Shown here: positions 1-64,000 of the stretch, one piece after another
Position numbering within the stretch: position 1 is the first letter of the stretch
Layout of the letters: every line of letters starts with the position of its first letter
DNA from: Candidatus Magasanikiibacteriota bacterium
Lineage (GTDB): Bacteria > Patescibacteriota > Patescibacteriia > Magasanikbacterales > GWA2-37-8
Direction of reading: 5' to 3'
DNA length: 64,000 nt
Assembly (NCBI GenBank): GCA_009694865.1
Contig: SICD01000001.1
Coordinates: forward strand, 403 to 64,402
The notes under the pieces: generated by a model
The model's database searches: none
The model's input: only the letters and a program-made list of their open reading frames with translations
Told to the model about the DNA's origin: nothing
Made by a program: the position numbers and the translations under genes

Positions 1-217
1 TTGCGGCTTCCTCTAAAAATTTTGACATTCTTTTGATCAAGTCTTTTTTATTTTGTTGGAATGATTCTATGTAAAAATTTTCAAAGACACCAAAAACAAC
101 ATACTGGTTGTCGGCATTACCATGTGATGCGATAGCTTGAAAATCTTTAAAATCACGGATTTCAGGAATCAACCTTAATAATTCTCCAATACTATTTTGA
201 AAAGTTAAATTTTCCAT
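1..217 (-). CDS. Partial small protein (N-terminal 72 aa seen; runs off the window). Its start sits 5 nt after the stop of the giant repeat protein, so it may be an immunity-like partner.
   Basis: ATG at 215-217 on the minus strand gives an open frame to position 1 (MENLTFQNSIGELLRLIPEIRDF...). It is tightly coupled to the upstream gene, whose stop is at 223-225. No SD, as for other backbone genes. Confidence 0.4.
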   Translation of the reverse strand, partial: MENLTFQNSIGELLRLIPEIRDFKDFQAIASHGNADNQYVVFGVFENFYIESFQQNKKDLIKRMSKFLEEAA

Positions 218-222
218 AAATA

Positions 223-2286
223 TTATTTATTACACAGAGCGTCTTCTATATCATTTATCAAATCGTTAACAACTTCTTGATCGGAAAGACGAGCCTTCGG
301 GTTGTTGTTTAACCAATTCTTTAACCCTTTGAGATACGCCTTACCTTTTAAACTATGGAATTTATTACCAACTTGATTCCCTGTGGCCAACTCTTCACGA
401 ATTGCTCCGGCCGTACCACCGGGAATTTTATCAGTTGGCTGAAATAATTTATCTATATAATTTTTTTGAAGTATTTGATCATCTGCTTTAGGCTTATTCA
501 AAACTCGCTTAACTGACGTTTGTCCGCAATCATCACCTGATTTATTCGGCGGCTGTGGAGTGGCGGTAGCATCGACAGATACACTCTTTGGCTGTACCTT
601 TGGTAGTGCCTGATCTTGGCTAAGCGAAACGTCTTGTGGAACAGGCTCTCCGCATCCCGCGCATTCTGGCCAAAATACTCCAACTATAATTCCAATAATG
701 GGCAGTGCTCTCAAACCAACCTTCGCTGCCGCGCCAGCTAACTCCGCCCCTCCAATGGCGGGCAAGGCAGGCCACGCAGGCGTTAACACACCTTCCGCCG
801 TTCCGGCAGTAAATGCTACGTAGCCGATTGGCGAAATAGATGGAGTATTTATAATAGCCTTCAAGGACGACTCATCCGTTATGGCTCCGGTATAATATAT
901 ACTACTATGAACATCAACCGTGCTTCCATCGCCCATATGAAAGCTCGCATCAGGCATTAATACTTTAATTTTCTTCACCACCTGCTTCGGTACCTCCACC
1001 ACATATTCATAAACCTCTTTCACTTTCTGGATAACCGTCTCCTTAACCGTATCATACACGGTTTTAACAACCCGATAGGCCTCTTCAGATTTTTGCGTCA
1101 CATAATCGGTAACTTGCCGAACGACTGGAACAATTTTTTCCACCAATCGTTTACCAGTTTGCCACACCGTATCCACTACTTGACGCACTACCTGAACTGG
1201 CTTTTGCACCCAACGATAAGCTGTCTCGCGCACAGTATCATAAACTGTTTTTACTACTGACACCGCGCGATTCACCCACTCCGTCACCGTGTCGTACACC
1301 GTGCGAGCCACGCTCGTTATCACGGGGACAACTCTGGCTACTGTTCGAGTAACATAATCGGTAATCGTATCGTATACCGTGCGAGCGACGTGAGTGATTT
1401 GTTGAACCAATTGAGTGACATACCCCCAAAACTTACCCAACCAACTACTTACTTGTTTCGGCACCCAACTGGTAACTGCATCCCAAACAGTACGGGCTAC
1501 TTGCCGAACCACTGGAACAGTTTCCTGTATCCACTGCGTCACATAGTTAGTCACGCGATCATACACAGTGCGAGCGATTTGTTTTGTCACCGCCACCTGC
1601 TGATTTACCCATTCGGTAATTTGGCGTGGTACTTGTTTAACTACTTCATAGGCTTCCCGAACGTTTTCTATCACGGTCTCCACCACATTTCTAACAACTT
1701 GGACGGGGTAGGCGTAGGCTTCTTCCACAAACGTTTTAACATATTCAACCACTTGCCGCACTATTGGCACAGTCTTCTCAATCAAACGCGTTCCAGTTTC
1801 AATTATGGTACGGGGCACCTCATGGACTACCTCCACAACCTTATCTACCCAGCGTTCACCGGTTTTAATTACTTTTTCCGTGGTATCAAAAACAACGTCA
1901 ATAATTTTCTCGACCCAACGCCCTCCATTAGAATCAGTAACATTATTTGCGGTCGATAAAACTGTTGCCACATTTGACCGGACCGGAACCGACACGGTAG
2001 TAGGGATTTCAACAACTTTCGCTGGCACTGTCGTGACAATTGGAAGAAGCGGCAATTCTGATGACGCGGCGCCAAAAAATGTTGGCTTGGGCGATCTGGT
2101 CAAAGGAGTTTGTAAACGTCCCGGAGCCGAAACAGTAAAAGGAATTGCTTGCTTTGAAGGCGCAGTGAAACTCCCGGCAGACGGACTAAAAATACCAATC
2201 GCGGCTGCGGGAACCACGTTTGAAAAAAAAGTTGAAACCAAAACCAAAAAAACGAAAAATTTTCTGATAATGATAAGTCGTTTCAT
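223..2286 (-). CDS. Large secreted protein (about 687 aa). It has a signal peptide, roughly 40 tandem 11-residue amphipathic-helix repeats, a C-terminal hydrophobic segment and a distinct roughly 100-aa C-terminal domain of unknown (toxin-like?) function.
   Basis: ORF track 223..2331. The likely ATG is at 2286 (MKRLIIIRKFFVFLVLV... signal peptide). The repeats follow the pattern TVYDTVTEWVN / RQVVDTVWQTG. A C-terminal hydrophobic stretch LRALPIIGIIVGVFW precedes the tail ...KIPGGTAGAIREELATGNQVGNKFHSLKGKAYLKGLKNWL.... The two + strand ORFs 1390..1959 and 1805..2542 are shadows of the repeats. Confidence 0.7.
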   Translation of the reverse strand: MKRLIIIRKFFVFLVLVSTFFSNVVPAAAIGIFSPSAGSFTAPSKQAIPFTVSAPGRLQTPLTRSPKPTFFGAASSELPLLPIVTTVPAKVVEIPTTVSVPVRSNVATVLSTANNVTDSNGGRWVEKIIDVVFDTTEKVIKTGERWVDKVVEVVHEVPRTIIETGTRLIEKTVPIVRQVVEYVKTFVEEAYAYPVQVVRNVVETVIENVREAYEVVKQVPRQITEWVNQQVAVTKQIARTVYDRVTNYVTQWIQETVPVVRQVARTVWDAVTSWVPKQVSSWLGKFWGYVTQLVQQITHVARTVYDTITDYVTRTVARVVPVITSVARTVYDTVTEWVNRAVSVVKTVYDTVRETAYRWVQKPVQVVRQVVDTVWQTGKRLVEKIVPVVRQVTDYVTQKSEEAYRVVKTVYDTVKETVIQKVKEVYEYVVEVPKQVVKKIKVLMPDASFHMGDGSTVDVHSSIYYTGAITDESSLKAIINTPSISPIGYVAFTAGTAEGVLTPAWPALPAIGGAELAGAAAKVGLRALPIIGIIVGVFWPECAGCGEPVPQDVSLSQDQALPKVQPKSVSVDATATPQPPNKSGDDCGQTSVKRVLNKPKADDQILQKNYIDKLFQPTDKIPGGTAGAIREELATGNQVGNKFHSLKGKAYLKGLKNWLNNNPKARLSDQEVVNDLINDIEDALCNK

Positions 2287-2299
2287 ACTTTTTTTCAAA

Positions 2300-2345
2300 T
2301 CATTATTAAAAAACAAATTTAAAGCCCCCAAAATTGGGGGCTTTA
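2300..2345 (-). terminator. Intrinsic terminator or attenuator hairpin between the flp pilin gene and the giant repeat-protein gene
   Basis: Palindrome aaagcccccaaaattgggggcttt at about 2321-2344. On the minus strand it is followed by a T-rich tract (tttgtttttt). This fits the common partial terminator found after pilin genes. Confidence 0.45.
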
Positions 2346-2349
2346 AAAA

Positions 2350-2526
2350 CTATAAGGGTTTTGTACCAAGTGCCGCGGTAGCGGCTTTAAAGGCATCGCC
2401 GAGTTTGTCTCGAAACGCCACCACCAGTATCACCAGCCCGGCAATAACCAAAGCTATTAATAGGCCGTACTCCGCCATGGCCTGGCCCGACTCATCAGAA
2501 AACCATTTTTTTACAACACGCGACAT
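2350..2526 (-). CDS. flp: Flp/Fap-family type IVb prepilin (58 aa)
   Basis: Hand translation of the minus strand gives MSRVVKKWFSDESGQAMAEYGLLIALVIAGLVILVVAFRDKLGDAFKAATAALGTKPL. This has the Flp G-x4-EY processing motif followed by a hydrophobic helix. Length is 177 nt including the stop. It was not in the ORF track because it is under 60 aa. Confidence 0.75.
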   Translation of the reverse strand: MSRVVKKWFSDESGQAMAEYGLLIALVIAGLVILVVAFRDKLGDAFKAATAALGTKPL

Positions 2527-2627
2527 ATGGTTGATGATATAAGAATAAATGTATTTAAAATATGAGCATGAGCTTTCTCGATTTAAATTTAGTTAAATGT
2601 AGAAATCGTGAGCGTTGTTTACACTTT

Positions 2628-2769
2628 TGTCATTCCGACCGAAACGAATCGCCTCGCGGCGATGAGTGCAATGGAGGTCATCACAGATACTCCGAGGAGT
2701 GAATCTCGCCGTAATGGCTTGATAAAATGGCTTAACTACGAGATCCCGCGACTGCGCTCGGGATGACAA
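2628..2769. repeat. MITE-like palindromic element, family A (termini tgtcattccgac...gggatgacaa), intergenic
   Basis: The terminal inverted repeats are visible. It shares the internal module ...gagatccc.../...gggatctc... with the other copies. ORF 2593..2796 lies inside it and is spurious. Confidence 0.7.
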
Positions 2770-2884
2770 TTGGTGGTTATCGCAAAGTGTATACAACGCT
2801 CTAAATTCTTACAAGTTAAACTAACAAAACACGTCTCTAAAACATTGTAGGTACACTGTCACGAAAGCGACATGTTGTCAAAAA

Positions 2885-2917
2885 ACTTATCCACAGGGTC
2901 ATTCGACCCTGCGAGCA
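2885..2917 (+). repeat. 33-bp repeat acttatccacagggtcattcgaccctgcgagca (DnaA-box-like TTATCCACA plus a 7-bp-stem hairpin); copy 1
   Basis: A near-identical copy lies in inverse orientation at 11923..11955. A weaker third box (ttatccacagga) is at 15738..15749. Confidence 0.5.
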
Positions 2918-2930
2918 ATGGATAGCATCT

Positions 2931-3242
2931 TTAGTTTAACAAAGAGGCGATGTCGTTCCCCACGAAGAGGGCGTGCTTTCCCGCCCCGCCTTCAGCCAAT
3001 TCCAAACAGGCCACCGTCCCCTTCGGCCCCCTCGCCACTCGCCAAGGGCCAAGATTGGCCTGTATCTCAATAACTTTATTTTGCCAGTCAAGCCACACCA
3101 CGTCAATTGGGAAACGCATAAACCAAGTATGCACTCCCATACAATGAGGAATCAAAAGGGCTTCGTCCGGCGGCAAATTAGATTTTCCAAGAAGCCCAAT
3201 CAGACGAGCGAAAAATGTTTTGGCGGTATAAATAGTGAGCAT
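2931..3242 (-). CDS. DUF192 (COG1430)-family protein
   Basis: Pattern recall: 103 aa with ...IPHCMGVHTWFMRFPIDVVWLD...ACLELAEG..., typical of DUF192. Confidence 0.5.
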   Translation of the reverse strand: MLTIYTAKTFFARLIGLLGKSNLPPDEALLIPHCMGVHTWFMRFPIDVVWLDWQNKVIEIQANLGPWRVARGPKGTVACLELAEGGAGKHALFVGNDIASLLN

Positions 3243-3249
3243 ACATACA

Positions 3250-4887
3250 TTATACCACCCCCTCGCTCGGCGGCGTTGGTTTCAGCGGTATCCAAAACCC
3301 AAACTCACTCCCCTTTTTAAGCCCCGCACTTTTGGCCCACACCCGCCCGCCATGGGTTTCAATAAACTTGCGACAGACATACAGCCCCAAACCCGTGCCG
3401 TTCACATTCTTATTTTTTACATTCTCGCCCCGATAAAACTTTTGGAAAAAATTTGGTTGGTCCACCACTCCAAAACCAAAACCTTTGTCGTTAACCCGAA
3501 CCGCCAAACCATCTTTCTCGGGCGCTACCGTTACCGTAATATCGCCGTGCTCGCTGTACTTAATGGCGTTGTCAATAAAATTAAATACCACATGGCGCAC
3601 TTTTTCCTCATCCATAATAATGACTGGTAATTTAATATGGCGCCACACCAATCGGGGACCACGTTGTTTAGCCCGCTCTTCCAATTCTTTCACCACTCCA
3701 TCTATTAAAACGGCCATATCATGCTCGGCAAAATCAAATTTGGTGCGCCCTTGCTCAATCCGCGTAATATCCAAAAATTCATCCACGAGTTTAATTAAGC
3801 GGCCGTTGCTCTCGTCAATATTGTGAAAAATATCTTTGGTGGCCTTGGTCACTTTGCCATACGCGCCATCACCCAATAATTCAATATAGCCGTTAATAAT
3901 AGAGAGGGGCGTGCGAAGCTGATGCGCCGCAATGGAAAGAAAATCGGTTTTCTGGCGGTCGAGCTCTTGCAAACGCGCATTGGCTAATTCCAAAGATTTG
4001 GCGAGTTTAGATAATTCTTCGCGCTGGGCAATTTCTTTAGTAACGCTTTTAACTAAAAACACTCCTAAACCAGCCACCAAACAAGCCAAAACAATTTTAA
4101 ACAAGATAATCGGGAGCGAACCAGACAACACCCCTTCCGAAAGAAGTAAAATCGTCAAAATAGCCACTAGAACTTCAGTGGCCACAATTTTAATGTCAAA
4201 TAAATGATATCTAAAGATAGCGTAGGCGATAAAACTAATTAAAATAACGGAGGAAAGCGGCCCCAAAAATACCGCCGCCGATGTTTTGAGAATAACCACA
4301 AAAATGACCGTTGTGATGGCCATAAAAGAAAACGTGGCGATGACTCCCAAAAGAAAAAATAAAATTTGAACCCGTTCGTTGCCGCTTGATTTGCGGTGCT
4401 TGTAGATTAGAATAATGAAACTTAAAATAAATAGACCGACAAAATCAGCAAAAAAAATACCAATGCCCGGCCCCGGTACTGGCACCGGTTCGCCGCTCGC
4501 GTAACTTAGAGAACTAAATACCGCCGGGGTTAAAGACGCAATGGCCGATGTGGCCATAAGAATAATAAGGGGAACAAGATAGCGCGTTTTAATAGTAAAA
4601 TGATCATGCGGGAAAGTTGCTACCAAAAATACCAAAGTGGGTCCAATAAACGAACAGGTAAACATTACAACCCTAATCCAAAAAAGTTGCGCCGCGACCT
4701 CCGGCGGGTGGAGTGAAATAAAATTGACTAAAATATAAACATCTATTAAAAAACTCAAAATAATAAAAAACCGACTCGTCCAACTTGCCCTATTTTTAAG
4801 CCAGACCACCAAGCCTAAATAGGTAGTAAACAAAAACGTAAAAATACCCAAAAGTATTTCGGCGTTGAAGAGCTGAAAGTAGTTCAT
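3250..4887 (-). CDS. Sensor histidine kinase with a multi-pass (about 7 TM) N-terminal sensor domain. There is no adjacent response regulator.
   Basis: HisKA H-box LSIAAHQLRTPLSIINGYIELL and HATPase_c G-box GTGLGLYVCRKFIETHGGRVWAKS. The likely start is the ATG at 4885-4887 (MNYFQLFNAEILLG...). The longer ORF-track start at 5037 runs into the foreign high-GC island. Confidence 0.8.
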   Translation of the reverse strand: MNYFQLFNAEILLGIFTFLFTTYLGLVVWLKNRASWTSRFFIILSFLIDVYILVNFISLHPPEVAAQLFWIRVVMFTCSFIGPTLVFLVATFPHDHFTIKTRYLVPLIILMATSAIASLTPAVFSSLSYASGEPVPVPGPGIGIFFADFVGLFILSFIILIYKHRKSSGNERVQILFFLLGVIATFSFMAITTVIFVVILKTSAAVFLGPLSSVILISFIAYAIFRYHLFDIKIVATEVLVAILTILLLSEGVLSGSLPIILFKIVLACLVAGLGVFLVKSVTKEIAQREELSKLAKSLELANARLQELDRQKTDFLSIAAHQLRTPLSIINGYIELLGDGAYGKVTKATKDIFHNIDESNGRLIKLVDEFLDITRIEQGRTKFDFAEHDMAVLIDGVVKELEERAKQRGPRLVWRHIKLPVIIMDEEKVRHVVFNFIDNAIKYSEHGDITVTVAPEKDGLAVRVNDKGFGFGVVDQPNFFQKFYRGENVKNKNVNGTGLGLYVCRKFIETHGGRVWAKSAGLKKGSEFGFWIPLKPTPPSEGVV

Positions 4888-4920
4888 ACTACTATAGTAT
4901 ATACTATTTTGGCTTGACTC

Positions 4921-4957
4921 ACAACAAAAAAGTTTAAAAAGAACAGCGCCCCGCGGA
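4921..4957 (-). terminator. Intrinsic terminator of the high-GC cassette gene 5045..5608
   Basis: Hairpin gcgccccgcggatgcggagcgc at 4936-4957, preceded on the plus strand by aaaaagaaca (a T-run on the minus strand). Confidence 0.5.
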
Positions 4958-5044
4958 TGCGGAGCGCTTTGTTGCCTTGTTGCGAAGGCGAGCCCGAAGG
5001 GACCGAGCGACCTCGATAGAACCGAGCCACCCAGCACCCCAGTG

Positions 5045-5608
5045 CTACTTGCCGCGCGGGAGGACGTAGCGGGCGCCGAAGTCGTTGCCGACCCAGCCGA
5101 AGTCGAGCACCCACGCGTCGCCGCGCCAGAACAGGCCGGCGACGTAGAGGTTGCAGTCGGAGCGGCGCAGGCGAGTTGCGGTGAAGACGATGGCCTTCTT
5201 GCCCCGGAACTCCTCCGGGATGAGGTGCGGGTTGTCCCGCAGGTACACCGCGTCCAGGAGACCCTTGTTGGCCTCGAGGATCATCGCGCGACCGCACATC
5301 ACCTCGCCGACCACCGAGCCGCCGTCGCCCTCCTCGAAGAACGAGGGGTATTCGATCCCATTGGCCTTGAAGAGGGTGGGGATGACATCGGTCTCGACCG
5401 TAAAGCCGTGCTTAGCGGCTTCGGCGCTCGAGGGGAACTGCAGGTCGCCGCCGACGGCCTCGAACCGGCCTTCCGTGAGCGCCTGAAGCGCCACGTCCAG
5501 CTGGTCTGTGTCGAAGGGGTAGCCTTCCCGCTGCCGGAGCTGGCGGACGATCTCCAGCAACTTCCCGTCCAACTTGTAGTACTGATCGCCAGTGACGATA
5601 GTCGCCAT
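5045..5608 (-). CDS. Hypothetical protein (187 aa) carried on a conspicuously high-G+C island; probably horizontally acquired
   Basis: G+C is about 65% by eye against mid-40s flanks, with codons ending in G or C. A canonical SD (aggag) lies 6 nt upstream of the ATG at 5608 (plus strand ctcct at 5614-5618). It has its own terminator at 4921-4957. The plus- and minus-strand ORFs 5042..5626, 5151..5486, 5299..5724 and 5412..5645 are GC-rich shadows. Confidence 0.6.
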   Translation of the reverse strand: MATIVTGDQYYKLDGKLLEIVRQLRQREGYPFDTDQLDVALQALTEGRFEAVGGDLQFPSSAEAAKHGFTVETDVIPTLFKANGIEYPSFFEEGDGGSVVGEVMCGRAMILEANKGLLDAVYLRDNPHLIPEEFRGKKAIVFTATRLRRSDCNLYVAGLFWRGDAWVLDFGWVGNDFGARYVLPRGK

Positions 5609-5882
5609 GACAATCTCCTTTCGTAAGGCTCATACCCGCCAGCACACATGTGCCGACAGATGTTTGCCTGATTTGACTGGGTAGTTCCCAGCCTTCTTTC
5701 TAATCCCGAGTTAGTCGTGACCAAAAAGAAAGCTGGTAATTATAAAGTCCGCCTCTTCGGCGGATCAGCCGGTGAGGCTGAAACAACGGATAACTATAAC
5801 ACATTTTAGCACGATTGTCAATAGTGACATACAAAAAATGGCTCTCATAAGCCATTAGATTCTTAGGTATCCTAAAAATACT

Positions 5883-6044
5883 CTACGATTCTACGCCATC
5901 TTTAATTTTTTTAACAATCGTAACAAGACTCTCAAGTATTACTTTTATCTCTCGCAGATCATCCTTAGTCGCCATAGTTTCCTTAACTATACGCATATCT
6001 TCTTTCAACCCAATTATTTCTTGTATAACTTTATCTTCATCCAT
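5883..6044 (-). CDS. Small hypothetical coiled-coil protein (53 aa)
   Basis: Internal ATG of ORF 5883..6074: MDEDKVIQEIIGLKEDMRIVKETMATKDDLREIKVILESLV... The composition matches the backbone. No homology was recognised. Confidence 0.25.
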   Translation of the reverse strand: MDEDKVIQEIIGLKEDMRIVKETMATKDDLREIKVILESLVTIVKKIKDGVES

Positions 6045-6150
6045 AGTATTGTAGTAACAAAAATTAAACCTCACCTAACGTCTTAGAACTGGTAGCGAGT
6101 TATTTCTATAAGTGGCTTAACGTAGCCAAAAATTGACAAAAATTTTTGGC

Positions 6151-6279
6151 TGTCATTCCGACGACACAGGAGGTCTCGCGATCCCTCATAGGGGAATCTC
6201 TGGCTCACTCAATTGATGACATTTGTTGTTGGGTAAGCCAGAGATCCCTCGTCGGCGCGAGCCTCGCTCGGGATGACAA
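6151..6279. repeat. MITE-like palindromic element family A, intergenic
   Basis: tgtcattccgacgacacaggaggtctcgcgatccc...gggatctc...cgctcgggatgacaa. The central part is a nested palindrome. Confidence 0.7.
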
Positions 6280-6395
6280 TTGGTGAAACTCGCTATGAAT
6301 TCTTATACCTTTTAGTATATATAACAAAAAAAGCCTTGTCAAACGCAAACACCGTTGTTGCTCGTTCCCCGTTTATATAATATAATTCCCCCACT

Positions 6396-7568
6396 ATGGA
6401 CAATTACTCTGCCTGGAACGTTCCCCAGCATTCTCCTGATATTTTTAAAACACTCCCCCCGCGAGAACAGCTAGAATATCTGTGCGCCTTGGCCCACCTC
6501 GCCCCCAGCACCCACAACACCCAGCCATGGCGATTTAAGATATCGGTGGAGACGCACATTATTGAACTCTATCTGGATCGCAACACCGTACTGCCGGCTT
6601 CGGACGTGGTGGGTCGACAATCGGTAGTGAGCTGTGGCACGGCGCTCGCTCACCTCAAACTCGCTTCGGAATATTATGGCTTTAAAGCAGAAGTGGCTAC
6701 CGCGTCAATTGATCCAGCGTCAGTGAAACCGCTTCCTGTTTCGAGCCTCCCCTCACCCAACCTCTCCCGTGAGGAGAGGAGGTCGTTCCCCTCGCCCCGC
6801 GGGAGAGGGACGCAGGGTGAGGGGTCGCCGCTCGCAATCATAGCGCTCACCCCAGCGACACCAAACCTAAATAAAGAAAAATTAATCACCAGTATCTGGA
6901 AACGAAAAATGATGCGCGCGGAATTTAAACCAGACCAACTCATCCCAACAGAAGTAATATCAGAATTAAAACAATGGACCGATAACGACGTAACAAAACT
7001 TCACATTATAACCGACCCGGTGCGACGCTTGAGCATCGCGGAATTCCAAGCCCAGGCCGATGGGTTTGTGATAAACTCAACAAAATTTAGCCGTGAGCTC
7101 GGCGATTGGCTCCTCCCCAACGATACAAATTCCCCGGTCGGCATGCCCGGCATTGGTTTTGGCCTGCAAGACGAAGAAGCTAAACGATTACACGCCGGAC
7201 TCTCTGGCGAAAAAGCTCTCGAAGCCGAAGACGGCCTGCGTTTTGCTTTGGGCGGAAAAATGGGGCTAGAAAAATCGCCGCTCATTGGCTTTATTACGAC
7301 CAAAGATGACACACCGGAAAGTTGGCTGGCGGCGGGCGAAGCGTTTGAAAAAATGAATTTAACGCTCGTTGCCGCCGGTTTAAGCGTTGCCATGCACGCC
7401 GGCATTACCGAAGTACCGCTCATTAAAAAAATTTTTAGCGTGTCGCTCGGCACGCTCCGGCCTATCACTGTGCTCTTTCGCGCCGGTTATTTAAAAAATG
7501 AGCACGATGCGAATCGCCCTCATTCTCCTCGTCTGCCACTCTCCGCTGTCATCCTGAAAGATAAGTGA
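6396..7568 (+). CDS. Nitroreductase-superfamily protein (long form, about 390 aa) carrying an in-frame palindromic insertion
   Basis: The nitroreductase signature APSTHNTQPWRF is near the N-terminus. The size fits a two-domain (Acg/SagB-like) nitroreductase. Family-B element 6747-6824 is translated in-frame as ...[31 protein letters not shown].... Confidence 0.65.
   Translation: MDNYSAWNVPQHSPDIFKTLPPREQLEYLCALAHLAPSTHNTQPWRFKISVETHIIELYLDRNTVLPASDVVGRQSVVSCGTALAHLKLASEYYGFKAEVATASIDPASVKPLPVSSLPSPNLSREERRSFPSPRGRGTQGEGSPLAIIALTPATPNLNKEKLITSIWKRKMMRAEFKPDQLIPTEVISELKQWTDNDVTKLHIITDPVRRLSIAEFQAQADGFVINSTKFSRELGDWLLPNDTNSPVGMPGIGFGLQDEEAKRLHAGLSGEKALEAEDGLRFALGGKMGLEKSPLIGFITTKDDTPESWLAAGEAFEKMNLTLVAAGLSVAMHAGITEVPLIKKIFSVSLGTLRPITVLFRAGYLKNEHDANRPHSPRLPLSAVILKDK
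6747..6824. repeat. Palindromic element family B (cccctcaccc...gggtgagggg with two internal hairpins), in-frame inside the nitroreductase gene
   Basis: cctcccctcacccaacctctcccgtgaggagaggaggtcgttcccctcgccccgcgggagagggacgcagggtgagggg. A second copy is at 61803-61877 inside uvrB. Confidence 0.65.
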
Positions 7569-7584
7569 AGGATCTAATTTAAAT

Positions 7585-7719
7585 TGTCATTCCGAATCCC
7601 CCGTCGCAGGGGGTGAGGAATCTCTGTCTCAATCAACGTAACGACAGACAGAGATCCCCCTACGAGGGATCGCGAGACCTCGTCGCACCGCACGATACGG
7701 GGCTCGCTCGGGATGACAG
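7585..7719. repeat. MITE-like palindromic element family A, filling exactly the gap between convergent genes (stop at 7568 and stop at 7720)
   Basis: tgtcattccgaatcccccgtcgcagggggtgagg...cgctcgggatgacag. Confidence 0.7.
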
Positions 7720-8970
7720 TTAAAAAATCTTCGCTGTCAAATTGTGTTTATTAATAATCGCCCTTGGCGGATAATCGTAACCAAGCCGAATTCGCGCCAC
7801 CGTTTCAGCCGCTACTGCACCCGCCATCGCCACGGTTGACCCCAGTTGCGGAATTAAAGTTGAAGTAGGAATTTCACTTTTTTCTTCAATAATATCTTTT
7901 AACTCGTCTTGACGATACGCGGTGCCAACGAGGCTATCCACAAACGCAAAAAATGCTTGCCTATTGCCAGGCCGATTATAAACTTCTTCCATTTTTTTAT
8001 ACAACTCACTATCGGTCGTTCCAAATGTGAGCGGAAGCGTTTGGTCTTGGTCAAATCGACACACATCCAGTTGCACAGCCGAGCCAATGTCCGTCACCAT
8101 CACCACCGGAAGTTTCCGTTTCCTTGCTTCCTCGCGAATGAATAATTTCACACGTGGATCATCCACTTCTTCCACAACAATATCGGTCGTTGGCTCGCCC
8201 TCTCTGCCATCAAAAAATTCTTTCACATTATCCAATGTCACGCCTTCGTCGTACACAAACACATTCATATACGGATCCATGGCATAAATTTGTTCCGCCA
8301 CGACCCGCGCTTTATTTTTTAACGCCAAATCTACTTCGCTTGCTCGCTCGGCCTGGCTTTTTACCATTTCAAAATATCCCAAACGCACGCGGTTAATATT
8401 TTCCATTTTATACAAACTCTTGTCGGCTACTTTAATATTACTCGGACGCATGTCCATAACCAGGCTATGGATGACGCTGCTCCCCACGCTGCACCCGGCC
8501 ACTGCCACAACAGTAGTAGATAATTTCTCTCGCACCTCTGCCCAGGATAATTTTTTATTTTTATCAGTCAGCAGGGTGGAACTACTGGTGACAGCCACGG
8601 TGTGATGCCAGTACGGCGGACAAAACCTCACTAGATGGTTCCGCTCGGCATAATAAGCATAATACCCATAAGCAAACGGCGCACCTGGCCCCAAAACGGA
8701 TAATTGATTGCTGTAATTTTCCCATTCACCATTAAACTCTTCACGCAAACTTTTCCCAGAAGCGCCCCGCGCCGAAAGCGTCAATCTCTCATTCAAACCA
8801 AAAATTGTGGCTTGGGTTAAATCGTATTGATGCGACGGTGGGACGCCTCGCTCCTCGCCATCAATCGTAATTTTTGTTGTTCCGTCATTTTCGTAACGCA
8901 CCAAACCTAAACTGTGAGCCACACCAGCTTCATAGATAAACGGTTTACCAATTAGTCGAGAAACGGACAT
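7720..8970 (-). CDS. ThiF/MoeB/E1-like adenylyltransferase-family protein with a roughly 150-aa N-terminal extension
   Basis: Rossmann GxGxxG loop VAVAGCSVGSSVIHSLV followed by a ThiF-like core. Its start is 3 nt after the stop of the upstream 371-aa gene. Confidence 0.6.
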   Translation of the reverse strand: MSVSRLIGKPFIYEAGVAHSLGLVRYENDGTTKITIDGEERGVPPSHQYDLTQATIFGLNERLTLSARGASGKSLREEFNGEWENYSNQLSVLGPGAPFAYGYYAYYAERNHLVRFCPPYWHHTVAVTSSSTLLTDKNKKLSWAEVREKLSTTVVAVAGCSVGSSVIHSLVMDMRPSNIKVADKSLYKMENINRVRLGYFEMVKSQAERASEVDLALKNKARVVAEQIYAMDPYMNVFVYDEGVTLDNVKEFFDGREGEPTTDIVVEEVDDPRVKLFIREEARKRKLPVVMVTDIGSAVQLDVCRFDQDQTLPLTFGTTDSELYKKMEEVYNRPGNRQAFFAFVDSLVGTAYRQDELKDIIEEKSEIPTSTLIPQLGSTVAMAGAVAAETVARIRLGYDYPPRAIINKHNLTAKIF

Positions 8971-8973
8971 AGT

Positions 8974-10089
8974 CTATTTAAGATCAAGAGCCGCGACCGC
9001 TGCGTCCAATTGCGCGCGCCACCCTGGCGCGTCAATAAATCGGAGTAGTGGTCCATCCCCCACTTCCGCGTCTACCAAGGCTCGCAGTTGTTTACCAGTT
9101 AACGTAGCGCCGGGAATTTGTCCATGGGCTGTAAGCAGACGCCCCAATCCGCGCAGATGATTCAATAAATCGCGGTGCGATGATTCTTCCCACTGTTCAA
9201 TTTCATGTTCCACAAAATTTTCCAAAAAATGACAAAACGACTGCGCTGTCATCTTGCCTTCGTGATAAAGCCGTTTGAGGAGCCGTGCTAGCTCGTGCAT
9301 ATTCAAAAAATACCCCGGAAAACGATAGGCCATTACTTTGCGCTCCAACATAATTTCTTCCGGAGTACATTTAAAATGCACTTCAATACCCGGCACAGTG
9401 AGCTGAACATTTGTTTCGCGCTGAATCTCCATCGAAATTTTATTAAATAGTCGTTCACTAAACACCGCTGTAACAAAGGTAAGATCGCGCGTGGTGGCAT
9501 GGTGAAACACATAATAATTCATCAGCAAAAAAGCGACCGCTGAATATTTAAGACGCGTGGAACGATTCCCAATAAGACCCTTGGAATTATAATGAGCAAA
9601 ACCGCAAATGCGCGATATCGTCATGACATTTTTCCAAAAAACACCCTCACTCTCGCCCACCTCCTCCGCGAGATGCTGACCAACACTTTTTCCAAGAAAA
9701 TGATACTGGTCAAGATCTTCAGTGGAAAGTGGCGTGCCGTTCGCTGGAATAAAACGAGTGCTTACCCATTCCGTATGATACGTTACCACCCCTTCTTCGT
9801 CGGTCGCTGGATAATCTACTCGGCACAGATATACCGCGGCCTTGTCGTCGTAGCTATCGAGCAACGGCACCGCGCCATAACGCAAGTACGATCGCCGCGC
9901 TTCACTCACCAGCGCTGGCCAATGGGGGTGAAGCCAATTAGATACGTGGAATTCTTTTGCTTCGTATAAAACAAAATGAACCTGACCCCAACGATAGGTA
10001 TAAAGAGGGTCGGGTAATTCACTGGTAAGATGCTGGATATGCTCCGGCGTCAAAGCTGACTTTCCATTTCGATGGATGCCAAAAGGCAT
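8974..10089 (-). CDS. Hypothetical protein (371 aa), translationally coupled between argS and the E1-like gene
   Basis: Open frame with a conserved-looking Cys/His-containing core (...MTISRICGFAHYNSKGLIGNRSTRLKYSAVAFLLMNYYVFHHATTRD...). No family was recognised with confidence. Confidence 0.55.
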   Translation of the reverse strand: MPFGIHRNGKSALTPEHIQHLTSELPDPLYTYRWGQVHFVLYEAKEFHVSNWLHPHWPALVSEARRSYLRYGAVPLLDSYDDKAAVYLCRVDYPATDEEGVVTYHTEWVSTRFIPANGTPLSTEDLDQYHFLGKSVGQHLAEEVGESEGVFWKNVMTISRICGFAHYNSKGLIGNRSTRLKYSAVAFLLMNYYVFHHATTRDLTFVTAVFSERLFNKISMEIQRETNVQLTVPGIEVHFKCTPEEIMLERKVMAYRFPGYFLNMHELARLLKRLYHEGKMTAQSFCHFLENFVEHEIEQWEESSHRDLLNHLRGLGRLLTAHGQIPGATLTGKQLRALVDAEVGDGPLLRFIDAPGWRAQLDAAVAALDLK

Positions 10090-10102
10090 ATAAGGATGAA
10101 AA

Positions 10103-11800
10103 TTACATCTTTTCTACCACTTTAATTCCCAAAAGATAGAGGCCGCGCTTGGCGACTGTGAGAACGCTTTTAATTAATTGAGCTCGAAAAATTCTAGTAG
10201 CACCTTCAGATTTTACTACCGAGCAGGCTGCATAAAAATCGCTAAAGCGTTGCGCGAGTACCAGCAAATAATGAGCAATAAGCGAAGGATCCGGCAATGC
10301 CGCCGCCCGTGCTGTGACCGCTCCAAATTCGCCTAGCAATAATAATAGCCGTTTTTCTTCTAAAACAATCGTCTCCGGAATCTCGCCGAGACTAAGAGTG
10401 CCAATTTTTTCTAAAATACTGCGAATACGCGCGCACATATACAAAAGATACGGCCCAGAATCACCCGTTAAACTCACCGAAGTTTTAAAATCAAACGCAA
10501 TATCATTCTCAATTCCCGTCTTAAGAAACGCATACTTAACCGCCGCCAAAGCAACATTTTTAATAACATCGTCCTTGTTTGGAAGATCGCTCTCGCTCAT
10601 AATTTGCGTCACTTCTTTTTCTGCTTCGTCCAAAAGCCACTCCCCTAAAACCACTTTGCCTGTGCGCGAACTCATTTTCCCCTCTTTAAGTTTGACCCAA
10701 CCATATTCTAAATGCCGCTCTCGCTCCTTGCTTTTTGGCAAAGTAAATTCTAAAGCTTTAAACAACACTTTAAAATATTCCGATTGTTCCTTGGCCACCA
10801 CATGATAAATTGCTACTGGGTCAAACTCAGCAAATTGTTTTTCCGCCAAAGCCAAATCCTTGGCTTCATACGTAGGGAAGCCTTTGCTGTTTAAAAACAC
10901 CCGGTCGTGCAAACCAAATTCAGAGCCTTTAAAAATCACCGCGCCCTCACTTTGCACAAAAATTTCTTTTACCACGCACTCTTTCACAATTTCCCGTCCA
11001 CGCGCGAACACTTCCGATTCAAAATACAACCGGTCAAACCGACTCCCCACGCGCGCATAAATAGCGTCAAAATATTCCAAACTCCAGCCCCTCGTCTCCG
11101 TGTACATTTCTCGAATGGATTCGTCGTGAGTGTAAATCGATTCATTAATCTCCCCAATTTCGGCTTTAACCTTTTCATCTTGTTCAAACGTCTGACTCCC
11201 CAAAGCATAAGCCTTGCCCAAAAACGCCACGCGCTCGGTAATCGTTTTATTTTTTACCGTCTCATATTCAGCTCGCAGCTGCCGCACTCCCCACAAACAT
11301 TTGGCAATGTGCATACCCACATCACCCTGATAATTCGCTCGCACCACTTCGTATCCGGCATTCTCCAAAATTCGCACTAAACTCTCGCCCGTCACGATAT
11401 TTCGTAAATGACCAATATGAAAAGCTTTGTGTGTGTTCGGATGCGCGAACTCCACTATCACTTTTTTACCTTTCCCAATTTCACCCATGCCATAATCATC
11501 ACCCCGGCGCGTAATTTCTTCAATCACCATTCTAGCCACCTCCGCTCCATTAAGAAAAAAATTCACATACGATCCCACCGCGCGCACGTCACTCACCATT
11601 CTTAATTCTTCATTCTTAATTCTTAATTCCAATTCTTTGGCCACTTCCACCGGACTCTTTTTTTGAGTCTTCGCGATCCCAAAACACGCGAACGCGAAAT
11701 CACCCATCTCGGCTTTAGGTGGAGCGGTAAATTCAATTGCGCCTTCCACTCCCACGGAGCGGAGCGCGGCTTCTAATTCACTGGTTATCTTAAAAGACAT
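10103..11800 (-). CDS. argS: Arginyl-tRNA synthetase
   Basis: Class I HIGH region EFAHPNTHKAFHIGHLRN, and the ArgS-type C-terminus ...AKRGLYLLGIKVVEKM. The likely start is MSFKITSELEAAL (ATG at 11798-11800). Confidence 0.8.
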   Translation of the reverse strand: MSFKITSELEAALRSVGVEGAIEFTAPPKAEMGDFAFACFGIAKTQKKSPVEVAKELELRIKNEELRMVSDVRAVGSYVNFFLNGAEVARMVIEEITRRGDDYGMGEIGKGKKVIVEFAHPNTHKAFHIGHLRNIVTGESLVRILENAGYEVVRANYQGDVGMHIAKCLWGVRQLRAEYETVKNKTITERVAFLGKAYALGSQTFEQDEKVKAEIGEINESIYTHDESIREMYTETRGWSLEYFDAIYARVGSRFDRLYFESEVFARGREIVKECVVKEIFVQSEGAVIFKGSEFGLHDRVFLNSKGFPTYEAKDLALAEKQFAEFDPVAIYHVVAKEQSEYFKVLFKALEFTLPKSKERERHLEYGWVKLKEGKMSSRTGKVVLGEWLLDEAEKEVTQIMSESDLPNKDDVIKNVALAAVKYAFLKTGIENDIAFDFKTSVSLTGDSGPYLLYMCARIRSILEKIGTLSLGEIPETIVLEEKRLLLLLGEFGAVTARAAALPDPSLIAHYLLVLAQRFSDFYAACSVVKSEGATRIFRAQLIKSVLTVAKRGLYLLGIKVVEKM

Positions 11801-11922
11801 GTAGGCTATTCTATTACAAACAAAGGCAAAAAGCAAATAAAAAAATAATCCCACTTCACAGGATTATCGTTCCCCTCCTCAAAGAACATTATACCACAAT
11901 TTATCGGATAATGACACTACCC

Positions 11923-11955
11923 TGCTCGCAGAGTCGAATGACCCTGTGGATAAGT
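11923..11955 (-). repeat. Copy 2 of the 33-bp DnaA-box-like/hairpin repeat, in inverse orientation
   Basis: The reverse complement reads acttatccacagggtcattcgactctgcgagca (1 mismatch to the copy at 2885-2917). Confidence 0.5.
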
Positions 11956-11960
11956 TCTTG

Positions 11961-12260
11961 CTATTCCGCTTCATGAATAACGCGAGCGCGACGCAAAAGC
12001 GTAGGGTTAACTAAACGATGGGCACGGGTAATGTCGTCAACCAAAAGCGCGCTACCCGGATTTTCTCCAACTCGCCCCATAAAACGCCATGGCTTAACGT
12101 CATCCCGCGATTGAACCAAATCGCCCGGCTGCGCCTTGCAACCAGAAAACGATTCGGGGTAATAGATGATATTTTGCTCCGGCGATGTGAATGTTTGCGG
12201 ACGAATCTCTTTTGGGCTCACGCTATCGCGACTTCCTTCGCCACCAAGTCTTTTACTCAT
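11961..12260 (-). CDS. Hypothetical protein (99 aa) coupled 4 nt downstream of tyrS
   Basis: Only ORF evidence and tight coupling. No homology was recognised. Confidence 0.3.
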   Translation of the reverse strand: MSKRLGGEGSRDSVSPKEIRPQTFTSPEQNIIYYPESFSGCKAQPGDLVQSRDDVKPWRFMGRVGENPGSALLVDDITRAHRLVNPTLLRRARVIHEAE

Positions 12261-12264
12261 ACAC

Positions 12265-13458
12265 TTAGATTGTTTTTACAAAAAACCGCTTGCCTTTTTG
12301 GATGATATCACCTGGCTTTAAAATCGTGTATTGATCGGCAACAACATCATTTACTCGAACACCGTCTTGCGATAAAAGTCTACGTGCCTCAGTCCTGCTT
12401 GAACATAATCCAGAGTATAATAATACTGAGATAATGCTACTATCACTAGCAAGAAGTTTGTGCTCTGGAATATCTTCGACTGGGGGTCTTTCTTTATTTT
12501 GGATAACACTGGCAAAATTTTTCTCTCCCTGCTCAGCCGCTTCCTCGCCTAAAAATGTTTTAGTAATTTCATACGCCAACATTTTTTTAAATTTCATCGG
12601 CTCGGCTTGAATGAATTTTTCACTCGGCACGTCAGCGCGGGTACATAATTCAAACCCACCACGAATCATCCCATCGCTCCAGCGCATTACTTTGCCAAAC
12701 ATATCTTCCGGCGTATCGCTAAACGCCACCATATTTCCTTCGGTCTTGCCCATTTTTACACCGCTGTCATCGACCAAAAGCTTAAGCGTAAGTACAAATT
12801 TTTCTTTTCCTTTAAACTGCTTCATCAAATCACGCCCTACTAGCATGTTAAACGTCTGATCATTCCCACCGACTTCGCCATCTACCTCCATTGCCACCGA
12901 ATCATATCCTTGAAGCAAGGGATATAATAACTCGTGCGCGTAAATTGGTTTGCTCTCAGCTAGTCGCTTTTGGAACATATCTCGCTCCATTAAACGTTGT
13001 TGCGTAATATGTGTAGCGACATTCAATAAATCAGCCGCACTCATCTTGCCCCACCACTCGCCATTAAATTTAACGAGCGCTGGATTGTCACCGCTAAAAT
13101 TTAAGATAGCACTCGCCTGTTTTTTGTATAACGCGCAGTTCTGGCTTACCTGTTCTGGCGTCAGTTGTTGGCGTGCCGCCAATTTATCAGTCGGGTCGCC
13201 TATCATGCCAGTAAAATCACCAACCAAAAAAATTACCTTGTGGCCAAGTTCTTGAAATTGTTGAAGTTTTAAAAGTGTGATCCCATTGCCAATATGGAGC
13301 GTGGGAGCCGTTGGATCATAGCCAACATAGAGCGTGAGCGGCTTTCCATCTTTAAGGCGAGCCTCCAAAAATTCTTTTTTAGGGTAAATATTTTCTACTC
13401 CGCGAGAGAGAAGTTCGTTAATTTTTTTATCGTCAGTTGAAATTTTCATATTGGCCAT
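12265..13458 (-). CDS. tyrS: Tyrosyl-tRNA synthetase
   Basis: YVGYDPTAPTLHIGNGI (HIGH-like), LLQGYD, KMGKTEGN (KMSKS) and a C-terminal S4 domain (...EARRLLSQDGVRVND...). Confidence 0.85.
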   Translation of the reverse strand: MANMKISTDDKKINELLSRGVENIYPKKEFLEARLKDGKPLTLYVGYDPTAPTLHIGNGITLLKLQQFQELGHKVIFLVGDFTGMIGDPTDKLAARQQLTPEQVSQNCALYKKQASAILNFSGDNPALVKFNGEWWGKMSAADLLNVATHITQQRLMERDMFQKRLAESKPIYAHELLYPLLQGYDSVAMEVDGEVGGNDQTFNMLVGRDLMKQFKGKEKFVLTLKLLVDDSGVKMGKTEGNMVAFSDTPEDMFGKVMRWSDGMIRGGFELCTRADVPSEKFIQAEPMKFKKMLAYEITKTFLGEEAAEQGEKNFASVIQNKERPPVEDIPEHKLLASDSSIISVLLYSGLCSSRTEARRLLSQDGVRVNDVVADQYTILKPGDIIQKGKRFFVKTI

Positions 13459-15680
13459 TTTTGAATCATAAGTAGTTTTTCTTTTTCCTTTCCATACATC
13501 TCACTCCAAATCGCCTCCGTCACAAACGGCATAAACGGGTGCAGGAGCTTGAGCGACATAATAAGATTATGGAGAAGAATTTTTTTAGTATTATCCGCAA
13601 ACGCTTCGTCAACTAATTGCGTTTTGCTCGCCTCCAAATACACATCGGCCAATTTGTGCCACACAAAATCATAAATAGTTTGCGCCGCTTCGTGCAAACG
13701 AAACGCTTCAAGACCGCTCGTCACTCCCTCAATCGTTTGTTGTAATTCGAGAATAATGGTTTTATCGGCCTCAGTCTTCGTTTCAATCGATTTGGAGCTT
13801 GAAATTTGGAGCTTGGAAACTTCCAGATTTGTCAAAACAAATCTGGCGATGTTCCACAACTTATTCGCGAAATGCTTCATACCCTTAACCTTATCTTCCG
13901 CCAACGGAATATCGTTACCCGCCGCAGTGGAAAACACCAGCGCGAAACGAAGCGCGTCCGTACCATAGGTATCAATAACTCCTAACGGATCAATCACATT
14001 CCCCTTACTTTTGCTCATTTTCTGACGATCTTTATCGCGCACCAGGCCATGCAAAAATATTTTTTCAAATGGCGGTTTGCTAGTTCGATAATATGACATC
14101 ATTACCATTCTAGCCACCCAGAAAAAAATAATATCCCAACCAGTTTCCATTACTTGCGTAGGAAAATAGGTTTCAAAATCTTTGGTACCATGCTTGGCAT
14201 CATTCGCCATAAGCGTGGCGTACGGCCACTGACCGGACGAAAACCAAGTGTCGAAAGTATCAGGATCATGAATAATTTCTGTAGAATCACAATGCGGGCA
14301 GACTGTCAGAGTATTCTCAACATCAACAATCACACCATTCTTCATTCGACATTCGTCATTCTGCATTCGCTGACAGTACCACACTGGCAGCGGTATCCCC
14401 CACCAAATTTGGCGGCTAATTGGCCAATCGCGAATATTTTCCATCCAGTGACGATATGTTTTTTCGAATTTCTCCGTAACAATCTCTACTTCTTTTTTGT
14501 CGAGCGCCTGGACGGCCATATCGCGAAGCGAAGGGCGGCCATCGGGCAATTGCTTGGTCATGGCAATGTACCACTGCGGCACAATTTGCGGCTCAATGAG
14601 ATTACCACATTTGTAGCAGAGCTGGACATTGTGCTTATATTTATCATCAATATGGTCTACCAACCCTTTGCCTTGTAGTTTCTCCACAATTTTAACGCGC
14701 GCGTCCAAAATTTTCATACCCGAAAACTCTCCGGTCATCGGGAGCATTTTACCTCGTTTGTCTATTACCTGTTCAACATCCAATTTGTGCCGCTCCGCAA
14801 TCTCAAAATCCACCGCCGAGTGTGCTGGAGTGATGGTCATAACGCCGGTACCAAATTCCATATCCGCGGCTTCATCTTTTATAACGGTGGCGGTAATGGA
14901 TCCGTTAATCCATTCTAAATTTAATTTATCACCATGTTTATACCGGGTGTAGCGCTTATCATCCGGATGCATAACAACATATTTATCGCCAAATTTTGTT
15001 TCGGGACGCGATGTGCCAATAACAAACGGACCGTATTTAAAATAATAAAATTGTTCTTGGCGCTCTTCATATTTCGTTTCTAAATCTGCCAAACCGGTTT
15101 GATGCTTGGGACACCAATTGCAAATACGACCCGCACGATAAATTAGACCATCGGCGTACATTTGTTTAAACGTGGCGTAAACGACTTTAACAATTTCCGG
15201 ATCAAGACTAAAAATATTTCGGCTCCAATCGCATGACGCCCCCAAACGGCGAATACCATTCTCGCTCAAATGCTTGTTATGTTGCACAAAATCCCAACAC
15301 GCTTTATAGAATTCCTCACGCGTCATTTTAAAACGGCTGGTGCCTTCTTTCTCTAATTTTTTTTCAAATACCACCTGGGTTTCAAAACCAGCGTGGTCGG
15401 TGCCCGGCAACCACAAAGCTCTGCGCCCGCGCATGCGGTGATACCGAGTTAAAATATCTTGAATTGTTAAACCCAAAGCATGCCCCACGTGCAAGGGAGC
15501 GTTGGCGTTGGGGAGCGGGAGCATTATCGTAAAGGGCCTTCGCTCCGCTTCGCTTAGATTATCCACCCAAGGCAGATGCGCCTCGGGCGCAAAAAAACCG
15601 CTGTCTTCCCAGCGCTTATAAATATCGGCCTCGTATTGGCCAGGGTCGTAAGCTTTAGCTAATTCTTCCATAGTCTCCAT
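13446..15680 (-). CDS. valS: Valyl-tRNA synthetase, short form (744 aa; the C-terminal coiled-coil appears absent). Its 3' end overlaps tyrS by 13 nt.
   Basis: PNANAPLHVGHALG...LWLPGTDHAGFETQ, WPISRQIWWGIPLPVWYC, KMSKSKGNVIDP. Confidence 0.85.
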   Translation of the reverse strand: METMEELAKAYDPGQYEADIYKRWEDSGFFAPEAHLPWVDNLSEAERRPFTIMLPLPNANAPLHVGHALGLTIQDILTRYHRMRGRRALWLPGTDHAGFETQVVFEKKLEKEGTSRFKMTREEFYKACWDFVQHNKHLSENGIRRLGASCDWSRNIFSLDPEIVKVVYATFKQMYADGLIYRAGRICNWCPKHQTGLADLETKYEERQEQFYYFKYGPFVIGTSRPETKFGDKYVVMHPDDKRYTRYKHGDKLNLEWINGSITATVIKDEAADMEFGTGVMTITPAHSAVDFEIAERHKLDVEQVIDKRGKMLPMTGEFSGMKILDARVKIVEKLQGKGLVDHIDDKYKHNVQLCYKCGNLIEPQIVPQWYIAMTKQLPDGRPSLRDMAVQALDKKEVEIVTEKFEKTYRHWMENIRDWPISRQIWWGIPLPVWYCQRMQNDECRMKNGVIVDVENTLTVCPHCDSTEIIHDPDTFDTWFSSGQWPYATLMANDAKHGTKDFETYFPTQVMETGWDIIFFWVARMVMMSYYRTSKPPFEKIFLHGLVRDKDRQKMSKSKGNVIDPLGVIDTYGTDALRFALVFSTAAGNDIPLAEDKVKGMKHFANKLWNIARFVLTNLEVSKLQISSSKSIETKTEADKTIILELQQTIEGVTSGLEAFRLHEAAQTIYDFVWHKLADVYLEASKTQLVDEAFADNTKKILLHNLIMSLKLLHPFMPFVTEAIWSEMYGKEKEKLLMIQKWPI

Positions 15681-15766
15681 ATTCTACTTAAAAAAGAGAA
15701 AATACGCAAGTTTTTTGGCTAAAATAATGAGTTTTGTTATCCACAGGACACCCAAACTTGGCGTAG

Positions 15767-15795
15767 TTGACACATTTCTTAAAATTTGCTACAAT
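15767..15795 (+). promoter_or_regulatory. Sigma70-like promoter TTGACA-N17-TACAAT upstream of the DHH-family gene
   Basis: ttgaca at 15767-15772, a 17-nt spacer, and tacaat at 15790-15795. Confidence 0.5.
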
Positions 15796-15844
15796 CACTG
15801 GTCGTCTTGATGGCAGACCTTTGTGCTTTTATTAGATAAATCCT

Positions 15845-16984
15845 GTGGCTTTAAATGATACTGAACAATTTAAAACCCTGCTTACCAATAGCCGCCACGC
15901 GCTAATTGTGTTCGCGTCCAAAAATAATGGCGACGCTATCGCGAGCGCGCTAGCCCTTAAAAAATGGTGTGGACGGGGAAATCGTGAGGCTGAAATCGCC
16001 TGCAGTGATTTTACCGCGCCCGCGAATTTAAAATTTCTTCCCGGCCTAACCGAAATTAAACCCGAACTCGCGCACCTGCAAAAATTCATCATCAAAGTAG
16101 ATGTGAGTAAAGCACCGATTGATACTTTAAGTTACGATGTAAAAGATAACTGGCTCTCCATTTATTTAACCCCCAAAGCCGGCACCATCACCAAACAAGA
16201 ACTGCGCACCGCCCAGTCCACTTTTAAATATGATTTAATTATTACGCTCGGCGCTCCGGATTTGGATTCGCTCGGGAGCATCTTTTTTAATAACACTGAT
16301 TTGTTTTACCGCACGCCCATCGTCAATTTTGATTACCAAAGCGGCAACGAACGCTACGGCCAAGTAAATATTGTAGACGGAACTGCCAGCGCCATTGCCG
16401 AAGTGGTAGCGCACACCCTGCACACTTTGGAACCAACCAGTCTGAATGGCGAAATTGCCACCGCGCTCCTTGCCGGGCTGACGATTGCGACTGGCAGTTT
16501 TAAACATGCCCGCCTCTCCCCCCTCACTATGCAACTCGCCAGCGACCTGGTGACCGCCGGCGCCGAACGCGAAAAAATTGTCCAACACCTCTACCGCACC
16601 CGCTCGGTCGCCAGCCTTAAGCTCTGGGGCCAGGCGCTTACTCATTTACAAATCGATGCCGAGCTCGGCCTGGTATCAACACTATTAACCCGCGATGATT
16701 TTATTCACTCCGGAACGACCGCGGACGATTTGCACGGCATTGTAGAAGAACTACTCTCCACCGCGCCCGAAGCCAAGCTCACCTTGGTACTCTACGAAGT
16801 TAACGGTGGAGGAACAAAAAAAATCCACGGCATTTTAGCCGTGGATAAAAACTTTGACGCCACGAAACTCCTCGCCCAATTAAACCCCACCGGCACCAAA
16901 CGCCAGGTGTCGTTTATTTTGGAAAATATGAGTTTGCAGGAAGCGGAGGAGAAAGTGAAGATCATAATTAAAGAAGCCCGCTAA
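15845..16984 (+). CDS. DHH-family (NrnA-like) phosphoesterase homolog lacking the catalytic DHH motif
   Basis: DHH fold motifs I/II are diverged (IVFASKNNGDAIASALAL). In place of DHH it has ITLGAPDLDSL. A DHHA1-like GGG...H region is present (EVNGGGTKKIHG). It has a GTG start. Confidence 0.55.
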   Translation: MALNDTEQFKTLLTNSRHALIVFASKNNGDAIASALALKKWCGRGNREAEIACSDFTAPANLKFLPGLTEIKPELAHLQKFIIKVDVSKAPIDTLSYDVKDNWLSIYLTPKAGTITKQELRTAQSTFKYDLIITLGAPDLDSLGSIFFNNTDLFYRTPIVNFDYQSGNERYGQVNIVDGTASAIAEVVAHTLHTLEPTSLNGEIATALLAGLTIATGSFKHARLSPLTMQLASDLVTAGAEREKIVQHLYRTRSVASLKLWGQALTHLQIDAELGLVSTLLTRDDFIHSGTTADDLHGIVEELLSTAPEAKLTLVLYEVNGGGTKKIHGILAVDKNFDATKLLAQLNPTGTKRQVSFILENMSLQEAEEKVKIIIKEAR

Positions 16985-16991
16985 TCGCTCA

Positions 16992-17080
16992 CTGTCATTC
17001 TGAGCGGAGCGAAGAATCCCTTAAAGCCAACATCTAAGTTAATGCAAACATCAAGGGATCCTTCATTTCACTCAGGACAA
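16992..17080. repeat. Degenerate copy of MITE family A, immediately upstream of high-GC cassette A
   Basis: ctgtcattctgagcggagcgaagaatccc...gggatccttcatttcactcaggacaa. Confidence 0.5.
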
Positions 17081-17151
17081 CAAAGAGAACAACAACCCAT
17101 GAGGTGGCCGCCCCAAAAGGACAGGCCACCAGCCTCGAAAGGAGGCAGACC

Positions 17152-17463
17152 ATGAAGATGTTCCTGGTCGTATACATCTCCAAGACCGTGGGAATCCCCT
17201 TCGCTAATGTCGTCACAGGGAAAAAGATCAAGACCCAGAAGCAAGCGCGAGAGACCATGGTGGCGAAAGGCCACACCGTTGTATCCGTGAGTGAGGTCCC
17301 AGTCAAGAACACAAGTGATGAGGATACGAAGAAGATGGCGGTGGCACTGATCAATCTCGTCGAGCAGTGCCCTCCGCTCAACAACGTCCTCAACAGTCTG
17401 GCGTATTGGGCGTTGTGCGCGGGACGCGACTACGAACGCAAGCTCGGCCTGAAGAAGAAGTAA
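17152..17463 (+). CDS. Small hypothetical protein (103 aa) on a high-G+C single-gene cassette
   Basis: aggagg at 17140-17145, 6 nt before the ATG at 17152 (MKMFLVVYISKTVGIPF...). G+C is visibly higher than the flanks. It is followed by three hairpins including a canonical terminator. The ORF-track 17104 start and the antisense ORFs 17034..17393 and 17068..17526 are rejected. Confidence 0.55.
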   Translation: MKMFLVVYISKTVGIPFANVVTGKKIKTQKQARETMVAKGHTVVSVSEVPVKNTSDEDTKKMAVALINLVEQCPPLNNVLNSLAYWALCAGRDYERKLGLKKK

Positions 17464-17598
17464 ATCAGCGCGCCCTTCACCGCCTGCCCCCTCCACACGG
17501 GTCCAACCCCCGTGGAGCGAAAACACAGATCGCTCGTGCTCTCGCTTTATTGGTACAAACAGTTGTATTAATAAAGCGCGAGCGATCTGAAATTTAAA

Positions 17599-17632
17599 AC
17601 ATCCTGACGCTATCCGTCGGGATGTTTTTTTG
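17599..17632 (+). terminator. Rho-independent terminator of cassette A
   Basis: acatcctgacg-ctatc-cgtcgggatgt followed by ttttttt. Two further GC-rich hairpins lie upstream (17491-17517 and 17528-17587). Confidence 0.55.
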
Positions 17633-17679
17633 TGCTACTGTACTAGTACAATAGCACACTAACTCTTAAAAATTAATTG

Positions 17680-19401
17680 CTACAGTTCATCTTCAATAAC
17701 ATCTATCTCCTCTTCAATTTTCTTTTCAATACCACGAATCTGCGCCCGCAGATCGCGTAGAACCTTTTCTTCGGCCGCGCTTAATTTTCGCTCGGCCATG
17801 GCCTGTTCCAAATGTTTAATATCCTGCCGCATTTGTTCGGCTAAATCACCTAATGATTCGTGCACCGTGTTGCGTATCAGTACAGCCTCTTTACGCAACA
17901 ACCGGTTGGTATAAAAACCCCGATACGAGAAAAAAAGAATAATGGCAAAAAGCACAAGAATAACCGCCACCAAAATTATAATAATATAGTTATAGGCGCT
18001 TATGGATTCCAAGAGGGGCACCGGGTGAACGGTAAATGTTTCTACGGCGCTTCGCTCGCTCACATTGCCGCTGGTGTCAATGGCCTGGACCCAAAACGCA
18101 TAGGTACCCCGACGTAACTTTTTAGGCCACGCCAGAGAAAAATATCCGGCATTGTTGCTTTTGGTCTCGGCCATGGAAATTATTCCTTTGCTGTCTTTAA
18201 CCGATACCACGGCGGTGGCAAAGGGGTACGAACTACCCTGGACTTGAAATAAGTCGCCCTCGTCTAAATCGGCCGGAAAATTTGAAACCAGGGGCATGGC
18301 CAGCGGATTAATAACCACTTCTGCATTAGCTTCGCGAAAATTACCGGCATTATCTACGGCCCGCACGAGCACCGCGTATTTCCCTGGCTCACGAGGCGGC
18401 AATACAAAAGGGTTAGATTCCACCACCTCGGCCGGAACTACCTTTAAATAGGGGGAATCGCCAATTTTAACCTCATAATACGCGATACCAGAAATTTTAT
18501 CGGGTGTATTAAACAAAACAACCGGCCGCTGATCGGGAGTCACGTCGCCATGAGGGAATGTGACCGCAAACGGTTCAGGCGGTTCGTTGTCAATTTGCAG
18601 ACGGTAGACAACTACTTTTCCCCAGCCAAGGGCAGTGCGCGCCTGCAGTTGAAAATACCAAACACCATTGGCCAAATCAGGGATAGTTTTAGAGCGAACC
18701 GAAACTGGCACGGCCTGGCTAGGCAGAGCGCCTACCTCCCGACTTATTCCCCACCGAGTCGCGCTCGTGAGGGGCGGCAGGGTCCAGTTAAAGACAGCGG
18801 TTGACGTGGCATACCAGCCTGTCGAATCTGGATGGGTAAGAGAACTAATACGCGGGAGAGTTGGGTCGTCGCTCAACGATTTTGACAAGCTGCTAGACCC
18901 CTGAATAACATACTGCGCTGATTCGGTTTTGGCTTGTACATTGGTGCCGTTACCATCGTTCGCTAGTACCAGGGCGGAAACAAACGACACCTGCGCCACC
19001 CCTGAAGAAAGCGCGCGGAAGCGAATAGTGGCCAAAGTTCCTCCCGACCCGCTAAACCCCGGATTTTTAATAATGCCCTCTAGGCCAATGGTGCTCTGGT
19101 TACGGATAATAACAGGCTCGCGTACCCAAAAATCAATAATTGAATTACTAGTGGAAACAGACAGGGCTTCGAGAGTGGTTGCGGAATAACGCAAAATCGC
19201 CTGCACCGCGTTTATGGGGTCATCGCTCCCGGCCTCAAGGGTAACGGTAAAAATATCGCCAGCCGAAATAGGGGCGCGCGGACCAACAAAAAACAAGCGA
19301 GCCGGTTTATCCGTTGCCGTTGCACTAGAGGCAAGTGCGGCTCCGATAACGGATGAGAGCATCGCCACCCCGATAATTATTTTTTTAAATAAATCCCCCA
19401 T
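17680..19401 (-). CDS. Surface protein (573 aa) with a signal peptide, an N-terminal cohesin-like domain, FN3/Ig-like repeats, and a C-terminal TM anchor plus cytoplasmic coiled-coil tail
   Basis: The cohesin-like pattern is ARLFFVGPRAPISAGDIFTVTLEAGSDDPINAVQAILRYSATTLEAL...GGTLATIRFRALSSGVAQVSF. The FN3-like pattern YYEV...VRAVDNAGN occurs three times. The TM segment is YIIIILVAVILVLFAIILFF, followed by a charged helical tail. Confidence 0.65.
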   Translation of the reverse strand: MGDLFKKIIIGVAMLSSVIGAALASSATATDKPARLFFVGPRAPISAGDIFTVTLEAGSDDPINAVQAILRYSATTLEALSVSTSNSIIDFWVREPVIIRNQSTIGLEGIIKNPGFSGSGGTLATIRFRALSSGVAQVSFVSALVLANDGNGTNVQAKTESAQYVIQGSSSLSKSLSDDPTLPRISSLTHPDSTGWYATSTAVFNWTLPPLTSATRWGISREVGALPSQAVPVSVRSKTIPDLANGVWYFQLQARTALGWGKVVVYRLQIDNEPPEPFAVTFPHGDVTPDQRPVVLFNTPDKISGIAYYEVKIGDSPYLKVVPAEVVESNPFVLPPREPGKYAVLVRAVDNAGNFREANAEVVINPLAMPLVSNFPADLDEGDLFQVQGSSYPFATAVVSVKDSKGIISMAETKSNNAGYFSLAWPKKLRRGTYAFWVQAIDTSGNVSERSAVETFTVHPVPLLESISAYNYIIIILVAVILVLFAIILFFSYRGFYTNRLLRKEAVLIRNTVHESLGDLAEQMRQDIKHLEQAMAERKLSAAEEKVLRDLRAQIRGIEKKIEEEIDVIEDEL

Positions 19402-19407
19402 GTTATT

Positions 19408-20328
19408 TTATTTTTTTATGCGTCGGCGTATACCAAAAACGAACAGAAGCGCAACGCCACTTACTACTAGTATACTCCAAATTCGTACAGAATAAAATGG
19501 TGATAAATTAACTGACGGAGGCAATGTCACCATAGCGCGATTCCCAGCACTGTCGACTGCCCGAACCGCCACAAAATGACGCGCCAATTGATCGCGCAAT
19601 ATATAAGGGCTGGTGGCGCGCTTCCAGGCGCCCGGCTTCGCATCACTCTCTCGAGTTTCCGCCACTTCATAATACTCAACTCCTGACTGCGTATCTCGCC
19701 CCATAAATACTACGGTTTTGACCCCCCCTGCCACCATAGGGTGCTCGGCGCGTTCTGCTACCAGAGAGGGCGGCGTGGTATCAGAAACGCGAAGCAAAGC
19801 CGCGGGGGCCACTCCTTGAGATTCAATAATATTAACGGTTAACGGTACAACCGTTACTGGCAACACAGTTGCTTTACCATCATGAGAGAGGAGGCTCACT
19901 TTAGACAAGGAAAATGTTACCGAGCCGGGCTCTCTAGCTTCAAAATCCACGCTAAACATTTTACCCGGTTCTGGTTCTTTGGCATACGGACTAAACACAC
20001 CTTGAAAACCGCCAGGAATAATTCCGGAAAAAACCACTCCCCGTTTTTGAATAACAGGGGCAGTAACCCACCAAGTAATAATTGAATTAGCGCCCGAAGT
20101 AGCGCGCGGAACTACCCGATCCGTATCGGCTTCCAGCGTTCCCTCTAAGGCATTAATCACCACCTCGTCCGGCTTAAGTTCGGCCGACACGGTAAAGGTA
20201 CTGCCCACCGGAACCGACCGTGCGGGACCAATTAAATTAATAGTGGCGGCCTTAGCAACACCGCCCATTGCTAAAGCAATAAATCCAAGGGCAATACTAA
20301 AACCCAAACGCAAAATAAAAAATTTCAT
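19408..20328 (-). CDS. Surface protein (306 aa) with a signal peptide, a cohesin-like domain, an FN3-like domain and a C-terminal TM anchor
   Basis: ATINLIGPARSVPVGSTFTVSAELKPDEVVINALEGTLEAD...SIITWWVTAPV... aligns by eye with the N-domain of the 573-aa protein. C-terminal anchor IWSILVVSGVALLFVFGIRRRIKK. Confidence 0.6.
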   Translation of the reverse strand: MKFFILRLGFSIALGFIALAMGGVAKAATINLIGPARSVPVGSTFTVSAELKPDEVVINALEGTLEADTDRVVPRATSGANSIITWWVTAPVIQKRGVVFSGIIPGGFQGVFSPYAKEPEPGKMFSVDFEAREPGSVTFSLSKVSLLSHDGKATVLPVTVVPLTVNIIESQGVAPAALLRVSDTTPPSLVAERAEHPMVAGGVKTVVFMGRDTQSGVEYYEVAETRESDAKPGAWKRATSPYILRDQLARHFVAVRAVDSAGNRAMVTLPPSVNLSPFYSVRIWSILVVSGVALLFVFGIRRRIKK

Positions 20329-20338
20329 AATGCCTCAA

Positions 20339-21253
20339 TTAGCCCGTCCAATAAAACGCCATAATACTAAAATCTTTTAAATCAATCTGTCCGTCATTAT
20401 TTAAATCAAACTGCGCCGGTGCCCCGGGTTTTGCATACCAAAAAGCAATCATGGAAAAATCTACCAAATTAACACGCTGGTCTGCGTTAAAATCTCCGAG
20501 TAGTGTCTGCGTACCCGCCGGGTTAAAGGTCGTTGTATCCCCGAGCAATACCGTTTCGGGGCGACTGGCCGGGGTTTCCTTATCCCCCACTATAACCGAG
20601 GCCTCTAACGTATAGGTTCCGCGCAAGAACGGTTTTGTGTTAATAACCACCCGAAATAAACCGACGTTGTTAGAGCGCGTGGTAATAAGAGCCGAGGAAG
20701 GACCCTTTAAACGAATTGTCACCCGCGCGCCCGGCGAGGAGAGGCCGCTCACAATTAAATTATCGCCTTGCTTTACCGCGCTCTGGTCTGCCCACATCAC
20801 GGGCGTGGCAACAATACCGCTAACCGTGAGGGTGGTACGCTCGGCAACTAACAGTGGAATCAAAAAATTGCTGGAACGAAAACCGTTGGTATCAATGCTA
20901 TTAATAGTAAAGACGTGGTTGCCAATTGTAACCGCCGGTAAAACAATGGTAAATGCACCCTGCGCTGTGGTTGTGGCGCTGGTGGTGAGCACGCCATCAG
21001 TGAGAATTGTTATACGAGCTCCTGGGAACGACGTGCCGGCAAAACTCACGCTGGTAGGTGTGTTAAGTTCAGAAAAAGCCCCGCCCCCGCCAGATGTTTG
21101 CCCTGGAGAATTGGACTGTGTCCCCGGCAACACTACCGCGGTCACCGTTATGGTAGTTTCAGCCCCCTGTACCCTCTCCCCCGCCACCAACAAAAAAACA
21201 GCCAGCATTATTGCCAGGCCGACTGAATATAATTTTGAAACAGTGGTAATCAT
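20339..21253 (-). CDS. Secreted protein (304 aa) with two Ig-like domains and a C-terminal type-I-like dockerin module
   Basis: The C-terminus carries duplicated calcium-loop segments: GDFNADQRVNLVDFSMIAFWY and FDLNNDGQIDLKDFSIMAFYW (DxNxDxxVNxxD pattern, two copies). Confidence 0.7.
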   Translation of the reverse strand: MITTVSKLYSVGLAIMLAVFLLVAGERVQGAETTITVTAVVLPGTQSNSPGQTSGGGGAFSELNTPTSVSFAGTSFPGARITILTDGVLTTSATTTAQGAFTIVLPAVTIGNHVFTINSIDTNGFRSSNFLIPLLVAERTTLTVSGIVATPVMWADQSAVKQGDNLIVSGLSSPGARVTIRLKGPSSALITTRSNNVGLFRVVINTKPFLRGTYTLEASVIVGDKETPASRPETVLLGDTTTFNPAGTQTLLGDFNADQRVNLVDFSMIAFWYAKPGAPAQFDLNNDGQIDLKDFSIMAFYWTG

Positions 21254-21261
21254 GGGCCTTA

Positions 21262-22278
21262 CTAGTGGCGGGAATCACGCGCGCGAGCAATAATCCAGGC
21301 ATTATAACGCCGAATACCCACGCGGCCGCCGATCAATATCAAAGCTATAATTAGAACACAAAGAGTTAGCAGCTGCCACGGCACCAGTAGCACGCGCTGC
21401 GTAGCCATCATTTGCTCGACCGATTCCACCCCCCACTTTAAGTCGAGCTTGGCGGTGTACAACCCAAAAGCAAAATGATTCCATTGGTGTTTTACGGTTT
21501 GCCAATAACCAGCGGGCCGATTTAAATTGCCAGCAAATTCTTGAGGCCAAACGACCTCAAAACGCCGAATGCTCGCCGGTAAAACATTATTTTCTGCCGG
21601 GTTGGCGGAAAGCTCGGCCACCTTCTGGCCAAGCATAGAAGTAATTGTTATGGTTCCGGCAGGCTTTAGCCGATCACCCCCGCCGTTGCGCAAACGAAAC
21701 ACAAACGTCACTGGCACGCTATCAAACCAGCGCTGGTTATTAAGCGAAGTAAACTCAACTAGCCCAGCTTCCTCTTTGACATCGCCCGAAACACGAAGCA
21801 AAACCAGGGTGCCTATTTTGGCTCCCACGGCTAATTGCCCGCCTTGGCCCTGGCTTGGCGTTGTGCTCCAAAAAATTGCGGCAAAGTGGCCACCCGGTTC
21901 TGCCGACGCCGGAATGGTTATGGTAAAAGGAACTTTACGCTGCTCTCCCGGAGCCAGGGTTATCTCGCCAGACGTGTTCACCCATGTTGACAAGCCTTCG
22001 GTTCCAGCCACAAAATTGGGTACTCCACCTTCGCCTTGGGCCTCAAAATTTTCGGCCGAAGAATAAAAACGTTTGGACTCCTTTTGGTCATTCATGAGGA
22101 GGAGTTCGGAACTAATAACACTGCCCGGGTCCCCCGTTAACTCCAGTCGCGCCGGAGAAATGGTAAGGGCCTTCGCGCTCTTTGACCCTAAAAAAAAGCT
22201 CATCGCTATCAAAAAAAATATCGCGGAGCTCTTTGTTGCCGAACGGAAAAAAATATGAAACGTAAGAAACTTTTTCAT
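21262..22278 (-). CDS. C-terminally membrane-anchored surface protein (338 aa) with an N-terminal beta-rich domain resembling pilus-chaperone / DUF916-like domains
   Basis: Signal peptide, then ALTISPARLELTGDPGSVISSELLLMNDQKESKRFY. C-terminal TM LLTLCVLIIALILIGG followed by a basic tail RVGIRRYNAWIIARARDSRH. Confidence 0.55.
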   Translation of the reverse strand: MKKFLTFHIFFRSATKSSAIFFLIAMSFFLGSKSAKALTISPARLELTGDPGSVISSELLLMNDQKESKRFYSSAENFEAQGEGGVPNFVAGTEGLSTWVNTSGEITLAPGEQRKVPFTITIPASAEPGGHFAAIFWSTTPSQGQGGQLAVGAKIGTLVLLRVSGDVKEEAGLVEFTSLNNQRWFDSVPVTFVFRLRNGGGDRLKPAGTITITSMLGQKVAELSANPAENNVLPASIRRFEVVWPQEFAGNLNRPAGYWQTVKHQWNHFAFGLYTAKLDLKWGVESVEQMMATQRVLLVPWQLLTLCVLIIALILIGGRVGIRRYNAWIIARARDSRH

Positions 22279-22315
22279 ACGTTACCAACCTCCCATTTAA
22301 ACATATAAAAAAGGA

Positions 22316-23368
22316 CTAGAAGTTTGCGGTGGCAACGTAGGTTAACGTGGCTGTATAGCTACCCGCTTCGGTGTTAGCGCCGATATTAGCCAGATACCGC
22401 ACCGAGTAGGTGGTGTTGGCCGAAGCGCCCGCCGCCGATGCGACGGTACTTGCCGTGTTGCCCGTGGCGGCATAAGCAAACCCAGCGGCCGCATAGGGCG
22501 CGCTTACCGCACCGCTGCCGCCTGCCGCGTTACTACGCAAACCAAATTGTTCAGTGCCGGCGCTGGACGCGGTATTAACGTTACCAATGGCGCTAACCGT
22601 ATTAGCGCCGCTTGTTAGCGTGGCGCCTTTAACAGTAACGGTGTACCCGCTGTTTCCGTTGGTACTGGCAATTAAGGTATGCGCTTCGGCTTCCACGTCC
22701 GAGCCAGCACCAACGCCAGCATAGCGAGCCGCGGCCGAACTTAAAGTCCCAAAATCAATGGTGTTGGCCGAGATACTAAAAGACAAAGAGGGCGCGACCG
22801 TTGCCGAAATCGCCACTTGGTCGTTGGTGACAATCTGCACGCTCATGATTCCCGCATCACCAAACGTACCGCTAATAGTAATAGTATATGGCCCAGCGAC
22901 CGAGGGGTTAACGGCATTGGAGCTATCCAAAATCATAATGAGCTTATCGCTGGCCGCTACGGCCGCCGCGCCCACGCCATCCGTTGGCGCCGTTAAAGTT
23001 AATATACGATTTTGGACTCCGGAAAAAACCGCCCCCCAAGCAGTGGCGGAGGGGTTAGCGGCCAAGGTCTCGGTGTTCTCGGCCCCGGTATTGGCACCAT
23101 GGGTAAACGTCACAGTATTAATTGCTTTGCTCGACAAATTAAAATCTGAGGGAAATGTGACTATTATGGTATCAGTATTTTCATTGGCACCGGTTGGTGA
23201 AGTAAAAGTGAGGATGTGGCTCGAAGCGGTATTTACCTTAAGCGAGGACATGGTATCGCTTAAACCCATAAGCGCCGCCGCCTCCGCCCCGGAGTATGGC
23301 CACCCTACCCCAGCCATAATAACACTTATAACGAGAGTGGCGGAAACAATTATTTTGACTGTTCTCAT
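22316..23368 (-). CDS. Secreted protein (350 aa) whose C-terminal roughly 150-aa beta-domain is paralogous to the C-terminus of the next gene
   Basis: SLSFSISANTIDFGTLSSAAARYAGVGAGSDVEAEAHTLIASTNGNSGYTVTVKG...TEQFGLR...GSYTATLTYVATANF matches FLSFSISTSTAGFGLLYPHAARYATASGAGAATETEAHTLAIGSDGVLPYVITVQG...TNQFGLR...GEYQAALTYVVTATY. Confidence 0.6.
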   Translation of the reverse strand: MRTVKIIVSATLVISVIMAGVGWPYSGAEAAALMGLSDTMSSLKVNTASSHILTFTSPTGANENTDTIIVTFPSDFNLSSKAINTVTFTHGANTGAENTETLAANPSATAWGAVFSGVQNRILTLTAPTDGVGAAAVAASDKLIMILDSSNAVNPSVAGPYTITISGTFGDAGIMSVQIVTNDQVAISATVAPSLSFSISANTIDFGTLSSAAARYAGVGAGSDVEAEAHTLIASTNGNSGYTVTVKGATLTSGANTVSAIGNVNTASSAGTEQFGLRSNAAGGSGAVSAPYAAAGFAYAATGNTASTVASAAGASANTTYSVRYLANIGANTEAGSYTATLTYVATANF

Positions 23369-23466
23369 ATATTTAAAATTACTCCTTTTTTAGGATTTCT
23401 TTAGAGCCTATAGTATAACACAGTTTGCTCAAGTCTCGAACAAAGTTATACACATAATTAATTCGT

Positions 23467-25689
23467 CTAATAGGTAGCAGTAACCACATAGGTGAGGGCG
23501 GCTTGATATTCGCCCGTTGGTTTAGTGGGGGCAACATTGGCCACATACCGAACGGAAACAGTCGTTGGCGCTCCGACGAGCGTACTTCCCCCTACAATCA
23601 TACTCGTGCTCGTGCCGGTAGCGCCATACGCAAACCCAGCTCCCATATAAGGAGTAGTGATAATGTTTGAACCGTTGGAGATGACAATCCGTAGGCCAAA
23701 CTGGTTCGTACCAGGCATTGATGCTGTATTGACGGGGCCAATCGCATTAATAACTCCTATCACGGAACCAAGCGGATCGCCCTGTACCGTTATAACATAG
23801 GGCAAAACTCCGTCTGATCCAATGGCCAAGGTATGGGCTTCGGTTTCGGTAGCGGCTCCCGCGCCACTAGCCGTAGCATAACGCGCGGCGTGGGGATATA
23901 ACAAACCAAAACCGGCCGTGCTGGTTGAAATTGAAAAAGACAAAAATGTCGGCGGAGGTGGATTTGTCGCCGGAGTTATCCACCTCACACTCACCAGCGC
24001 AAAATCCCAATCCCGCGTCACCGGCGCCACCGCCGTAGAAGCCGACGTGCGCAAACGCAGAGCCGCCACATTGTTCACGGTATCAATAAAATTCTGCGGG
24101 TTAATTTGGAAGATGCCATCCGTAAACGTGAACGTGGTTAAAGCGTTGGTACCACCCACCGCGCTCCACCCCCCGGCAATGGTTTGGCCGGCAAATTGAC
24201 CGGAATAATCTTTAAGGCCAAGCTGAACGGTGTTGGCCGTGACATTGCTTCTAAAGCGAGCCGCGAAACGAATGCCGGTGACGGCCGCGCCAGCGGGAAC
24301 GGTAATCGGAACGGTCACATTGGCGCTCGCGCTGTAATTGGTTCCCCAGGTACCAGCCCCATCGGTTGGGTAGGGCGTGGTAGCGCAGGGGGCCGTGTTG
24401 TTTAAACAGGTTGTTTGGGTCCACGTGTTACCAACGGTGGCCGTGGTGAGAGCGGCTAAATCTGCTGTCGCCGCAGATGTACCGGACCCTAGTTGACCAA
24501 AAGATATTTCCGATTGGTTCGTATCGGTATTCACCGAGCCAACGGTAATATATATTTGATCGGTGCCCAGTGTTTGCGTGCCGCCCACGGTGCTAAAAAT
24601 AAGGATTCTCGTTTCTCCACTGGAGATATAATTAGCGAGCGTGACATTGGATTTGGCAAAAAAATTACTTTGGAGGGTATTAATCGCGGAAGCGACAATG
24701 GGAGCGGCGTTTAAATTTTCCCAACTGCTACTATTGAAATTCCAAATAGCCACATTGTACGTGAGGGCAAGGTTTGAAACAAAGCCGCCGTTGTACGCCA
24801 CGAGGATAGTGTTCGCGCCAGTGTAGGTTTGAATGTTTTTAAAAGAATAGTAAAAACTTAAAGGGTTGGCTACGGTGTTGGTAATGGTTTGGCGAGTAGC
24901 ATTGTTAGTAAACACCGAAAGGTAATCTCCATTTACGGCGCCGGCAAACGGGGCGATGGGGTTGTAGGAGTCGGGGTAATACACCGGGTCAATGGCCGCC
25001 TCAAGCTGTACTCTGTCAAGGTTGAATTGTACCAGCGAATTAACGGTGGAAAAAAATCTAATCCGCACGGTACTGTTCGAGACGAAGTTGGTGAGCGGGG
25101 TGGCGACTTTAACCCCGGGGTTGGTGCCCGTGTAAAAATATCCGTTAAAAATTTCAAAGGTGCGGCTGGTGTCAGCCGTTTCGGTAAAAGCGGTGGCTTT
25201 GGGGTTGTTCAGCGTGCGCCATCCCCCGCCCGTACACTGTGCGTCGGCGACATTGTCGACTCCGGTGGACGAAGCCCAATCACAAATTTGAATAAAGAAA
25301 TTGCGGGCCGTGGTAACATTCGCGGTCTCGGTTGTGAGGAGCAGTTTGTTAGCGCCATTGAGGCTGACGCCGCCGAGATCAACCTGGGCATTGAAGCCGG
25401 TGGGCGTGCCAACAAACGACCAGAACAGGTTGTCGGTGGCGAGGGTACCACGATATGACCCGACATTAGTGGCGGAATTGGCAGCAGGGGTGCCGAGGAC
25501 AAGGTTGCCGGCCGAGGGGGAGAAGAGGGAGGTGGCGGCCTGAACCGGGGTGACCAAAGAATTGTCCGGCCCCACATTTAAACCAATACCCACTAATAGC
25601 GGCACCGATGCGTTAGAAAAAACGATGACCGCGGTGAGCGCCCATACGGCCAGTACAATAAATTTTTTTCGTATCGCGCGCATATGCAA
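23467..25689 (-). CDS. Large secreted protein (740 aa) with a signal peptide, a long N-terminal region and the shared C-terminal beta-domain
   Basis: See the previous entry. N-terminal signal MHMRAIRKKFIVLAVWALTAVIVFSNA. Confidence 0.6.
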   Translation of the reverse strand: MHMRAIRKKFIVLAVWALTAVIVFSNASVPLLVGIGLNVGPDNSLVTPVQAATSLFSPSAGNLVLGTPAANSATNVGSYRGTLATDNLFWSFVGTPTGFNAQVDLGGVSLNGANKLLLTTETANVTTARNFFIQICDWASSTGVDNVADAQCTGGGWRTLNNPKATAFTETADTSRTFEIFNGYFYTGTNPGVKVATPLTNFVSNSTVRIRFFSTVNSLVQFNLDRVQLEAAIDPVYYPDSYNPIAPFAGAVNGDYLSVFTNNATRQTITNTVANPLSFYYSFKNIQTYTGANTILVAYNGGFVSNLALTYNVAIWNFNSSSWENLNAAPIVASAINTLQSNFFAKSNVTLANYISSGETRILIFSTVGGTQTLGTDQIYITVGSVNTDTNQSEISFGQLGSGTSAATADLAALTTATVGNTWTQTTCLNNTAPCATTPYPTDGAGTWGTNYSASANVTVPITVPAGAAVTGIRFAARFRSNVTANTVQLGLKDYSGQFAGQTIAGGWSAVGGTNALTTFTFTDGIFQINPQNFIDTVNNVAALRLRTSASTAVAPVTRDWDFALVSVRWITPATNPPPPTFLSFSISTSTAGFGLLYPHAARYATASGAGAATETEAHTLAIGSDGVLPYVITVQGDPLGSVIGVINAIGPVNTASMPGTNQFGLRIVISNGSNIITTPYMGAGFAYGATGTSTSMIVGGSTLVGAPTTVSVRYVANVAPTKPTGEYQAALTYVVTATY

Positions 25690-25692
25690 GTA

Positions 25693-27192
25693 CTATGGCG
25701 ATAGTGTTGTCGTAACTACTGTTATTATGGGCGATGAACTCGCCATAATTTCGCTAGTAGTGGTAGTAAACATATCACTCGTGCTCGTGGCCATAACCGA
25801 AAGTATTGTGGTATCTGGCGAAGACGAAACAACGATGGTAGGAACGGCGACCAGCGGCAAAGCCACTAAAGCCGCTACTGTGGTGGTGGCGTTAAGTGCG
25901 GCCACAACCTGCGAGTCCGGCAACTCATACTCTTCAGTGTCTCCGTTAAAAATAATCCATTGCCCGCCGCGCCAGTGCACTTTATAACTGCCCGATCCAA
26001 TCCAATCGGTTGGTTCGCTGTCAATAATAATAGTTTGTGAATTATACTCGCCGTCAGCGCGCCAGGCGGCAATCACCTCTGGCTCCGCTCGGCCCGAGAG
26101 CCAAAAAATAGTGTTGTCTTTCACCATTGGGGGGAGCGGCAAAAGCTCGGAGGTTTCAATTTTGTACGCGGGAGCCGTGGTGTTGCCCAACTCATCGGCT
26201 GGCGCGTACCACAAACTATACCCATCCGGGGTATGCGCCAAAGCAGTAGTAATACCCGGAGACACCACCACAATGCTAATTTCTTCGGCTTTGAGAAGCG
26301 GCTCTACAGCCTCCGGCACACTATCGGTTGGCGCGGCAATAAGCATCATCCCATCCACATACACCGGCGGCTCTGGCATAGCCCCCGGTACAAACTGGAG
26401 CATTATTTGCACCCGCCCCGGATCAATTGGTTCTGTAATGGGAATTTCAAAATCGCTCTCGGGGTGATCAATGTTAACGGTCGCGAGCGATTGCCAAGCC
26501 ACCCCATCGAGCGAGTATTGTATTAAGAACATCCCGGGTAAACTTTCGGGTACGAGTAGCGCAGTGGAGGCTTCCGCGGTTGAACTAACATTATCACTGG
26601 TGGATGTAACCACTAGGGGTAGTTCAAAAACACTACCAGTAGTAGAATTTGTCTCGGGGATAGTTTCCTCATCCAACGCCATACTCAATTCAAGAGTGGC
26701 GGGTTCCTCGGTCGTGGTGGTTGCGGCGGATGGCGTAATTTCATTAACCGTACTCACTAAAGATTCTTCAGAAACCAACGACCAGGCTAAATGCAAACGC
26801 AAACGCGAAACAAGTATTTGCTCCTCTGCCACACCCCGAAAATCCCCGCAATACAATTGCTGTACTCCTTCCGTGAACACAGCCGCGGTAGTAGTGGAAA
26901 ACAAATCTCGGGGTTCAGTAGTATCTAAAATATTTTGAGCGGCGTGCTGTGGATTTTGAACACTGCCCAAACAGGTGGTAGGGAAAAATACTATTTCTTG
27001 AGCTTGAGAAATAGAAAAAATAACCATTGTTAGCGCAATGCCAAAAAACACGGTGGTGGTTACCAAACCAAACGTCCGTATTTTTACATACGCCCACAGA
27101 CGCTCTGCGATAGTTGCGGACGTTGATAGTGCCCTGTGTCTACGACGCCACACCACAGCGCGAGTGCGTGCCTTCAATTTTTTCGCAGCCAT
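25693..27192 (-). CDS. Type II (N-terminally anchored) membrane protein, 499 aa, with a Thr/Ser-rich extracellular domain. It is the first gene of the surface locus.
   Basis: Basic cytoplasmic N-terminus MAAKKLKARTRAVVWRRRHR, a single TM LVTTTVFFGIALTMVIFSI, then a large ectodomain with T-rich stretches. Confidence 0.55.
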   Translation of the reverse strand: MAAKKLKARTRAVVWRRRHRALSTSATIAERLWAYVKIRTFGLVTTTVFFGIALTMVIFSISQAQEIVFFPTTCLGSVQNPQHAAQNILDTTEPRDLFSTTTAAVFTEGVQQLYCGDFRGVAEEQILVSRLRLHLAWSLVSEESLVSTVNEITPSAATTTTEEPATLELSMALDEETIPETNSTTGSVFELPLVVTSTSDNVSSTAEASTALLVPESLPGMFLIQYSLDGVAWQSLATVNIDHPESDFEIPITEPIDPGRVQIMLQFVPGAMPEPPVYVDGMMLIAAPTDSVPEAVEPLLKAEEISIVVVSPGITTALAHTPDGYSLWYAPADELGNTTAPAYKIETSELLPLPPMVKDNTIFWLSGRAEPEVIAAWRADGEYNSQTIIIDSEPTDWIGSGSYKVHWRGGQWIIFNGDTEEYELPDSQVVAALNATTTVAALVALPLVAVPTIVVSSSPDTTILSVMATSTSDMFTTTTSEIMASSSPIITVVTTTLSP

Positions 27193-27218
27193 ATAAATAA
27201 TTTTTCCTAAAATTTTGT

Positions 27219-28865
27219 TTATATCAAAGGCGTCCCCGTCATCTCTTTGGGCTGTGTAAGCCCCATAAGTTTTAAAACCGTCGGCGCGACATCCGCTAAA
27301 AATCCCACCGGCGGAAGCAAACTCAGATCCCCTTCCGGCGCGTCGCCACCTGGGCCGGCCTGACCGCGAAAATCAGCGCCGATGACGAGCAGGGGAACGG
27401 GATTGGTAGAGTGCTCTTTATCCATTTCACCAGTTTGCAAATTAATCACTTCTTCGGCATTGCCATGATCCGCTGTCATAATAACCACACCGCCAACCGC
27501 CAGTGTATGGCCTACAATATCGCCCAAACATTTATCAATGGTCTCACACGCGGCAATGGTGGCTTTGCGATCGCCGGTGTGGCCAACCATATCGGCATTG
27601 GCATAATTAATAACCACCAAATCAAACTTGCCGCTATCGATGGCTTTAATAGTTTTTTTTGTTACTTCGGACGCTGACATAGCTGGTACTTCGGCGTAAC
27701 TGGCCACATGCGGCGACGACACCAAAGCGCGCTCCTCGCCCGGAAAAGCTTCTTCAATTGTGCCATTCAAAAAAAATGTTACATGCGCGTATTTTTCCGT
27801 TTCCGCCGCGTGAAATTGCTTAAGACCGGCCAAACTAACGGCTTCAGCCAAACAATTACGCGCCACAATGGGCGCATAGGCCACTACCACCGGCAAATCT
27901 TTTTCATACTCCATCATGGTGACAAAAAATAACTTTTTTATGTCGCTGCGTTTAAATTTATCAAACCCGGGGAGTACAAAGGCTTTAGTGAGTTCGCGCG
28001 CGCGGTCGGGACGAAAATTAGCAAAAATAATAGCATCCCCATCAGTCACAGTCGCCACTGGCTTACCTGCCTCGCTCGCCTCGCTGGAGCTATGGCGAAG
28101 CGGGCCGGAGCCTTTGGCGGAGGCTGAATCACCATCCATAATCACGGTCGGCACAAATTCTTCATCATAATTTTTTTTCGCGTAGCTGGCTTTAATCGCC
28201 TCGGCGGGGCTAGTCGCGCTGCGTTCCGCTTTGCCTTCCGCCATTGCTTTGTAAGCCGCTTCAACTCGTTCCCAGCGGTTATCCCTATCCATGGCATAAA
28301 ACCGCCCCGAGAGCGAGGCGATCGCTCCAACTTTCAACTTTTTCAGCTTCGCTTCCAATTCTTTTACAAAACTTTCCCCGGCGCTATAAATACAGTCACG
28401 CCCATCTAAGATAACGTGGACAAAAACCTCTTTGCCTAAACCTTGCTTTTTACACAAATCCAAAAGTGCATAAAGGTGTTCATTGCTAGCGTGCACATTA
28501 CCGGAACTTAACATGGCAATAATATGGAGTTTGCTTTTATTCTTTTCCACGTGGGCAATCGCATCTAGAAAAGCCTTGTTCTTAAAAAATTCACCGCTCG
28601 ATATTTCTTGGTTAATGCGAGGACAGGATTGATAATAAACTCTACCCGCGCCAATATTAAGGTGCCCCACTTCCGAATTACCAATTTCACCAAATAAAAG
28701 ACCCACTTCGTTCCCCGAAGCGTGCAAGGTCATCGCCGGATACTCTTTAATATACGATTTAAAATTGGGCAACTTAGCCTGGGCAATAGCATTGCCATCG
28801 CTATCTGGCGCTACACCCCAACCGTCGCAGATGACAAGGGTAACTGGTTTGTAAGATTTACTCAT
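27219..28865 (-). CDS. gpmI: 2,3-bisphosphoglycerate-independent phosphoglycerate mutase (copy 1, 548 aa)
   Basis: iPGM motifs GNSEVGHLNIGAGRV and TADHGNAEE, with a metalloenzyme core. Confidence 0.85.
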   Translation of the reverse strand: MSKSYKPVTLVICDGWGVAPDSDGNAIAQAKLPNFKSYIKEYPAMTLHASGNEVGLLFGEIGNSEVGHLNIGAGRVYYQSCPRINQEISSGEFFKNKAFLDAIAHVEKNKSKLHIIAMLSSGNVHASNEHLYALLDLCKKQGLGKEVFVHVILDGRDCIYSAGESFVKELEAKLKKLKVGAIASLSGRFYAMDRDNRWERVEAAYKAMAEGKAERSATSPAEAIKASYAKKNYDEEFVPTVIMDGDSASAKGSGPLRHSSSEASEAGKPVATVTDGDAIIFANFRPDRARELTKAFVLPGFDKFKRSDIKKLFFVTMMEYEKDLPVVVAYAPIVARNCLAEAVSLAGLKQFHAAETEKYAHVTFFLNGTIEEAFPGEERALVSSPHVASYAEVPAMSASEVTKKTIKAIDSGKFDLVVINYANADMVGHTGDRKATIAACETIDKCLGDIVGHTLAVGGVVIMTADHGNAEEVINLQTGEMDKEHSTNPVPLLVIGADFRGQAGPGGDAPEGDLSLLPPVGFLADVAPTVLKLMGLTQPKEMTGTPLI

Positions 28866-28883
28866 AAAAAATCAAGATACGAT

Positions 28884-29067
28884 TGTCATTTCGAAGCCCC
28901 CTTCGCAGGGGGTGAGAAATCTCTGGCTCAATCACTTGTCATCCCGAGCGTAGTCGAGGGATCTCGCGTCGTTGGCGAGATTCCTCCACTTCGCTGCGCT
29001 CCGGTCGGAATGACAAACGACGGACAGAGATCCCTCGTCGGCCGCGAGGCCTCGCTCGGGATGACAG
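28884..29067. repeat. Composite or nested MITE family A element (about 185 bp) between the two gpmI paralogs
   Basis: tgtcatttcgaagcccccttcgcagggggtgag...cttgtcatcccgagcg...ggtcggaatgacaaacgacggacagagatccctcgtcgg...cgctcgggatgacag. It looks like two elements, one inside the other. Confidence 0.65.
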
Positions 29068-29070
29068 CAC

Positions 29071-30657
29071 TTACAGCAAGCTTCGTCCTGTCATTTCCTT
29101 CGGTTTCTTAATTCCCATTATTTTTAAAATCGTGGGAGACACGTCCGCCAGTTTGCCTTTTTTAAGGTTTCGAGATTTTAGCTTAAATTGTTTATGTACG
29201 GACGCAGGCGCTATAAACACAAATGGCACGGGATTTACCGAATGCTCCGTATCAACTTCGTCGGTCTTGAGGTTTACCATTTCTTCGGCATTACCATGAT
29301 CGGCGGTTATAACACATTGCCCTCCAGCCTTGAGGACACTCTGTGCCACGCGGTTAAGCTGTTTGTCAAGAATCGCAATCGCCTTTTCGGCGGCCGCAAT
29401 ATTCCCCGTGTGCCCCACCATGTCGGCATTGGCAAAATTAACCGCGATAAAATCATATTCCCGCGCTTCAATTGCTTTCACGGCGTAGGTGGCGATTTTA
29501 TCCGCTTCCATCGCCGGGTCAGTTTCAAAATCTTTCACGCGATCCGAAGCAATTTTTACCCACCGCTCATCGCCAAAATGCTGTTGGTAGCCGCCATTAA
29601 AAAAATAAGTGACGTGCGCGAACTTTTCTGATTCAGCGAGATATAATTGCCGGCGCGGACACAAAGTCTGTACCAAAGTATTAGGAATGTCACGACTCGG
29701 AAACGCTGTGAGTACACGCGGAAAATCCGGACCAAAATCCGCCATCGCCACAAACCGAGTATTTTTCGGCACAATTTTTCGATCAAACGTTCCGCCATTT
29801 TCCTTCTCAAACTGCGGATGCACAAACGCCTTCGTAATCTGCCGCGCCCGGTCACTGCGCAAATTAAAAAAGAAAATCGCGTCGTTACTTTTTATCGTCG
29901 CCACTGGTTTATTATTTTCAACAATCACCATGGGCGTAATAAACTCATCACTTTCACCAGAATTATACGCTTGCGTTAGTGCCTCTTCCGCGCTATTTGC
30001 CTGCTTACCTTTGCCTTCAACCATCGCCCGGTACGCCTTTTGTGTCCGGTGCCAAATTTTATTACGATCCATCCCGTATAACCGCCCCATCACCGTCGCA
30101 ATTTTCTCCGTGCCGTGAAAATGATTTTGTAAATGTTTAAGATGATGCGGCGCGTCGTGTTGACCAGAATCCCGCCCATCGGTAAATAAATGCAAATACA
30201 CTTTTTTAATTCCCTCCTGATGAATTAAACCCAAAAGCGCGAACAGGTGCTCCGGACAGGAATGCGCGCTGTTGTGATTCGAGAGCAATCCCATCAAATG
30301 CACCGCCGTTTTGTATTTTTTTACATGGTGCAGTGCTTCGTGAAACGCATTATTCTTAAAAAACGTACCGTCATTAATCGCATCGGTAATATACAGCGTA
30401 TCTTGTTTTACAACTCGCCCCGCCCCAATATTCAAATGCCCGGCTTCACTATTCCCCTCCTGCCCGCGCGGCAATCCGACGGCGACACCGCTCGCCTCAA
30501 GAAGAGTGTGGGGATATTTTTTCCACCAACCAAAAAAATTCGGCGCCGTTTTGGGCGTAATAGCGTTGCCCTTTTGTTTTGGGTCAGCCATGCCAAAGCC
30601 GTCGAGGATAATGAGGATGGTGATTGGTGATTTTGTAGGCATAATATTTCGTAACAA
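29071..30657 (-). CDS. gpmI: 2,3-bisphosphoglycerate-independent phosphoglycerate mutase (copy 2, a divergent paralog of 528 aa)
   Basis: GNSEAGHLNIGAGRV, ITADHGNAEE. Collinear with copy 1 but clearly diverged. Confidence 0.8.
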   Translation of the reverse strand: MLRNIMPTKSPITILIILDGFGMADPKQKGNAITPKTAPNFFGWWKKYPHTLLEASGVAVGLPRGQEGNSEAGHLNIGAGRVVKQDTLYITDAINDGTFFKNNAFHEALHHVKKYKTAVHLMGLLSNHNSAHSCPEHLFALLGLIHQEGIKKVYLHLFTDGRDSGQHDAPHHLKHLQNHFHGTEKIATVMGRLYGMDRNKIWHRTQKAYRAMVEGKGKQANSAEEALTQAYNSGESDEFITPMVIVENNKPVATIKSNDAIFFFNLRSDRARQITKAFVHPQFEKENGGTFDRKIVPKNTRFVAMADFGPDFPRVLTAFPSRDIPNTLVQTLCPRRQLYLAESEKFAHVTYFFNGGYQQHFGDERWVKIASDRVKDFETDPAMEADKIATYAVKAIEAREYDFIAVNFANADMVGHTGNIAAAEKAIAILDKQLNRVAQSVLKAGGQCVITADHGNAEEMVNLKTDEVDTEHSVNPVPFVFIAPASVHKQFKLKSRNLKKGKLADVSPTILKIMGIKKPKEMTGRSLL

Positions 30658-30731
30658 AGATCATCGGCATCCCCTCCTTACCAAAAAGGGCGAGGGGTGA
30701 TTTGCCGTTGCGCGCGCTGCCGAGTGAGCAC

Positions 30732-31055
30732 CTAAACATTTTGCTTAACAAGAAGCAGCGTTGCTTCATCTAGCTTGCCTTTTGCTTTAATGTTAGCCGC
30801 CGTTTCTGGCGTCACTATGGCTTTAAGCGCCGCTAATAAATCAGGTTTTTTCTTTAAAAATTCTATTTTAGCAATAATTTCATTTCGCTTGTTGCTACCC
30901 ACCCCTAAATCTCTTAGAACCTTTTGCAGCTCCCATATTGTGTCATCCAATGTTTCCTCACTTACCTTATCAGCCGCAGATTTTTCGTCAGCCCATACCC
31001 ACTTATCACCATCTAACACATACTGACCATCACTCCCTCGTTTTACATCGGCCAT
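30732..31055 (-). CDS. Hypothetical protein (about 107 aa)
   Basis: ATG at 31053-31055 (MADVKRGSDGQYVLDGDKWVWADEK...). The ORF-track start at 31082 is a GTG. Confidence 0.35.
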   Translation of the reverse strand: MADVKRGSDGQYVLDGDKWVWADEKSAADKVSEETLDDTIWELQKVLRDLGVGSNKRNEIIAKIEFLKKKPDLLAALKAIVTPETAANIKAKGKLDEATLLLVKQNV

Positions 31056-31145
31056 ATATTTTATTGATAATTTCTTAGGCACAAAATTTTGGCACCCTTG
31101 AATAAATAAAAATAGTTTAATAATTGAACAATCGAACCGTTGAAC

Positions 31146-31202
31146 CGGACAGAGATTCCCCTAAGAGGGATCGCGAGACCTCCTTCTTCGTCGGAATGAC
31201 AG
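31146..31202. repeat. Half copy of MITE family A (3' arm ...cttcgtcggaatgacag), followed by a ccccctcgaggggg hairpin at 31238-31252
   Basis: cggacagagattcccctaagagggatcgcgagacctccttcttcgtcggaatgacag. Confidence 0.5.
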
Positions 31203-31295
31203 TTGGGCGGCGGCGCATGGGCCTTACACCCCCACCGTCCCCCTCGAGGGGGAATTCACGAATTTCGTACTTTCGTAGTTTTCATATTTTGTACA

Positions 31296-32543
31296 TTACA
31301 ATCCTAATTCCGCTTCAATCTCCATCAACCGATTATACTTTTCCACCCGCTCCGAACGCGACATAGAACCAGTTTTAATAAATTCCGCGTTCACCGCCAC
31401 TGCCAAATCCGCAATAAACGTATCGGCGGTCTCCCCGCTCCGGTGCGACACGGCAATTTGATAACCGCTGGTCTGCGCCAAACGAACCGCTTCAATCGTA
31501 TCCGTTAGTGTCCCAATTTGGTTCAGCTTGATGAGAATGGCATTCCCCACATGGCTCTCAATTCCCTTATTCAACCGTTCCACATTCGTCACAAACAAAT
31601 CATCGCCCACCAGCAAAACTTTTTTACCAAGTTCTTGTGTGAGTATTTGCCAATTTTTCCAATCATCTTCCGCTAGCCCATCTTCAATGGAAATCAAAGG
31701 ATATTTTTTAACCCAAGCCGCCATTTGAACAATCATTTTTTCCGCCCGCCAGGCTTGTTTTTTACCTACAAAATAATAATTACCGTGACGATAAAATTCT
31801 GAAGCGGCCACGTCGAGCCCTAAAAAGACATGCTTGCCTGGTGTCCAACCAGCCAATTTTATCGCTTCCATAATCAGTTGCAATCCACGCTCGTTATTCA
31901 AAAGTTCCGGCGCAAACCCGCCCTCGTCACCAACGGACGTAAGGTAGCCTTTTTGACTTAATAAATTCGCCAAAGAATGAAAAATTTGCGAACCCATGCG
32001 CACGCGCTCGCGAAACAATTTATGCCGCGGCATAATTAAAAACTCCTGAATCGTTAGGCCGTTATCCGCGTGCCGCCCGCCGTTTAAAATATTGATCATC
32101 GGCACGGGCAAACGCCATTCTTTATATGGCAATTCAAACGCTTTGCGAATGTAGCGATACAATGATAACTTCGCTTCGGCCGCAAAAGCGCGAGTGGCCG
32201 CGAGCGACACCGCGAGCGTGGCATTGGCCCCCAAACGCGATTTATTTTCCGTCCCATCTAATCTATCTAAAAGTTTATCCAATTCCAAAATACTCGCAAC
32301 CGTCCGATCACTAAAAAATTTAGCAATCGTCGTATTAACATTATTCACGGCTTTCAAAACGCCTTTGCCGCCATAGCGCTTGCCCCCATCACGTAATTCT
32401 AAATCCTCGTGCTCACCCGTGGACGCGCCCGAGGGTACTTTAGCGATACCAACAAAACCAGTGTCGAGCGTAAGCTTGGCCTCCACAGTTGGGTTGCCGC
32501 GCGAATCGAGAATTTCACGAGCGGTAATTTGTTTAATTTTCAT
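31296..32543 (-). CDS. eno: Enolase
   Basis: The start MKIKQITAREILDSRGNPTVEAKL is the canonical enolase N-terminus. The likely ATG is at 32541-32543 rather than the ORF-track 32603. Confidence 0.9.
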   Translation of the reverse strand: MKIKQITAREILDSRGNPTVEAKLTLDTGFVGIAKVPSGASTGEHEDLELRDGGKRYGGKGVLKAVNNVNTTIAKFFSDRTVASILELDKLLDRLDGTENKSRLGANATLAVSLAATRAFAAEAKLSLYRYIRKAFELPYKEWRLPVPMINILNGGRHADNGLTIQEFLIMPRHKLFRERVRMGSQIFHSLANLLSQKGYLTSVGDEGGFAPELLNNERGLQLIMEAIKLAGWTPGKHVFLGLDVAASEFYRHGNYYFVGKKQAWRAEKMIVQMAAWVKKYPLISIEDGLAEDDWKNWQILTQELGKKVLLVGDDLFVTNVERLNKGIESHVGNAILIKLNQIGTLTDTIEAVRLAQTSGYQIAVSHRSGETADTFIADLAVAVNAEFIKTGSMSRSERVEKYNRLMEIEAELGL

Positions 32544-32716
32544 ATGATTTAACGAAATCATGCTGCGCAACCGATTTGACGAAATCGTGTCGCGTAACGT
32601 CATCTGAGACGCGACGAAGCGCGGCCTAATACTTTTAAATAACCTACTTTATATTACCATAACTTGATAGAATAAAAAAGAGGCTCCGCGTTTGCGAAGC
32701 CTCCCTTAAAACAGGT

Positions 32717-33610
32717 TTAATAGGCGTAATATTTCGGCGCAATCTTATAGGTAATATTCACGTTCATAACCACATCTTTACTGCCCGTAGCTACTGCTTC
32801 CGGAGCATTCATCATTGGCCCTCCTCCCATCGCGTCCATTTTAAGCATCGGATACGGCCCGGGGTATTCTGGCCCGCCTTCATATTCGTTATAAGCCACC
32901 ACCTCAACGAGTCTAACACCGAGCTGTCGTGCCAAAGTTTTAGCTTTCATGCCGGCATCCGTTAAGGCTTTATCGCGCGCGGCCACTTTAAGATTGTCCG
33001 GATCATCAATGGTAAAACTAAGCCCGCTCACTTCGGTAGCGCCATACTTGCCCGGAAGCGACAACACAGCTGGAATCTTGGTAAGGTCGCGAATTTTTAT
33101 GGTTACGTTATTGCTGACGCGATAGCCTTTTAACTGCTGCCCCTTATCTTGTGTATAATTATATTCGGGATAAATAGTATAATTCGTTTGCATGTCTTTT
33201 TCAGACACTCCCATTTTCTTCAATTCGGTCATTAGCGCGTCCATAACCTTTTTATTCGCGGCTTGAGCCTTGGCAACGTCGGCATCTACATTGGAGTAGC
33301 CTATCGTCGTAACAGCAATATCATTAGCACCATTCACTTTGCCATAACCGTTCACCGTAATCATGCGTTCAGTTTGGTCGGCAGTGCCAATATAATCAAA
33401 TTTCTTAATACTATTACGAGTTAAAACACCCACGTAAAAAACCAGATACACCAAAAGAACGCCCATCAGCGTCATCATTATTTTTTTACCAAAATGATCG
33501 TGGCGCATTCCACCCCACCCGGTGCCACAGTGTCCGGCGCCATTCACTTCACTCGGACCGGAGGAACTGTTTCCATTTTTTATTGGTTTACCATTTATTC
33601 CTACTGGCAT
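32717..33610 (-). CDS. SIMPL/DUF541-family protein (related to the 26-kDa periplasmic immunogenic protein) with an N-terminal signal-anchor
   Basis: Pattern recall: ...TNYTIYPEYNYT...GYRVSNNVTIKIRDL...LSFTIDDPDNLKVAARDKALTDAGMKAKTLARQLG.... The true start may be an internal Met (MRHDHFGKKIMMTLMG...). Confidence 0.55.
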   Translation of the reverse strand: MPVGINGKPIKNGNSSSGPSEVNGAGHCGTGWGGMRHDHFGKKIMMTLMGVLLVYLVFYVGVLTRNSIKKFDYIGTADQTERMITVNGYGKVNGANDIAVTTIGYSNVDADVAKAQAANKKVMDALMTELKKMGVSEKDMQTNYTIYPEYNYTQDKGQQLKGYRVSNNVTIKIRDLTKIPAVLSLPGKYGATEVSGLSFTIDDPDNLKVAARDKALTDAGMKAKTLARQLGVRLVEVVAYNEYEGGPEYPGPYPMLKMDAMGGGPMMNAPEAVATGSKDVVMNVNITYKIAPKYYAY

Positions 33611-33668
33611 ATTATTCTCCTTTATGAATTACCCCTGCGAGAGAAGTAATTCGCTTAAATAAATATTT

Positions 33669-34859
33669 TTATTTTTTTAAAGCTTCAATCCCTGGCAATT
33701 TCTTACCACCTAAAAATTCTAACATCGCACCGCCACCAGTAGAAACGAGATTTATCTTATTAATTATACCACACTTCTTAAGTATCTCCACACTTTCACC
33801 GCCACCTACGATGCTAAAAGCCTTGGTTTTTCCCAAAAGCTTCATTAAAGCAAAAGTGCCTTTCTCATAAGGACGCACTTCAAACTTACCCATGGCACCA
33901 TTCCACAAAATCGTCCCCGCCTTTTTAAGGTAGGTACTAAACAATTCTACGGTTTGTGGGCCAATATCATACATTCCATGGTCATTGGGAACGGCCATGG
34001 GTGAGAGCGCAGAGAAAACCCTAACGTCACCTCCTTGTGGTGCCCCCACCACGCAATCAACTGGCAAAACTACTTTTTTATTTTTACAATATTTTAAAAT
34101 ATCCGCCTTAAAATCTTTGCCAACGAGCGACTGCCCCACGGTACTTCCTTTGGCCCACCAATAGGTGTTGGCAATTTCGCCGCCCACTAAAATGTAATCG
34201 GCCTTCTGTAGTAGATGGCGTACAATCGGAATTTTTGTTTCCACTTTAGCGCCGCCGAGCAAAACCACCAAAGGCCGTTTTGGTTTTTCCATCGCGCGAG
34301 ACAAAACGCTTACTTCTTCAAAAAGTAACAAACCAGCAAAATGCGGGAGATACTTGGCCACGCCCGTAATCGAGGCCGCGTCGCGGTGCGCGACCGCGAA
34401 ACAATCTGAAACAAAAATATCAGCCAGCGCCGCCAGTGCTTTGGCAACATTCGGGTCATTATCTTCTTCTCCCTTAACAAACCGAATATTTTCGAGCATC
34501 GCCAGTTCGCCGTTTTTTAATTTTTCAATCGCTCGACCGACAATCTTCCAATCTTGTAATCTTCCAATCTTCACAAATGCCACCAACTGCTTCAACAATT
34601 TCTCAAGATGCTCCACAACCGGTTGTAGGCTCAGCTTAGTGTCAACCCCCTTCGGCCTCCCCAAATGACTCACCAAAATAACTTTCGCTCCTTTTTTGAT
34701 AAGATACTGAATTGTTGGTAAAGTTTTTTTAATTTTAAAATCATCTTTCACTTTCCCATTTTCAAGCGGTACATTAAAATCAACCCGCACTAATACTCGT
34801 CTGCCTTTTACATCCTTTATTTCTTTAATTGATCGTATATACATAAAATCTCGGCTCAA
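33669..34859 (-). CDS. pgk: Phosphoglycerate kinase
   Basis: Canonical PGK N-terminus ...RVLVRVDFNVP and C-terminus ...VSTGGGAMLEFLGGKKLPGIEAL. Confidence 0.9.
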   Translation of the reverse strand: MSRDFMYIRSIKEIKDVKGRRVLVRVDFNVPLENGKVKDDFKIKKTLPTIQYLIKKGAKVILVSHLGRPKGVDTKLSLQPVVEHLEKLLKQLVAFVKIGRLQDWKIVGRAIEKLKNGELAMLENIRFVKGEEDNDPNVAKALAALADIFVSDCFAVAHRDAASITGVAKYLPHFAGLLLFEEVSVLSRAMEKPKRPLVVLLGGAKVETKIPIVRHLLQKADYILVGGEIANTYWWAKGSTVGQSLVGKDFKADILKYCKNKKVVLPVDCVVGAPQGGDVRVFSALSPMAVPNDHGMYDIGPQTVELFSTYLKKAGTILWNGAMGKFEVRPYEKGTFALMKLLGKTKAFSIVGGGESVEILKKCGIINKINLVSTGGGAMLEFLGGKKLPGIEALKK

Positions 34860-34896
34860 TTATTAACAATGTAACAATTGAACAATGTAACAATTA

Positions 34897-35955
34897 TCAC
34901 TCCACATCATTCGCCAAATTAAGATAGCCGTGGTCGCTGGGCCAGCGATAATGTGTGAGGACCCATTCGGCCAAATCCCTGGCTTCGCTAAAACGCGCGG
35001 TGTTCGAATCCGTTCCCAGCACCACTACGCGCACAGCGCGATGATTATCATCGGCGAGGCGTACCGCGAAATTATAACCAGACTCGGCAATGTAGCCGGT
35101 TTTACCAACAATATTTTCCTTATCAAAATTATTAGGCACCCAATTGTTTAACAGCCAATCCGTACTCCATACCCGGCGCGCTTGCTTGCTTCCAATGGGA
35201 TGAGCATAGTACTCGCCGATTTGGAGAGCGCTATAAATTTTATCGTTTTGCAGAGCGCGCTGGAGGAGCCGTACAACATCGCTGGCGCTCCCCACGTTTT
35301 GGGGGGAGAGGCCGGTTGGTTCGACAAAATGGAGGGTACGCAAACGCCACTCTTCGACTTGACTGTTCATTTTAGTTACAAACGCTTCTTCACTTAACCC
35401 ACTTGCTCTCACCAAGGCATTAATCGCGCTGTTGGACGACCCAACCAACGCCACGTGCCATAAATCTTCCAAAGTAAAACGCTCGCCCGCACTCACACTG
35501 TGACTGCCAGGGTCAATATCATCTTGTTCTACCACGGTAGTACTCGCCCAGTTAATTGGCAACCCCTGCAAAACCAAAGCGGTCATAAGTTTTGTAATGC
35601 TGGCCAGCGGCCGGGGAACAGCGCTATTTAATTCAAACAACGGAGCATTCGTTTTATCATCCACCACAATCGCGGCCGCCGCGCTCAAACCTCCTTCGAA
35701 AGGAGTGTTCGTAGTCGCCAACGGAATCTCTGGGTGCAGCGGCAACGATGGTGGCAACACATTGTCGCCTCCCGAACTTTCCGAAAGCCGAATAGTAGGC
35801 ACCGTGCCGCTAGCCACCATTTTTATTCCCGCTACCGCCGCTAGCGGCCGAGCTGGGGTGGCATGACTAAATGTAACCGAACCAACCAATAATAAAAACA
35901 CCCCTAAAATCATGAGGCCAAAAGAAGAGAGGAAATCGGAAAATTTATTAGACAT
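34897..35955 (-). CDS. D-alanyl-D-alanine carboxypeptidase (peptidase S11 / PBP5 family)
   Basis: SxxK (ASITKLMT), SxN (GSSNSA) and KTG (GKTGYI) motifs in the expected order, with a signal peptide. Confidence 0.75.
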   Translation of the reverse strand: MSNKFSDFLSSFGLMILGVFLLLVGSVTFSHATPARPLAAVAGIKMVASGTVPTIRLSESSGGDNVLPPSLPLHPEIPLATTNTPFEGGLSAAAAIVVDDKTNAPLFELNSAVPRPLASITKLMTALVLQGLPINWASTTVVEQDDIDPGSHSVSAGERFTLEDLWHVALVGSSNSAINALVRASGLSEEAFVTKMNSQVEEWRLRTLHFVEPTGLSPQNVGSASDVVRLLQRALQNDKIYSALQIGEYYAHPIGSKQARRVWSTDWLLNNWVPNNFDKENIVGKTGYIAESGYNFAVRLADDNHRAVRVVVLGTDSNTARFSEARDLAEWVLTHYRWPSDHGYLNLANDVE

Positions 35956-35964
35956 ATATTTTTA

Positions 35965-36069
35965 CTGTCATCCTGAGGGAGTGGAGCGACCGAAGGATCT
36001 AGTTCGCTGGCCAACTAGATTCTTCGCGGAGTTTATCCTGAGCGGAGCGAACGGGCTCAGAATGACAGA
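35965..36069. repeat. MITE-like element, subfamily A2 (termini ctgtcatcctgag...ctcagaatgacag)
   Basis: ctgtcatcctgagggagtggagcgaccgaaggatctagttcg...cgaacgggctcagaatgacag. Confidence 0.65.
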
Positions 36070-36078
36070 CCCTCTATG

Positions 36079-36621
36079 TTAGCTGGTTCCGGCCAAAACG
36101 TTAGTAATAAATTCATGTTTATGTAATTCTTGATAATCCGGCAATTCCTCAAGTGAAATCAATCCCATATGTCGCAAATATTCCATGGTTACTTCGTAAG
36201 TAGGCAAAAGATTGGCCACATCTTCGTTCTCTTTCACCAATCCGCGCATGAGTAAATTTCGTAGAATCAAACTGCAATTAACTCCGCGAATTTGTTCCAA
36301 TTCCGGTTTCGTAATTGGCCCGCAATATGAGATAACGGTAATCGTCTCGAGTTGTGGGCGAGTGAGCTCGCCGGAAATTTCCGCTTTCACAAATTGTTCG
36401 GCAATTTCGCGATTGGCCGGATTACTCACCAGTTGCCAATCTTCATTGGTGTGGAGCAGTGTTACGCCAGAATCGGCTCCGGAAAATTTGAGCATTAATT
36501 GACCAAGAGCATCCGACACATCTGTTTCTTGTGTGCCAAGAACTTTCGCCATTTTTTTGGCCGTCAAAGGTTTGCCCGCCACAAATAAAATGGATTCAAT
36601 TTTTGATGATACATTATTCAT
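36079..36621 (-). CDS. scpB: Segregation and condensation protein B
   Basis: ScpB pattern ...IESILFVAGKPL...QLETITVISY.... Its start overlaps the scpA stop (36618-36621). Confidence 0.8.
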   Translation of the reverse strand: MNNVSSKIESILFVAGKPLTAKKMAKVLGTQETDVSDALGQLMLKFSGADSGVTLLHTNEDWQLVSNPANREIAEQFVKAEISGELTRPQLETITVISYCGPITKPELEQIRGVNCSLILRNLLMRGLVKENEDVANLLPTYEVTMEYLRHMGLISLEELPDYQELHKHEFITNVLAGTS

Positions 36622-37313
36622 ACTCGTCGTATTTCCATGTCTCCAAACGCGTCCGATTGTTTAATCGTTATTTTTTCTTGTTTCACCAACTCAAGAAGTG
36701 CTAAAAAACTCACAATCACTTCCGTTTTATTTTCCGACTGGCCGAGCAATTTTTTAAAGCTTAAGTGCGTCCACTGCTTTAAAAAATTAAAAATTGATTC
36801 CACTTTTTGTTTTACCGAAAACGTATGATCAATCCGCACTTCTGGCAAGGGGGCGATTGGTTTTAAGCGTTTTAACAAAAAGACAAACGAAGCGTGCAAA
36901 TCGTGCGGGTGGGCGTTAACGGGAACCACCATTTCAGGAGATCGCGCGGGCGGCGGTTCAACTCGGCCATACGACACGTTTCCCTCGTTCCACAAATTTT
37001 CCACCAATTTACTCGCGTCGGCGTAGCGTTTATAAAGTTTAAGCTGGTCCGCGAGGCTCGGCCCCTCATCCTCCTCCGGGTACAGGTACGGCAACAACTG
37101 TTTTGATTTTAAATAGACGAGTTTCGTAGCAATGACCAAAAAATCCGCCAATAATTCCGACCGTTCGCCTCCCAGTGTATCAAGGTGCTTAAAATATTGC
37201 TCTGTCACCTGGCCGAGCGCGACCTCCGTAATATTTAATTTTTCTTCTTCAATGAGTTCAAGCAACAGTTCTAGCGGTCCCTGAAATTTTTCGAGCTTAA
37301 GCTCCGCTGTCAT
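36618..37313 (-). CDS. scpA: Segregation and condensation protein A
   Basis: ScpA N-terminus LKLEKFQGPLELLLELIEEEKLNITEVALGQVTEQY. Confidence 0.8.
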   Translation of the reverse strand: MTAELKLEKFQGPLELLLELIEEEKLNITEVALGQVTEQYFKHLDTLGGERSELLADFLVIATKLVYLKSKQLLPYLYPEEDEGPSLADQLKLYKRYADASKLVENLWNEGNVSYGRVEPPPARSPEMVVPVNAHPHDLHASFVFLLKRLKPIAPLPEVRIDHTFSVKQKVESIFNFLKQWTHLSFKKLLGQSENKTEVIVSFLALLELVKQEKITIKQSDAFGDMEIRRV

Positions 37314-37318
37314 AGTAT

Positions 37319-38656
37319 TTATTGTTTGTTCTCCGGCGGGGACAACTGTAAATCAATGCGGTTTAAATCACGGGGGAAAAGCACTGCCTCTTTTACATTG
37401 GGTATTTCGAGCATTCTAGCCGTAATTCTTTCTAACCCCGTGGAACACCCACCGTGTGGGGGCATGCCATACTTAAAAGCTTCCAAATAAAACGAAAATT
37501 TTTCCGGATCTAATCCGCGGCTCTTAATTTTCTCTACTAATGTCTCGTATGAGTGGACGCGCTGAGCACCACTGTTAATCTCAAGCCCCCGGAACAGCAA
37601 ATCAAACCCGCGGGATAACGGCGCTTCACTCGGCTCTTCATAGGTATACCATGCCCGCGCTTTAGTTGGGAAGTGTGTTATAAAAACAAAATCAGAATTT
37701 TTTTCTTTTTTCGCCCATTCGCAAATGGCCCGTTCCTGTTCCGGATCCAGATCATCGCTGTGGGGAGCTCCCAAAATATCCTGCGCTTCGTGGAGTTTAA
37801 AAATGGGGAATTTCTCTCCCGAGAGCGGTAATGGAACGCCGCGTTTGGCAAACACACTAGCGTGCTTCTCTACCACCCGGGCCACAATATGCTTAATTAC
37901 TTTTTCAAGCATTGCCATCACATCGTATTGGTCGTTAATAAAACCCATTTCAAAATCCATTTGTACAATCTCACTCAAATGCCGCGTGGTAGCGCTTTTT
38001 TCCGCCCGAAAAATTTTCGCCGTGGTAAACACACGCTCAAATACGCCTGTCATGATTTGCTTGTACAGCTGCGGACTGGTAGCCAGATAAGCCTTTTGGT
38101 TGTAAAAATAATCAACCTTAAACACTGCCGAACCGCCTTCGGCGTCACCACCCACCAAGGCAGGCGACTGAAACTCGGTAAACTGTTCCTGTGCCAAAGC
38201 TTCACGGAAACTTTGAATGATGGTTTCCTGCACCTTAAAAACATCCTGCCAGCGTTCGGCGCGCAGGGTAATCGGCAAATGATCTAAGTGGATGTCGAGG
38301 CCAACTTTGTCGTCTTCCAAATCAATTGGGAGCGGTTCGGCCATGGAAAGCACGCGGAGTTCTTTAATTAGGACTTCGACATTGCCGGTTGGGACATTTG
38401 AATTCTTCTGTTTCTCCCCGCGCTCCTGCACCACACCCGTAACTTCAACCACCCACTCGTGCCGAACGTCTTTCATCCGCTCCACCGATTCCGCGTCCAT
38501 TTGGCTCGACACTCCCACCAACTGCACAATGCCGCCCCGATCACGCAAATCCAAAAACACAATTTTACCCATGTTGCGCCGAGCATTAATCCAACCTTTT
38601 AAAAGGACTTCTTCGCCTATTTTGGTTACCGTTTCAATGGAAAGAGTGCGATTCAT
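37319..38656 (-). CDS. Class IIb aspartyl/asparaginyl-tRNA synthetase (445 aa; archaeal-type AspRS or AsnRS, which cannot be told apart by eye)
   Basis: N-terminal OB fold (VLLKGWINARRNMGKIVFLDLRD), SPQLYKQ, and motif 3 PPHGGCSTGLERITARML...LFPRD. Confidence 0.8.
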   Translation of the reverse strand: MNRTLSIETVTKIGEEVLLKGWINARRNMGKIVFLDLRDRGGIVQLVGVSSQMDAESVERMKDVRHEWVVEVTGVVQERGEKQKNSNVPTGNVEVLIKELRVLSMAEPLPIDLEDDKVGLDIHLDHLPITLRAERWQDVFKVQETIIQSFREALAQEQFTEFQSPALVGGDAEGGSAVFKVDYFYNQKAYLATSPQLYKQIMTGVFERVFTTAKIFRAEKSATTRHLSEIVQMDFEMGFINDQYDVMAMLEKVIKHIVARVVEKHASVFAKRGVPLPLSGEKFPIFKLHEAQDILGAPHSDDLDPEQERAICEWAKKEKNSDFVFITHFPTKARAWYTYEEPSEAPLSRGFDLLFRGLEINSGAQRVHSYETLVEKIKSRGLDPEKFSFYLEAFKYGMPPHGGCSTGLERITARMLEIPNVKEAVLFPRDLNRIDLQLSPPENKQ

Positions 38657-38659
38657 AAA

Positions 38660-39004
38660 TTATTTATCCTTTCTCGCCGCTAACGCAAACTTGAAAAAAT
38701 ATTTTTCCAACCCCTCCGGGGTATCATTGTATTCCCTTTTCCCATAAAACGTATCAGCCACCACCTCGCGCGCTCGACAAATTTCTTTTAAACGTTTGCG
38801 CCAACGGGTGTCGGCCATCGTCAAATCGAGCAAATCAAAGGCACGGTCAAGCGCCTGGTTCCGGCGGCTCACATCACCTTGGCGCTCCCATTTAGTCGCC
38901 CGACCAATTTCACTCCCCACATTTCCCAATTGTTCACAGAGCGTCATGGTAAACCAGCTGCCAGCGGCTATATTTTTATGAATTGCATCAGCCATATCAA
39001 ACAA
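38660..39004 (-). CDS. Small all-alpha protein, possibly a MazG-like NTP pyrophosphohydrolase
   Basis: Weak pattern recall only (...CEQLGNVGSEIGRATKWERQG...DRAFDLLDLTM...). Confidence 0.3.
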   Translation of the reverse strand: MFDMADAIHKNIAAGSWFTMTLCEQLGNVGSEIGRATKWERQGDVSRRNQALDRAFDLLDLTMADTRWRKRLKEICRAREVVADTFYGKREYNDTPEGLEKYFFKFALAARKDK

Positions 39005-39362
39005 TTAATTTGCGCACCACCTCGCGAATACGATTCTGGGCATCAATGTCTTCCACCGAACGCGAACGATTATTTTGTTTTGGCCGCAGATTAATCATGG
39101 AATCAAACTCCAGAAAATCCAACCCGCTCACGTCAGGGTACAAATTTATTCCCCAAAGATTCTCTTGCGCCGAACCATGTTCGAGCATCACCGCTTCTTC
39201 ATCCGCGTGCAGATCGCCGCCAATCGCCATAATTTCTTGATTAACATCCACAACCGCCTTTACCATATTGCCAAACCGCTCCGCTGCCACGTTTTTTAAG
39301 TCAGCGAGCGAAATTGGCTCGGTTATTATTTTAATGCTATTTTCATCGGTGGGCTTATTCAT
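38997..39362 (-). CDS. Hypothetical protein (121 aa; DUF5674-like pattern ...IGGDLHADEE..LLEHGSAQENLWGINLYP...)
   Basis: ORF plus pattern recall. Its 3' end overlaps the next gene by 8 nt. Confidence 0.35.
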   Translation of the reverse strand: MNKPTDENSIKIITEPISLADLKNVAAERFGNMVKAVVDVNQEIMAIGGDLHADEEAVMLEHGSAQENLWGINLYPDVSGLDFLEFDSMINLRPKQNNRSRSVEDIDAQNRIREVVRKLIV

Positions 39363-39502
39363 ACAAGAACTTTATTGTAACAAAACAATTCGAAAAAATT
39401 CGTGTTTCAAATTTGTGTTTCCCATTGTAACAGATAAAAAAATACCTGGCAACTCTATTTATTGTAACTATTCATTACTTTCCCAAACAACACGCGATCA
39501 CT

Positions 39503-39638
39503 TGTCATTTCGACCGAAGCGACCGTAGGAGCGAAGTGGAGAAATCGCTTAACAACGTTGGCCAATTGGTGAAAGGGATTCTTCGACGGAGTTTACCCTG
39601 AGCGAGCGACAGTGAGTCGAACGGGCTCAGAATGACAG
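39503..39638. repeat. MITE-like element subfamily A2
   Basis: cttgtcatttcgaccgaagcgaccgtaggagcgaagtggag...gagcgagcgacagtgagtcgaacgggctcagaatgacag. Confidence 0.65.
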
Positions 39639-39692
39639 CGTTTGGAAAGAAGTGAATAGATACCTCCCAAACTTCCCATACAAGCCAGTAAG

Positions 39693-40955
39693 TTAGATAG
39701 TCACCAAACAGACCAAAAGCCCCAACAGCGCCACGGTTTGCACAATAATATGGGGATGTTGGCGACGAAACTCAATAACGATATTTAAAACTAATACCAG
39801 GCTAAAAAATATAAGGAAACCTAAATAAATTCCCTGCGACGCGGAAAATAACCATTTAAACGACGGCAAAACTTGCGCGTTAAAATATTGCTCCATCGGG
39901 CTGGGGGCGGTAACTTTGACAGTATACCAATCAATACTATCAGTCACTTCCTGTCCTTGGGGCGCACGAATTATAATACTCGGAATAATAATCGGATGAA
40001 AAAAAGTCTCTGGCGACAAGGGAACTCGGAGGTCGGCTGTCCAATCATCGCTCGCCGGGTCGGATGTAAGCGGAATTGAATACTGCCCCACAATCACGCT
40101 CGCCCCGGCCACCGGCCCAGTCAAACGCGCTTTAATAGTGAGAACTGTTTGGTTATTATCCCCCGCCCAAAAAACATGGGAGTGTTCTTTATCAATTGCC
40201 GGAAGGTTTTGCGCAACTGGAGCACTGACTTTTTCTCCCTTTACCTTTGGAGCCAAAGCTAAACGACTGGTCGCGCTTGGTACGGTAGAGTGTGCCGCTG
40301 GTTTAGCAACAATTAAATTCGACGCAGTCGCGACAACAAGGGGAGGGGCTCCAAAATGCTGGGCCACAAATACCGTGGGAATTCCACTGTACTCACCCGC
40401 TTCTAGCCCCAAACCAAACTCACGATAATCGGCGTCGAGTAAATTTTGATAATGCGTTGGACTTTTCAGCCAAGCCCCAATTACTTCTTCGCCGCTTTTA
40501 AATCCCATGGCCAAATTTTCCCCGGCCACACCATAACGATATCCGGCTTGGCTTAAAAAATACTGCAGGGTATGTGCTTTAGGCCCAAAATGGCTAAAAT
40601 AATTATTCTCGGCCATGTCATTGGCTTTGGCCGTGGCCGAACTATTTAATTTGTTCTGGACGATAAGCTCCGGAAGGCCGTGCTGGGCACGCGCACTATT
40701 CGTGAGGTCAATAATGTTTTGATAATGCACCGCCAAAACATCCGGCGCCAAATAGGCCCGCGCGGGAATAAATAACACTGTGACAAAAACAATCAATTTT
40801 AAACCCAAAAAAACCGTGCTATAAAAAATAGCGCGTTTGGTGTGCAAAATGTGCGGGTGGTAGTTATTCCCATGATGGGGAATAAAAAAGTCGTGTAACT
40901 TTGAAGACATAATCGCAAGCCCCCCCCTCGAGGGGGCGGTTGTATTGATTAACAA
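39693..40955 (-). CDS. Membrane protein with a CAP (SCP/PR-1, YkwD-like) domain
   Basis: N-terminal TM. CAP signature ...NDMAENNYFSHFGP...GENLAMG...WLKSPTHYQNLL...DYREFGLG.... C-terminal TM helices. Confidence 0.65.
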   Translation of the reverse strand: MLINTTAPSRGGLAIMSSKLHDFFIPHHGNNYHPHILHTKRAIFYSTVFLGLKLIVFVTVLFIPARAYLAPDVLAVHYQNIIDLTNSARAQHGLPELIVQNKLNSSATAKANDMAENNYFSHFGPKAHTLQYFLSQAGYRYGVAGENLAMGFKSGEEVIGAWLKSPTHYQNLLDADYREFGLGLEAGEYSGIPTVFVAQHFGAPPLVVATASNLIVAKPAAHSTVPSATSRLALAPKVKGEKVSAPVAQNLPAIDKEHSHVFWAGDNNQTVLTIKARLTGPVAGASVIVGQYSIPLTSDPASDDWTADLRVPLSPETFFHPIIIPSIIIRAPQGQEVTDSIDWYTVKVTAPSPMEQYFNAQVLPSFKWLFSASQGIYLGFLIFFSLVLVLNIVIEFRRQHPHIIVQTVALLGLLVCLVTI

Positions 40956-41947
40956 AATTCTTCGGCCATTTCAATAAGCCGATGCGCGTACCCGGCTTCG
41001 TTATCGTACCAGGCCACTACTTTAACTAAGTTACCACCAACAACGTTCGTGAGTGCCAAATCTACCGTGGCCGAATATGTGTTGCCAATAAAATCGGATG
41101 AAACGAGTGGCTCATTTGTTACTGCCAAAATATTTTTAAACCGCGGCGACTCGGCCGCCTTCGTCAAAGCCGCATTAATTTGCTCCTTCGTCACGTCACG
41201 TTTAAGAACTGCCGTGATATCAGAAAGTGAAACCGTGGTCACTGGCACACGAATGGCGACTCCGTCAAAAATACCATGAAGCTCGGGGATGGCTTCCGTC
41301 GTGGCCAGTGCGGCTCCGGTCGTGGTCGGGACAATATTCGCGGCGGCGGCGCGTGCCCGGCGCAAATCTTTATGCGGCCCATCCTGAAGATTTTGATCAG
41401 CAGTATACCCGTGCACTGTCGTCATCATCGCCTTCTCGATACCAAACGTGTCTTCTAAAACTTGCATCACCGGTGAAATGCAATTTGTTGTACACGACGC
41501 ATTATTTATCACCTTTACTTTTTCGCCTTTTACTTTTTTACTATTCACAGACATTACATATGTTGGCACATCACCGCCCTTGGCTGGCGCGCTAATAATC
41601 ACTTTCTTGGCTCCCGCTTTTAAATGGAGCCCGGCCCCCTCTTTATCCGTAAACCGCCCGGTACACTCCAGCACCACATCCACTTTTAATTTAGCCCACG
41701 GGAGCAGGCTTGGATCTTTTTCCGCAAACACCGGAATTTTTTTGGTGCCAATAATAATATTTTTTTCATCGTGAGAAATCGCCATCGGCCAGGTGCCATA
41801 GGCCGTGTCGTATTTTAAAAGATGCGCCAAGGTTTTGGTGTCGGTTAAATCGTTGATGGCCACAATTTTAATATCCTTTTTTAAAAACGCGGCCTTAAGC
41901 GCTTGCCGCCCAATGCGACCAAAACCATTAATTGCGATGTTTGTCAT
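40949..41947 (-). CDS. gap: Glyceraldehyde-3-phosphate dehydrogenase
   Basis: INGFGRIGR near the N-terminus, the active-site motif ASCTTNCISP, and ...WYDNEAGYA... at the C-terminus. Confidence 0.9.
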   Translation of the reverse strand: MTNIAINGFGRIGRQALKAAFLKKDIKIVAINDLTDTKTLAHLLKYDTAYGTWPMAISHDEKNIIIGTKKIPVFAEKDPSLLPWAKLKVDVVLECTGRFTDKEGAGLHLKAGAKKVIISAPAKGGDVPTYVMSVNSKKVKGEKVKVINNASCTTNCISPVMQVLEDTFGIEKAMMTTVHGYTADQNLQDGPHKDLRRARAAAANIVPTTTGAALATTEAIPELHGIFDGVAIRVPVTTVSLSDITAVLKRDVTKEQINAALTKAAESPRFKNILAVTNEPLVSSDFIGNTYSATVDLALTNVVGGNLVKVVAWYDNEAGYAHRLIEMAEEFC

Positions 41948-41967
41948 ATCAAAAAATAAATTTCAAA

Positions 41968-42387
41968 TTAATAGAATTCTCTATAACGAAAAGCTCCGGG
42001 GTGCCCTTTAATATCCAACAATAGACTTTTGTGATAACCAAAATGGGATGAGGCAACCGCAAAATGCGTCTCCGCCATTTTCTTCAACAATTGTTCGTAC
42101 AGGGCTTTAGCTTTAGCCGGGCTCGCAATCGAAGATGACAAATGGACGAACGGGCTGATTAAAATATTCTGTACACCCAACTCCTCCGCTGTTTTCAGTA
42201 TCTCATGATATAAATCTACCAGCTGCTTAGTAGCATCGTCTTTCTCGGCGCAAAACAATACGCTCAAACACTGCGTCATTTTACCATTTGATCCTGAAGG
42301 ATCTTCCGGTTCAATAGCGACTGGTCGCGACGATGGTTCAACCAAGCGAGATTCAAACCGGTTAGTATGTAATAATAAAGCCCGCAT
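41968..42387 (-). CDS. Free-standing archaeal-type threonyl-tRNA synthetase editing domain (ThrRS-ed / tRNA-Thr_ED, DTD-like fold)
   Basis: MRALLLHTNRFESRLV..., ISPFVHLSSSIASP and SHFGYHKSLLLDIKGHPGAFR align with the N-terminal editing domain of archaeal ThrRS (MRVLLIHSDYIEYEV..., [34 protein letters not shown]). Confidence 0.7.
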   Translation of the reverse strand: MRALLLHTNRFESRLVEPSSRPVAIEPEDPSGSNGKMTQCLSVLFCAEKDDATKQLVDLYHEILKTAEELGVQNILISPFVHLSSSIASPAKAKALYEQLLKKMAETHFAVASSHFGYHKSLLLDIKGHPGAFRYREFY

Positions 42388-42412
42388 AAGTTAGCCTATA
42401 GTATACTCTATG

Positions 42413-43714
42413 TTAGAGTACTTTTGCAAAAACACACTTTAAATACTCCCCTTCCGTAAACGCCGCCAGTTCCGGGTGGTCAATGCCGTGGGTGAATGTT
42501 TCCAGTACTTGCACAGTCCTTCCGGCCCGAGCTGCCGCCTCCGACAACATAAACCTAAAATCCTCCAGCCGCACGTGAGCCGAGCATGAGCAGGTCAAAA
42601 GAATGCCCCCTGGCGGCAAAATGCGTAAAGCCATCTCATTAATTTTCCTGTATCCTTGTAACCCTTCTTTTATTTTGTGCCGATCTTTAACAAACGCTGG
42701 TGGGTCTAAAATAATCACATCAAATTCGCCCGACTGACAATCCGTTAGATATTCCTTCACATCCGCCAAAATAAATTCGCATTTTGATTCGTCCAATTTA
42801 TTTAATTTCACATTCTCTTCGGCCAGCTCAAGTGCTGGTTGCGAAGCATCCACGCTCACCACACTCTTAGCGCCCGCGCCGAGGGCATAAACTGAAAAAC
42901 CGCCGGTATAAGAAAAACAATTCAACACTTTTTTATTCATTACATATTTTTGTAGAGCCAAACGCTTATCCCGCTGATCCAAGAAAAACCCCGTTTTCTG
43001 TCCACCAATAATATCGACCCAAAACAAATAGCCGTTCTCTTTTATCTTTACTCTCTCCGGCACTTCGCCAAAAAGCAAACCGACTTTTTCGTTGTCATTC
43101 CGAGCGAAGTCGAGGAATCCCTTGGTTTGGCCAGGAGGGATTTCTCCACTGCGCTTCGCTTCGGTCGAAATGACAGAATGTGCGCTATGCCCCGTACGAC
43201 GTCCAACATCCGACCGCTCATAAATCCCTTTTGGTTTTAAAATCTTAACGAGCGCTTTCACAATCAAATCTTTCCAATGTTCGATCCCCGGATTATGAAA
43301 CTGAACGGAAAGATACTCGGCGTATTTATCAACAATTAGCCCCGGCAACAAATCATTTTCCGCGTGGATTAATCGATACGCGTTCGTCTGTGTCCCCCTG
43401 CCCGAGGGGGACTGTAGGGGGGAGGGAGTGTTGGCGACAAAATCTTTGCGCAACTCATAAGCCCGTTTGAGGCGTTTCTCAAAAAATTCCGCGTCAACCA
43501 TCTCCTCTTTATCCCAACTCCAAATCCGCACCGCGATTTGCGAATACGAATTAAAAAAACCCTGCGCCAAAAAATTGCCTTGCTCATCGTGGAGTACTAC
43601 CGGCTCGCCGCTCGTGAGTCCTTCCGGAATATTTTTCAACGCGCCCGAAAACACCCACGGATGCCTTCCGCGAATTGGTCCAACACGTTCTTTTTTAACT
43701 ATTAGTGTAACCAT
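42413..43714 (-). CDS. rlmI: PUA-domain class I SAM-dependent rRNA (m5C) methyltransferase, RlmI-like, carrying in-frame repeat insertions
   Basis: N-terminal PUA-like VKKERVGPIRGRHPWVFSG and a SAM-methyltransferase core (...DPPAF...). MITE 43092-43176 and a GC hairpin at 43391-43410 are read through in-frame. Confidence 0.7.
   Translation of the reverse strand: MVTLIVKKERVGPIRGRHPWVFSGALKNIPEGLTSGEPVVLHDEQGNFLAQGFFNSYSQIAVRIWSWDKEEMVDAEFFEKRLKRAYELRKDFVANTPSPLQSPSGRGTQTNAYRLIHAENDLLPGLIVDKYAEYLSVQFHNPGIEHWKDLIVKALVKILKPKGIYERSDVGRRTGHSAHSVISTEAKRSGEIPPGQTKGFLDFARNDNEKVGLLFGEVPERVKIKENGYLFWVDIIGGQKTGFFLDQRDKRLALQKYVMNKKVLNCFSYTGGFSVYALGAGAKSVVSVDASQPALELAEENVKLNKLDESKCEFILADVKEYLTDCQSGEFDVIILDPPAFVKDRHKIKEGLQGYRKINEMALRILPPGGILLTCSCSAHVRLEDFRFMLSEAAARAGRTVQVLETFTHGIDHPELAAFTEGEYLKCVFAKVL
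43092..43176. repeat. MITE family A copy inserted in-frame within rlmI
   Basis: ttgtcattccgagcgaagtcgaggaatcccttggtttggccaggagggatttctccactgcgcttcgcttcggtcgaaatgacag. Confidence 0.65.
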
Positions 43715-43809
43715 AAGAATGCACGCATTATACCATTTTTAGGCCTAAAAAACAAGAGACGCCTTCAAGGCGTCTCTACTTTAATAGACCTGATAACTTT
43801 ATGAACTTG

Positions 43810-44688
43810 CTACTTGTTCACTTGCTCCGCTACTTCCGCCACAAAATCTTTCGTTACCTTCTCAATCCCCTCGCCCAATTCGTATCGAACGAATCGGACA
43901 ATCGTCGCGCCTTTGCCCTTGGCCAGGTCGCCCACCTTCACATCTTCGTTCTTAATGAACGCTTGTTCCAGCAAAGTAACATCACTATAAAATTTATCTA
44001 TTTTACCTTTAAGAATATTTTCAATAATATTCTCCGGCTTGCCCGCTGCTTTAAGCTGGGCGGCGTACACATCACGTTCGCTTGCAAGTAAAGCGGCATC
44101 AACGCCCGAACGATCCAAAGCCTTAGGGTTACTGGCGGCCACATGCATAGCCACGTCGGTGCCAAGTTCCGCGTCACCACCAGTCATTTCAATCATGACG
44201 CCAATTTTACTGCCGTGTAAATATGAGTACACTTTTCCGACACTTGACTCGTAGCGCGTAAACCGGCGCACGCTAATTTTTTCACCGATTTTTAAGGTGA
44301 GATTATTCGCAGTTTCGCCGACGGTTCCGCCAGCCCCGAGTTTGGTGTTTTGGAGAGCGTCAACATCAACTGGATTTTCTTTCGCCACAACTTCTGCCAC
44401 GCTTTTGGCAAACGCTCCAAAATCCGCACTCTGTCCCACAAAATCCGTTTCACAATTTACCTCAACCAAAACCCCCGCTTTGCTGTCAACGGAAATAAAA
44501 CTAGCAACCAACCCTTCGGCCGCCACCTTGTCGGCCCGCTTGGCCGCTTTAAGAATTCCTTTTTTGCGCAAAAGATCAACGGCTTTGTCCATATCGCCAC
44601 CCGCCTCTTCCAACGCGTTTTTACAATCCATCATGCCCGCCCCAGTAGAATTCCGGAGCTTCATGACGTCAGAAGCACTTATTGTCAT
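43810..44688 (-). CDS. tsf: Elongation factor Ts
   Basis: N-terminal UBA-like VMKLRNSTGAGMMDCKNALEEAGGDMDKAVDLLRKKG and a duplicated EF-Ts core. Confidence 0.9.
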   Translation of the reverse strand: MTISASDVMKLRNSTGAGMMDCKNALEEAGGDMDKAVDLLRKKGILKAAKRADKVAAEGLVASFISVDSKAGVLVEVNCETDFVGQSADFGAFAKSVAEVVAKENPVDVDALQNTKLGAGGTVGETANNLTLKIGEKISVRRFTRYESSVGKVYSYLHGSKIGVMIEMTGGDAELGTDVAMHVAASNPKALDRSGVDAALLASERDVYAAQLKAAGKPENIIENILKGKIDKFYSDVTLLEQAFIKNEDVKVGDLAKGKGATIVRFVRYELGEGIEKVTKDFVAEVAEQVNK

Positions 44689-44690
44689 AT

Positions 44691-44800
44691 AATTTCAAAT
44701 ATCAAAATCCAAATGTCAAACCAAGTTCAAAATCCAAAAACCAATTTTTGACATTATGGCTTTGGATTTGATTTGGCATTTGACATTTGTCGTTTGGATT
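44691..44800. repeat. Leader repeat family C (aaatccaaatgtcaaa / tttgacatttg motifs) between rpsB and tsf. A related copy lies upstream of rplY at 52700-52830.
   Basis: caaaatccaaatgtcaaaccaagttcaaaatccaaaaacc...ggatttgatttggcatttgacatttgtcgtttggattttt. It contains TTGACA motifs in the sense orientation of tsf. Confidence 0.55.
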
Positions 44801-44801
44801 T

Positions 44802-45668
44802 TTAAACAACCTCTTGCGTTTTAATCACCCGGCGTTCTTTTTTAGAAGCGTACGGAGTAACTGACTCGGCCGGAATAGCGCTGGCCACAATTTTAGGCAT
44901 CGCGGCCGCTACTTTAACTTCCCCGCCCGAGGCGGGTCCGCCTTGGGAGGATTGCTCTTTAAGCAAAGCTTTAGTTTTTTCATAATCTGCCTTGCCTTCT
45001 TTCACCGCTTCAGCCATTAAATTCACTATCATCTTAATGGAATTCACCGCGTCATCATTCGCGGGAATGGCATAATTAACTTTGGTAGGGTCAACATTGG
45101 TGTCGCAAACTGCCACCATGGGAATATTCAAACGCACCGCTTCAGCCACCGCGGTTTTTTCTACCCGCAAATCAGCAATATACAAAGCGTCCGGTAATTT
45201 TTCCAGAGTTACCAAACCAGCCAAATACTTTTCCATTTTCTCAACTTGTTTTTGAAACACTACCTGTTCTTTTTTCGTGTACTTTTCAATTTCACCAGTC
45301 GCGAACATTTCTTTAATACCTTTATACTTCTTCATGCGACGTTTAAACTCATCAAAATTGGTTATGAGTCCGCCAATCCAGCGTTCGGTTAAGTACGGCA
45401 TACCACAATCGAGCGCGGCCACTTTAACCAATTCGCGCGCCTGGCGCTTGGTGCCAACAAATAAAATAACCTTGCCTTTAGCGGCGAGGTCGTGCACGTA
45501 CTGGAGCGCGCTTGCGAGTTGCTCCAAAGTTTTGTCTAAATCAATCACGTGCACGCCATTACGCAGACCAAAAATATAGGGCTGCATTTTAGGGTGCCAG
45601 CGTGACCGTTGGTGGCCAAAATGGACGCCTGCTTTAAGCATTTCCATGAGGCTTGGTAGCTGTGTCAT
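44802..45668 (-). CDS. rpsB: 30S ribosomal protein S2
   Basis: MLKAGVHFGHQRSRWHPKM and ...ITNF.... There is a C-terminal extension. Confidence 0.9.
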   Translation of the reverse strand: MTQLPSLMEMLKAGVHFGHQRSRWHPKMQPYIFGLRNGVHVIDLDKTLEQLASALQYVHDLAAKGKVILFVGTKRQARELVKVAALDCGMPYLTERWIGGLITNFDEFKRRMKKYKGIKEMFATGEIEKYTKKEQVVFQKQVEKMEKYLAGLVTLEKLPDALYIADLRVEKTAVAEAVRLNIPMVAVCDTNVDPTKVNYAIPANDDAVNSIKMIVNLMAEAVKEGKADYEKTKALLKEQSSQGGPASGGEVKVAAAMPKIVASAIPAESVTPYASKKERRVIKTQEVV

Positions 45669-45805
45669 AATATTTTTTTCCTTATTACTCCTCTCAACCT
45701 AACCCACGGGAATGGCCCAGGGAGGAAAATGTCCGCCAAAAGCGGAGGTTGATGAGATATTTAAAGTATCATCAGTATATAGGAAAACTAAGAATCAGTC
45801 AAGTC

Positions 45806-45834
45806 TTGACACCCCCAGCGAGTAATGTTATACT
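45806..45834 (+). promoter_or_regulatory. Sigma70-like promoter TTGACA-N17-TATACT upstream of rpmE
   Basis: ttgaca at 45806-45811, a 17-nt spacer, tatact at 45829-45834. Confidence 0.5.
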
Positions 45835-45855
45835 CTTTTCACTTATAAAAATCAT

Positions 45856-46164
45856 ATGAAAACCAAAATTCATCCCGAATATCATACCGATTGCCAAGTC
45901 ACCTGCGCTTGCGGTAATAAATTCGTAACCGGCTCCACACTAAAAGAACTTCGCGTGGAACTGTGCAACCAATGCCATCCTTTTTATACCGGCAAACAAA
46001 AATTCGTTGACACCGCCCGCCGCGTCGAAAAGTTTGAGGAAAAAATGGGCAAAGTAAGCGCTGTCGCCGCCAGTCGCAAAGGCAAAAAAGTAAAAAAGGC
46101 CGTCGCAACTGCTAAAAAGGAAGCGAAGAAAAAGGAAGCCAAAACCGCCGCGACCGAAAAATAG
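45856..46164 (+). CDS. rpmE: 50S ribosomal protein L31 with a Lys/Ala-rich C-terminal extension
   Basis: [28 protein letters not shown]...[12 protein letters not shown], with a 30-aa basic tail. Confidence 0.8.
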
Positions 46165-46222
46165 CTAAAATTTTCAAAACAGACTATACTATTGTTAGTC
46201 TGTTTTTGTTTAGTATTTCACT

Positions 46223-46336
46223 TGTCATCCCGAGCGAGGCTCGCGCCGACGAGGTCTCGCGATCCCTCGTAGGGGAATCTCTGTCCGTCGGTTGTTGATT
46301 GAGCCAGAGATTCCTCCTTCGTCGTCGGAATGACAA
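46223..46336. repeat. MITE family A copy abutting the prfA start codon
   Basis: cttgtcatcccgagcgaggctcgcgccgacgaggtctcgcgatccc...cttcgtcgtcggaatgacaa. The prfA ATG is 4 nt after the element. Confidence 0.7.
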
Positions 46337-46339
46337 TTG

Positions 46340-47422
46340 ATGACCGACCATGAAAAATATATGCTCGCCAAGTACTCGCATCTCTTAACCAAGTTCAAAT
46401 CCCTCGAAACCTCTTTGCAAAATCCAGAGGTTATTAATGATGCCAAAAAATTAAAGGACGCCTCCCAGGAATATACCGATATGAAACCGGTCGCGGAAAA
46501 AATCTCTGAATTGTATTCAATTGAAAAGAATATTGCCGAGACAGATTTAATGCTCGCGAGCGATGGTGATACCGAAATACAAAACTTGGCCACTGGCGAG
46601 CTACTCGAACTCCGAGACAAAAAAACCGCTCTGGAAACCAAACTCGCCGACCTCACCCGCCCTCAAGACCCCCTTAATAAAAAAAATGTGATTGTGGAAA
46701 TTAGGGCCGCGGCCGGGGGCGACGAATCGGCCCTATTCGCGGCCGAGCTGTTCCGCATGTATTCCAAATACGCGGAAAGTAAAAAATGGAAAACCTCGTT
46801 TATCGATTCCAGTCAAATTGGCATTGGCGGATTTAAAGAAGTGCTTTTTTCGGTTAAGGGGCATGACGTCTACAAAGATTTAAAATGGGAAATGGGCGTG
46901 CACCGCGTGCAACGCGTGCCCGAAACCGAAAAAGCCGGCCGGGTGCACACCTCCACCGTAACGGTAGCGGTGATGCCCGAAATTGAGGAAACTGAATTAA
47001 AAATTGATCCTAAAGACTTGCGTATCGACACCATGACCGCCGGCGGCCACGGCGGGCAGAGCGTGAATACCACCTATTCGGCGGTGCGCATTGTGTATAT
47101 TCCCACCGGTATGATTGTACAATGTCAGGATGAGCGTAGCCAGCAAGCCAACCGGGAAAAAGCCATGGCGGTACTCCGCGCGCGCCTGTTTGACATTGAA
47201 CGAGCCAAAAAAGCAGAGGAACTATCGGCCAAACGCCAAGCGCAAATCGGCACCGGCGATCGCAGTGAAAAAATCCGTACCTACAACTTCCCCCAAGACC
47301 GCATTACCGACCACCGAATTCATGCCAGCTGGAATAATATTGGCACGATTTTAGAAGGCAACTTAGAGCCAATTATTACCGCGCTACAAAAAGCGGAGCA
47401 TGAACAACAAGACAAAGATTAA
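46340..47422 (+). CDS. prfA: Peptide chain release factor 1
   Basis: GGQ motif [18 protein letters not shown], and an RF1-type PxT tripeptide region [18 protein letters not shown]. Confidence 0.9.
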
Positions 47423-47455
47423 AAGACTGGAAGATTACAAGATTGCCATTTGACA

Positions 47456-47470
47456 CAATCTTCTAATCTT
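47456..47470 (+). repeat. Left 15-bp direct repeat (caatcttctaatctt) flanking high-GC cassette B
   Basis: It is identical to 47937-47951. The extended similarity is gattgcca...caatcttctaatctt versus gattgtcgcaatcttctaatctt. Confidence 0.7.
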
Positions 47471-47525
47471 TTGATCTTTCTCTGATCAAACCGCGCCAGC
47501 GGATTCTGGAATTTTGGAGGGAAAC

Positions 47526-47831
47526 ATGCCGGGACCGGGAGTAAGTCGTTGGCACCGAGTGCTGCTGGCACTCGATCTGTGCGTCGAGCAAGTGCGAATG
47601 GCGCTGTCATTGCCGGCGCCGGGAAACATCGAGTTGATTCGTCTCCAGCATCGCTGGGTGCGGAGAAGGCTCGGACTGGAAAGGCGGCATGAGGCTGTTA
47701 TCTTTTGGTTCGATGGCGGAAAGACCGGCATCTGCCAAATGTGTAACGAAGACGTGGCTTTCGAGCAGGGGGGAAGCCACCCGACCAATTGCCCGGGCCC
47801 GCCCAACACCACCGACCGTTCTGGCCGGTGA
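47526..47831 (+). CDS. Small hypothetical Cys-containing protein (101 aa) on high-G+C cassette B
   Basis: ggagg at 47516-47520 precedes the ATG at 47526 (MPGPGVSRWHRV...CQMCNEDV...NCPGPP). It is G+C-rich and has its own terminator at 47865-47897. The antisense ORFs 47419..47610 and 47486..47812 are rejected. Confidence 0.5.
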   Translation: MPGPGVSRWHRVLLALDLCVEQVRMALSLPAPGNIELIRLQHRWVRRRLGLERRHEAVIFWFDGGKTGICQMCNEDVAFEQGGSHPTNCPGPPNTTDRSGR

Positions 47832-47864
47832 AGAGCGATGCCGGCGCTAACCCCGGCTCATCCA

Positions 47865-47897
47865 AAAACAGCTTTTTTAAAAGGCTGTTTTTGTTTG
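47865..47897 (+). terminator. Rho-independent terminator of cassette B
   Basis: aacagc-ttttttaaaag-gctgtt followed by tttgttt. Confidence 0.5.
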
Positions 47898-47936
47898 CGT
47901 TGACTGAAGTGTGGTGGTACAGTACGATGATTGTCG

Positions 47937-47951
47937 CAATCTTCTAATCTT
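47937..47951 (+). repeat. Right 15-bp direct repeat (caatcttctaatctt) flanking cassette B, 8 nt upstream of the prmC ATG
   Basis: Identical to 47456-47470. Confidence 0.7.
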
Positions 47952-47958
47952 AAAATTC

Positions 47959-49083
47959 ATGCCAACTATCAAAATTTTACAAAAACGATACCATAGCCAA
48001 ATAAACGAGCTTGACTTTAGCATTCTTCTCGCTCACGCTATTAACAAACCGCGAGAATTCCTCTACGCTCACCCCAACTTTCCGCTTTCCGCTTTCGCCT
48101 ACGCGCGCCTAAGGTATTTTTTGTTTCACTACAAACGCGGCTATTCCGTTGCCGCCATTACCCACCATAAAGAATTTTACGGGTTAAATTTTTATGTGAA
48201 CAAAGACACCCTCATCCCCCGCCCCGAAACTGAACTGCTGGTTGAAGAAGCCATTGCGGCAATTAAAACCCCCCCCTCGCGGGGGGGCTCGGGGGGGTGT
48301 TGGCTCATCGACGTTGGCACTGGGAGCGGGTGTATTCCAATCACGATCGCCACACACCTCAATTGTCATCCTGAGCGCAGCGAAGGATCTCTGTCTCAAT
48401 CGGGAGCGGACAGAGATTCTTCGATCGCTAAGCTCCCTCAGAATGACAGTTTAAAAATATTTGCGACGGACATTTCTAAATCAGCGCTTCGCGTCGCCCG
48501 TAAAAACGCTCGAATACAAAATGTATCCATAAACTTTTTACACGGTAACCTCCTCGAACCGTTCGTAAAACAGATCAACACCGCAACACATCAACACCGC
48601 AACACTTTAACAATTGAACAATTGAACAATCAAACTATTATAATAACAGCAAATCTTCCGTATCTTACTCCGATTCAATTCGAAGCCGAACCAAGTATCC
48701 AACGCGAACCTCGCTCCGCCTTGGTTGCGGAAAATAGCGGCCTCGCATTGTACGAAAAATTGTTACAACAAATTTCTCATCTTTCTCCGTCTGTCATTTC
48801 GACGACACGTTCGCTACGCTCAGTGCAGGCTCCGGAGGAATCTCTGGCTCAATCGGCAAAACGGACAGAGATTCCCCTACGAGGGATCGCGAGACCTCGT
48901 CGGCCGCGAGACCTCACTCGGAATGACAAACTAAAAATGATCATTTTTTTCGAAATCGATCCTTCCCAAACACAAAAAATATCCTCTCTCGTAAAAACCT
49001 ATCTTCCTTTGGCCTCTATCGAAATAAAAACCGACCTCGCGGGGCGAGATCGGGTGGTGAAAATTAACCTTACGTTACCTTAG
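47959..49083 (+). CDS. prmC: Release-factor glutamine N5-methyltransferase (PrmC/HemK) carrying three in-frame repeat insertions
   Basis: NLPY variant of NPPY (ITANLPYLTP) and a SAM-binding motif IDVGTGSGCI. The product is about 90 aa longer than typical PrmC. The extra segments coincide with hairpin 48271-48287, MITE 48364-48449 and MITE 48792-48929. Confidence 0.75.
   Translation: MPTIKILQKRYHSQINELDFSILLAHAINKPREFLYAHPNFPLSAFAYARLRYFLFHYKRGYSVAAITHHKEFYGLNFYVNKDTLIPRPETELLVEEAIAAIKTPPSRGGSGGCWLIDVGTGSGCIPITIATHLNCHPERSEGSLSQSGADRDSSIAKLPQNDSLKIFATDISKSALRVARKNARIQNVSINFLHGNLLEPFVKQINTATHQHRNTLTIEQLNNQTIIITANLPYLTPIQFEAEPSIQREPRSALVAENSGLALYEKLLQQISHLSPSVISTTRSLRSVQAPEESLAQSAKRTEIPLRGIARPRRPRDLTRNDKLKMIIFFEIDPSQTQKISSLVKTYLPLASIEIKTDLAGRDRVVKINLTLP
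48364..48449. repeat. MITE subfamily A2 copy in-frame within prmC
   Basis: attgtcatcctgagcgcagcgaaggatctctgtctcaatcgggagcggacagagattcttcgatcgctaagctccctcagaatgacag. Confidence 0.65.
48792..48929. repeat. MITE family A copy in-frame within prmC
   Basis: ctgtcatttcgacgacacgttcgctacgctcagtgcaggctccggaggaatctctggctcaatcgg...gggatcgcgagacctcgtcggccgcgagacctcactcggaatgacaa. Confidence 0.65.
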
Positions 49084-49084
49084 T

Positions 49085-50647
49085 CTAGCGCTTCCTCTTT
49101 CTTTTTTTATGAACATCTCTTTTCTGTTCCGCTTTTTCCACTTCCTGCTTACGACGACCGAAGCGATGCAATAAACCAAGGGCTGCTATCACTGCAGTGG
49201 TAATAATGGTGACTTCTCCCGCCCCACCGGTACAAGGGCCTGGTGCGCTCTCTCGATGTAAACCCGGTTTCGTTGCTGATTGGCTTGATGTTACATTGTG
49301 CTCTGGCAAAACACCCAAACCAGGCTTCTGTTTTGCCTCAAGACGTTCATACAGTTTTCTTGCCAAATGTTCTAGCTTGGGCGGATCCAAAGCCAAACTT
49401 GGCAAAAAAAATAATGCTTGGTTTTTTTCGCTGATACCAGAATCATTACGAAATTGTAACCCGTAATACTCCGGCTTAGCAAGAATCTCTTCCACAGCTG
49501 CTGCTCGCAAGTTTTCTGCCGCCACTTGATGACCGGCATCGGTCAAATTATTCCGATGAGCTTCATCCGAAATATACACAACATCCATGAGTGCGCGCAC
49601 CTTATCCTTAGCAAATAATAAATGACCTACGGCACCATACGACTCCGCTCGAGCTGATTGTTCATTTTCTAATTTAGCCTCTTGACTGGCTGAACGTACT
49701 CCTGGCTGAGGCATAAAATCTGCTTGGTAGCTACTACTTTGTCTATGCAACAGATGCCCAGACTCATGTGCGATAGAATTAGCTTCCTGATTAAAATTAG
49801 AAAATGTTTGTGTATAAAATATCCGCATGAGGCGCTGCGAAGCTCCAATTGTCGCCCATTTATTTTGTTCACTGCCGCTCTTGGCAGCAATATGATTCCA
49901 CATAAAAGCATCATCCTTATCGGCGAAATAAACTAAATATTGTGGTCGCTTCTGGATTCGCTCATCGTGTACCGCTCGTAAAAGTCCTTCATCAAGAACA
50001 ATACTATTCCTAGCATTATGAGCTTCTTCTATGTTGCCGCCTCTGCGAACAGATGCGCCATTAATAACCAATTGATCCACCATGACAATTTGACGCGGGT
50101 ACTCACGACCATTAAACATGAGGCTGTCATTTTTAACTTTGTGTATACGACGTAGTTCAAATTTAGGAATACGAGCTACTACTTTATCGTGCTCATCCGT
50201 CGCTTTATCAGCACCAATGGTTACCCAAACCCCGTGCTCAGCGAGTATTTTGGGAATATCCTGAAGCAAAAGTCGAAAAAACTTTTCTTCCGAATATGCC
50301 ACATGACGATTCAACAATTTGTTTCCTGCCTCCCATAACGCTGCGTGATCGGTAGGCCCAGGAATTCGACCTCGAGCGATAATCGAATCATGCGCATTTT
50401 GAAGCGCGACCATTTCTTCTACTATTTTAGCGACTGGCTTTGGCAATTCTCCTTGTGATTCGCGGCATTGTGGCGTTGAATTATCAAGTTCAAAGGCAAG
50501 ATTTTGAATTAAAAATTGAACTTCGGGTGATTGGTAAAAATTTTCTCCAGCTTCGGCACGACCTTCTTGAGTAATTTTGCCAACAGCTAATGCGGCGCCT
50601 GCAGCTAACCCAGCCTCAAGAAAACTTCTTCTAGAAATATCACTCAT
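49085..50647 (-). CDS. Tat-signal protein with an HExxH zinc-metallopeptidase-like motif and a C-terminal TM plus Lys/Arg-rich tail. It is A+T-richer than its neighbours.
   Basis: Twin-arginine motif MSDISRRSFLEAGLAAGAALAVG. Motif IAHESGHLLH. C-terminal ...VTIITTAVIAALGLLHRFGRRKQEVEKAEQKRDVHKKRKRKR. Codon usage (AGA/AGT-rich) differs from the backbone. Confidence 0.55.
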   Translation of the reverse strand: MSDISRRSFLEAGLAAGAALAVGKITQEGRAEAGENFYQSPEVQFLIQNLAFELDNSTPQCRESQGELPKPVAKIVEEMVALQNAHDSIIARGRIPGPTDHAALWEAGNKLLNRHVAYSEEKFFRLLLQDIPKILAEHGVWVTIGADKATDEHDKVVARIPKFELRRIHKVKNDSLMFNGREYPRQIVMVDQLVINGASVRRGGNIEEAHNARNSIVLDEGLLRAVHDERIQKRPQYLVYFADKDDAFMWNHIAAKSGSEQNKWATIGASQRLMRIFYTQTFSNFNQEANSIAHESGHLLHRQSSSYQADFMPQPGVRSASQEAKLENEQSARAESYGAVGHLLFAKDKVRALMDVVYISDEAHRNNLTDAGHQVAAENLRAAAVEEILAKPEYYGLQFRNDSGISEKNQALFFLPSLALDPPKLEHLARKLYERLEAKQKPGLGVLPEHNVTSSQSATKPGLHRESAPGPCTGGAGEVTIITTAVIAALGLLHRFGRRKQEVEKAEQKRDVHKKRKRKR

Positions 50648-50658
50648 AATAAAACAAA

Positions 50659-51708
50659 TTAATTCATCACCATCACAACTAAGCTTTCTGGCACCACTTC
50701 TACCCACATCTTCCCTGGCGGAAACACAATCTCACTGCCGTTTGCATCATAAAATTTCGTGCGGGTGGAGACACTTGGTTTTTTCCACGAGCCACGAAAT
50801 AATTGACCATTAAACAAAATTCTGGCATTGCCGCTTCCCACGGTGGCAAACTCACGCCTGCCTTCGGCATCAAGAACACTCACCGGCATAAACTGAACAA
50901 TCACCGTGGTAGCAGACATTGGCAATTTGTCGTCGCCAAACTTCGCCTCGTCATTTATAAAACGCTCATAGCTACTGCTGGCCTTATTAAATTTCCAGGC
51001 AACAGAATAATCCAAGGTAAAAGGTAAAATCACTCCCCCAACTAGTTCCGTGGACGCACTCACGCGAATAGTCTTCGTAGTCGCAAATTTCCAACTCTCA
51101 AAATTGGTCGCGGTGTTCACGGGGCGGGATAAGAGCAAAGACTGCCACAAACTACTAGAGGTAAATAAATCATGCGGGGCTATGGCTATTTTGTCGCGCC
51201 AATAATATTTGCCCCAATAAAATTCATTCACATCGCGCACCGGCGGAGGATTGTTTTTCAGATACTCAAGGGCTACTGGCGAACCGCCGGAATGAAGATA
51301 AAGCGGATTGCCATACTCCCTTAGCCAATCGATGTAATACGGCCGGGCGCTCCGAATGGGCCCGAGTTTATAAACAGTCTGGTCGGACGTAAACAATGCT
51401 AAGTACCGTGTAATTCCTCCCTCGGCTAACGCCTCGTAGACTACCTTGGCGCTCGAAAGCCTTGCCTGATACTCCCAAGCTTCCGGATTGTTGTCTATCA
51501 TGGCACCTAAGACTACCCCCTCATTTTCCTTAGCCGTTAATCCCGAACCATTGAGCTTACTAAAATGCGTGTACCCCGGGCCAGTTGGCCGACGCACAAT
51601 TTTTCGTCCTAAAACCAATTGCGGGGCAGTAATTACCGCGCTTGCCAAATCAAAGGCAACCACAATAATTACCAATAAACCCGTGAGAAGTAAATATTTT
51701 TTGTGCAT
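50659..51708 (-). CDS. DUF3048 (YerB-like) family lipoprotein or secreted protein
   Basis: Signal peptide. DUF3048 pattern ...GPIRSARPYYIDWL... Confidence 0.55.
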   Translation of the reverse strand: MHKKYLLLTGLLVIIVVAFDLASAVITAPQLVLGRKIVRRPTGPGYTHFSKLNGSGLTAKENEGVVLGAMIDNNPEAWEYQARLSSAKVVYEALAEGGITRYLALFTSDQTVYKLGPIRSARPYYIDWLREYGNPLYLHSGGSPVALEYLKNNPPPVRDVNEFYWGKYYWRDKIAIAPHDLFTSSSLWQSLLLSRPVNTATNFESWKFATTKTIRVSASTELVGGVILPFTLDYSVAWKFNKASSSYERFINDEAKFGDDKLPMSATTVIVQFMPVSVLDAEGRREFATVGSGNARILFNGQLFRGSWKKPSVSTRTKFYDANGSEIVFPPGKMWVEVVPESLVVMVMN

Positions 51709-51722
51709 AGGGTAAATTCAGT

Positions 51723-51839
51723 GCGTCATTGCGAGCGAGATAATTGTGGTCGTCCCGACGGCGGTCGGGACAATCCCTTCGTTTTAAGAAGTTTTTAAGC
51801 TAGGGGATTGCCACGTCGCTTCGCTCCTCGCAATGACGC
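51723..51839. repeat. MITE-like element, subfamily A3 (termini gcgtcattgcgag...ctcgcaatgacgc)
   Basis: gcgtcattgcgagcgagataattgtggtcgtcccgacggcggtcgggacaatccc...ggggattgccacgtcgcttcgctcctcgcaatgacgc. Confidence 0.65.
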
Positions 51840-51952
51840 CATCATAACACAAAACAAAAACCCCGACAATCGCCGGGGTTAATCTGTTTAAATCATCACA
51901 AAATCTGTCTAAATCTGTGTTACTTTTTCTCTGCCCTTGCCTCGCCATAGCT

Positions 51953-52699
51953 TTACGCGGAGGCAGGCTTCTTCTTGTCGTCTTTCTTAGCTTCAGCCGC
52001 TTTATCCGCCGTAGCTTTAGCGGAGGCGGACGGAGCTCCTGCGGCACCCTCCGCGCCTTCTTCAGGAGCCTTCTCGGGCTTGGCCGATTCAATCTTCGCC
52101 AAATCAACCGTAACCGAACCAGCTGTTTCCATCGCCTTAATTTGTTCCTCGGTCAAAGCCGGAGCCGCTTTAACCACCAAAGCATCCTCCTGCGGACTCA
52201 AAATTTTAATACCGGCCGGTAACACAAAATCTTTAATTTTTATAACATCCTCGTAGGAATTAAGCCCCGCGATGGAAATATCAATATGTGAAACTAAATC
52301 CTGCGGCAAACACTCTACTTCCACGGTATGCACGCTGGTTACAATAGTTCCACCGGAAGCTTTAATCACCGGCGCTTCCCCAATAAAACGAAGCTCAACC
52401 GGCGCTTTCATTTTTTTACTCATATCAATTCGTTTCAAGTCAACATGAATAATGCGGTCGCTCACCGGGTCATGCTGAACTTCTTGGACAATCACCTTGC
52501 CCACACTGGCGCCATCAACAAGCAAATCCACCAAGGTAGATTCACCAGCGGCCCGATAGAGTTTTACAAAATCCGAATAACCAAAGGACACCGACTCCGA
52601 AATGGTCTTCGCGCCATACACAACACCGGGAAGCTGACCTTCGTAGCGTGTCTTTTGTCCTTTTACCGAACGCTTCATTGCGGTGAGTTGAAAGTTCAT
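51953..52699 (-). CDS. rplY: 50S ribosomal protein L25 / general stress protein Ctc, with an Ala/Lys-rich C-terminal tail
   Basis: MNFQLTAMKRSVKGQKTRYEGQLPGVVYG, the L25 N-terminus. The likely ATG is at 52697-52699. Confidence 0.85.
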   Translation of the reverse strand: MNFQLTAMKRSVKGQKTRYEGQLPGVVYGAKTISESVSFGYSDFVKLYRAAGESTLVDLLVDGASVGKVIVQEVQHDPVSDRIIHVDLKRIDMSKKMKAPVELRFIGEAPVIKASGGTIVTSVHTVEVECLPQDLVSHIDISIAGLNSYEDVIKIKDFVLPAGIKILSPQEDALVVKAAPALTEEQIKAMETAGSVTVDLAKIESAKPEKAPEEGAEGAAGAPSASAKATADKAAEAKKDDKKKPASA

Positions 52700-52830
52700 A
52701 TATTTATTCAAATTTCAAATTACAAATGTCAAATCAAATCCAAAATCCAAATTTTAAAACCATCACATTTGAGCTTTGAGCTTGATTTGACATTTGGATT
52801 TTGTCATTTGGCATTTGCTGCGTTAGTAAT
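52700..52830. repeat. Leader repeat family C copy upstream of rplY
   Basis: caaatttcaaattacaaatgtcaaatcaaatccaaaatccaaa...ttgatttgacatttggattttgtcatttggcatttg. Same motifs as 44691-44800. Confidence 0.55.
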
Positions 52831-52844
52831 TTCTTTAAAATCAA

Positions 52845-53186
52845 TTATTGTCGAGTCGCTTCCTTTTGGAACTCATCTTGTAACATAAATTGGTACCCAT
52901 CAATAATCTCATCCACCGTAATTGATTCGGCCGTGTGGAGCCGTTCCACGTCAGCAAAATTTAAATCTGTTACCATACCCACCGAACTAAGACCCTGTCC
53001 CAAAAGCACAATCATGGCCACAAAACCACTCCCACAACCCTGGCACGTCAGGTGCACCAGGCTCGCTGTTTCATTTTTAGCAAAAATTTTAGCCGCGTCA
53101 GGCTCGTAATCGGCCTTACAAATTGGGCAACGGCTCATCATTTTAAGCGCCTCCCGCCATCTATCCGATTGAGAAACAGACTTCAT
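52845..53186 (-). CDS. Small zinc-ribbon protein (CxxC...CxxC), hypothetical
   Basis: ...MMSRCPICKADYEP...LTCQGCGSGFVAMIVLLG.... Backbone-like composition. Confidence 0.4.
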   Translation of the reverse strand: MKSVSQSDRWREALKMMSRCPICKADYEPDAAKIFAKNETASLVHLTCQGCGSGFVAMIVLLGQGLSSVGMVTDLNFADVERLHTAESITVDEIIDGYQFMLQDEFQKEATRQ

Positions 53187-53240
53187 ATGGCTTGAAAGTA
53201 GGACAATACTAATGTATTAGACAAAAAATGTCAAGAGGTT

Positions 53241-53286
53241 AAGAGTATAAATACTCTTGACGTCACTTACTAGTATAGACTATAGT
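53241..53286 (+). promoter_or_regulatory. Perfect 18-bp palindrome (aagagtataaatactctt) overlapping a putative promoter (TTGACG-N18-TATAGT) of cassette C. Candidate operator.
   Basis: Palindrome 53241-53258, -35 ttgacg at 53257-53262, -10 tatagt at 53281-53286. Confidence 0.4.
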
Positions 53287-53316
53287 GAACCTGTCGTCAA
53301 ACCAAGGAGGCTCCCG

Positions 53317-53835
53317 ATGAGTCGTGAAATCCCGCACCAGATGATGCTCTTGGCCTTTCTCTCGCTTTTCCGAGCGCTCCGCGTTCAGCGCCGCTTCTCG
53401 GTAGAACAGCGGGAGACGCTGGTCACGGCGCTGCCCCAACCGTACTCGCTCGGATCGGCTCCGATGGATCTGCAAATCGCCTGGAACATGCTGGGGCGGA
53501 CCCTCGACCTCCCTCTGGGAGAAACCGCCCTCAACAACGAACGCGGCCTCGCGAAGAAGGCTCCGCTCCGACCCACGAATTGGGATCTGATCGCCGCACT
53601 CGCGTCGCTGTTCCGTGTCCTCAAGGCAACACGAGCGTTCCGGCGAGAGAAACTTCATGAGCTCCGATGCCAGCTGCTGGAACCGCTCGGACGCGAGAGC
53701 CGGTACATGCCACCCGCCACAGCCTGGGAGACGATCAGGCTCGGACTCTTGCATGGCTCCTTTGAGATGCTCGGACTCTCGCTCAAGCACTTCAAGAAGA
53801 GGCATGCGGCTCCACAAAAGACGAAAACGGGGTGA
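53317..53835 (+). CDS. Hypothetical helical protein (172 aa) on high-G+C cassette C
   Basis: aaggagg at 53304-53310 precedes the ATG at 53317 (MSREIPHQMMLLAFLSLFRAL...). Visibly G+C-rich. A hairpin and a T-rich region follow the stop. The antisense ORFs 53263..53853, 53385..53624 and 53655..53843 are rejected. Confidence 0.5.
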   Translation: MSREIPHQMMLLAFLSLFRALRVQRRFSVEQRETLVTALPQPYSLGSAPMDLQIAWNMLGRTLDLPLGETALNNERGLAKKAPLRPTNWDLIAALASLFRVLKATRAFRREKLHELRCQLLEPLGRESRYMPPATAWETIRLGLLHGSFEMLGLSLKHFKKRHAAPQKTKTG

Positions 53836-53944
53836 ACCCCCAAGGAGAGACAACCAAAGGACGGCGAGCGACTCCGCTCGCCGTCCCAGCTTCTAAAAAA
53901 TAAACCAGTCGCTCACAAGTGACTGATTTTTATTTCTCCCGCCA

Positions 53945-55468
53945 TCAGTGGGATACCGCTCGCCGCGGGACAATTTGTCTCGTTCTTCGTTTTCTATGAA
54001 ACGTAATCGCGAACCGGTGCGCTTCGTCGCGAACCTGAATTAATAATCTCTGATGCCGAGTAACCCACGCAATAAATTCCGGACTCTTATCTCCTAAAAT
54101 TATATCGTTACGTTTGCGCTCTCTCCCTTTGGCAATACCGACGATTGGAATTCTGCGCACAGACGCATTGCTATGCGTCTCTACAAAGTTCCGCGCCCGA
54201 CTCACTTGCGGCCGTCCCCCGTCAATCAAAATGACATTTGGGAACTGCCATTCCGCGTGCTTAAACCGGCGCTCCAAAACTTCTGCCAATGAATCAACAT
54301 CACTCTGCCCAAAAACAGTTTTAATAATAAACTTTCGATACTCCGATTTCACCGGACCCTCCTCATTAAACACCACCATACTCCCCACTTTTTCGGAAGC
54401 ACCTAAGTTGGAAATATCATAACCTTCGATTCGGAGCTTCCTCTCCCCCCGAGCCCCCTCTCTGGCAGAGGGGGACACACCGCCTCCCCCTCTTTCTAAG
54501 AGGGGGCGTGGGGGAGTTGCCGTCGCCGTGTCAACAAAACTCTTATTCAAAAGCGCAATATCCTGAATTCTACGCAGAGAGTGTAATTGGTCACGCAGTC
54601 TCGCCGCGTCTTCAAACCGCTCGTCTTTCCCCGCCCGCTTCATCTCCATTTCAAAAATTTTAATAACCTGCTTTTTCCGACCTGACAAAAATGTCACCAG
54701 CGGCCGAATGATCTGCCGTCGATACTCGGCTGAACTAATCTCACCCGTGCACACCCCCGGACACCACCCCATTTGGCGATACAGGCACACTCGACTTCCA
54801 GGCACACAATTACTAAACCGAAACATCCGCCGCAACAACTTCATCGCCGCCTTCGTATTCAACCCCGGATACGGCCCAAAAACATAGGCAAAGGCGTCAT
54901 CACGAGCGAGCTTAAGGCGAGCGTCGTGATCCCCTTGCTGTAAAAACTTATTTAGTTCGGGGGATTGCGACGTCGCTGCGCTCCTCGCAATGACGCTGTA
55001 CTCCCGCTCCCGCATTGTCAAAACTTTTGGATATTCGTCTTTGCTGACGAGAATATAATTCCAACTCTTATCATCCTTTCCATCCACATTATACTTGGGC
55101 TGGAATTTTTTAATGTACTCCGCTTCCAAAATAATCGCCTCAAGCGCCGACTCGGTCTCCTTCCACTTAATATCTACCACCTCATGAATCATTCCCTCAA
55201 TCGGACGACTCACAACCGCACTGTCATTCTGAGCGGAGGCTCGCGCCGTAGTCGAAGAATCCCTCTCACCGTGGTAAGGGGATTTCTCCACTTCGTTCCT
55301 TTGTCGCTGTGGTCGGAATGACAATCGAAAATACGACCGCACCCGACTCCGGAGCGACGTCGCCTTGCCCACATACACCAATTCTTTTTGGGAATTATAA
55401 AAAAGATATACCCCCGGCGAATCTGGCAAACTAACTAAAATTTTACCGACACCATCTGCCTTATCCAT
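53945..55468 (-). CDS. uvrC: Excinuclease ABC subunit C, with in-frame repeat insertions
   Basis: GIY-YIG N-terminus (PGVYLFYNSQKELVYVGKA) and a UvrC RNaseH-like/endonuclease C-terminal region. The hairpin cluster 54425-54520, the A3 half-element 54959-54995 and MITE 55221-55324 are all translated in-frame. Confidence 0.85.
   Translation of the reverse strand: MDKADGVGKILVSLPDSPGVYLFYNSQKELVYVGKATSLRSRVRSYFRLSFRPQRQRNEVEKSPYHGERDSSTTARASAQNDSAVVSRPIEGMIHEVVDIKWKETESALEAIILEAEYIKKFQPKYNVDGKDDKSWNYILVSKDEYPKVLTMREREYSVIARSAATSQSPELNKFLQQGDHDARLKLARDDAFAYVFGPYPGLNTKAAMKLLRRMFRFSNCVPGSRVCLYRQMGWCPGVCTGEISSAEYRRQIIRPLVTFLSGRKKQVIKIFEMEMKRAGKDERFEDAARLRDQLHSLRRIQDIALLNKSFVDTATATPPRPLLERGGGGVSPSAREGARGERKLRIEGYDISNLGASEKVGSMVVFNEEGPVKSEYRKFIIKTVFGQSDVDSLAEVLERRFKHAEWQFPNVILIDGGRPQVSRARNFVETHSNASVRRIPIVGIAKGRERKRNDIILGDKSPEFIAWVTRHQRLLIQVRDEAHRFAITFHRKRRTRQIVPRRAVSH
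54959..54995. repeat. Half copy of MITE subfamily A3 in-frame within uvrC
   Basis: gggggattgcgacgtcgctgcgctcctcgcaatgacgc. Confidence 0.55.
55221..55324. repeat. MITE family A copy in-frame within uvrC
   Basis: ctgtcattctgagcggaggctcgcgccgtagtcgaagaatccctctcaccgtggtaaggggatttctccacttcgttcctttgtcgctgtggtcggaatgacaa. Confidence 0.65.
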
Positions 55469-55552
55469 AAAATTATTGCCTCTAAAAATAACTTATGCTA
55501 TAATTATCTTTGTTCGTGGCGACACCGTCGCGATATTTAATTATTATACACT

Positions 55553-56143
55553 ATGACCAAACACTATCGGCTCATGGGTTTAGTTACCACTTCGCTCGGG
55601 GCAGCATTACTGTTGGGCGGCGGAGGCTGCGGCAGCACACCTATCACCACCCTAACCACAACCAAAGAAGAAACCAAAGCTCCTGTCGTTGCCATGAGCA
55701 CCTTTGCCAACTCTAAATATCATTTCGAAATTCAATATCCCAGCGACTGGATGATGAACGACAAAGACGCTGCAACCGCGGTTAAATTATTCTCTCCCCT
55801 CGAAAGTGCCGCTGACACCTTTCGCGAAAACATAAATGTCATCGAGAAAGACTACTCCCAGTATACCATCACACTCGACCAATATTTTCAACTTAACCTA
55901 AAGGATATCACCGCCGCGCCTAACTTTAAACAAGTGGAATCTAAAAATACTACCATTGCCGGCCAACCAGCGAAAAAATTGGTTTTCATGGCCACCCTCG
56001 ATGACCAAAACTTGGAATTTCTCCAATATTACATCTTAAAAGACAAACGAACCTACATTATAACCTGCACCACCCCACCCGATACCTTCAAAAAATTCAC
56101 TCCCACCTGTGAAAAACTTATTGGGACATTCAAACTGAAATAA
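55553..56143 (+). CDS. Lipoprotein (196 aa), hypothetical
   Basis: Lipobox LLGGGGCGS after a signal peptide. It is followed by a terminator at 56178-56207. Confidence 0.6.
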   Translation: MTKHYRLMGLVTTSLGAALLLGGGGCGSTPITTLTTTKEETKAPVVAMSTFANSKYHFEIQYPSDWMMNDKDAATAVKLFSPLESAADTFRENINVIEKDYSQYTITLDQYFQLNLKDITAAPNFKQVESKNTTIAGQPAKKLVFMATLDDQNLEFLQYYILKDKRTYIITCTTPPDTFKKFTPTCEKLIGTFKLK

Positions 56144-56177
56144 TCACTTCCAGAAAACAACCCCAACAACCCCTTCC

Positions 56178-56207
56178 GATCCCGACTCCGTCGGGGTCGG
56201 TTTTTTT
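56178..56207 (+). terminator. Rho-independent terminator after the lipoprotein gene
   Basis: cccgactccgtcggggtcgg followed by ttttttt. Confidence 0.55.
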
Positions 56208-56291
56208 ATGTGCTTTTTTTATGTGCTTTACAAACCCCTTCCAATTTGCTAATTTATAAGTACTGTCCAAAACGACAGTGAGGAAAAAACC

Positions 56292-56531
56292 ATGATATCT
56301 TGCCGATTGTCGGGTACGGTTGCTCGGCTGCTCAAGCCGGGCGAAAACTTTCACCTGGGGCACGACTGCTACACGCATGCCACCGCACCGCCCGCCTGGA
56401 GTGCGGGCGAGGTGTTCGGCGAATGCAAGAATCTGTGGGCCACCCCGCTCGACGGCGGAGAGATGAAACAGATCTCCGCGGAAACGTCCGTCCACATCAT
56501 CCCGCCCCCCAAGGTCAAAATCGGCCAGTAG
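56292..56531 (+). CDS. Small hypothetical protein (79 aa) on a high-G+C island (cassette D)
   Basis: gtgaggaaaaaacc precedes the ATG at 56292. G+C-rich (MISCRLSGTVARLLKPGENFHLGHDCYTHATAPPAWSAGEVFGECKNLW...). A hairpin plus T-run lies at about 56549-56624. Confidence 0.45.
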   Translation: MISCRLSGTVARLLKPGENFHLGHDCYTHATAPPAWSAGEVFGECKNLWATPLDGGEMKQISAETSVHIIPPPKVKIGQ

Positions 56532-56666
56532 CCGCCGGGGGAGCAATCAGCATCCGCTCCCTGTTACCCCGATAATTAATTGTCGGAATAACAAGGAGGT
56601 ATCCGCGGATGCTTTTTGTTTTATTTAACTTAAAACGCCTTGCCTCACCCTTCGAGAACGACGGGG

Positions 56667-56695
56667 TTGACAAATAGCGACTCTCTCATTAGAAT
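56667..56695 (+). promoter_or_regulatory. Sigma70-like promoter TTGACA-N17-TAGAAT upstream of cassette E
   Basis: ttgaca at 56667-56672, a 17-nt spacer, tagaat at 56690-56695. Confidence 0.45.
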
Positions 56696-56758
56696 TACCC
56701 GCATCAGTAACCTGTTCCGCCGACGGTCGGCGGCCAACGTTCTGAAAGGAGCAATGCG

Positions 56759-56932
56759 ATGTCGAGATTAATCGTGTTCGGTTCCGGAGTGGCCCTGATC
56801 ATCAGCGCCGCGATCGTGGTCATGATCAAGGAGGTCCTCAAAAAGAAGACGGGAGAGGGACTGTACTGGCTCGCTGCCGTGCTGATCCTCGCCGGAGCGG
56901 CCCTCGCCTTTCCCGCCTTATACGACCCATGA
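56759..56932 (+). CDS. Small two-TM membrane protein (57 aa) on a high-G+C island (cassette E). It is not in the ORF track because it is under 60 aa.
   Basis: aaggag precedes the ATG at 56759. Hand translation gives MSRLIVFGSGVALIISAAIVVMIKEVLKKKTGEGLYWLAAVLILAGAALAFPALYDP, ending at the stop at 56930-56932. G+C-rich. The antisense ORF 56704..56940 is rejected. Confidence 0.4.
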   Translation: MSRLIVFGSGVALIISAAIVVMIKEVLKKKTGEGLYWLAAVLILAGAALAFPALYDP

Positions 56933-57158
56933 CCGCCCACCAGCCCCGCCGTGCGCCCTGCGCGCCGGCGGGCTTCCTATTTTAAATGATCTTAAATATA
57001 TGCACTGCTGTACCATTACACGAGTACACATATCTCTCAACTATTTTTATTAGCACCACCCCGGGGTCTGGGGGTCCAGCTGTTTGAGCGTCCTGCCATA
57101 CACAATAACTTTAGCCACATGACGACTAAGCGAGTTTTGGACCCCCAGCAGTTTTTTG

Positions 57159-57186
57159 GATACTTTTTTGCTGCCAAAAAAGTATC
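57159..57186. terminator. Bidirectional intrinsic terminator (perfect 12-bp inverted repeat with T-runs on both strands) between cassette E and the convergent uvrA
   Basis: gatacttttttg-ctgc-caaaaaagtatc. Confidence 0.5.
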
Positions 57187-57260
57187 ATCGCAATTATTTC
57201 AAAACCCGCTTCAAATACTGCCCCGCCTTCGCTAAAGCTTCGGCGGGCAAGCCTGTAAAA

Positions 57261-60092
57261 CTATTTAAGCACACGTTTAAGGTATTGCCCGGTGAAAGAA
57301 GCGGATTTCTTAGCAACTTCTTCCGGTGTCCCGCTGGCAACAACCTCACCCCCCTTATCCCCCCCCTCCGGCCCCAAATCAATAATCCAATCCGCGCATT
57401 TAATCACATCCAAATTATGTTCAATCACCATCACGGTATTCCCTTGTCCAACAAGTCGTTGGAGCACATCAAGCAACTTCCGCACATCATCATAATGCAA
57501 ACCCGTCGTCGGCTCATCCAGCAAATACAACGTCTTAGTCGTGCCGTGTTTTGCCAACTCCCGGCTAAGTTTAATCCGCTGTGCTTCCCCGCCCGACAGC
57601 GTCGTTGCCGATTGTCCCAAGGTTAAATAATCCAACCCCACCTCATTTAACATTTTCAATTTATCTTCCACCAGCGGAATATCTTTAAAAAACTCTTCCG
57701 CGTCTTCAATTGTCATGTTCAAAACATCCGAAATATTCTTGTCTTTATAATGCACCTGTAAAATTTCGTTGGTAAACCGTTTGCCGCGGCACACATCACA
57801 AATAATTTGCACGCTCGGCAAGAAATGCATCTCAATTTCTAAATTTCCTCGGCCTTCACAGTTTTCACAACGCCCACCTGGGACGTTAAAGCTAAATTTA
57901 CCAGATTTGTACCCCCGAATTTTTGCCTCTGGAGTTGACGCGAATAATTCCCGAATAAAATCGAAGGCTTTCGTATACGTCGCCGGGTTACTACGCGGCG
58001 TGCGCCCAATCGCGCTCTGGTCAATCGTAATCATCCGATCAATATATTCGGTCCCGGTGATTTCCAAATGCTTGCCGACCGATTTATTAAGACGAAATAA
58101 ACGATTGTTAATCGAGCGATGCAAAATATCGTGCATTAAAGTAGATTTTCCCGATCCGGAAACACCGGTAAGGCATACAAACCGTCGCAGAGGAATCTCC
58201 ACGGTAATATTTTTCAAATTATGTTCCGTCGCTTTCTTAATTTTAATTTTCGGCGTCGCCCCATCTACTTTCCGTCGCTTTTCGGGTACAGGAACTTTTA
58301 ATTCGCCGCGGAGGTATTGGCCGGTGAGAGATTTTGCTGGGTCGCCTTGGGTAGCGGCAAATACGGACTGCCCCCTCGAGGGGGCCTCACGGGGGTGTAA
58401 GACCGCTGCGTGGCCGTTTCGACTTCGCTCAAGGCCACCCTGAGCAAGGTCGAATTGGTGGCGGTCGTCGATTGAGCGACGCAAAGGACTCACACCCCCC
58501 CGAACGCCCTGCGGGGCGCCCCCCTCGAGGGGGGATTTGGCGAGCATCACCTCTAACGGCCCCGAAAACACCACTTCCCCACCATGCTTCCCCGCCCCCG
58601 GTCCAATGTCCACAATCCAATCACTCACCATAATCGTATCCTCATCATGCTCCACAACAATAATGGTATTCCCCACATCACACAAATTCCGGAGCGTCCT
58701 CACTAGTCGGTCGTTATCCCGTTGATGCAACCCAATCGTTGGTTCATCCAGTACATACAAAGCACCAACCAGTCGCGTGCCCACTTGTGATGCTAACCGA
58801 ATACGCTGTGCCTCACCTCCCGACAGAGTGCCCGCTTTCCGATTAAGTGTTAGATAATGCAAACCAACATCAAACATGAACTGCAAACGATTGCAGACTT
58901 CCTTCAATACCGCCCCGGCAATTTCGCGTTGCGTTTCCGGCAATTCCATATCCACGCTCGCAAAAAATTCCCGCGCTTCGGCAATCGATAAATTTGTTAC
59001 TTCCCAAATATTTTTATCCACCACTTTCACGCTCAAGGCCGTGGCGTTTAACCGCTTGCCTTTACACACCGGACACTCTTCTTCACTGAATAATTCTTTA
59101 GTGCCCAAACCAGTACACGCTTGGCAATAACCATAAGGACTGTTAAAACTAAACAACCGCGGTTCAATTTCCGGAAAACTAAAACCATCTTTAGGGCAAG
59201 AATATTCGGTGCTATAAATATGTTCCTCGCCGCTGGGGTACAAGACCGTACAAAGGCCGTTGGAAAGTTCCACCGCATTGGCTACTGCTTCGCCCAAACG
59301 CTGTTCAACGTCTTTCTTTGTCATCCCGACAGAGGCTCGCGCCGACGAGGTCGAAGATCCTCCGAGGAGGAGATCTCTGTCTATCGTTTGGTGAGCCAGA
59401 GATTTCTCCTTCGCCGTCGAAATGACAGACAACGCTGCCATTGGAATTTTATCAACAATTACTTCAATAGTATGTTTATCATTTTTTTCTAAAATAACCC
59501 GTTCACGCAAACTTTTTATATTGCCATCCACTCGCACCTCTAAATATCCGGAATTATAAACATCATACAACATCTGATAATATTCGCCTTTGCGTCCGCG
59601 TACTACCGGAGAAAATAAAATTAATTCAGGAGCCTTTTTTGTTTTCCCACCATCTTGTTTTAGTGCTTTTTTAATTTTTTCTATCATCTGATCGGTCGTC
59701 ATTTTCTGAATTTTCGTGCCACAAAGCGGACAATGCGGCTCGCCTACTCGGGCAAATAAAACACGGAGATAATCATAAATCTCCGTGATCGTCGCCACGG
59801 TGGAACGCGGATTCGCACTGTGCGCTTTTTGATCGATCGAAATTGCCGGCGACAACCCTTCAATTTCATCCACATCCGGCTTTTGCATGCCACCCAAAAA
59901 CTGCCGCGCGTAAGCCGACAAACTTTCAATATACCGCCGCTGACCTTCCGCAAAAATCGTATCAAAAGCCAAGCTCGATTTTCCCGAACCTGATAATCCT
60001 GTAAACACAATCATTTTATTCCGCGGCAGTTCCAAATTAATATTCTTGAGATTGTGTTCTCGCGCCCCTTTGATTATAATTTTGTCTTGCAT
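57261..60092 (-). CDS. uvrA: Excinuclease ABC subunit A, with in-frame repeat insertions
   Basis: The start [20 protein letters not shown] is the canonical UvrA N-terminus (ATG at 60090-60092). It has two ABC ATPase modules and zinc-finger Cys clusters. MITE 59318-59428 and the two ccccctcgaggggg hairpin regions at 58371-58384 and 58519-58534 are translated in-frame. Confidence 0.9.
59318..59428. repeat. MITE family A copy in-frame within uvrA
   Basis: ttgtcatcccgacagaggctcgcgccgacgaggtcgaagatcctccgaggaggagatctctgtctatcgtttggtgagccagagatttctccttcgccgtcgaaatgacag. Confidence 0.65.
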
Positions 60093-60100
60093 GTGATTCG

Positions 60101-60182
60101 ACAGAATCATGCCGAGCAATGTCCTTTGAAGCTCGGCGGATTTAACAGAATCATGCCGAGCAATGTCCTTTGAAGCTCGACG
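60101..60182. repeat. Tandem duplication (2 copies of 38 bp, period 44) of a hairpin-containing 38-mer in the uvrA 5' leader
   Basis: acagaatcatgccgagcaatgtcctttgaagctcg[g/a]cg at 60101-60138 and 60145-60182. Each copy contains the stem gccgagc/gctcggc. Confidence 0.65.
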
Positions 60183-60323
60183 AATTAGTGGACAGTGTAA
60201 TAGCGTTTAAAAAAATTGCGGCTTACAACGGCGGCACTATAGCATTGTCGCCATTACCACTTTTCTTGATAATTGACAAACCAGTCAGCCATAGATACAC
60301 TTATGGCCAAGGAGGCAACAACC

Positions 60324-60515
60324 ATGTCGGGGAACGAGCGTGAAGCCCGCCGCGGCGGGCAAATCTGTTTTTCTCTGGGTGCTTTGCTCGGCGGACTCTG
60401 TGGCTGGGCCTTCAGCGGCCAGCCGCTCGAGGGGCTAGCGATCGGCCTCAGTATCGGTCTGTTCTTCGGAGGGTTTATCTACCTCCGTGACCGCCGGCCA
60501 CCGCCGGCCATGTGA
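60324..60515 (+). CDS. Small glycine-zipper membrane protein (63 aa), GlsB/YeaQ/YmgE-like (transglycosylase-associated protein family), on high-G+C cassette F
   Basis: ggagg at 60311-60315 precedes the ATG at 60324 (MSGNEREARRGGQICFSLGALLGGLCGWAFSGQPLEGLAIGLSIGLFFGGFIYLR...). G+C-rich. A terminator hairpin at 60583-60600 plus a T-run overlaps the 3' end of uvrB. An alternative ATG lies at 60303. Confidence 0.45.
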   Translation: MSGNEREARRGGQICFSLGALLGGLCGWAFSGQPLEGLAIGLSIGLFFGGFIYLRDRRPPPAM

Positions 60516-60570
60516 GGAGCCGTGTCCCACCTCGTGCCGGGCTCCGCCATCGCGCGGACCCGGCACACTT

Positions 60571-62931
60571 CTACCCATTGCCCCCGACCACTCGGTCGGG
60601 TTTTTTATTAGAGAGCGCTTTGATTTTCGGCGTTCCCGAAACTTTCACCCTCGTCCGCAATTCCCGCAACTCATCCCTGAGTATCGCCGCCAACTCAAAC
60701 TCTAACCCCTTCGCCGCCTCCCGCATCTGTTTCTCTTTATCTTTAATAATTTCCTCCATCGGCCGCGCATCGCCGAGCAAATCCAAATCAAGAGTTGAAA
60801 TCGCTCCGGTGCGGCCTTTTAGCCCTCTCCCGGCTCTCGCGCCTTTTGAGCCTTTAGCATTTCCCCCATCTCGACTAACACCAAACTCTTCGAGAATATT
60901 CCTAATTGTTTTTTCAATCGTCTTCGGCGTAATGCCATGTTCTTTATTATACGCCAACTGAATTGTGCGACGACGGTCTGTTTCTTTAATCGCTCGTTCC
61001 ATGGAACCCGTCATATTATCCGCATACAACACTACTTGCCCATTCACATTCCGCGCCGCCCGGCCAATCGTCTGAATGAGTGACGTTTCACTGCGCAAAA
61101 ATCCTTCTTTATCCGCGTCTAAAATTGCCACCAGTGATACCTCGGGCATGTCAAGCCCTTCGCGCAACAAGTTAACCCCCACCAACACATCATGTTTACC
61201 CAGCCGCAAATCCATAATAATCTCAATCCGTTCCAACGTGAGCACATCACTATGAATATACGCCACTTTAATTTTTTTCTCTTTTAAATACTCCGTTAAA
61301 TCCTCCGCCATTTTTTTCGTGAGGGTGGTCACGAGCACTCGCTCACCCTGCTTAATCCGTTCGTCGATGCGGATAAGGAGGTCCTCGACTTGCGACTTTC
61401 CTAAATTGTCATTCTGAGCCCCGTCAGGGGTGGCCGAAGAATCTTCCTTTTTTCTATTCGGAAGATCCTTCGCTCCGCTCAGGATGACATTTTTATTTTT
61501 ACCGGTGATGGGCCTCACCACCACCTCTGGATCAATCAACCCCGTCGGCCGCACCACCTGCTCCACAACTTGCTCACTTTCCTTAATTTCATAGGGTGTT
61601 GGCGTAGCAGACACGTACACAAGCTGTCCCACACGCTCTTCAAATTCCTTATACTGAAGCGGCCGATTATCACGCGCACTGGGAAGACGAAAACCATGCT
61701 CAACCAGAGTATCTTTGCGTGCCCGGTCGCCATTATACATCCCTCTGATTTGAGGAACGGTAACGTGGGACTCGTCGATGATGGTGAGGAACCCCCGAGA
61801 CATCCCCTCACCCGACCTCTCCCGCGGGGAGAGGAGGCGCTTCCCCTCGCCCCGCGGGAGAGGGACGGAGGGTGAGGGTTCGGTCGCACTATACCTAAAA
61901 TAATCCAACAACGTAAACGGCGGCTCCCCTTCCGCGCGCCCTTCAAAATGCCGCGAATAATTTTCAATGCCGTTGCAATACCCAATATTTTTTATCATCT
62001 CCAAATCATACGCCACTCGCCGCTTTAACCGTTCATATTCCAAAACTTTCCCCTGCCGTTCAAACACCGCGAGTTGTTCGTCGAGCTCGCTTTTGATTCT
62101 CGCAAACGCCTGTTGACGAGAGGCCTCACTCACCACATAATGCTTCGCCGGAAAAAACCAAACATCAGACTCGCGCCTGATGTTTGTCCTGAGGCCGCGC
62201 ACGGCCGAAGGACCCCTCTCATCAACATCCGAACTAGCAAGAACCGCCCGAGTAACACGATCTAATTTTTCAATTCGGTCGATATGGCTCGAGATCTCGA
62301 ATCGATAAATCGCATCCTCATTCACCGGCATTATTTCAAACACCTGCCCGTGCAACCGAAAACTGCCCCGCTTTAGTTCGCTGTTCGTCCGCTCAAATTG
62401 CATCGCGACCAATTGTTCCAACATCGCCCGCCGATCAAGTTCATCCCCCCGTCGCAAATGCAAAACAATTTTTTCATATTCTTTAGGAGACCCCAAACCG
62501 TAAATCGCCGAAACCGATGCCACAATAATAACATCCCGCCGCGTCAACAACGCCTGCGTACACGCATGCCGCAACCGATCAATCTCCTCGTTCACCTGCG
62601 CCTCTTTTTCAATATAAGTATCACTCCCCGGCATATACGCCTCGGGCTGGTAGTAATCATAATAACTAACAAAATATTCTACCGCGTTATCAGGAAAAAA
62701 TTCCCGAAATTCATTACACAACTGCGCCGCCAAAGTTTTGTTATGCGCAATAACAAGCGTTGGCATTTGCACCTGTTGAATCACATTCGCCATCGTAAAG
62801 GTCTTTCCCGAACCGGTTACGCCAAGCAATGTCTGCTTCCGCATTCCCTGCTCCAAACCCAAAACAAGCCTTTCAATGGCTTTGGGCTGGTCTCCATCTG
62901 GCTGGTATTTTGATTTTATTTTGAATTGCAT
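60571..62931 (-). CDS. uvrB: Excinuclease ABC subunit B, with in-frame repeat insertions
   Basis: The start [22 protein letters not shown] is the UvrB N-terminus (ATG at 62929-62931). Helicase motifs GVTGSGKT and the C-terminal UVR domain are present. MITE 61406-61490 and the family-B element 61803-61877 are read through in-frame (...[26 protein letters not shown]...). Confidence 0.9.
61406..61490. repeat. MITE subfamily A2 copy in-frame within uvrB
   Basis: ttgtcattctgagccccgtcaggggtggccgaagaatcttccttttttctattcggaagatccttcgctccgctcaggatgacat. Confidence 0.65.
61803..61877. repeat. Palindromic element family B copy in-frame within uvrB
   Basis: tcccctcacccgacctctcccgcggggagaggaggcgcttcccctcgccccgcgggagagggacggagggtgaggg. 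Nearly identical to 6747-6824. Confidence 0.65.
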
Positions 62932-62972
62932 GCTGTATGTGTCATTGCGAGGAGGAAAAAATCTACCGCCGA

Positions 62973-63056
62973 CTGTCATCCTGAGTCGGAGCGAAGGATC
63001 TAGTTCGATCAAAATGGCTTACCGACTAGATTCTTCATTTCATTCAGAATGACAGC
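62973..63056. repeat. MITE subfamily A2 copy (intergenic, between uvrB and xerC/D). A partial A3 terminus (tgtgtcattgcgagg) lies at about 62937-62951.
   Basis: ctgtcatcctgagtcggagcgaaggatctagttcgatcaaaatggcttaccgactagattcttcatttcattcagaatgacag. Confidence 0.65.
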
Positions 63057-63086
63057 GTCATTTTTCCCAACCCTCGTCAAACATTA

Positions 63087-63926
63087 TCACACATCCAACG
63101 GACTCACAATCCCCGCGATCGCCGTACTCGCCACATGCGTATAAATTTGCGTCGTCTGCAATTTGGCATGGCCCAACAATTCCTGAATATACCTAATATC
63201 CGTCCCCGCTTCCAAAAGATGCGTAGCGAAACTATGCCGCAACGTATGCGGCGAAACATTTTTTTGTATCCCCGCCTTCTGCGCCGCCGCACCCACAACT
63301 TTCTGAATCGTCGCTTCCGTTAGCCGACTACCTCTACCATTGGTAAAAAGATAATCATCCGCCATTTTTAATTTTTGTTGCTTTAACAAAATTTCTTTCA
63401 ACGCTTTCGGAATAATTGTCTGCCGATCCTTTTTCCCTTTCCCCTGATACACCCGCAAAATCATCCTGTCCAAATCCACATCTCGCATTTTAATGTGCGT
63501 CAACTCACTAACCCGCACTCCCGTGCCATATAAAAGAGAAATAATACAATTGTGTTTAGGGTTTTCCGTCACCTCAATAATTTTGGCCACCTCCGCCTTA
63601 GACAAAACATTGGGCAAATGCTTTTCTTTTTTCGCGCGTGGCAAATTTACAAAAAACCTGCGATACAAAATCTTACCAAAATAAAATAACAGCGCGCTGT
63701 ACGCTGTATTTATAGTAGAAGCAGAAAAATCTTCGCTACTCAAATACTCCAAATATGCCCTCACGTCAGCCTGCGAAACGCTCCGCGCATCTTTATTAGC
63801 AAAACGCAAAAACTCTCCCACATAATGTAAGTAACTTTTAATGGTTTTAACACTGAACCCTCGCAAAACCATCTCCTGCTTAAGCAAAATAACCGGATCC
63901 CTACTTGGCCGATAATGTGTATCCAT
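63087..63926 (-). CDS. Tyrosine site-specific recombinase, XerC/XerD family
   Basis: N-terminal SAM-like core-binding domain. C-terminal catalytic motifs ...HTLRHSFATHLLEAGTDIRYIQELLGHAKLQTTQIYTHV. Confidence 0.8.
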   Translation of the reverse strand: MDTHYRPSRDPVILLKQEMVLRGFSVKTIKSYLHYVGEFLRFANKDARSVSQADVRAYLEYLSSEDFSASTINTAYSALLFYFGKILYRRFFVNLPRAKKEKHLPNVLSKAEVAKIIEVTENPKHNCIISLLYGTGVRVSELTHIKMRDVDLDRMILRVYQGKGKKDRQTIIPKALKEILLKQQKLKMADDYLFTNGRGSRLTEATIQKVVGAAAQKAGIQKNVSPHTLRHSFATHLLEAGTDIRYIQELLGHAKLQTTQIYTHVASTAIAGIVSPLDV

Positions 63927-64000
63927 ACCTTGCTTATGATTACACGTTTATGATAAGATTGTAGCATAAGTTAGGGAAAATATTAAATGGTTGGTATATA

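Follow-up and report, generated by a model that had tools for sequence, protein, structure and literature searches.

The left end of a 64,000-nucleotide stretch of Candidatus Magasanikbacteria DNA (the whole stretch is called the window here) carries a short pilin gene, a gene for a secreted, repeat-rich protein with a distinct C-terminal domain, and a small gene immediately behind it. An earlier sequence-only reading likened this architecture both to polymorphic toxin/immunity pairs and to pilus-tip adhesins. Two questions arise: whether the large and small genes encode a toxin and its immunity protein, and whether the neighboring pilus has anything to do with delivery. Comparison with related loci argues that the polymorphic toxin system is real, that it uses a new delivery scaffold, and that it is genetically embedded in Tad pilus loci. 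It is rather probable, if far from certain, that a Candidatus Magasanikbacteria Tad/Flp locus begins at the left end of the window and carries a polymorphic toxin system of new architecture. For this system, toxicity, immunity, export and dependence on the pilus are all putative.

Organization of the locus

The prepilin gene, a hairpin, the gene for the 687-residue protein and the small gene all lie on the minus strand, in that order (Table 1). Homologues of the DUF192 gene that comes first in the locus are found just upstream of the flp/tad genes in four related loci (L012, L014, L022 and L024), where they head the Tad/Flp locus. The spacer that separates this gene and its hairpin from flp presumably contains a promoter region. 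Its predicted RNA fold is unusually stable (z = -3.8; 0 of 100 shuffled sequences were as stable), and no Rfam family was matched; the core of its repeated element has a second copy at 28936-28965. In relatives, the spacer upstream of flp is only 65-85 nt long, making that of the window unusually long.

Table 1. Features at the left end of the window.
Feature	Position	Strand	Details
DUF192 gene	2931..3242	-	First gene of the locus; Pfam DUF192, E = 2.5e-16
Terminator-like hairpin after the DUF192 gene	2891..2914	-	10-pair stem, then T-run
Long structured spacer upstream of flp	2527..2890	-	Repeated element with flanking inverted repeats, ~2598-2813 (2598-2641 / 2755-2813)
flp prepilin gene, type IVc/Tad	2350..2526	-	58 aa; processing site G14/QAMAEY
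G+C-rich hairpin and T-run directly 3' of flp	2308..2347	-	Stem 2347-2318, 13 pairs (6 G-C), then TTTGTTTTTT
Signal peptide of the candidate toxin protein	2200..2286	-	Residues 1-29, MKRLIIIRKFFVFLVLVSTFFSNVVPAAA/IG; from hydropathy
Pro/Ser/Thr-rich spacer	1927..2199	-	Residues 30-120; predicted disordered (pLDDT <50, no secondary structure)
Hendecad-repeat alpha-helical body (stalk)	961..1926	-	Residues 121-442 (322 aa); ~14.6 units of 22 residues
Variable pre-toxin linker	517..960	-	Residues 443-590; CAGC motif, Pro/Gln-rich spacer
C-terminal candidate toxin domain	226..516	-	Residues ~591-687 (~95 aa); four-helix domain
Immunity gene candidate, DUF7674	1..217	-	First 72 of 118 codons in the window

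The prepilin ORF reads MSRVVKKWFSDESG/QAMAEYGLLIALVIAGLVILVVAF..., a G-x4-EY site with a hydrophobic helix behind it; the residues around the cleavage position read ...SG/QAMAEYGLLIALVIAGLVILVVAF, and both the site and the length are those of a short prepilin (about 50-80 aa, G/XXXXEY). The ORF scores 21.7 bits against Pfam Flp_Fap (E = 1.7e-4), under the gathering score of 32.2, and shares 44-49% identity with the Flp genes located ahead of the stalk gene in L010, L014 and L015. The sequence-only reading had identified it in the same way, and the public record (MSU74892.1) agrees in naming it 'Flp family type IVb pilin'. That reading had further described the gene as missed; it was indeed absent from the first ORF track, but it had already been annotated publicly. 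The reported hairpin and T-run after flp were also found. The element is terminator-like, and may separate the pilin gene from the toxin gene as an intrinsic terminator or as an attenuator. Most related loci have a strong equivalent behind flp (L010, L015, L022 and, twice, L024), and the one in L014 is a longer and less typical helix.

The large gene (ATG at 2286, stop at 223-225) encodes a protein identical to MSU74891.1, which at only 687 aa hardly deserves its earlier description as giant. Its description as secreted holds up, as hydropathy indicates an N-terminal Sec-type signal peptide, with a hydrophobic N-terminus spanning residues 1-34 and cleavage at ...VPAAA/IG. Leaders of a comparable Sec type, ending in AxA-like sites, are found in all full-length relatives, and a G-x4-EY prepilin leader in none of them. 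Because its leader is of the Sec type and not a prepilin (class III) leader, the 687-residue protein is not a pilin-type subunit, and its proposed role as a pilus-tip adhesin is not supported in the form given. Assignment as a pilin-like tip subunit or Tad minor pilin (TadE, TadF, TadG; KilL/M/N) was rejected on the same leader and its AxA-like site; separate TadE- and TadG-like genes are present in related loci. The small gene starts, as had been stated, 5 nt after the stop of the large one (ATG at 217, stop at 223), and runs off the window.

Association with Tad pilus genes

In all nine loci with usable flanks (the window, L010, L012, L014, L015, L020, L022, L023 and L024), the stalk gene lies beside flp and/or Tad genes. 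The Tad array beside stalk genes is tadE-tadG-cpaB-tadA-tadB-tadC-tadV. Tad machinery (the TadA ATPase, the TadB/C platform and the TadV prepilin peptidase) is found directly downstream of the stalk gene in L010, L015, L020, L023 and L024, and upstream of it in L012. In Magasanikbacteria, Uhrbacteria and a MAG labelled Peribacteria, and thus in several phylum-level CPR lineages, the stalk gene is located between flp and tadE, often only a few bases from tadE or overlapping it. Its other contexts are orphan arrays and short contigs only. No linkage of this kind, with a polymorphic toxin gene embedded in a Tad/Flp pilus operon, was found in the searchable literature.

The window itself contains no Tad secretion genes, in agreement with the sequence-only reading; none is present among its ~40 large ORFs, and the source contig stops ~400 nt past the window, where the Tad genes would come next by the gene order of the relatives. 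The Tad genes of the source genome are therefore predicted from synteny only. A lack of Tad/Flp machinery elsewhere in the genome, combined with an invariant C-terminal domain and small gene matching a structural, non-toxin family, had been named as grounds to abandon the proposal. The machinery is absent from the window, but in relatives it directly adjoins the stalk gene, so these grounds do not apply. No secretin gene was seen in the related loci, and for this reason the organisms appear monoderm-like.

Gene linkage of this kind may point to a physical association of the stalk protein with the pilus, although it could also reflect co-regulation rather than physical coupling. It is possible to imagine a toxin that is exported by Sec and then either attached to the surface or released, independently of any pilus, with the flp/tad linkage resulting from co-regulation or from a shared variable island. 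The ordinary Sec signal peptide without a pilin-like N-terminus, the terminator-like hairpin between flp and the toxin gene, and the fusion of one toxin-domain homologue to MafB would all be expected on this account, and Sec-dependent polymorphic toxins such as WapA and MafB are known. The account is nonetheless on the unlikely side, given the location of the stalk gene inside an operon-like flp-tadE array in several CPR lineages, the closeness or overlap of tadE, and the restriction of other contexts to orphan arrays and short contigs. The presence of relatives' stalks in complete Tad operons suggests a hitherto undescribed link of these pili to contact-dependent toxin delivery.

The stalk and its relatives

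The body of the protein had been described as ~40 tandem 11-residue repeats. Its hendecad periodicity is real and far beyond chance, but the number of hendecads is ~29, organized in 22-residue units. The lag-22 BLOSUM autocorrelation has a z-score of 13.5 (against 1000 shuffles), the signal at lag 11 alone being weak, and in the power spectrum of hydrophobicity one sharp peak stands alone at 3.67 residues (11/3); its power is 775, compared with at most 8 at 3.5 and 4.0. No tandem repeat is present in the stalk at the DNA level. The stalk is 26% valine and is predicted to be all-helical, with low confidence (pLDDT 45 for the full-length model).

About 20 stalk relatives were identified (P0216-P0227, L020-L033), all of them from CPR or metagenome contigs; for one of them, P0216, identity is 63% over residues 101-446. 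Between the window protein and its relatives, similarity breaks off around residue 446, where the variable linker begins (residues 443-590; no Pfam match). The hydrophobic segment and distinct C-terminal domain of the sequence-only reading correspond to a Gly/Ala-rich stretch in this linker (residues 516-546, nt 649-741, by hydropathy) and to a conserved core at residues ~599-687.

A variable terminal domain is present in every stalk relative that was examined, and those domains that are identifiable are toxins. The C-terminal domains found on the same stalk include TreTu_C, Gln_amidase and at least three types without assignment. Where two relatives share a C-terminal domain, their downstream genes are homologous too (35% identity and E = 4e-27 in one case, E = 2e-14 in another), whereas those with differing domains have non-homologous ones; the immediately downstream gene thus co-varies with the toxin domain, as an immunity gene does. 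The check that had been proposed, whether relatives keep the body but exchange the C-terminal domain together with the downstream gene, is therefore answered in the affirmative. Orphan arrays of a body fragment, a C-terminal domain and small genes are also found in relatives (L013; L016, which is the same as L025; L026-L029); the contig of the window stops two genes further downstream. In some relatives the variable domain is N-terminal or present at both ends, which is unusual for polymorphic toxins.

Hendecad (11/3) proteins are either right-handed or straight coiled-coil fibers, such as tetrabrachion and trimeric-autotransporter stalks, or 11-mer amphipathic lipid binders, such as apolipoproteins, phasins, perilipins and LEA proteins. 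The body could accordingly be primarily a lipid or membrane binder of the apolipoprotein/phasin type, coating or extracting host lipid for a lipid-auxotrophic episymbiont, with the toxin a secondary add-on in some members. The body scores 31.2 bits against Pfam Phasin_2 (gathering score 24.9), with weak matches to Apolipoprotein, ApoLp-III and DUF445; its 22-residue units are punctuated by Pro, as is also typical of exchangeable apolipoproteins; and in stalk proteins the body is always separated from the variable domain by a hydrophobic segment. However, any long amphipathic helix would score in this way, the match reflecting helical periodicity, and the NCBIfam phasin models are not reached (equivalog 26.9 against a cut-off of 99.7; TIGR01841 22.4 against 30.2). 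Moreover, the narrow, valine-rich hydrophobic face, with its register kept over 322 residues, is more typical of a coiled-coil fiber, and the variable terminal domains of the relatives also speak against a primarily lipid-binding body, a reading that is quite improbable. Membership in the phasin or apolipoprotein families, which would call for a family-level match and a cytoplasmic or lipid-particle setting, was rejected; a signal peptide and a toxin domain are present.

The C-terminal domain and the DUF7674 neighbor

The preferred reading, that of a stalk-mounted polymorphic toxin, depends on the identity of the C-terminal domain. Its AlphaFold model (pLDDT 87) consists of four helices. A phmmer search of 1.84 billion representatives gave 958 matches (E <= 1e-3), and in the best 150 of these the domain is at the extreme C-terminus of every protein, with proteins ranging from 93 to 2634 aa. 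An alignment of the family (A1) preserves P599, L606, G623, T625, A626, A628, R630, E632, T635, H644, K647, L655, D669, D679 and A683. Among 80 homologues, the N-terminal partners include RHS_repeat (8), PT-VENN (7), RHS (5), PT-TG (3), PAAR (2), and MafB, Fil_haemagg_2 and WXG100_2 (1 each), and the domain is also met in PT-HINT and T7SS_signal contexts. One C-terminal domain is thus borne by differing trafficking N-termini, as in polymorphic toxin systems. Orphan copies occur downstream of Rhs genes, and the Rhs-linked stretch is present in hundreds of complete E. coli genomes.

No match to the domain was found in Pfam, NCBIfam or the PDB, and the family has no Pfam model. Some members are CdiA C-terminal domains with an entry or linker region of the UPEC536 type. 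Membership in Ntox28 was rejected, with 0 of 49 family members matching the Pfam model at E <= 1; an hhalign comparison (probability 32%, P = 4.9e-4) makes a distant relationship possible, though not membership. The C-terminal GYGI motif associated with CysK activation is absent from the family and from the window protein; the family ends in ...AL-x-G-(K/R/N), and the window protein in ...ALCNK. The activity of the domain is possibly tRNase-like.

The complete small gene was obtained from a 3-kb public contig identical to the end of the window (L001). Its 118-residue product belongs to Pfam DUF7674 (PF24722; E = 1.7e-11, 44.6 bits against a gathering score of 27), matching model positions 3-103 of 111, and the 72 residues inside the window score 21.2 bits by themselves. 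A DUF7674 protein follows the toxin domain in five of the six loci examined, the match in the sixth being marginal: it is directly downstream in the window/L001, L005, L008 and L036, with weaker matches in E. coli and Saccharopolyspora. The E. coli neighbor matches a local DUF7674 profile (E = 2e-7), and unrelated small control genes do not. This type of neighbor therefore accompanies the toxin domain across unrelated phyla. No paper on DUF7674 was found. The DUF7674 protein has no signal peptide and is cytoplasmic, which suggests that the toxin acts on a cytoplasmic target.

Because the domain caps Rhs, CdiA, PAAR, MafB, PT-TG/PT-HINT and T7SS proteins and is followed by DUF7674, the two genes are best read as a polymorphic toxin/immunity pair; family context, domain swapping and the DUF7674 neighbor all bear out the sequence-only reading on this point. 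A structural, adhesive or regulatory helical domain, with a chaperone gene or an unrelated gene as its neighbor, would suit a small four-helix family that has no known catalytic activity and no database match, but is highly improbable in view of its position C-terminal to PT-VENN, PT-TG, PT-HINT and RHS-core demarcation domains in Rhs, CdiA, PAAR, MafB and T7SS proteins, its invariant polar residues (R, E, T, H, K, D), a neighbor family conserved across phyla, and the orphan copies that hundreds of E. coli genomes have behind Rhs genes.

Proposed mode of action and significance

In the proposed scheme, flp would be strongly transcribed, and read-through of the hairpin would yield a smaller amount of toxin and immunity mRNA. 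Sec would export the 687-residue protein, and the stalk, probably oligomeric, would form a fiber of ~25-50 nm (both length and oligomeric state are guesses) that displays the toxin on the surface of the cell, either at the Tad pilus or next to it. Pilus contact might then bring a neighbor, either a competitor or a host bacterium, within reach. The C-terminal domain would be freed and enter the target cytoplasm, perhaps aided by the hydrophobic linker, where it would act as an enzyme, most likely a tRNase-type nuclease. In the producer and its kin, DUF7674 would bind and neutralize the toxin. The strongest form of this scheme, in which the Patescibacteria Tad/Flp pilus is a contact-dependent weapon needed for display of the stalk-mounted toxin or its injection into a competitor or host, can be offered only tentatively, as a possibility well short of probable.

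The results attach a candidate function, polymorphic toxin with immunity protein, to two uncharacterized families, the common C-terminal domain and DUF7674. They also point to a new toxin-delivery scaffold, apparently restricted to CPR/Patescibacteria, which bears on the dealings of these organisms with host cells, be it attack, attachment or competition. The consistent location of the stalk gene inside Tad/Flp operons makes it a concrete candidate for coupling a Tad pilus to killing. If delivery is Tad-dependent, Tad pili would join the polymorphic-toxin delivery systems, and the stalk protein would be a toxin of the sort that Tad-dependent killing by predatory bacteria still lacks. For the toxin/immunity pair, E. 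coli offers a direct test system that does not depend on growing the source organism.

Comparison with known systems

As in other hendecad proteins, the stalk has a strict 3.67-residue periodicity over hundreds of residues and is built from 22-residue units. It differs from them in having no homology beyond this periodicity and in being secreted, valine-rich and fused to a toxin domain.

In uropathogenic E. coli 536, the CdiA-CT (Ntox28, 'polymorphic toxin type 28') is a nuclease that cuts tRNA anticodons; it is all-helical and requires activation by CysK (PDB 5j43). In the window protein, the third residue after the His is Lys, whereas in UPEC536 it is Glu; the CysK-binding GYGI tail is lacking, and the immunity protein is DUF7674 rather than a 536-type CdiI.

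In Myxococcus xanthus, the Tad-like Kil pilus is required for contact-dependent killing of prey, and its variable modules, which make up the tip of the pilus, are described as minor pilins resembling TadE/F/G and bearing prepilin leaders (PMC8460266; PMC12075869); according to the authors, the Kil toxin remains to be discovered (PMC8460266). Both systems genetically tie a Tad/Flp pilus to the killing of neighbors, which is putative here, and encode exchangeable modules together with pilus genes. Unlike in Kil, the variable protein here is Sec-exported, is not pilin-like, and comes with a recognizable toxin domain and an immunity gene.

Polymorphic toxin systems (Rhs/T6SS, CdiA/T5SS, LXG/T7SS, MafB and WapA) were defined by comparative genomics (Zhang, Aravind and colleagues 2012; Jamet and Nassif 2015, as cited in PMC6031116). 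The stalk proteins share with them a constant N-terminal delivery part, a sharply variable C-terminal toxin and a co-varying immunity gene next downstream; among the relatives there are also orphan toxin/immunity cassettes in which some of the conserved part persists. The toxin domain of the window protein itself recurs on Rhs, CdiA, PAAR, MafB and T7SS proteins. However, RHS/YD repeats, hemagglutinin repeats, LXG, PAAR and MafB are all absent from the window protein by Pfam. It was likewise rejected as a CdiA (T5SS) or Rhs (T6SS) protein, having neither FHA repeats or a TPS domain nor RHS/YD repeats or an RHS core. In their place are a Sec leader and a 322-residue hendecad stalk found only in CPR and metagenome sequences, a gene embedded in Tad/Flp operons and, in some relatives, variable domains that occupy the N-terminus or both termini.

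Locus organization

The locus lies at the left end of the window and comprises a DUF192 gene, flp, the gene for a predicted secreted 687-residue protein and a small gene (see table). The sequence-only reading had placed a Flp prepilin with a G-x4-EY signature at 2350-2526, a G+C-rich hairpin and T-run between flp and the following gene, and a small gene beginning 5 nt past the stop of that gene; all three were found, and the public annotation agrees on the prepilin (MSU74892.1, 'Flp family type IVb pilin'). The 687-residue protein and the small-gene product are both recorded as 'hypothetical protein' (MSU74891.1 and MSU74890.1, respectively). The small gene is complete, at 118 aa, in L001, a 3-kb public contig identical to the window end. 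There, just past window position 1, a gene for a small multi-pass membrane protein without family overlaps the 3' end of the small gene by 4 nt; its product may contribute to immunity as a second factor or act as an accessory protein of the Tad system.

The spacer upstream of flp is unusually long and folds with a z of -3.8. It contains an element flanked by inverted repeats, the 30-nt core of which, TTGTCATCCCGAGCGCAGTCGCGGGATCTC, recurs between the two phosphoglycerate mutase genes of the window, and which resembles a small MITE/REP-like repeat. An Rfam scan of window 1-3400 returned nothing credible and no family for this spacer, the 'Phe_leader' match (31 bits) being merely the terminator hairpin.

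Features of the locus, of related loci and of the remaining window (window nucleotides, unless residues of the 687-aa protein or positions on a public contig, L number, are given; BODY, stalk-protein gene)
Feature	Position	Strand	Details
DUF192 gene	2931-3242	minus	first gene of locus; Pfam E 2.5e-16
Terminator-like hairpin of DUF192 gene	2914-2891	minus
Spacer, DUF192 hairpin to flp		minus	364 nt
Element in spacer	2598-2813		arms 2598-2641 / 2755-2813
Second copy of element core	28936-28965		2 mismatches
Flp prepilin ORF	2350-2526	minus	58 aa; MSRVVKKWFSDESG/QAMAEYGLLIALVIAGLVILVVAF..., G-x4-EY signature then hydrophobic helix
G+C-rich hairpin	2347-2308	minus	13 pairs, then TTTGTTTTTT
687-aa ORF	ATG 2286, stop 223-225	minus
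Small ORF	starts 217	minus	exits window
Small membrane protein gene	L001:2764-3012
Sec-type signal peptide	residues 1-29		...VPAAA/IG
Pro/Ser/Thr-rich spacer	residues 30-120
Repeat body (stalk)	residues 121-442
Linker	after residue ~446		Gly/Ala-rich hydrophobic stretch 516-546, CAGC motif, Pro/Gln-rich spacer; then C-terminal domain
DUF192 genes, related loci	L012:326-601; L014:188-523; L022:1092-1478; L024:5916-6284
Gene order, L010 (Uhrbacteria)			flp - 317 aa - BODY - tadE - 186 aa (TadG-like) - SAF/CpaB - T2SSE (TadA) - T2SSF - T2SSF - Peptidase_A24
Gene order, L012			DUF192 - tadE - tad - SAF - 241 aa - TadA - TadB - TadC - BODY - 170 aa
Gene order, L014			DUF192 - flp - ... - BODY - 163 aa
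Gene order, L015			flp - BODY - 116 aa - 244 aa - tadE - tad - SAF
Gene order, L020, L023, L024			BODY, then tadE through tadV
Gene order, L022, L024			DUF192 and flp upstream of BODY (local phmmer map)
Stalk gene, variable domain N-terminal	L024:7892-10570
Stalk gene, extra domains at both ends	L022:2646-5774
~163-aa gene copies	L013:3628-4119, 8002-8493; L016:1998-2489, 4286-4774, 6528-7037; L027:1534-2061
E. coli stretch with Rhs end, toxin domain and 125-aa gene	L003:4001-4656; L009:3277-5957		next to T6SS genes
Nitroreductase-family, ThiF-family and 371-aa genes	6396-10089		nitroreductase-family gene on plus strand
Cohesin/dockerin run	17680-21253		secreted proteins with cohesin, dockerin, Big_13, Big_6 domains
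Four large ORFs	21262-27192		no Pfam family
Phosphoglycerate mutase genes	27219-28865; 29071-30657		cofactor-independent, tandem paralogues; element core between

The 687-residue protein

The repeat body had been described as about 40 tandem 11-residue repeats. The periodicity is far beyond chance, but the number does not stand, as the body consists of about 14.6 units of 22 residues, or about 29 hendecads, and is 26% valine. BLOSUM autocorrelation is strong at lags 22 (z = 13.5) and 44 (z = 9.4) and weak at lag 11 (z = 4.1), and the hydrophobicity power spectrum has a single sharp peak at 3.67 residues (11/3), with a power of 775 versus at most 8 at 3.5 and 4.0. This peak and the lag-22 signal together indicate a hendecad-type amphipathic helix, with its register kept over 322 residues. 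Because no tandem repeats were found at the DNA level, the protein repeats are old and diverged rather than recent duplications. A full-length AlphaFold model, of low confidence (pLDDT 45) and used for secondary structure only, is helical throughout residues 121-442.

The sole Pfam matches of the protein are Phasin_2 (31 bits), Apolipoprotein, ApoLp-III and DUF445, all typical for any long amphipathic helix; the Phasin_2 annotation is rejected as a periodicity artefact, and NCBIfam phasin models fall far under their cut-offs. The suggestion of a pilus-tip adhesin, in the sense of a pilin-like tip protein, is ruled out by the Sec-type leader. The distinct C-terminal domain reported behind a hydrophobic segment is present.

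The C-terminal domain

A word-index search with the last 103 residues gave no match. With the last 130 residues, phmmer detected 958 matches (E <= 1e-3) among 1.84 billion representatives, including 101 at <=1e-10, and the best 150 of the 958, from proteins of 93-2634 aa, all have alignments that reach to within a few residues of the C-terminus. The N-terminal partners in 80 homologues include RHS_repeat (8), PT-VENN (7), RHS core (5), PT-TG (3) and PAAR (2), and more rarely MafB, a haemagglutinin repeat and a WXG100-like domain (one each); PT-HINT and T7SS_signal contexts were also found. These are classic polymorphic-toxin trafficking modules, and the position of the homologues behind them places the C-terminal domain, by homology, in a polymorphic-toxin family, as the sequence-only reading had proposed. 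In E. coli, a 1-kb stretch that runs from the end of an Rhs gene through the toxin domain to the next gene adjoins T6SS genes, and 397 of 5426 complete genomes contain a match to 80% or more of its length.

In a 49-sequence alignment of the toxin domain, the invariant or nearly invariant residues (numbering of the 687-residue protein) are P599, L606, G623, T625, A626, A628, R630, E632, T635, H644, K647, L655, D669, D679 and A683, and the family motif is G-(S/G)-T-A-x-A-(I/V)-R-x-E-L-x-T-G-x-x-V-G-x-x-F-H-S-x-K. With this alignment, AlphaFold provides a confident four-helix model (pLDDT 87). Neither the single sequence nor the 49-sequence profile matched Pfam, NCBIfam or PDB sequences, and a Foldseek search of the PDB yielded nothing below E = 2.

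The domain was also compared with Ntox28, the CdiA-CT tRNA anticodon nuclease of uropathogenic E. coli 536 (UPEC536). Single-sequence hhalign against UPEC536 was unconvincing (probability 1.3%), and phmmer matches between the UPEC536 CdiA-CT and family members are located in the ELGGSGSGT linker/entry region, outside the toxin. Aligned with a five-sequence profile (the UPEC536 CdiA-CT and four Ntox28 relatives), the toxin-domain profile obtained an hhalign score of 25.8 (P 4.9e-4, probability 32%, 32% identity over 72 columns), versus 19.4 for the best of 30 column-shuffled controls and 10 for the reversed alignment. The invariant histidine of the family aligns with that of the Ntox28 WDH motif, and the two domains share an ...AL-x-G ending. 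However, the Pfam Ntox28 model has no match among 49 family members, the residue at His+3 is lysine whereas UPEC536 has glutamate, the GYGI tail is absent and the immunity family is different. The relation to Ntox28 is treated as a lead, not a classification, and 'tRNase-like nuclease' as the most likely activity, at low confidence.

The DUF7674 protein

Pfam assigns the complete 118-aa protein to DUF7674 (44.6 bits, gathering score 27), a family of which no mention was found in the searchable literature. A DUF7674 gene also directly follows a homologous toxin domain in a metagenome contig (L005, where two more DUF7674 paralogues come next) and in a PT-TG contig adjoining VgrG-type genes (L036), and directly follows a PT-HINT plus C-terminal-domain orphan in a Deinococcaceae genome (L008). 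This recurrence agrees with the toxin/immunity pairing suspected earlier, and the small gene is a candidate for the cognate immunity gene of the toxin domain.

The neighbour of the toxin domain in E. coli (125 aa, WP_001077738.1, annotated hypothetical) resembles a divergent DUF7674 immunity protein, with a weak match to Pfam DUF7674 (E 9e-4) and a match at E 2e-7 to a local profile of six DUF7674 proteins; four unrelated small genes, included as controls, had no DUF7674 profile match. The Saccharopolyspora neighbour is marginal (E 0.008). The DUF7674 proteins lack a signal peptide, which suggests that the toxin acts in the cytoplasm.

Stalk relatives and exchange of ends

A search with residues 1-560 detected 12 stalk relatives. 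When an alignment covering the final 157 residues of the stalk served as query, 185,579 species genomes gave three loci and metagenomes gave 12. Those with a taxonomic label come from Uhrbacteria, Peribacteria or Magasanikbacteria, apart from one 8-kb contig labelled 'uncultured Gammaproteobacteria' (L020, CAZBUQ010000031.1). This contig has a stalk gene and a Tad operon with tadA split by a frameshift; as its stalk and Tad genes most resemble the Uhrbacteria locus, the label is probably a binning error and the contig of CPR origin.

As had been anticipated, relatives preserve the repeat body and exchange the C-terminal domain together with the downstream gene. P0216, the closest relative, shares 63% identity over residues 101-446, beyond which the similarity stops. 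In other stalk proteins the terminal domain is TreTu_C (E 8e-21), Gln_amidase (E 3e-7) or a domain without family, of which one is found in P0219, P0221 and P0223, a second in P0220 and a third in L022 and L023. The P0219/P0221 and P0220 types have no match in Pfam or PDB sequences, and some of these unassigned domains may be ParB-like. Like domains have like neighbours: P0219 and P0221, with their common domain, have homologous downstream genes (35% identity, E 4e-27), as do two Gln_amidase cassettes (E 2e-14), and these genes do not resemble DUF7674.

Two contigs, L013 and L016, contain arrays of orphan cassettes, in each of which the last ~100 body residues are fused to a new C-terminal domain and accompanied by a small gene and a 163-aa gene, the same recombination-ready layout as in rhs and cdi loci. 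The ~163-aa protein is conserved, has no Pfam family and is encoded once in each orphan toxin cassette; it may act as an additional immunity protein or as an adaptor, or its gene may belong to the unit that recombines.

In P0216-P0218, P0226 and the L024 protein, a variable domain and a hydrophobic Gly/Ala segment are N-terminal and the stalk is C-terminal, and in L022 extra domains are present at both ends. The motif type …DNTR…VAL…G… is N-terminal in P0218, P0226 and L022, and C-terminal in P0220. The arrangement is unexpected, and a single scaffold with toxin domains at either terminus would be unusual.

Linkage to Tad/Flp genes

No Tad machinery was found within the 64-kb window, in line with the earlier reading. 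In all nine loci with enough flank, the window included, the stalk gene lies beside flp and/or Tad genes, and this synteny predicts that the contig breaks off shortly before the Tad genes of this genome. The Flp proteins of these loci are homologous (39-65% identity, SGQA[ML][AS]EYGL), and a strong hairpin follows flp in most related loci (L010, L015, L022 and twice in L024, with a longer, less typical helix in L014), as expected where a pilin gene is strongly expressed and read-through beyond it is attenuated. None of the accessory genes in the related loci (317, 113, 125, 780, 186, 244 and 163 aa) belongs to a Pfam family. DUF192 (COG1430) heads the Tad/Flp locus, directly upstream of flp or tadE, in the window and four related CPR loci, and might be an accessory part of these Tad systems that has so far gone unrecognised.

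In the main rival explanation, a Sec-dependent surface toxin is merely co-located with adhesion genes. In the preferred reading, the 687-residue protein would be exported by Sec and its stalk would oligomerise into a fibre displayed at or near the pilus, with a length of ~48 nm if fully extended (322 residues x 0.15 nm) or about half that as a hairpin. On contact, the toxin would pass into the cytoplasm of a neighbouring cell, and in the producer it would be neutralised by DUF7674.

Other features of the window

The cohesin/dockerin pairing elsewhere in the window is cellulosome-like, in a CPR genome, and the run is followed by the four large ORFs without family. The nitroreductase-family gene adjoins the ThiF-family gene and the 371-aa gene, which has no family; these could form a small peptide-modification or cofactor cluster.

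Comparison with known systems

Literature searches found no link between polymorphic toxins and Tad/Flp pili, nor such toxins in CPR Tad loci, and the partnership of stalk and Tad genes is therefore counted as previously undescribed. The known part of the system is ordinary polymorphic toxin/immunity logic, and the new part is the undescribed stalk and its undescribed partnership with Tad pilus operons, in organisms with poorly understood cell-cell interactions. The nearest parallel is the Kil Tad-like pilus of Myxococcus, which is needed for contact-dependent killing by a toxin still unknown, and in which the variable parts are the minor-pilin tips (PMC8460266; PMC12075869).

Follow-up and report, generated by a model that had tools for sequence, protein, structure and literature searches.

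GC-rich, Shine-Dalgarno-led small genes scattered along a Magasanikbacteria contig as candidate resident accessory genes

Phage morons are autonomous promoter-ORF-terminator units of deviant composition that lie between other genes. Acquired genes are usually AT-richer than their host, not GC-richer. In diversity-generating retroelements (DGRs), RT, Avd and target genes evolve together as one cassette (PMC5758913), and on the side of translation the anti-Shine-Dalgarno (anti-SD) motif of the 16S rRNA is missing in about half of Parcubacteria (PMC9297842). Here we analyse a 64-kb stretch of contig (the window; GC 0.474) from an ultra-small groundwater CPR/Patescibacteria organism, Candidatus Magasanikbacteria. 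A preliminary description of this DNA had allowed for an episymbiont as its source, and CPR membership is borne out. It had also noted seven dispersed, GC-rich single-gene cassettes, which it took for imports from high-GC donors. The observation of GC-rich, SD-led small genes that contrast with their neighbours is confirmed, and the features of these units, C1 to C7, are as follows.

5793-5821, minus strand: C1 promoter, TTGACA-17-TATAGT with TG extension (11/12 matches)
5600-5683, minus strand: C1 5' leader, with a conserved 15-bp imperfect RNA hairpin, SD and start codon
5045-5608, minus strand: C1 coding sequence, 187 aa, GC 0.66, GC3 0.91
5444-5608, minus strand: C1 N-terminal module, about 55 aa
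5048-5431, minus strand: C1 C-type-lectin domain (predicted fold)
5048-5170, minus strand: C1 stretch equivalent to the VR of homologous DGR targets
4945-5044, minus strand: C1 3' UTR, carrying a weak array of CYYGG motifs plus the intrinsic terminator (4945-4968)
17152-17463, plus strand: C2 coding sequence, 103 aa, GC 0.54, GC3 0.76, SD AGGAGG
17596-17628, plus strand: C2 terminator
47450-47951, plus strand: C3 unit, between prfA and prmC, edged by direct repeats
47450-47470 and 47931-47951: C3 direct repeats, 21 nt
47526-47831, plus strand: C3 coding sequence, 101 aa, ORFan
47863-47893, plus strand: C3 terminator
53257-53925, plus strand: C4 unit (promoter 53257-53286, terminator 53906-53925)
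53317-53835, plus strand: C4 coding sequence, 172 aa, ORFan, two homologous halves
56292-56531, plus strand: C5 coding sequence, 79 aa, GC 0.62, GC3 0.79, with an ortholog in the relative L098
56538-56618, plus strand: C5 conserved 3' UTR, with a three-tier terminator hairpin
56667-56972, plus strand: C6 unit, 5' hairpin included (promoter 56667-56695, 11/12; terminator-like hairpin 56957-56972)
56759-56932, plus strand: C6 coding sequence, 57 aa, two-TM peptide
60273-60600, plus strand: C7 unit (promoter 60273-60301, terminator 60583-60600)
60324-60515, plus strand: C7 coding sequence, 63 aa, small membrane protein

From C1 to C7 the ORFs have a GC content of 0.66, 0.54, 0.61, 0.61, 0.62, 0.59 and 0.65; the 60-66% G+C originally estimated by eye therefore holds for five of the seven and fails for C2 and C6. 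Their GC3 values are 0.91, 0.76, 0.68, 0.73, 0.79, 0.78 and 0.72, whereas length-matched, in-frame chunks of the backbone average 0.485 (z = 2.7-6.9), and at most 0.4% of these chunks attain the GC3 seen in the seven ORFs. Composition is thus not uniform when measured quantitatively, as had been anticipated, and comparing the seven products confirmed that they are mutually unrelated. The GC excess lies mainly at synonymous positions. In the proposed frame all seven ORFs show the order GC3 > GC1 > GC2, a coding-type periodicity that is weakest in C3 and C7; for these two, coding status is based on weak periodicity plus the SD. Irrespective of host GC, many relatives also have comparable small ORFs that are GC-rich and SD-led, and the GC of such islands is about 0.60-0.65 whatever the GC of the host.

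The second anomaly is in translation initiation. A canonical, correctly spaced SD precedes the ATG of each of the seven ORFs, with predicted anti-SD duplex energies of -7.2 to -14.7 kcal/mol, as compared with a backbone median of -2.05. The earlier claim of strong SDs on an SD-poor backbone is therefore upheld, with a strong SD in 7/7 ORFs and in about 14% (13.6%) of backbone starts (defined there as -8 kcal/mol or better, a level reached by 5.7% of random ATGs); at the backbone rate, seven out of seven would be expected with a probability of about 1e-6. SD-poor initiation spans the phylum with no dependence on genome GC, and some backbone genes have a leaderless appearance. We know of no precedent for SD-led exceptions being coupled to GC-richness.

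C1, C4, C6 and C7 are autonomous monocistronic units, each with its own near-consensus sigma-70 promoter of host type (10-11/12 matches), a short leader that contains a hairpin, a strong SD and a terminator. The promoters of the units are AT-rich. The promoter scan called none for C5 and no own promoter for C2 and C3, which are probably co-transcribed from the upstream gene. Each unit had been credited with its own terminator; such hairpins were detected for six (C1, C2, C3, C4, C6 with a weak T-run, and C7), and for C5 reading by eye showed a long hairpin in three tiers with a U-run after it. The flanking genes are chromosomal (prfA, prmC, uvrC, uvrA and a histidine kinase gene), and the intergenic sites of the units turn over between relatives, where the gap between g60571 and uvrA spans -86 to 7351 nt, and the one between uvrA and uvrC -25 to 5646 nt. 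The described intergenic placement is consistent with this, as content differs among relatives and some sites are empty; the same site after uvrA holds a homologous cassette in L027 and L032.

The search against 5.8e9 proteins covered C1, C3, C4 and C5. C2 is annotated on the NCBI record as hypothetical protein EXS55_00080. C3, a small Cys-containing protein, and C4, a helical protein, have zero relatives among the 5.8 billion proteins searched; the old internal duplication of C4 argues that it is a real and old gene. The C3 site is empty in L044, where prfA and prmC are 4 nt apart, and the C4 site is empty in L098, where 75 nt separate uvrC and g52845. We note that the lack of relatives for C3 and C4, their empty sites and the direct repeats around C3 would equally fit recent insertion.

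The empty sites that had been predicted for relatives of an importing genome were thus found for C3 and C4. For C5 the site is occupied in L098 and for C7 probably so in L004, and occupation of corresponding sites by the same genes in all relatives, with lineage-typical phylogeny, had been named beforehand as evidence against import. C5 encodes a small Cys-containing protein whose single clear homolog lies beside uvrC on a low-GC CPR-type contig of another Magasanikbacteria MAG (L098); gene order near C5 differs between this contig and the window. The ortholog has a GC of 0.64 against about 0.45 in its surroundings and an SD of -9.5. Its 3' UTR nearly matches that of C5; in the hairpin one block is 100% identical between the two copies and the inner stems covary. 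Fourfold sites of the two genes are saturated (identity 0.39 vs 0.37 expected), and both copies have 0.83 GC at these sites, as compared with about 0.6 in the adjacent uvrC. C7 has a counterpart at the same site and in the same orientation in L004 (E 8e-6, GC 0.66, SD -14.4), plausibly its positional ortholog. The identification of C7 as a GlsB/YeaQ-like protein did not hold, as it gave only the sub-threshold matches Gly-zipper_YMGG (E 0.046) and Gly-zipper_OmpA (E 0.1) and no Pfam match to Transgly_assoc. The C5 and C7 counterparts have remained GC-rich and SD-led despite saturated synonymous sites, which argues that GC-richness is maintained in place and speaks against import. This argument rests on vertical descent, the alternative being repeated insertion of cassettes from a common pool at the same hot spots.

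C1 is a homolog of DGR variable proteins. Its C-terminal domain is predicted to adopt a C-type-lectin fold, which, like the Ig fold, is characteristic of the ligand-binding domain of such proteins. Six relatives were found among the 5.8e9 proteins and 14 at metagenome loci; all of these (about 20) have a GC of 0.55-0.66 within flanks of 0.35-0.53 and lie on low-GC CPR-type contigs, next to neighbours that vary among histidine kinase, Fic, M48 peptidase and uvrA. At four C1-homologous loci, VR/TR mismatches fall at TR adenines in 17/17 (L015), 19/20 (L085), 12/12 (L092) and 22/23 (L096) cases, the proportion being at least 94% in L085, L092 and L096, and an RT adjoins the C1 homolog in three of these (L015, L085 and L096). 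In the DGR loci, RT and Avd have a host-like GC against a target GC3 of 0.80-0.88, including L044, where the RT accompanies a target that is unrelated to C1 and still GC-rich. Within the 64-kb window, nothing resembles a TR copy of 5048-5170, A-biased repeat pairs are absent and no ORF has the RT motifs [IVLM]GxxxSQ and YxDD, and given this absence of TR and RT in cis C1 would be a remote or orphaned DGR target. Its GC-rich 3' UTR, which overlaps a spurious extension at the 5' end of the ORF for the histidine kinase, ends in a 10-bp terminator hairpin (4945-4968), and an IMH is definable there only with a TR. What had been described as a palindromic operator over the C1 promoter is instead a conserved RNA hairpin within the 5' leader (94.7 bits; 98% of cells paired; six pairs changed on both sides; 0/500 shuffles), confined to the C1 family and absent from Rfam.

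On balance, we place about an even chance on the seven units being resident, lineage-specific accessory genes of Magasanikbacteria and not fresh imports. Their GC-richness would then be held long-term by selection or another persistent bias acting on RNA or DNA and would be no relic of a donor. Backbone translation may mostly start without an SD, on leaders that are AU-rich, short or missing. A stable GC-rich mRNA might not be loadable in this SD-free manner and would require a strong SD, which would link the GC and SD anomalies as one 'expression style'. The products probably serve at the envelope or in interactions with other cells or with phages. Permutation of synonymous codons gave no sign that a particular fold is generally selected for (z +0.8 to -2.4). 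We regard as speculative, and doubtful, the extension of this reading to a separately controlled expression class, in which accessory genes are kept GC-rich and SD-led in Magasanikbacteria and perhaps in wider Parcubacteria. Messages of such a class would be unusually stable, resisting AU-directed decay, and might be translated only when the anti-SD is available, or else by a sub-population of ribosomes or, in the extreme, in the partner cell of the episymbiont. DGR-diversified binding proteins would then be one cargo of this class, with their own conserved 5' and 3' RNA elements.

The strongest competitor, possible though clearly less probable than residence, is ongoing influx from a GC-rich mobile pool inside CPR populations, carried by unsampled phages, plasmids or other vehicles, whose cassettes would bring the composition and SD of the pool, enter a few hot spots and vanish before drifting host-ward, with C1- and C5-type families diversifying inside the pool. 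The widely variable gaps around uvrA, the unrelated contexts of the C1 family, the constancy of island GC at any host GC and the direct repeats flanking C3 all fit such a pool, as does the finding that Patescibacteria are the main source of HGT for Patescibacteria (PMC12455944); in addition, the AT-rich TR beside the VR implies that genomes do carry AT-rich versions of the same sequence. Against this, no family member was located on a GC-rich or viral contig, the neighbourhood of C5 and C7 is kept in distant relatives, promoters are AT-rich and host-like, and high-GC CPR lineages are equally SD-poor, which would make them unlikely sources of SD-led genes. At DGR loci, RT and Avd, the cassette partners of the target (PMC5758913), have host composition beside a target GC3 of 0.8-0.9. 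Far less probable are independent recent transfers from high-GC cells, such as an actinobacterial host, or from the phages of that host, with donor traits un-ameliorated. The composition and SD contrast is genuine, relatives have empty sites at C3, at C4 and beside uvrA, and in the relative L045 a GC 0.66 island contains a 249-aa Haem_oxygenas_2 gene that could be a true import. This original proposal nevertheless meets zero homologs of C1, C3, C4 or C5 in high-GC taxa, the best-sampled share of the 5.8e9 proteins; every placed relative, including those of the C1 and C5 families, is a GC-rich gene on a low-GC CPR-type contig. GC3 survives synonymous saturation at conserved sites, the promoters are of host type, and at DGR loci an RT of host composition adjoins the GC-rich target.

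It is also improbable, though less so than transfer from high-GC cells, that some ORFs, mainly C3 and C7, are non-coding, being GC-rich structured RNAs or chance stop-poor ORFs. Periodicity is weak in C3 (0.65/0.51/0.68) and C7 (0.66/0.56/0.72), several islands have open antisense ORFs too, C3 is an ORFan, folding z-scores are -2.1 and -3.1, and the flanks of C1 and C5 outside the coding sequence are better conserved than their proteins. These points are countered by the correctly spaced SD before each of the seven start codons, by the full-length alignment of the C7 protein with its positional counterpart, by strong coding periodicity in C1, C2, C4, C5 and C6 and by protein-level homology or an internal repeat in C1, C4 and C5; the folding z-scores are modest and include the terminators. 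Known structured RNA families were rejected, as Rfam 15 gave no match at gathering score in the whole window and permissive scanning around C1 and C5/C6 gave only chance-level matches. Phage moron or prophage cargo was set aside in view of flanks that are housekeeping or histidine kinase genes and of blank results in PHROGs and viral contig scans; PADLOC likewise gave no defence-system match. Integron cassettes, which are promoterless ORFs with attC sites in arrays beside intI, were set aside on architecture, the units being scattered over 55 kb and four having their own promoters. A recent HGT islet from a high-GC donor is disfavoured by an atypical composition that is not transient, being kept at saturated C5 sites, throughout the C1 family and beside an RT of host composition.

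Set against known systems, the resident accessory genes proposed here resemble several classes in part. The rpsU gene of Flavobacterium johnsoniae is like the seven ORFs in being one of few strong-SD genes in a mostly SD-less lineage (PMC7797042, PMC13000453), a likeness in the distribution of SDs among genes; rpsU encodes a ribosomal protein, whereas in the window it is accessory ORFans that are SD-led. Like phage morons, the units are single ORFs that bring a promoter and terminator of their own, deviate in composition from their neighbours, lie between genes and are mutually unrelated. They differ in being flanked by prfA, prmC, uvrA and uvrC rather than by prophage, in having no phage homologs and in that at least two of them hold one site across deep divergence. 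Atypical GC3, patchy presence in relatives and, for C3, flanking direct repeats recall HGT islets, but here there are no donor-side homologs, no mobility genes and no drift to host composition where orthologs were compared. The closest parallel for C1 is with DGR variable proteins (Mtd, TvpA and CPR/DPANN DGR targets), with which it shares the predicted C-terminal C-type-lectin fold, and its homologs carry a 3' VR with adenine-directed mismatches to a downstream TR and adjoining Avd-like and RT genes. Unlike a standard DGR, C1 itself has neither TR nor RT within 64 kb. The C1 family is further distinguished from DGR targets by a conserved module at the N-terminus, about 55 aa long and joined to differing C-termini, with no signal peptide, by a structured 5' leader and 3' CYYGG array that are absent from Rfam and from the DGR survey (PMC5758913), and by strong GC-richness that, in C1-family loci, is limited to the target gene.

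The seven small GC-rich ORFs (C1-C7) differ from the remaining genes of the window, the backbone, in both composition and translation signals.

GC-rich small ORFs of the window
5045-5608 (-): C1, GC 0.66, GC3 0.91
17152-17463 (+): C2, GC 0.54, GC3 0.76
47526-47831 (+): C3, GC 0.61, GC3 0.68
53317-53835 (+): C4, GC 0.61, GC3 0.73
56292-56531 (+): C5, GC 0.62, GC3 0.79
56759-56932 (+): C6, GC 0.59, GC3 0.78
60324-60515 (+): C7, GC 0.65, GC3 0.72

The backbone is 47.4% GC with GC3 of about 0.48. Measured against in-frame chunks of equal length from 44 backbone genes, the GC3 of the seven ORFs lies at z = 2.7-6.9, values reached by no more than 0.4% of chunks, and GC3 exceeds GC1, which exceeds GC2, in the proposed frame of every one. 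Their anti-SD duplexes range from -7.2 to -14.7 kcal/mol, compared with a backbone median of -2.05. Duplexes of -8 or better occur at just 13.6% of backbone starts and 5.7% of random ATGs (P = 0.04), and at the backbone rate the chance that all seven would be SD-led is about 1e-6. Terminator-like hairpins were found by scan 3' of C1, C2, C3, C4, C6 and C7, and at the end of C5 there is a long hairpin with a U-run. The preliminary description of these units as GC-rich, SD-led cassettes is borne out in all seven for composition and SD contrast, but C2 is only 54% GC, and near-consensus promoters precede C1, C4, C6 and C7, with none for C2 or C3. Structured non-coding RNA or tRNA as the source of the GC islands was rejected, as Rfam at gathering score and ARAGORN gave no match in the window; permissive Rfam scans of the C1 and C5/C6 regions gave chance-level matches only. 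Pfam, PHROGs and PADLOC returned nothing significant for any of the seven products, and with no significant Pfam match the label of C7 as GlsB/YeaQ-like has to be dropped. The products are mutually unrelated by all-against-all BLASTP; this lack of kinship, and a covariance model of the C1 leader that matches C1-family genes only, were the grounds for rejecting one vehicle common to all seven. The two halves of C4 are homologous to each other (E 3e-5), and C4 is therefore a genuine, old gene; its AF2 model has a pLDDT of 55.

Among the backbone genes are prfA, prmC, uvrC and uvrA, one for a histidine kinase and one that is PsbP-like. The best relatives of UvrA (57261-60119, -), at no more than 79% identity, are from Candidatus Magasanikbacteria and other Patescibacteria MAGs, and C1 appears in the databases as EXS55_00035, a hypothetical protein encoded on a 64.4-kb contig of a Candidatus Magasanikbacteria MAG, in agreement with the earlier guess of an episymbiont-type genome. 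Initiation is SD-poor in all sampled relatives, independent of GC (Spearman -0.02), and about half of Parcubacteria 16S genes are without the anti-SD motif (Tsurumaki et al., PMC9297842). A -10 box (at least 5/6 matches, ending 4-12 nt ahead of the start codon) is present in 7/43 backbone genes, for example at 6396, 38997-39362, 41968-42387, 42413-43714 and 55553, against a background of 5.9%, a pattern consistent with starts on leaderless or short-leader messages in this SD-poor genome. Within 4885-5037 (-), the histidine-kinase ORF with its listed start (GTG, 5037) runs over the 3' UTR and terminator of C1; 8 nt past a promoter at 4924-4896 (-) there is an in-frame ATG at 4887, suggesting a leaderless message and a protein shorter than listed. 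Several repeats were also seen: a 44-nt unit twice in tandem (93% identical) at 60095-60182, overlapping the TTG listed as the uvrA start codon; a stretch of 13 nt duplicated in tandem at 56201-56226; and MITE- or REP-like intergenic repeats with inverted ends GTCATTC(C/T)GA...GGGATGACA at 6150-6290, 16990-17090 and about 46320-46336.

The composition of C1 could be followed through its relatives, of which there are just six among 5.8e9 proteins, plus two matches in the related locus L015 and 14 metagenome loci; viral contigs gave no match, and a C1 profile against PDB sequences gave nothing below E 0.6. These relatives have in common about 55 N-terminal aa (MATIVTGDxY...ALQAIxEGRF), a module joined to C-termini that differ among them. 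In L015 a variable repeat (VR, 14039-14140) and a template repeat (TR, 14507-14608) have 17 differences, 17/17 of them at TR adenines, which identifies the second copy as a template repeat rather than an AT-drifted duplicate, and past the TR lie an ORF like the accessory gene Avd and then a reverse transcriptase (RT) with SQ and YxDD motifs. VR/TR pairs with a like adenine bias occur in L085, L092 and L096. C1 is a homolog of the variable proteins of diversity-generating retroelements (DGRs), which are abundant in CPR genomes, there with mostly unclassifiable targets (PMC5758913). The window holds no TR copy or RT-like ORF, and C1 is therefore either an orphan or the remote target of a DGR located outside the window in this genome. 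A complete DGR is present at 1921-3700 of the close relative L044, with a target in a protein family other than that of C1.

Parts of the L044 retroelement
1921-2499: target gene
2365-2497: VR
2857-2989: TR
2999-3424 (-): Avd-like ORF
from 3299: RT

VR and TR mismatches in L044 fall at A in 16/17 cases, and the target (GC 0.65, GC3 0.88) adjoins Avd and RT genes whose GC is 0.41-0.42. The same holds in L015 and L085, where target GC3 is 0.80-0.82 and that of the adjacent RT is host-like (0.27 and 0.44). All placed C1-family members have GC of 0.55-0.66 in flanks of 0.35-0.53, at mutual identities of 31-64%.

The DGR targets are accompanied by conserved non-coding elements. The palindromic operator previously proposed over the C1 promoter proved to be a conserved RNA hairpin of about 85 nt that together with the SD forms the leader (window 5600-5683, -), also found in L082-L093 upstream of C1-family genes. 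Its 15 pairs are paired in 98% of cells, with six pairs changed on both sides and invariant G·U pairs; its score was reached by 0/500 shuffles, and slid registers pair at no more than 46%. Farther upstream, at about 5690-5745 (-), a 13-bp inverted repeat CCCAGCUUUCUUU...AAAGAAGGCUGGG with compensatory changes encloses a variable loop, and is also present upstream of DGR targets in L015, L044, L084, L085, L089 and L093. Its CUGGG could possibly pair instead with a downstream CCCAG, forming a structural switch. Between stop codon and terminator, DGR targets carry tandem CYYGG arrays with a spacing of about 8 nt (28 motifs against 6.6 expected in 13 UTRs), perhaps a site that binds a protein or an element involved in homing.

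Tandem CYYGG arrays
14165-14240: array in L015
2500-2575: array in L044
4985-5044 (-): weak array in the window
Further arrays: L082, L089 and L093

C5 has a conserved element of a different kind, a 3' UTR that forms a three-tier terminator hairpin (window 56538-56618, +; L098 2190-2268), with a block 100% identical to that of the ortholog and inner stems that covary, against 48% identity for the protein and 58-69% for uvrC. The motif GGGGAGC just past the C5 stop codon is complementary to the 5' arm of the terminator, and through such pairing translation could decide whether transcription terminates or reads through. Neither the C1-family leader hairpin nor the C5 3' UTR has an entry in Rfam 15.

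Counterparts in relatives bear on the persistence of this composition. The one clear homolog of C5, P0012 (48% identity), is encoded in another Magasanikbacteria MAG (L098) in the same neighbourhood, divergent from uvrC; its gene (GC 0.64, GC3 0.77) stands out from flanks of about 0.45 and has an SD of -9.5 among neighbours without one. Fourfold sites at conserved residues of this pair are saturated (0.39 identical versus 0.37 expected), and fourfold-site GC is 0.83 in both copies, compared with about 0.6 in adjacent uvrC. P0013 (619 aa), found in the same search, has about nine near-identical repeats of about 65 aa, matches C5 residues 41-74, and is probably no true relative but the translation of a satellite repeat. 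A gene in L004 matches C7 over its full length (pairwise E 8e-6), occupies the same site and is likewise divergent in orientation, with GC 0.66 versus 0.52 and an SD of -14.4, and L027 and L032 have in common a GC-rich 100-aa cassette directly after uvrA (47% identical). Many relatives carry small GC-rich, SD-led ORFs; the GC of these is about 0.60-0.65 in hosts at 0.36 and at 0.52 alike, and nearly all are without Pfam domains. In the closest relative, L045, an island of 0.66 GC (genome 0.48) downstream of uvrA contains a gene (11237-11986, -) for a Haem_oxygenas_2 protein of 249 aa, an iron-containing redox enzyme; part of the ORF, scored alone, has a GC3 of 0.98. The gene may be a true import, and it is evidence that high GC is not confined to tiny ORFs here.

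The gene order g60571-uvrA-uvrC-g52845-...-prmC-prfA is kept phylum-wide, with variable gaps where cassettes lie. The g60571-uvrA gap ranges from -86 to 7351 nt (below 100 nt in 8/54 relatives) and the uvrA-uvrC gap from -25 to 5646 nt (below 100 nt in 10/63). Comparison of the sites gave the expected empty counterparts for prfA-prmC (4 nt in L044) and uvrC-g52845 (75 nt in L098), but C5 and C7 have counterparts in place in L098 and L004. C3 is flanked by a 21-nt direct repeat matching at 19/21 positions; the variable gaps and this repeat make the cassettes accessory insertions in an evolutionary sense. Direct repeats as general insertion scars were rejected, as the C3 21-mer alone exceeds chance, while 11-mers such as those at C1 and C4 are to be expected.

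Three readings of the origin of the cassettes were compared. The preliminary description had taken them for independent acquisitions from high-GC donors such as an actinobacterial host or its phages, and expected best matches in high-GC taxa. This is not supported: C3 and C4 are ORFans, placed relatives of C1 and C5 lie in low-GC flanks, and no family member turned up on GC-rich or viral contigs (neither scans of viral contigs with C1, C2, C4 and C5 nor phage tblastn with C2 gave a match). Cassette promoters are AT-rich and sigma-70-like. High-GC CPR lineages were rejected as donors: they are equally SD-poor and so they too leave the cassette SDs unexplained. A GC-rich mobile pool internal to the CPR would accord with the finding that most horizontal transfer into Patescibacteria comes from other Patescibacteria (PMC12455944), but again no family member was found in a GC-rich or viral contig. 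On these grounds we rank first, at about even probability, the reading in which GC-richness belongs to the gene and not to a donor, and is maintained in place; a CPR-internal pool follows as a rather doubtful second, and high-GC cellular donors come last and are very improbable.

If GC-richness is maintained in place, some constraint would have to act on these genes. Under synonymous-codon permutation, z was near 0 except in C1 (-2.4) and C3 (-2.1), and selection for a specific mRNA fold was set aside for want of a general signal. DGR-linked adenine avoidance was also rejected as the cause, because T is depleted along with A at third codon positions. Cassette messages are much stabler per nucleotide (-0.30 to -0.47 versus -0.20 to -0.29 kcal/mol/nt), and a link of GC-richness with translation is plausible: with an SD-poor backbone and leaderless or short-leader starts, a GC-rich structured message would need an SD.

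The observation is real, and C1 is explained as a DGR variable-protein homolog; what is left over is a reproducible pattern, in which small genes specific to this SD-poor CPR lineage combine high GC at synonymous sites with a strong SD and autonomous transcription. If maintenance in place is true, the GC3-plus-SD signature alone could find such genes, DGR targets included, in CPR genomes, and an unrecognised mRNA or DNA constraint would act on an accessory-gene class in organisms with unusual translation initiation. Atypical composition is routinely taken as a sign of recent horizontal transfer. Here, high synonymous GC stays with particular small genes through saturating divergence, with their neighbours and the RT of the same retroelement at host composition; if this is borne out, caution would be due for composition-based transfer calls in CPR genomes.

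Follow-up and report, generated by a model that had tools for sequence, protein, structure and literature searches.

Two unrelated genes in the DNA analysed here (a 64-kb stretch, below called the window) each contain an 80-nt palindromic element in frame, and on their sequence both elements can be assigned as compact head-to-head inverted pairs of the G/C-rich 'intrastrand triplex motif' known as BoxC, PIT or TMECO. We consider it probable that such BoxC/TM doublets have been copied as a unit into permissive loops, where they would be kept because they are frame-neutral and disordered, with their blocks under constraint at the level of the DNA. Knowledge of BoxC/TM motifs dates from the 1990s; they are abundant and strikingly conserved, and were described as strictly intergenic, whereas here they are found in essential genes, in CPR bacteria and in other phyla. 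While BoxC/TM as a kind of repeat and in-frame palindromic insertion as a behaviour (the Rickettsia palindromic elements, RPEs) were both already known, the combination of BoxC/TM with in-frame residence, the occurrence in CPR, the compact form of the doublet with its 5-nt loop, and the measurement of constraint against synonymous sites of the host gene are new. Literature searches, with incomplete coverage, gave no account of in-frame BoxC/TM inserts, nor of such inserts in CPR proteins, and in-frame residence is not described by Holder et al. (PMC4666352).

The first copy (positions 6748-6827) lies in a gene on the plus strand (6396-7568) for a nitroreductase-family protein of 390 aa, annotated as hypothetical protein EXS55_00040, and encodes 27 residues of it. 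The second (61803-61882) encodes 26 residues of UvrB, the gene for which is on the minus strand (60571-62931, annotated UvrB, 786 aa from the ATG at 62931, in an ORF spanning 60571-63012). A repeat search of the 64-kb window gave an ungapped identity of 90% for the two 80-nt copies, as the initial annotation had noted, and these were the two doublets seen. They are separated by 55 kb and share an identical 26-nt core, for which no match is expected in shuffled sequences, and CCCCTCACCC has three matches in the window, all within the elements, against 0.13 expected. Outer inverted repeats of 9-10 nt are present in both copies; the bounding pair CCCCTCACCC...GGGTGAGGGG, which had been attributed to both, is correct for the first copy, whereas the right end of the second is GGGTGAGGGT. 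The source genome is that of a Candidatus Magasanikbacteria bacterium, a member of the Patescibacteria (CPR), with a G+C content of approximately 47%.

Each copy consists of six blocks of 7-9 nt (CCCTCACCC, CCTCTCCC, GGAGAGG, CCCTCGCCC, GGGAGAGGG and GGGTGAGGG), divided by short loops and a central spacer of 8-10 nt. The right unit of the first copy (6789-6823, plus strand) reads CCCTCGCCC-CGC-GGGAGAGGG-ACGCA-GGGTGAGGG and has the canonical BoxC/TM architecture, in which C-stem and G-stem pair with a single G/A mismatch and the third G block comes next, and the right unit of the second copy (61844-61878, plus strand) reads CCCTCGCCC-CGC-GGGAGAGGG-ACGGA-GGGTGAGGG. The left units are on the minus strand and are degenerate: the one at 6750-6779, a TM unit with 7-8-nt stems, has the plus-strand sequence CCCTCACCC-AA-CCTCTCCC-GTGA-GGAGAGG, and the one at 61805-61834 has CCCTCACCC-GA-CCTCTCCC-GCGG-GGAGAGG. 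The plus-strand orientation is the same in both copies and the host genes are on opposite strands, so that the two proteins translate opposite strands of the element. Four of the six reading frames are open in each copy, and on each strand one frame is closed by the single TGA of GGGTGAGGG. The G-rich arm GGGAGAGGGACGGAGGGTGAGGG contains four G3 tracts and may have G-quadruplex potential.

The basic unit is thus a C-rich 9-mer, a short loop, a complementary G-rich 9-mer, a second short loop and the mirror-symmetric G-rich 9-mer GGGTGAGGG. The strict TMECO pattern, 5'-CCCTCNCCC N3-6 GGGNGAGGG N3 GGGNGAGGG-3' (PMC4666352), has no match in the window because the second loop is 5 nt here rather than 3; when this loop was relaxed to 1-8 nt, there were exactly two matches, at 6789 and 61844, which are the right halves of the two copies. 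Intrastrand triplex motifs (ITxF) are defined more generally as three blocks with stems of 6-15 nt, at most one mismatch and loops of 1-6 nt, and those of the G/C-rich class II as a C-stem, a complementary G-stem and a mirror G-stem (PMC4666352). The right halves fall within this definition: their blocks are 9 nt long with a single G/A mismatch, their loops measure 3 and 5 nt, and GGGTGAGGG mirrors GGGAGAGGG. The left halves, with stems of 7-8 nt and a loop of 2 nt, fit it only as degenerate units. Furthermore, CCCTCGCCC/GGGAGAGGG/GGGTGAGGG is identical to types A mm and B mm of E. coli in Table 1 of PMC4666352, and two E. coli copies which we read directly (L217, 4206-4240, and L091, 595-645) are numbers 9 and 23 of that paper. 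The assignment of the family is based on the match of the right halves to CCCTCNCCC-N3-GGGNGAGGG-N5-GGGNGAGGG, together with the 9-mers and the mismatch shared with the published E. coli copies. The E. coli K-12 annotation has no repeat feature at these sites; the link to BoxC/TMECO rests on the coordinates and sequences of Table 1 (PMC4666352). The element, named 'family B' in the initial annotation, is not a new family, being an inverted pair of a published repeat.

The median number of places at which the unit is found in an E. coli genome is 17, and it is also present in Enterobacter. In E. coli K-12 there are 23 copies, always intergenic and five of them arranged as inverted pairs (Holder et al. 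2015, PMC4666352), following earlier descriptions of BoxC/PIT by Bergler 1992, Bachellier, and Hoyne/Maher 2000 (as cited in PMC4666352). According to Holder et al., the motif is unlinked to transposons, phages and plasmids and is associated with local genomic instability, and the triplex is formed by the isolated strand in vitro, whereas it was not detected in vivo (PMC4666352). The copies in the window resemble those of E. coli in the three-block layout, in the identical 9-mers CCCTCNCCC, GGGAGAGGG and GGGTGAGGG and the 'mm' variant CCCTCGCCC opposite GGGAGAGGG, in having loops that vary more than the stems, and in the occurrence of inverted pairs, E. coli pair 17+18 being likewise arranged head to head; a transposase is not known for either. 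They differ in the second loop (5 nt vs 3), in the degenerate left unit, in the Patescibacteria (CPR) host, in their in-frame location within coding sequence, as opposed to always intergenic, and in the spacing of the units, which is 8-10 nt in the window and 16-59 nt in E. coli (59 nt for pair 17+18), so that the window copies form a near-continuous 30-bp palindrome.

Folding was calculated from Watson-Crick pairing only, and 16 related doublets were folded individually. For both copies, whichever strand is taken, the minimum free energy (MFE) structure is one long hairpin with imperfect pairing (-59.9 to -63.4 kcal/mol, z -5.6 to -7.1). The inner stems to which the initial annotation drew attention do exist, whereas the multi-stem fold with two inner hairpins that it had derived from them is a possible alternative that is less stable than the long hairpin: in the second copy, the inner halves paired to each other give -45.7 kcal/mol, against -28.5 kcal/mol as two local hairpins. 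Searches of Rfam gave nothing at the gathering thresholds, and in E-value mode only microRNA-like hairpin matches far below threshold. Across copies the stem blocks have the same sequence and do not covary. Nothing points to a structured functional RNA, since there was no near-threshold match in Rfam and the stem blocks are invariant rather than covarying.

Since the elements are inside genes, the surrounding codons provide a built-in clock, by which a vague 'conserved' becomes a measurable constraint. A third close copy is present in uvrB of a second Magasanikbacteria metagenome-assembled genome (MAG; JACRFW01, locus L044), in frame and at the equivalent position, with a 3-nt indel difference. 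Among these three copies, none of the 50 block positions is variable, compared with 12 of 30 loop and spacer positions (p=1.4e-6; p=1.2e-5 without the 20 positions fixed by the search). Identity between the two uvrB genes is 80% for the protein, 70% for the DNA and just 42% for third codon positions, whereas for the codons of the element it is 92%, or 87% when the searched 20-mer is left out (52/60, p=0.003), a much lower rate of change in the element than at synonymous sites of the gene around it. Changes of amino acids within the insert (K/N, L/F, S/F) are confined to the loops and the spacer. The window copy in uvrB is equidistant from its paralogue and its orthologue, and there is thus no sign of homogenisation within the genome. 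As the blocks are frozen in sequence and do not covary, this points to a sequence-specific constraint on the DNA, rather than to a function of the peptide or to mere stability of the hairpin, and blocks so strongly conserved are hard to reconcile with an element that is carried purely passively.

Both host genes had been named correctly from the sequence: the Pfam Nitroreductase domain matches the first product, covering only its N-terminal stretch, and UvrB is full length (E=7e-230 against UvrB in the PDB). The peptides quoted in the initial annotation are present without stops in the ORFs 6396-7568 (plus) and 60571-63012 (minus); both ORFs run to full length and retain conserved motifs downstream of the insert, and from the intact frames it is likely that the inserts are translated. 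The nitroreductase insert of approximately 21 residues is present in one of 80 aligned homologues, which is the window protein itself, and is absent from the closest homologue (68% identity), encoded by the sister genome GCA_023246665.1. In UvrB, the element fills a 33-residue gap relative to the solved UvrB structures, between ...LLDYF and FLTIIDESH and just before helicase motif II. The UvrB of the sister genome (78% identical) has a native 10-residue loop at this site without the insert, giving a net gain of 25 codons in the window. These empty-site orthologues are too diverged to yield exact insertion boundaries or target-site duplications. The filled and empty sites are natural material for studying how the motif spreads. 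In AlphaFold2 models, residues 352-378 of UvrB have a pLDDT below 50, with the adjoining 10-residue blocks averaging 87-91, and in the nitroreductase (mean pLDDT 92) the sole low-confidence stretch is at approximately residues 111-142; both inserts are therefore modelled as disordered loops between confident core elements. An exhaustive search of 1.84 billion protein representatives with the insert peptide gave no family and one spurious repeat protein.

The loop of UvrB which contains the element has inserts in other Patescibacteria as well. Among 120 UvrB homologues from Patescibacteria, inserts of 8 residues or more are found at this loop in 29 and at a second loop in 28. The peptides inserted at the element's loop are unrelated between lineages, and three such UvrBs, viewed at the DNA level, contain different palindromic doublets, also G/C-rich, at precisely this position and between the same host residues. 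This may be a hotspot, or the site of an old insertion that has been overwritten time and again. Other kinds of in-gene sequence did not fit the two window copies: they are too short for an intein or intron and lack their motifs, and with arms only 5-10 nt apart they do not resemble an intragenic inverton.

A search for the inner 20-mer in GTDB representative genomes gave 90 stretches from many phyla, most of which have GGGTGAGGG 2-8 nt downstream, a feature which is not due to the construction of the search. Doublets with the architecture of the window copies recur in Dehalococcoidia, Anaerolineae, a Rokuibacteriota MAG, cyanobacteria and metagenomes; several of these are true inverted duplications, in that the two halves are complementary in their loops as well. 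The strict subfamily pattern had no match in the JGI metagenomes, no match to the element was found in phages, and on plasmids there were scattered copies on megaplasmids only. The proposal of a genuine palindromic repeat, read without stops in two unrelated genes that are coded on opposite strands, is thus supported. Local duplication, the alternative that had been envisaged, is ruled out by the 55 kb between the two unrelated genes, the empty sites of the sister genome, the orthologous third copy and the many related copies elsewhere.

As to whether all copies lie inside ORFs, a point raised in the initial annotation, the wider family is mostly intergenic, and in E. coli entirely so. Of 188 element clusters, 80 are located in a stop-to-stop ORF with at least 60 codons on each side, compared with 71% for random positions in the same loci, and the family is thus depleted from ORFs. 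Many of the spanning stop-to-stop ORFs are probably spurious as well: ten chosen at random comprised two clear genes with domains on both sides of the element (Fpg and HsdM), one ambiguous case and seven without a Pfam match. The eight longest spanning ORFs, a selected set, all have Pfam domains, which flank or enclose the element in seven (ValRS, an IleRS-like synthetase, NRPS-PKS, ThuA-DUF7133, NuoG, HrpA and a DEAD/DUF3516 helicase); in the eighth (HemN-like) the element may be upstream of the true start. In-frame residence in Pfam-verified genes is therefore a minority outcome, at roughly 10-15% of the 188 clusters, which recurs across phyla.

The persistence of the doublet in two genes could also be explained at the level of the mRNA, with a stem of approximately 30 bp slowing ribosomes, providing an RNase III site or stabilising the transcript, and in this way tuning the levels of UvrB and nitroreductase. 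While the hairpin is very stable on both strands (-60 to -63 kcal/mol, z about -6 to -7) and the element in uvrB is better conserved than synonymous sites of its host gene, the two genes read opposite strands and hence have different mRNA sequences, the stem blocks are invariant and do not covary, and the intergenic copies, from those of E. coli to those of Chloroflexota, have equally conserved blocks. No Rfam family matches, and earlier work, as cited in PMC4666352, describes PIT/TM elements as having no promoter, terminator or RNA-polymerase effect; we consider a function in the mRNA unlikely. Selection might instead act on the protein, the Pro/Gly/Arg/Glu-rich peptide being an adaptive module such as an interaction or regulatory loop. 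The retention of the frame in two species, 3-nt indel included, and the presence of some insert at the same loop in many Patescibacteria UvrBs would be consistent with this, but it is the nucleotide blocks that are fixed, whereas the changes in loops and spacers alter amino acids. The two genes also translate opposite strands, the insert peptides at the UvrB site differ between lineages, both inserts are disordered in the AlphaFold2 models, and no protein family was found among the 1.84 billion representatives, all of which makes an adaptive peptide quite improbable.

Doublets of a short palindromic unit which form one long hairpin, with abundant singlets elsewhere and, in several doublets, complementary loops in the two halves, are also the layout of REP/REPIN sequences, in which short G/C-rich palindromic units occur singly or as inverted doublets. 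Movement as a REPIN by a REP-associated tyrosine transposase (RAYT), or as a MITE by an IS transposase, nevertheless appears very unlikely. The element is without the GTAG-type (GT[AG]G) head, and no RAYT adjoins the motif: a phmmer search with E. coli RayT gave one match (L106) among the 9263 ORFs of the window and the other loci analysed, and its flanks contain classical GTAG-type REPs in place of the BoxC/TM motif. REP families are normally specific to a lineage or species, whereas the BoxC/TM blocks are the same across phyla. The absence of phage matches and the lack of links to transposons, phages or plasmids in Holder et al. (PMC4666352) likewise argue against this. That the inserts are artefacts of assembly or binning, or that the host genes are pseudogenes, is scarcely credible: the source is metagenome-assembled, and misassembly is possible at G/C-rich palindromes, but the uvrB insert recurs in the independent MAG at an identical codon position, neither ORF is truncated and both retain conserved motifs beyond the insert, and the AlphaFold2 cores of both proteins are confident.

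In their location, the window copies resemble RPEs, which are approximately 100-150 bp in size and confined to Rickettsia and relatives. Like the RPEs, which are in-frame palindromic repeats in unrelated housekeeping genes that add extra peptide at positions compatible with the protein fold (PMC10969869), the window element is an in-frame palindromic insertion in genes for unrelated proteins, at fold-compatible sites. The RPEs are set apart by size and composition, and to our knowledge have no sequence relation to the G/C-rich 9-mer blocks. Intragenic ERIC/RU-type small mobile sequences of enterobacteria (Delihas 2007, PMC2759123) are also small repeats which are usually intergenic and occasionally located in ORFs, where they add peptide; they belong to a different sequence family, measure 103-168 bp and have another, terminal-inverted-repeat organisation.

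The explanation we favour, copying of the BoxC/TM doublet into permissive loops, would proceed as follows. The whole doublet, with its particular asymmetries, would have been copied into two unrelated genes, which suggests that the doublet is the unit of spread. Candidate copying agents are a single-strand, hairpin-dependent process (template switching during replication, or repair) or a trans-acting enzyme. Copies would survive where a whole number of codons is added, where the frame falls among the four of six that are free of stops, and where they land in length-tolerant surface loops; the element would then be read through as a Pro/Gly/Arg/Glu/Ser-rich disordered loop, with an effect on the host protein that is presumably near neutral.

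A wider reading, which we put forward tentatively and regard as doubtful, is that BoxC/TM is an active, pan-bacterial and sequence-specific element which spreads as a doublet and routinely colonises permissive loops in gene-dense CPR genomes. Its targets would then be loops of essential proteins such as UvrB, aminoacyl-tRNA synthetases and helicases, it would be replaced or renewed at fixed hotspots, and the frozen 9-mers would reflect recognition by a conserved enzyme or host factor. Such an element would generate variation in protein length, and would place non-B DNA and a strong mRNA hairpin inside genes. In a more remote variant of this pan-bacterial reading, which the data do not require, ribosomes would bypass the hairpin, as they do with the G/C-cluster 'byps' of yeast mitochondria; translational bypass was rejected for uvrB, which is without matched take-off and landing codons and in which the frame is open anyway. 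A practical effect of the inserts is that they lengthen proteins and yield spurious low-complexity segments of the 'PLPRGEG' type in MAG annotations.

The position within uvrB at which the main palindromic doublet is inserted is also occupied in other Patescibacteria. In three further UvrB loci from this group (L215 10001-12262, L218 501-2912 and L219 501-2843), other G/C-rich palindromic doublets with folding energies of -53 to -119 kcal/mol are found at exactly the same codon position, and the bordering host residues match those of the window (G[HQ].. on one side and [ST][RH]GF on the other). The presence of different doublets at one codon position could mean either that a fixed site undergoes turnover or that the position is a hotspot for insertion.

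The uvrB gene of the window also contains a second palindromic element in frame (61402-61503, minus strand, aa ~477-510), which bears TGTCATCCTGAGCGGAGCGAAGGATC ... GCTCAGAATGACA, folds at -42.2 kcal/mol (z -6.7), forms a disordered loop in the AlphaFold2 model, and has related copies at 16993-17018 and 48364-48389. This element belongs to a different family from the main element, and thus two unrelated palindromic repeats reside within one essential gene. A third lineage-variable insert (62179-62241, minus strand, aa 231-251) has 'GPS...LRTN'-like peptides at the equivalent loop in several other Patescibacteria UvrBs, and folding of its DNA gave no significant structure (z 0.07). Finally, in the ORF list uvrB is extended upstream to a TTG at 63012 (62932-63012, minus strand), while the annotated protein begins at the ATG at 62931; this extension runs through repeat-derived sequence, and so illustrates how false N-terminal extensions arise from such repeats.

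In-frame insertion was also seen in other phyla, where units or doublets of the published BoxC/TM repeat, of which each main-element copy is an inverted pair, are located inside or between the domains of Pfam-verified genes, these being ValRS, IleRS-like, HrpA, NuoG, Fpg and HsdM (loci L123 3819-6854, L056 3062-6289, L031 213-4382, L203 1133-3502, L036 3790-4737 and L101 2429-4048). In another comparison locus (L082, ~5970-6340), TM units are repeated in tandem every 42 nt within an 888-codon ORF, and the array reads through as repeated ...PSPLAPLPRGEG... peptide units. With regard to the main element itself, its G-rich arm (6801-6823 and 61856-61878; GGGAGAGGG-ACGxA-GGGTGAGGG) has four G3 tracts separated by loops of 3, 5 and 3 nt, a canonical G-quadruplex motif, and the predicted quadruplex would compete with the hairpin or triplex. 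A RAYT-like ORF (L106 8847-9327; E=1e-9 versus E. coli RayT) is present on a metagenome contig of 67% G+C, with classical GTAG-type REPs on both sides and BoxC/TM units 2.5-6 kb away, which indicates that these repeat systems coexist but are unlinked.

The intergenic regions of the window are crowded with interspersed palindromic repeats of further families (TTGTCATTCCGA..., GAGGTCTCGCGATCCCTC..., CAGAGATTCC...), which often adjoin one another as a mosaic and are dense at 6150-6282, 7583-7725, 28882-29066, 31145-31205, 46216-46339, 48834-48945 and 59318-59431. The nitroreductase and ThiF genes overlap in the sister genome GCA_023246665.1, whereas in the window they are separated by ~150 nt of palindromic repeats. 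Two A/T-rich inverted, internally repetitive stretches (44691-44805 and 52706-52815; units TTTGACATTTG / CAAATGTCAAA) are complementary to each other over 45-73 nt at 71-77%. The adjacent minus-strand genes at 27219-28865 and 29071-30657 share DNA segments of ~70-72% identity at a constant offset of 1831 nt, and are tandem paralogues.
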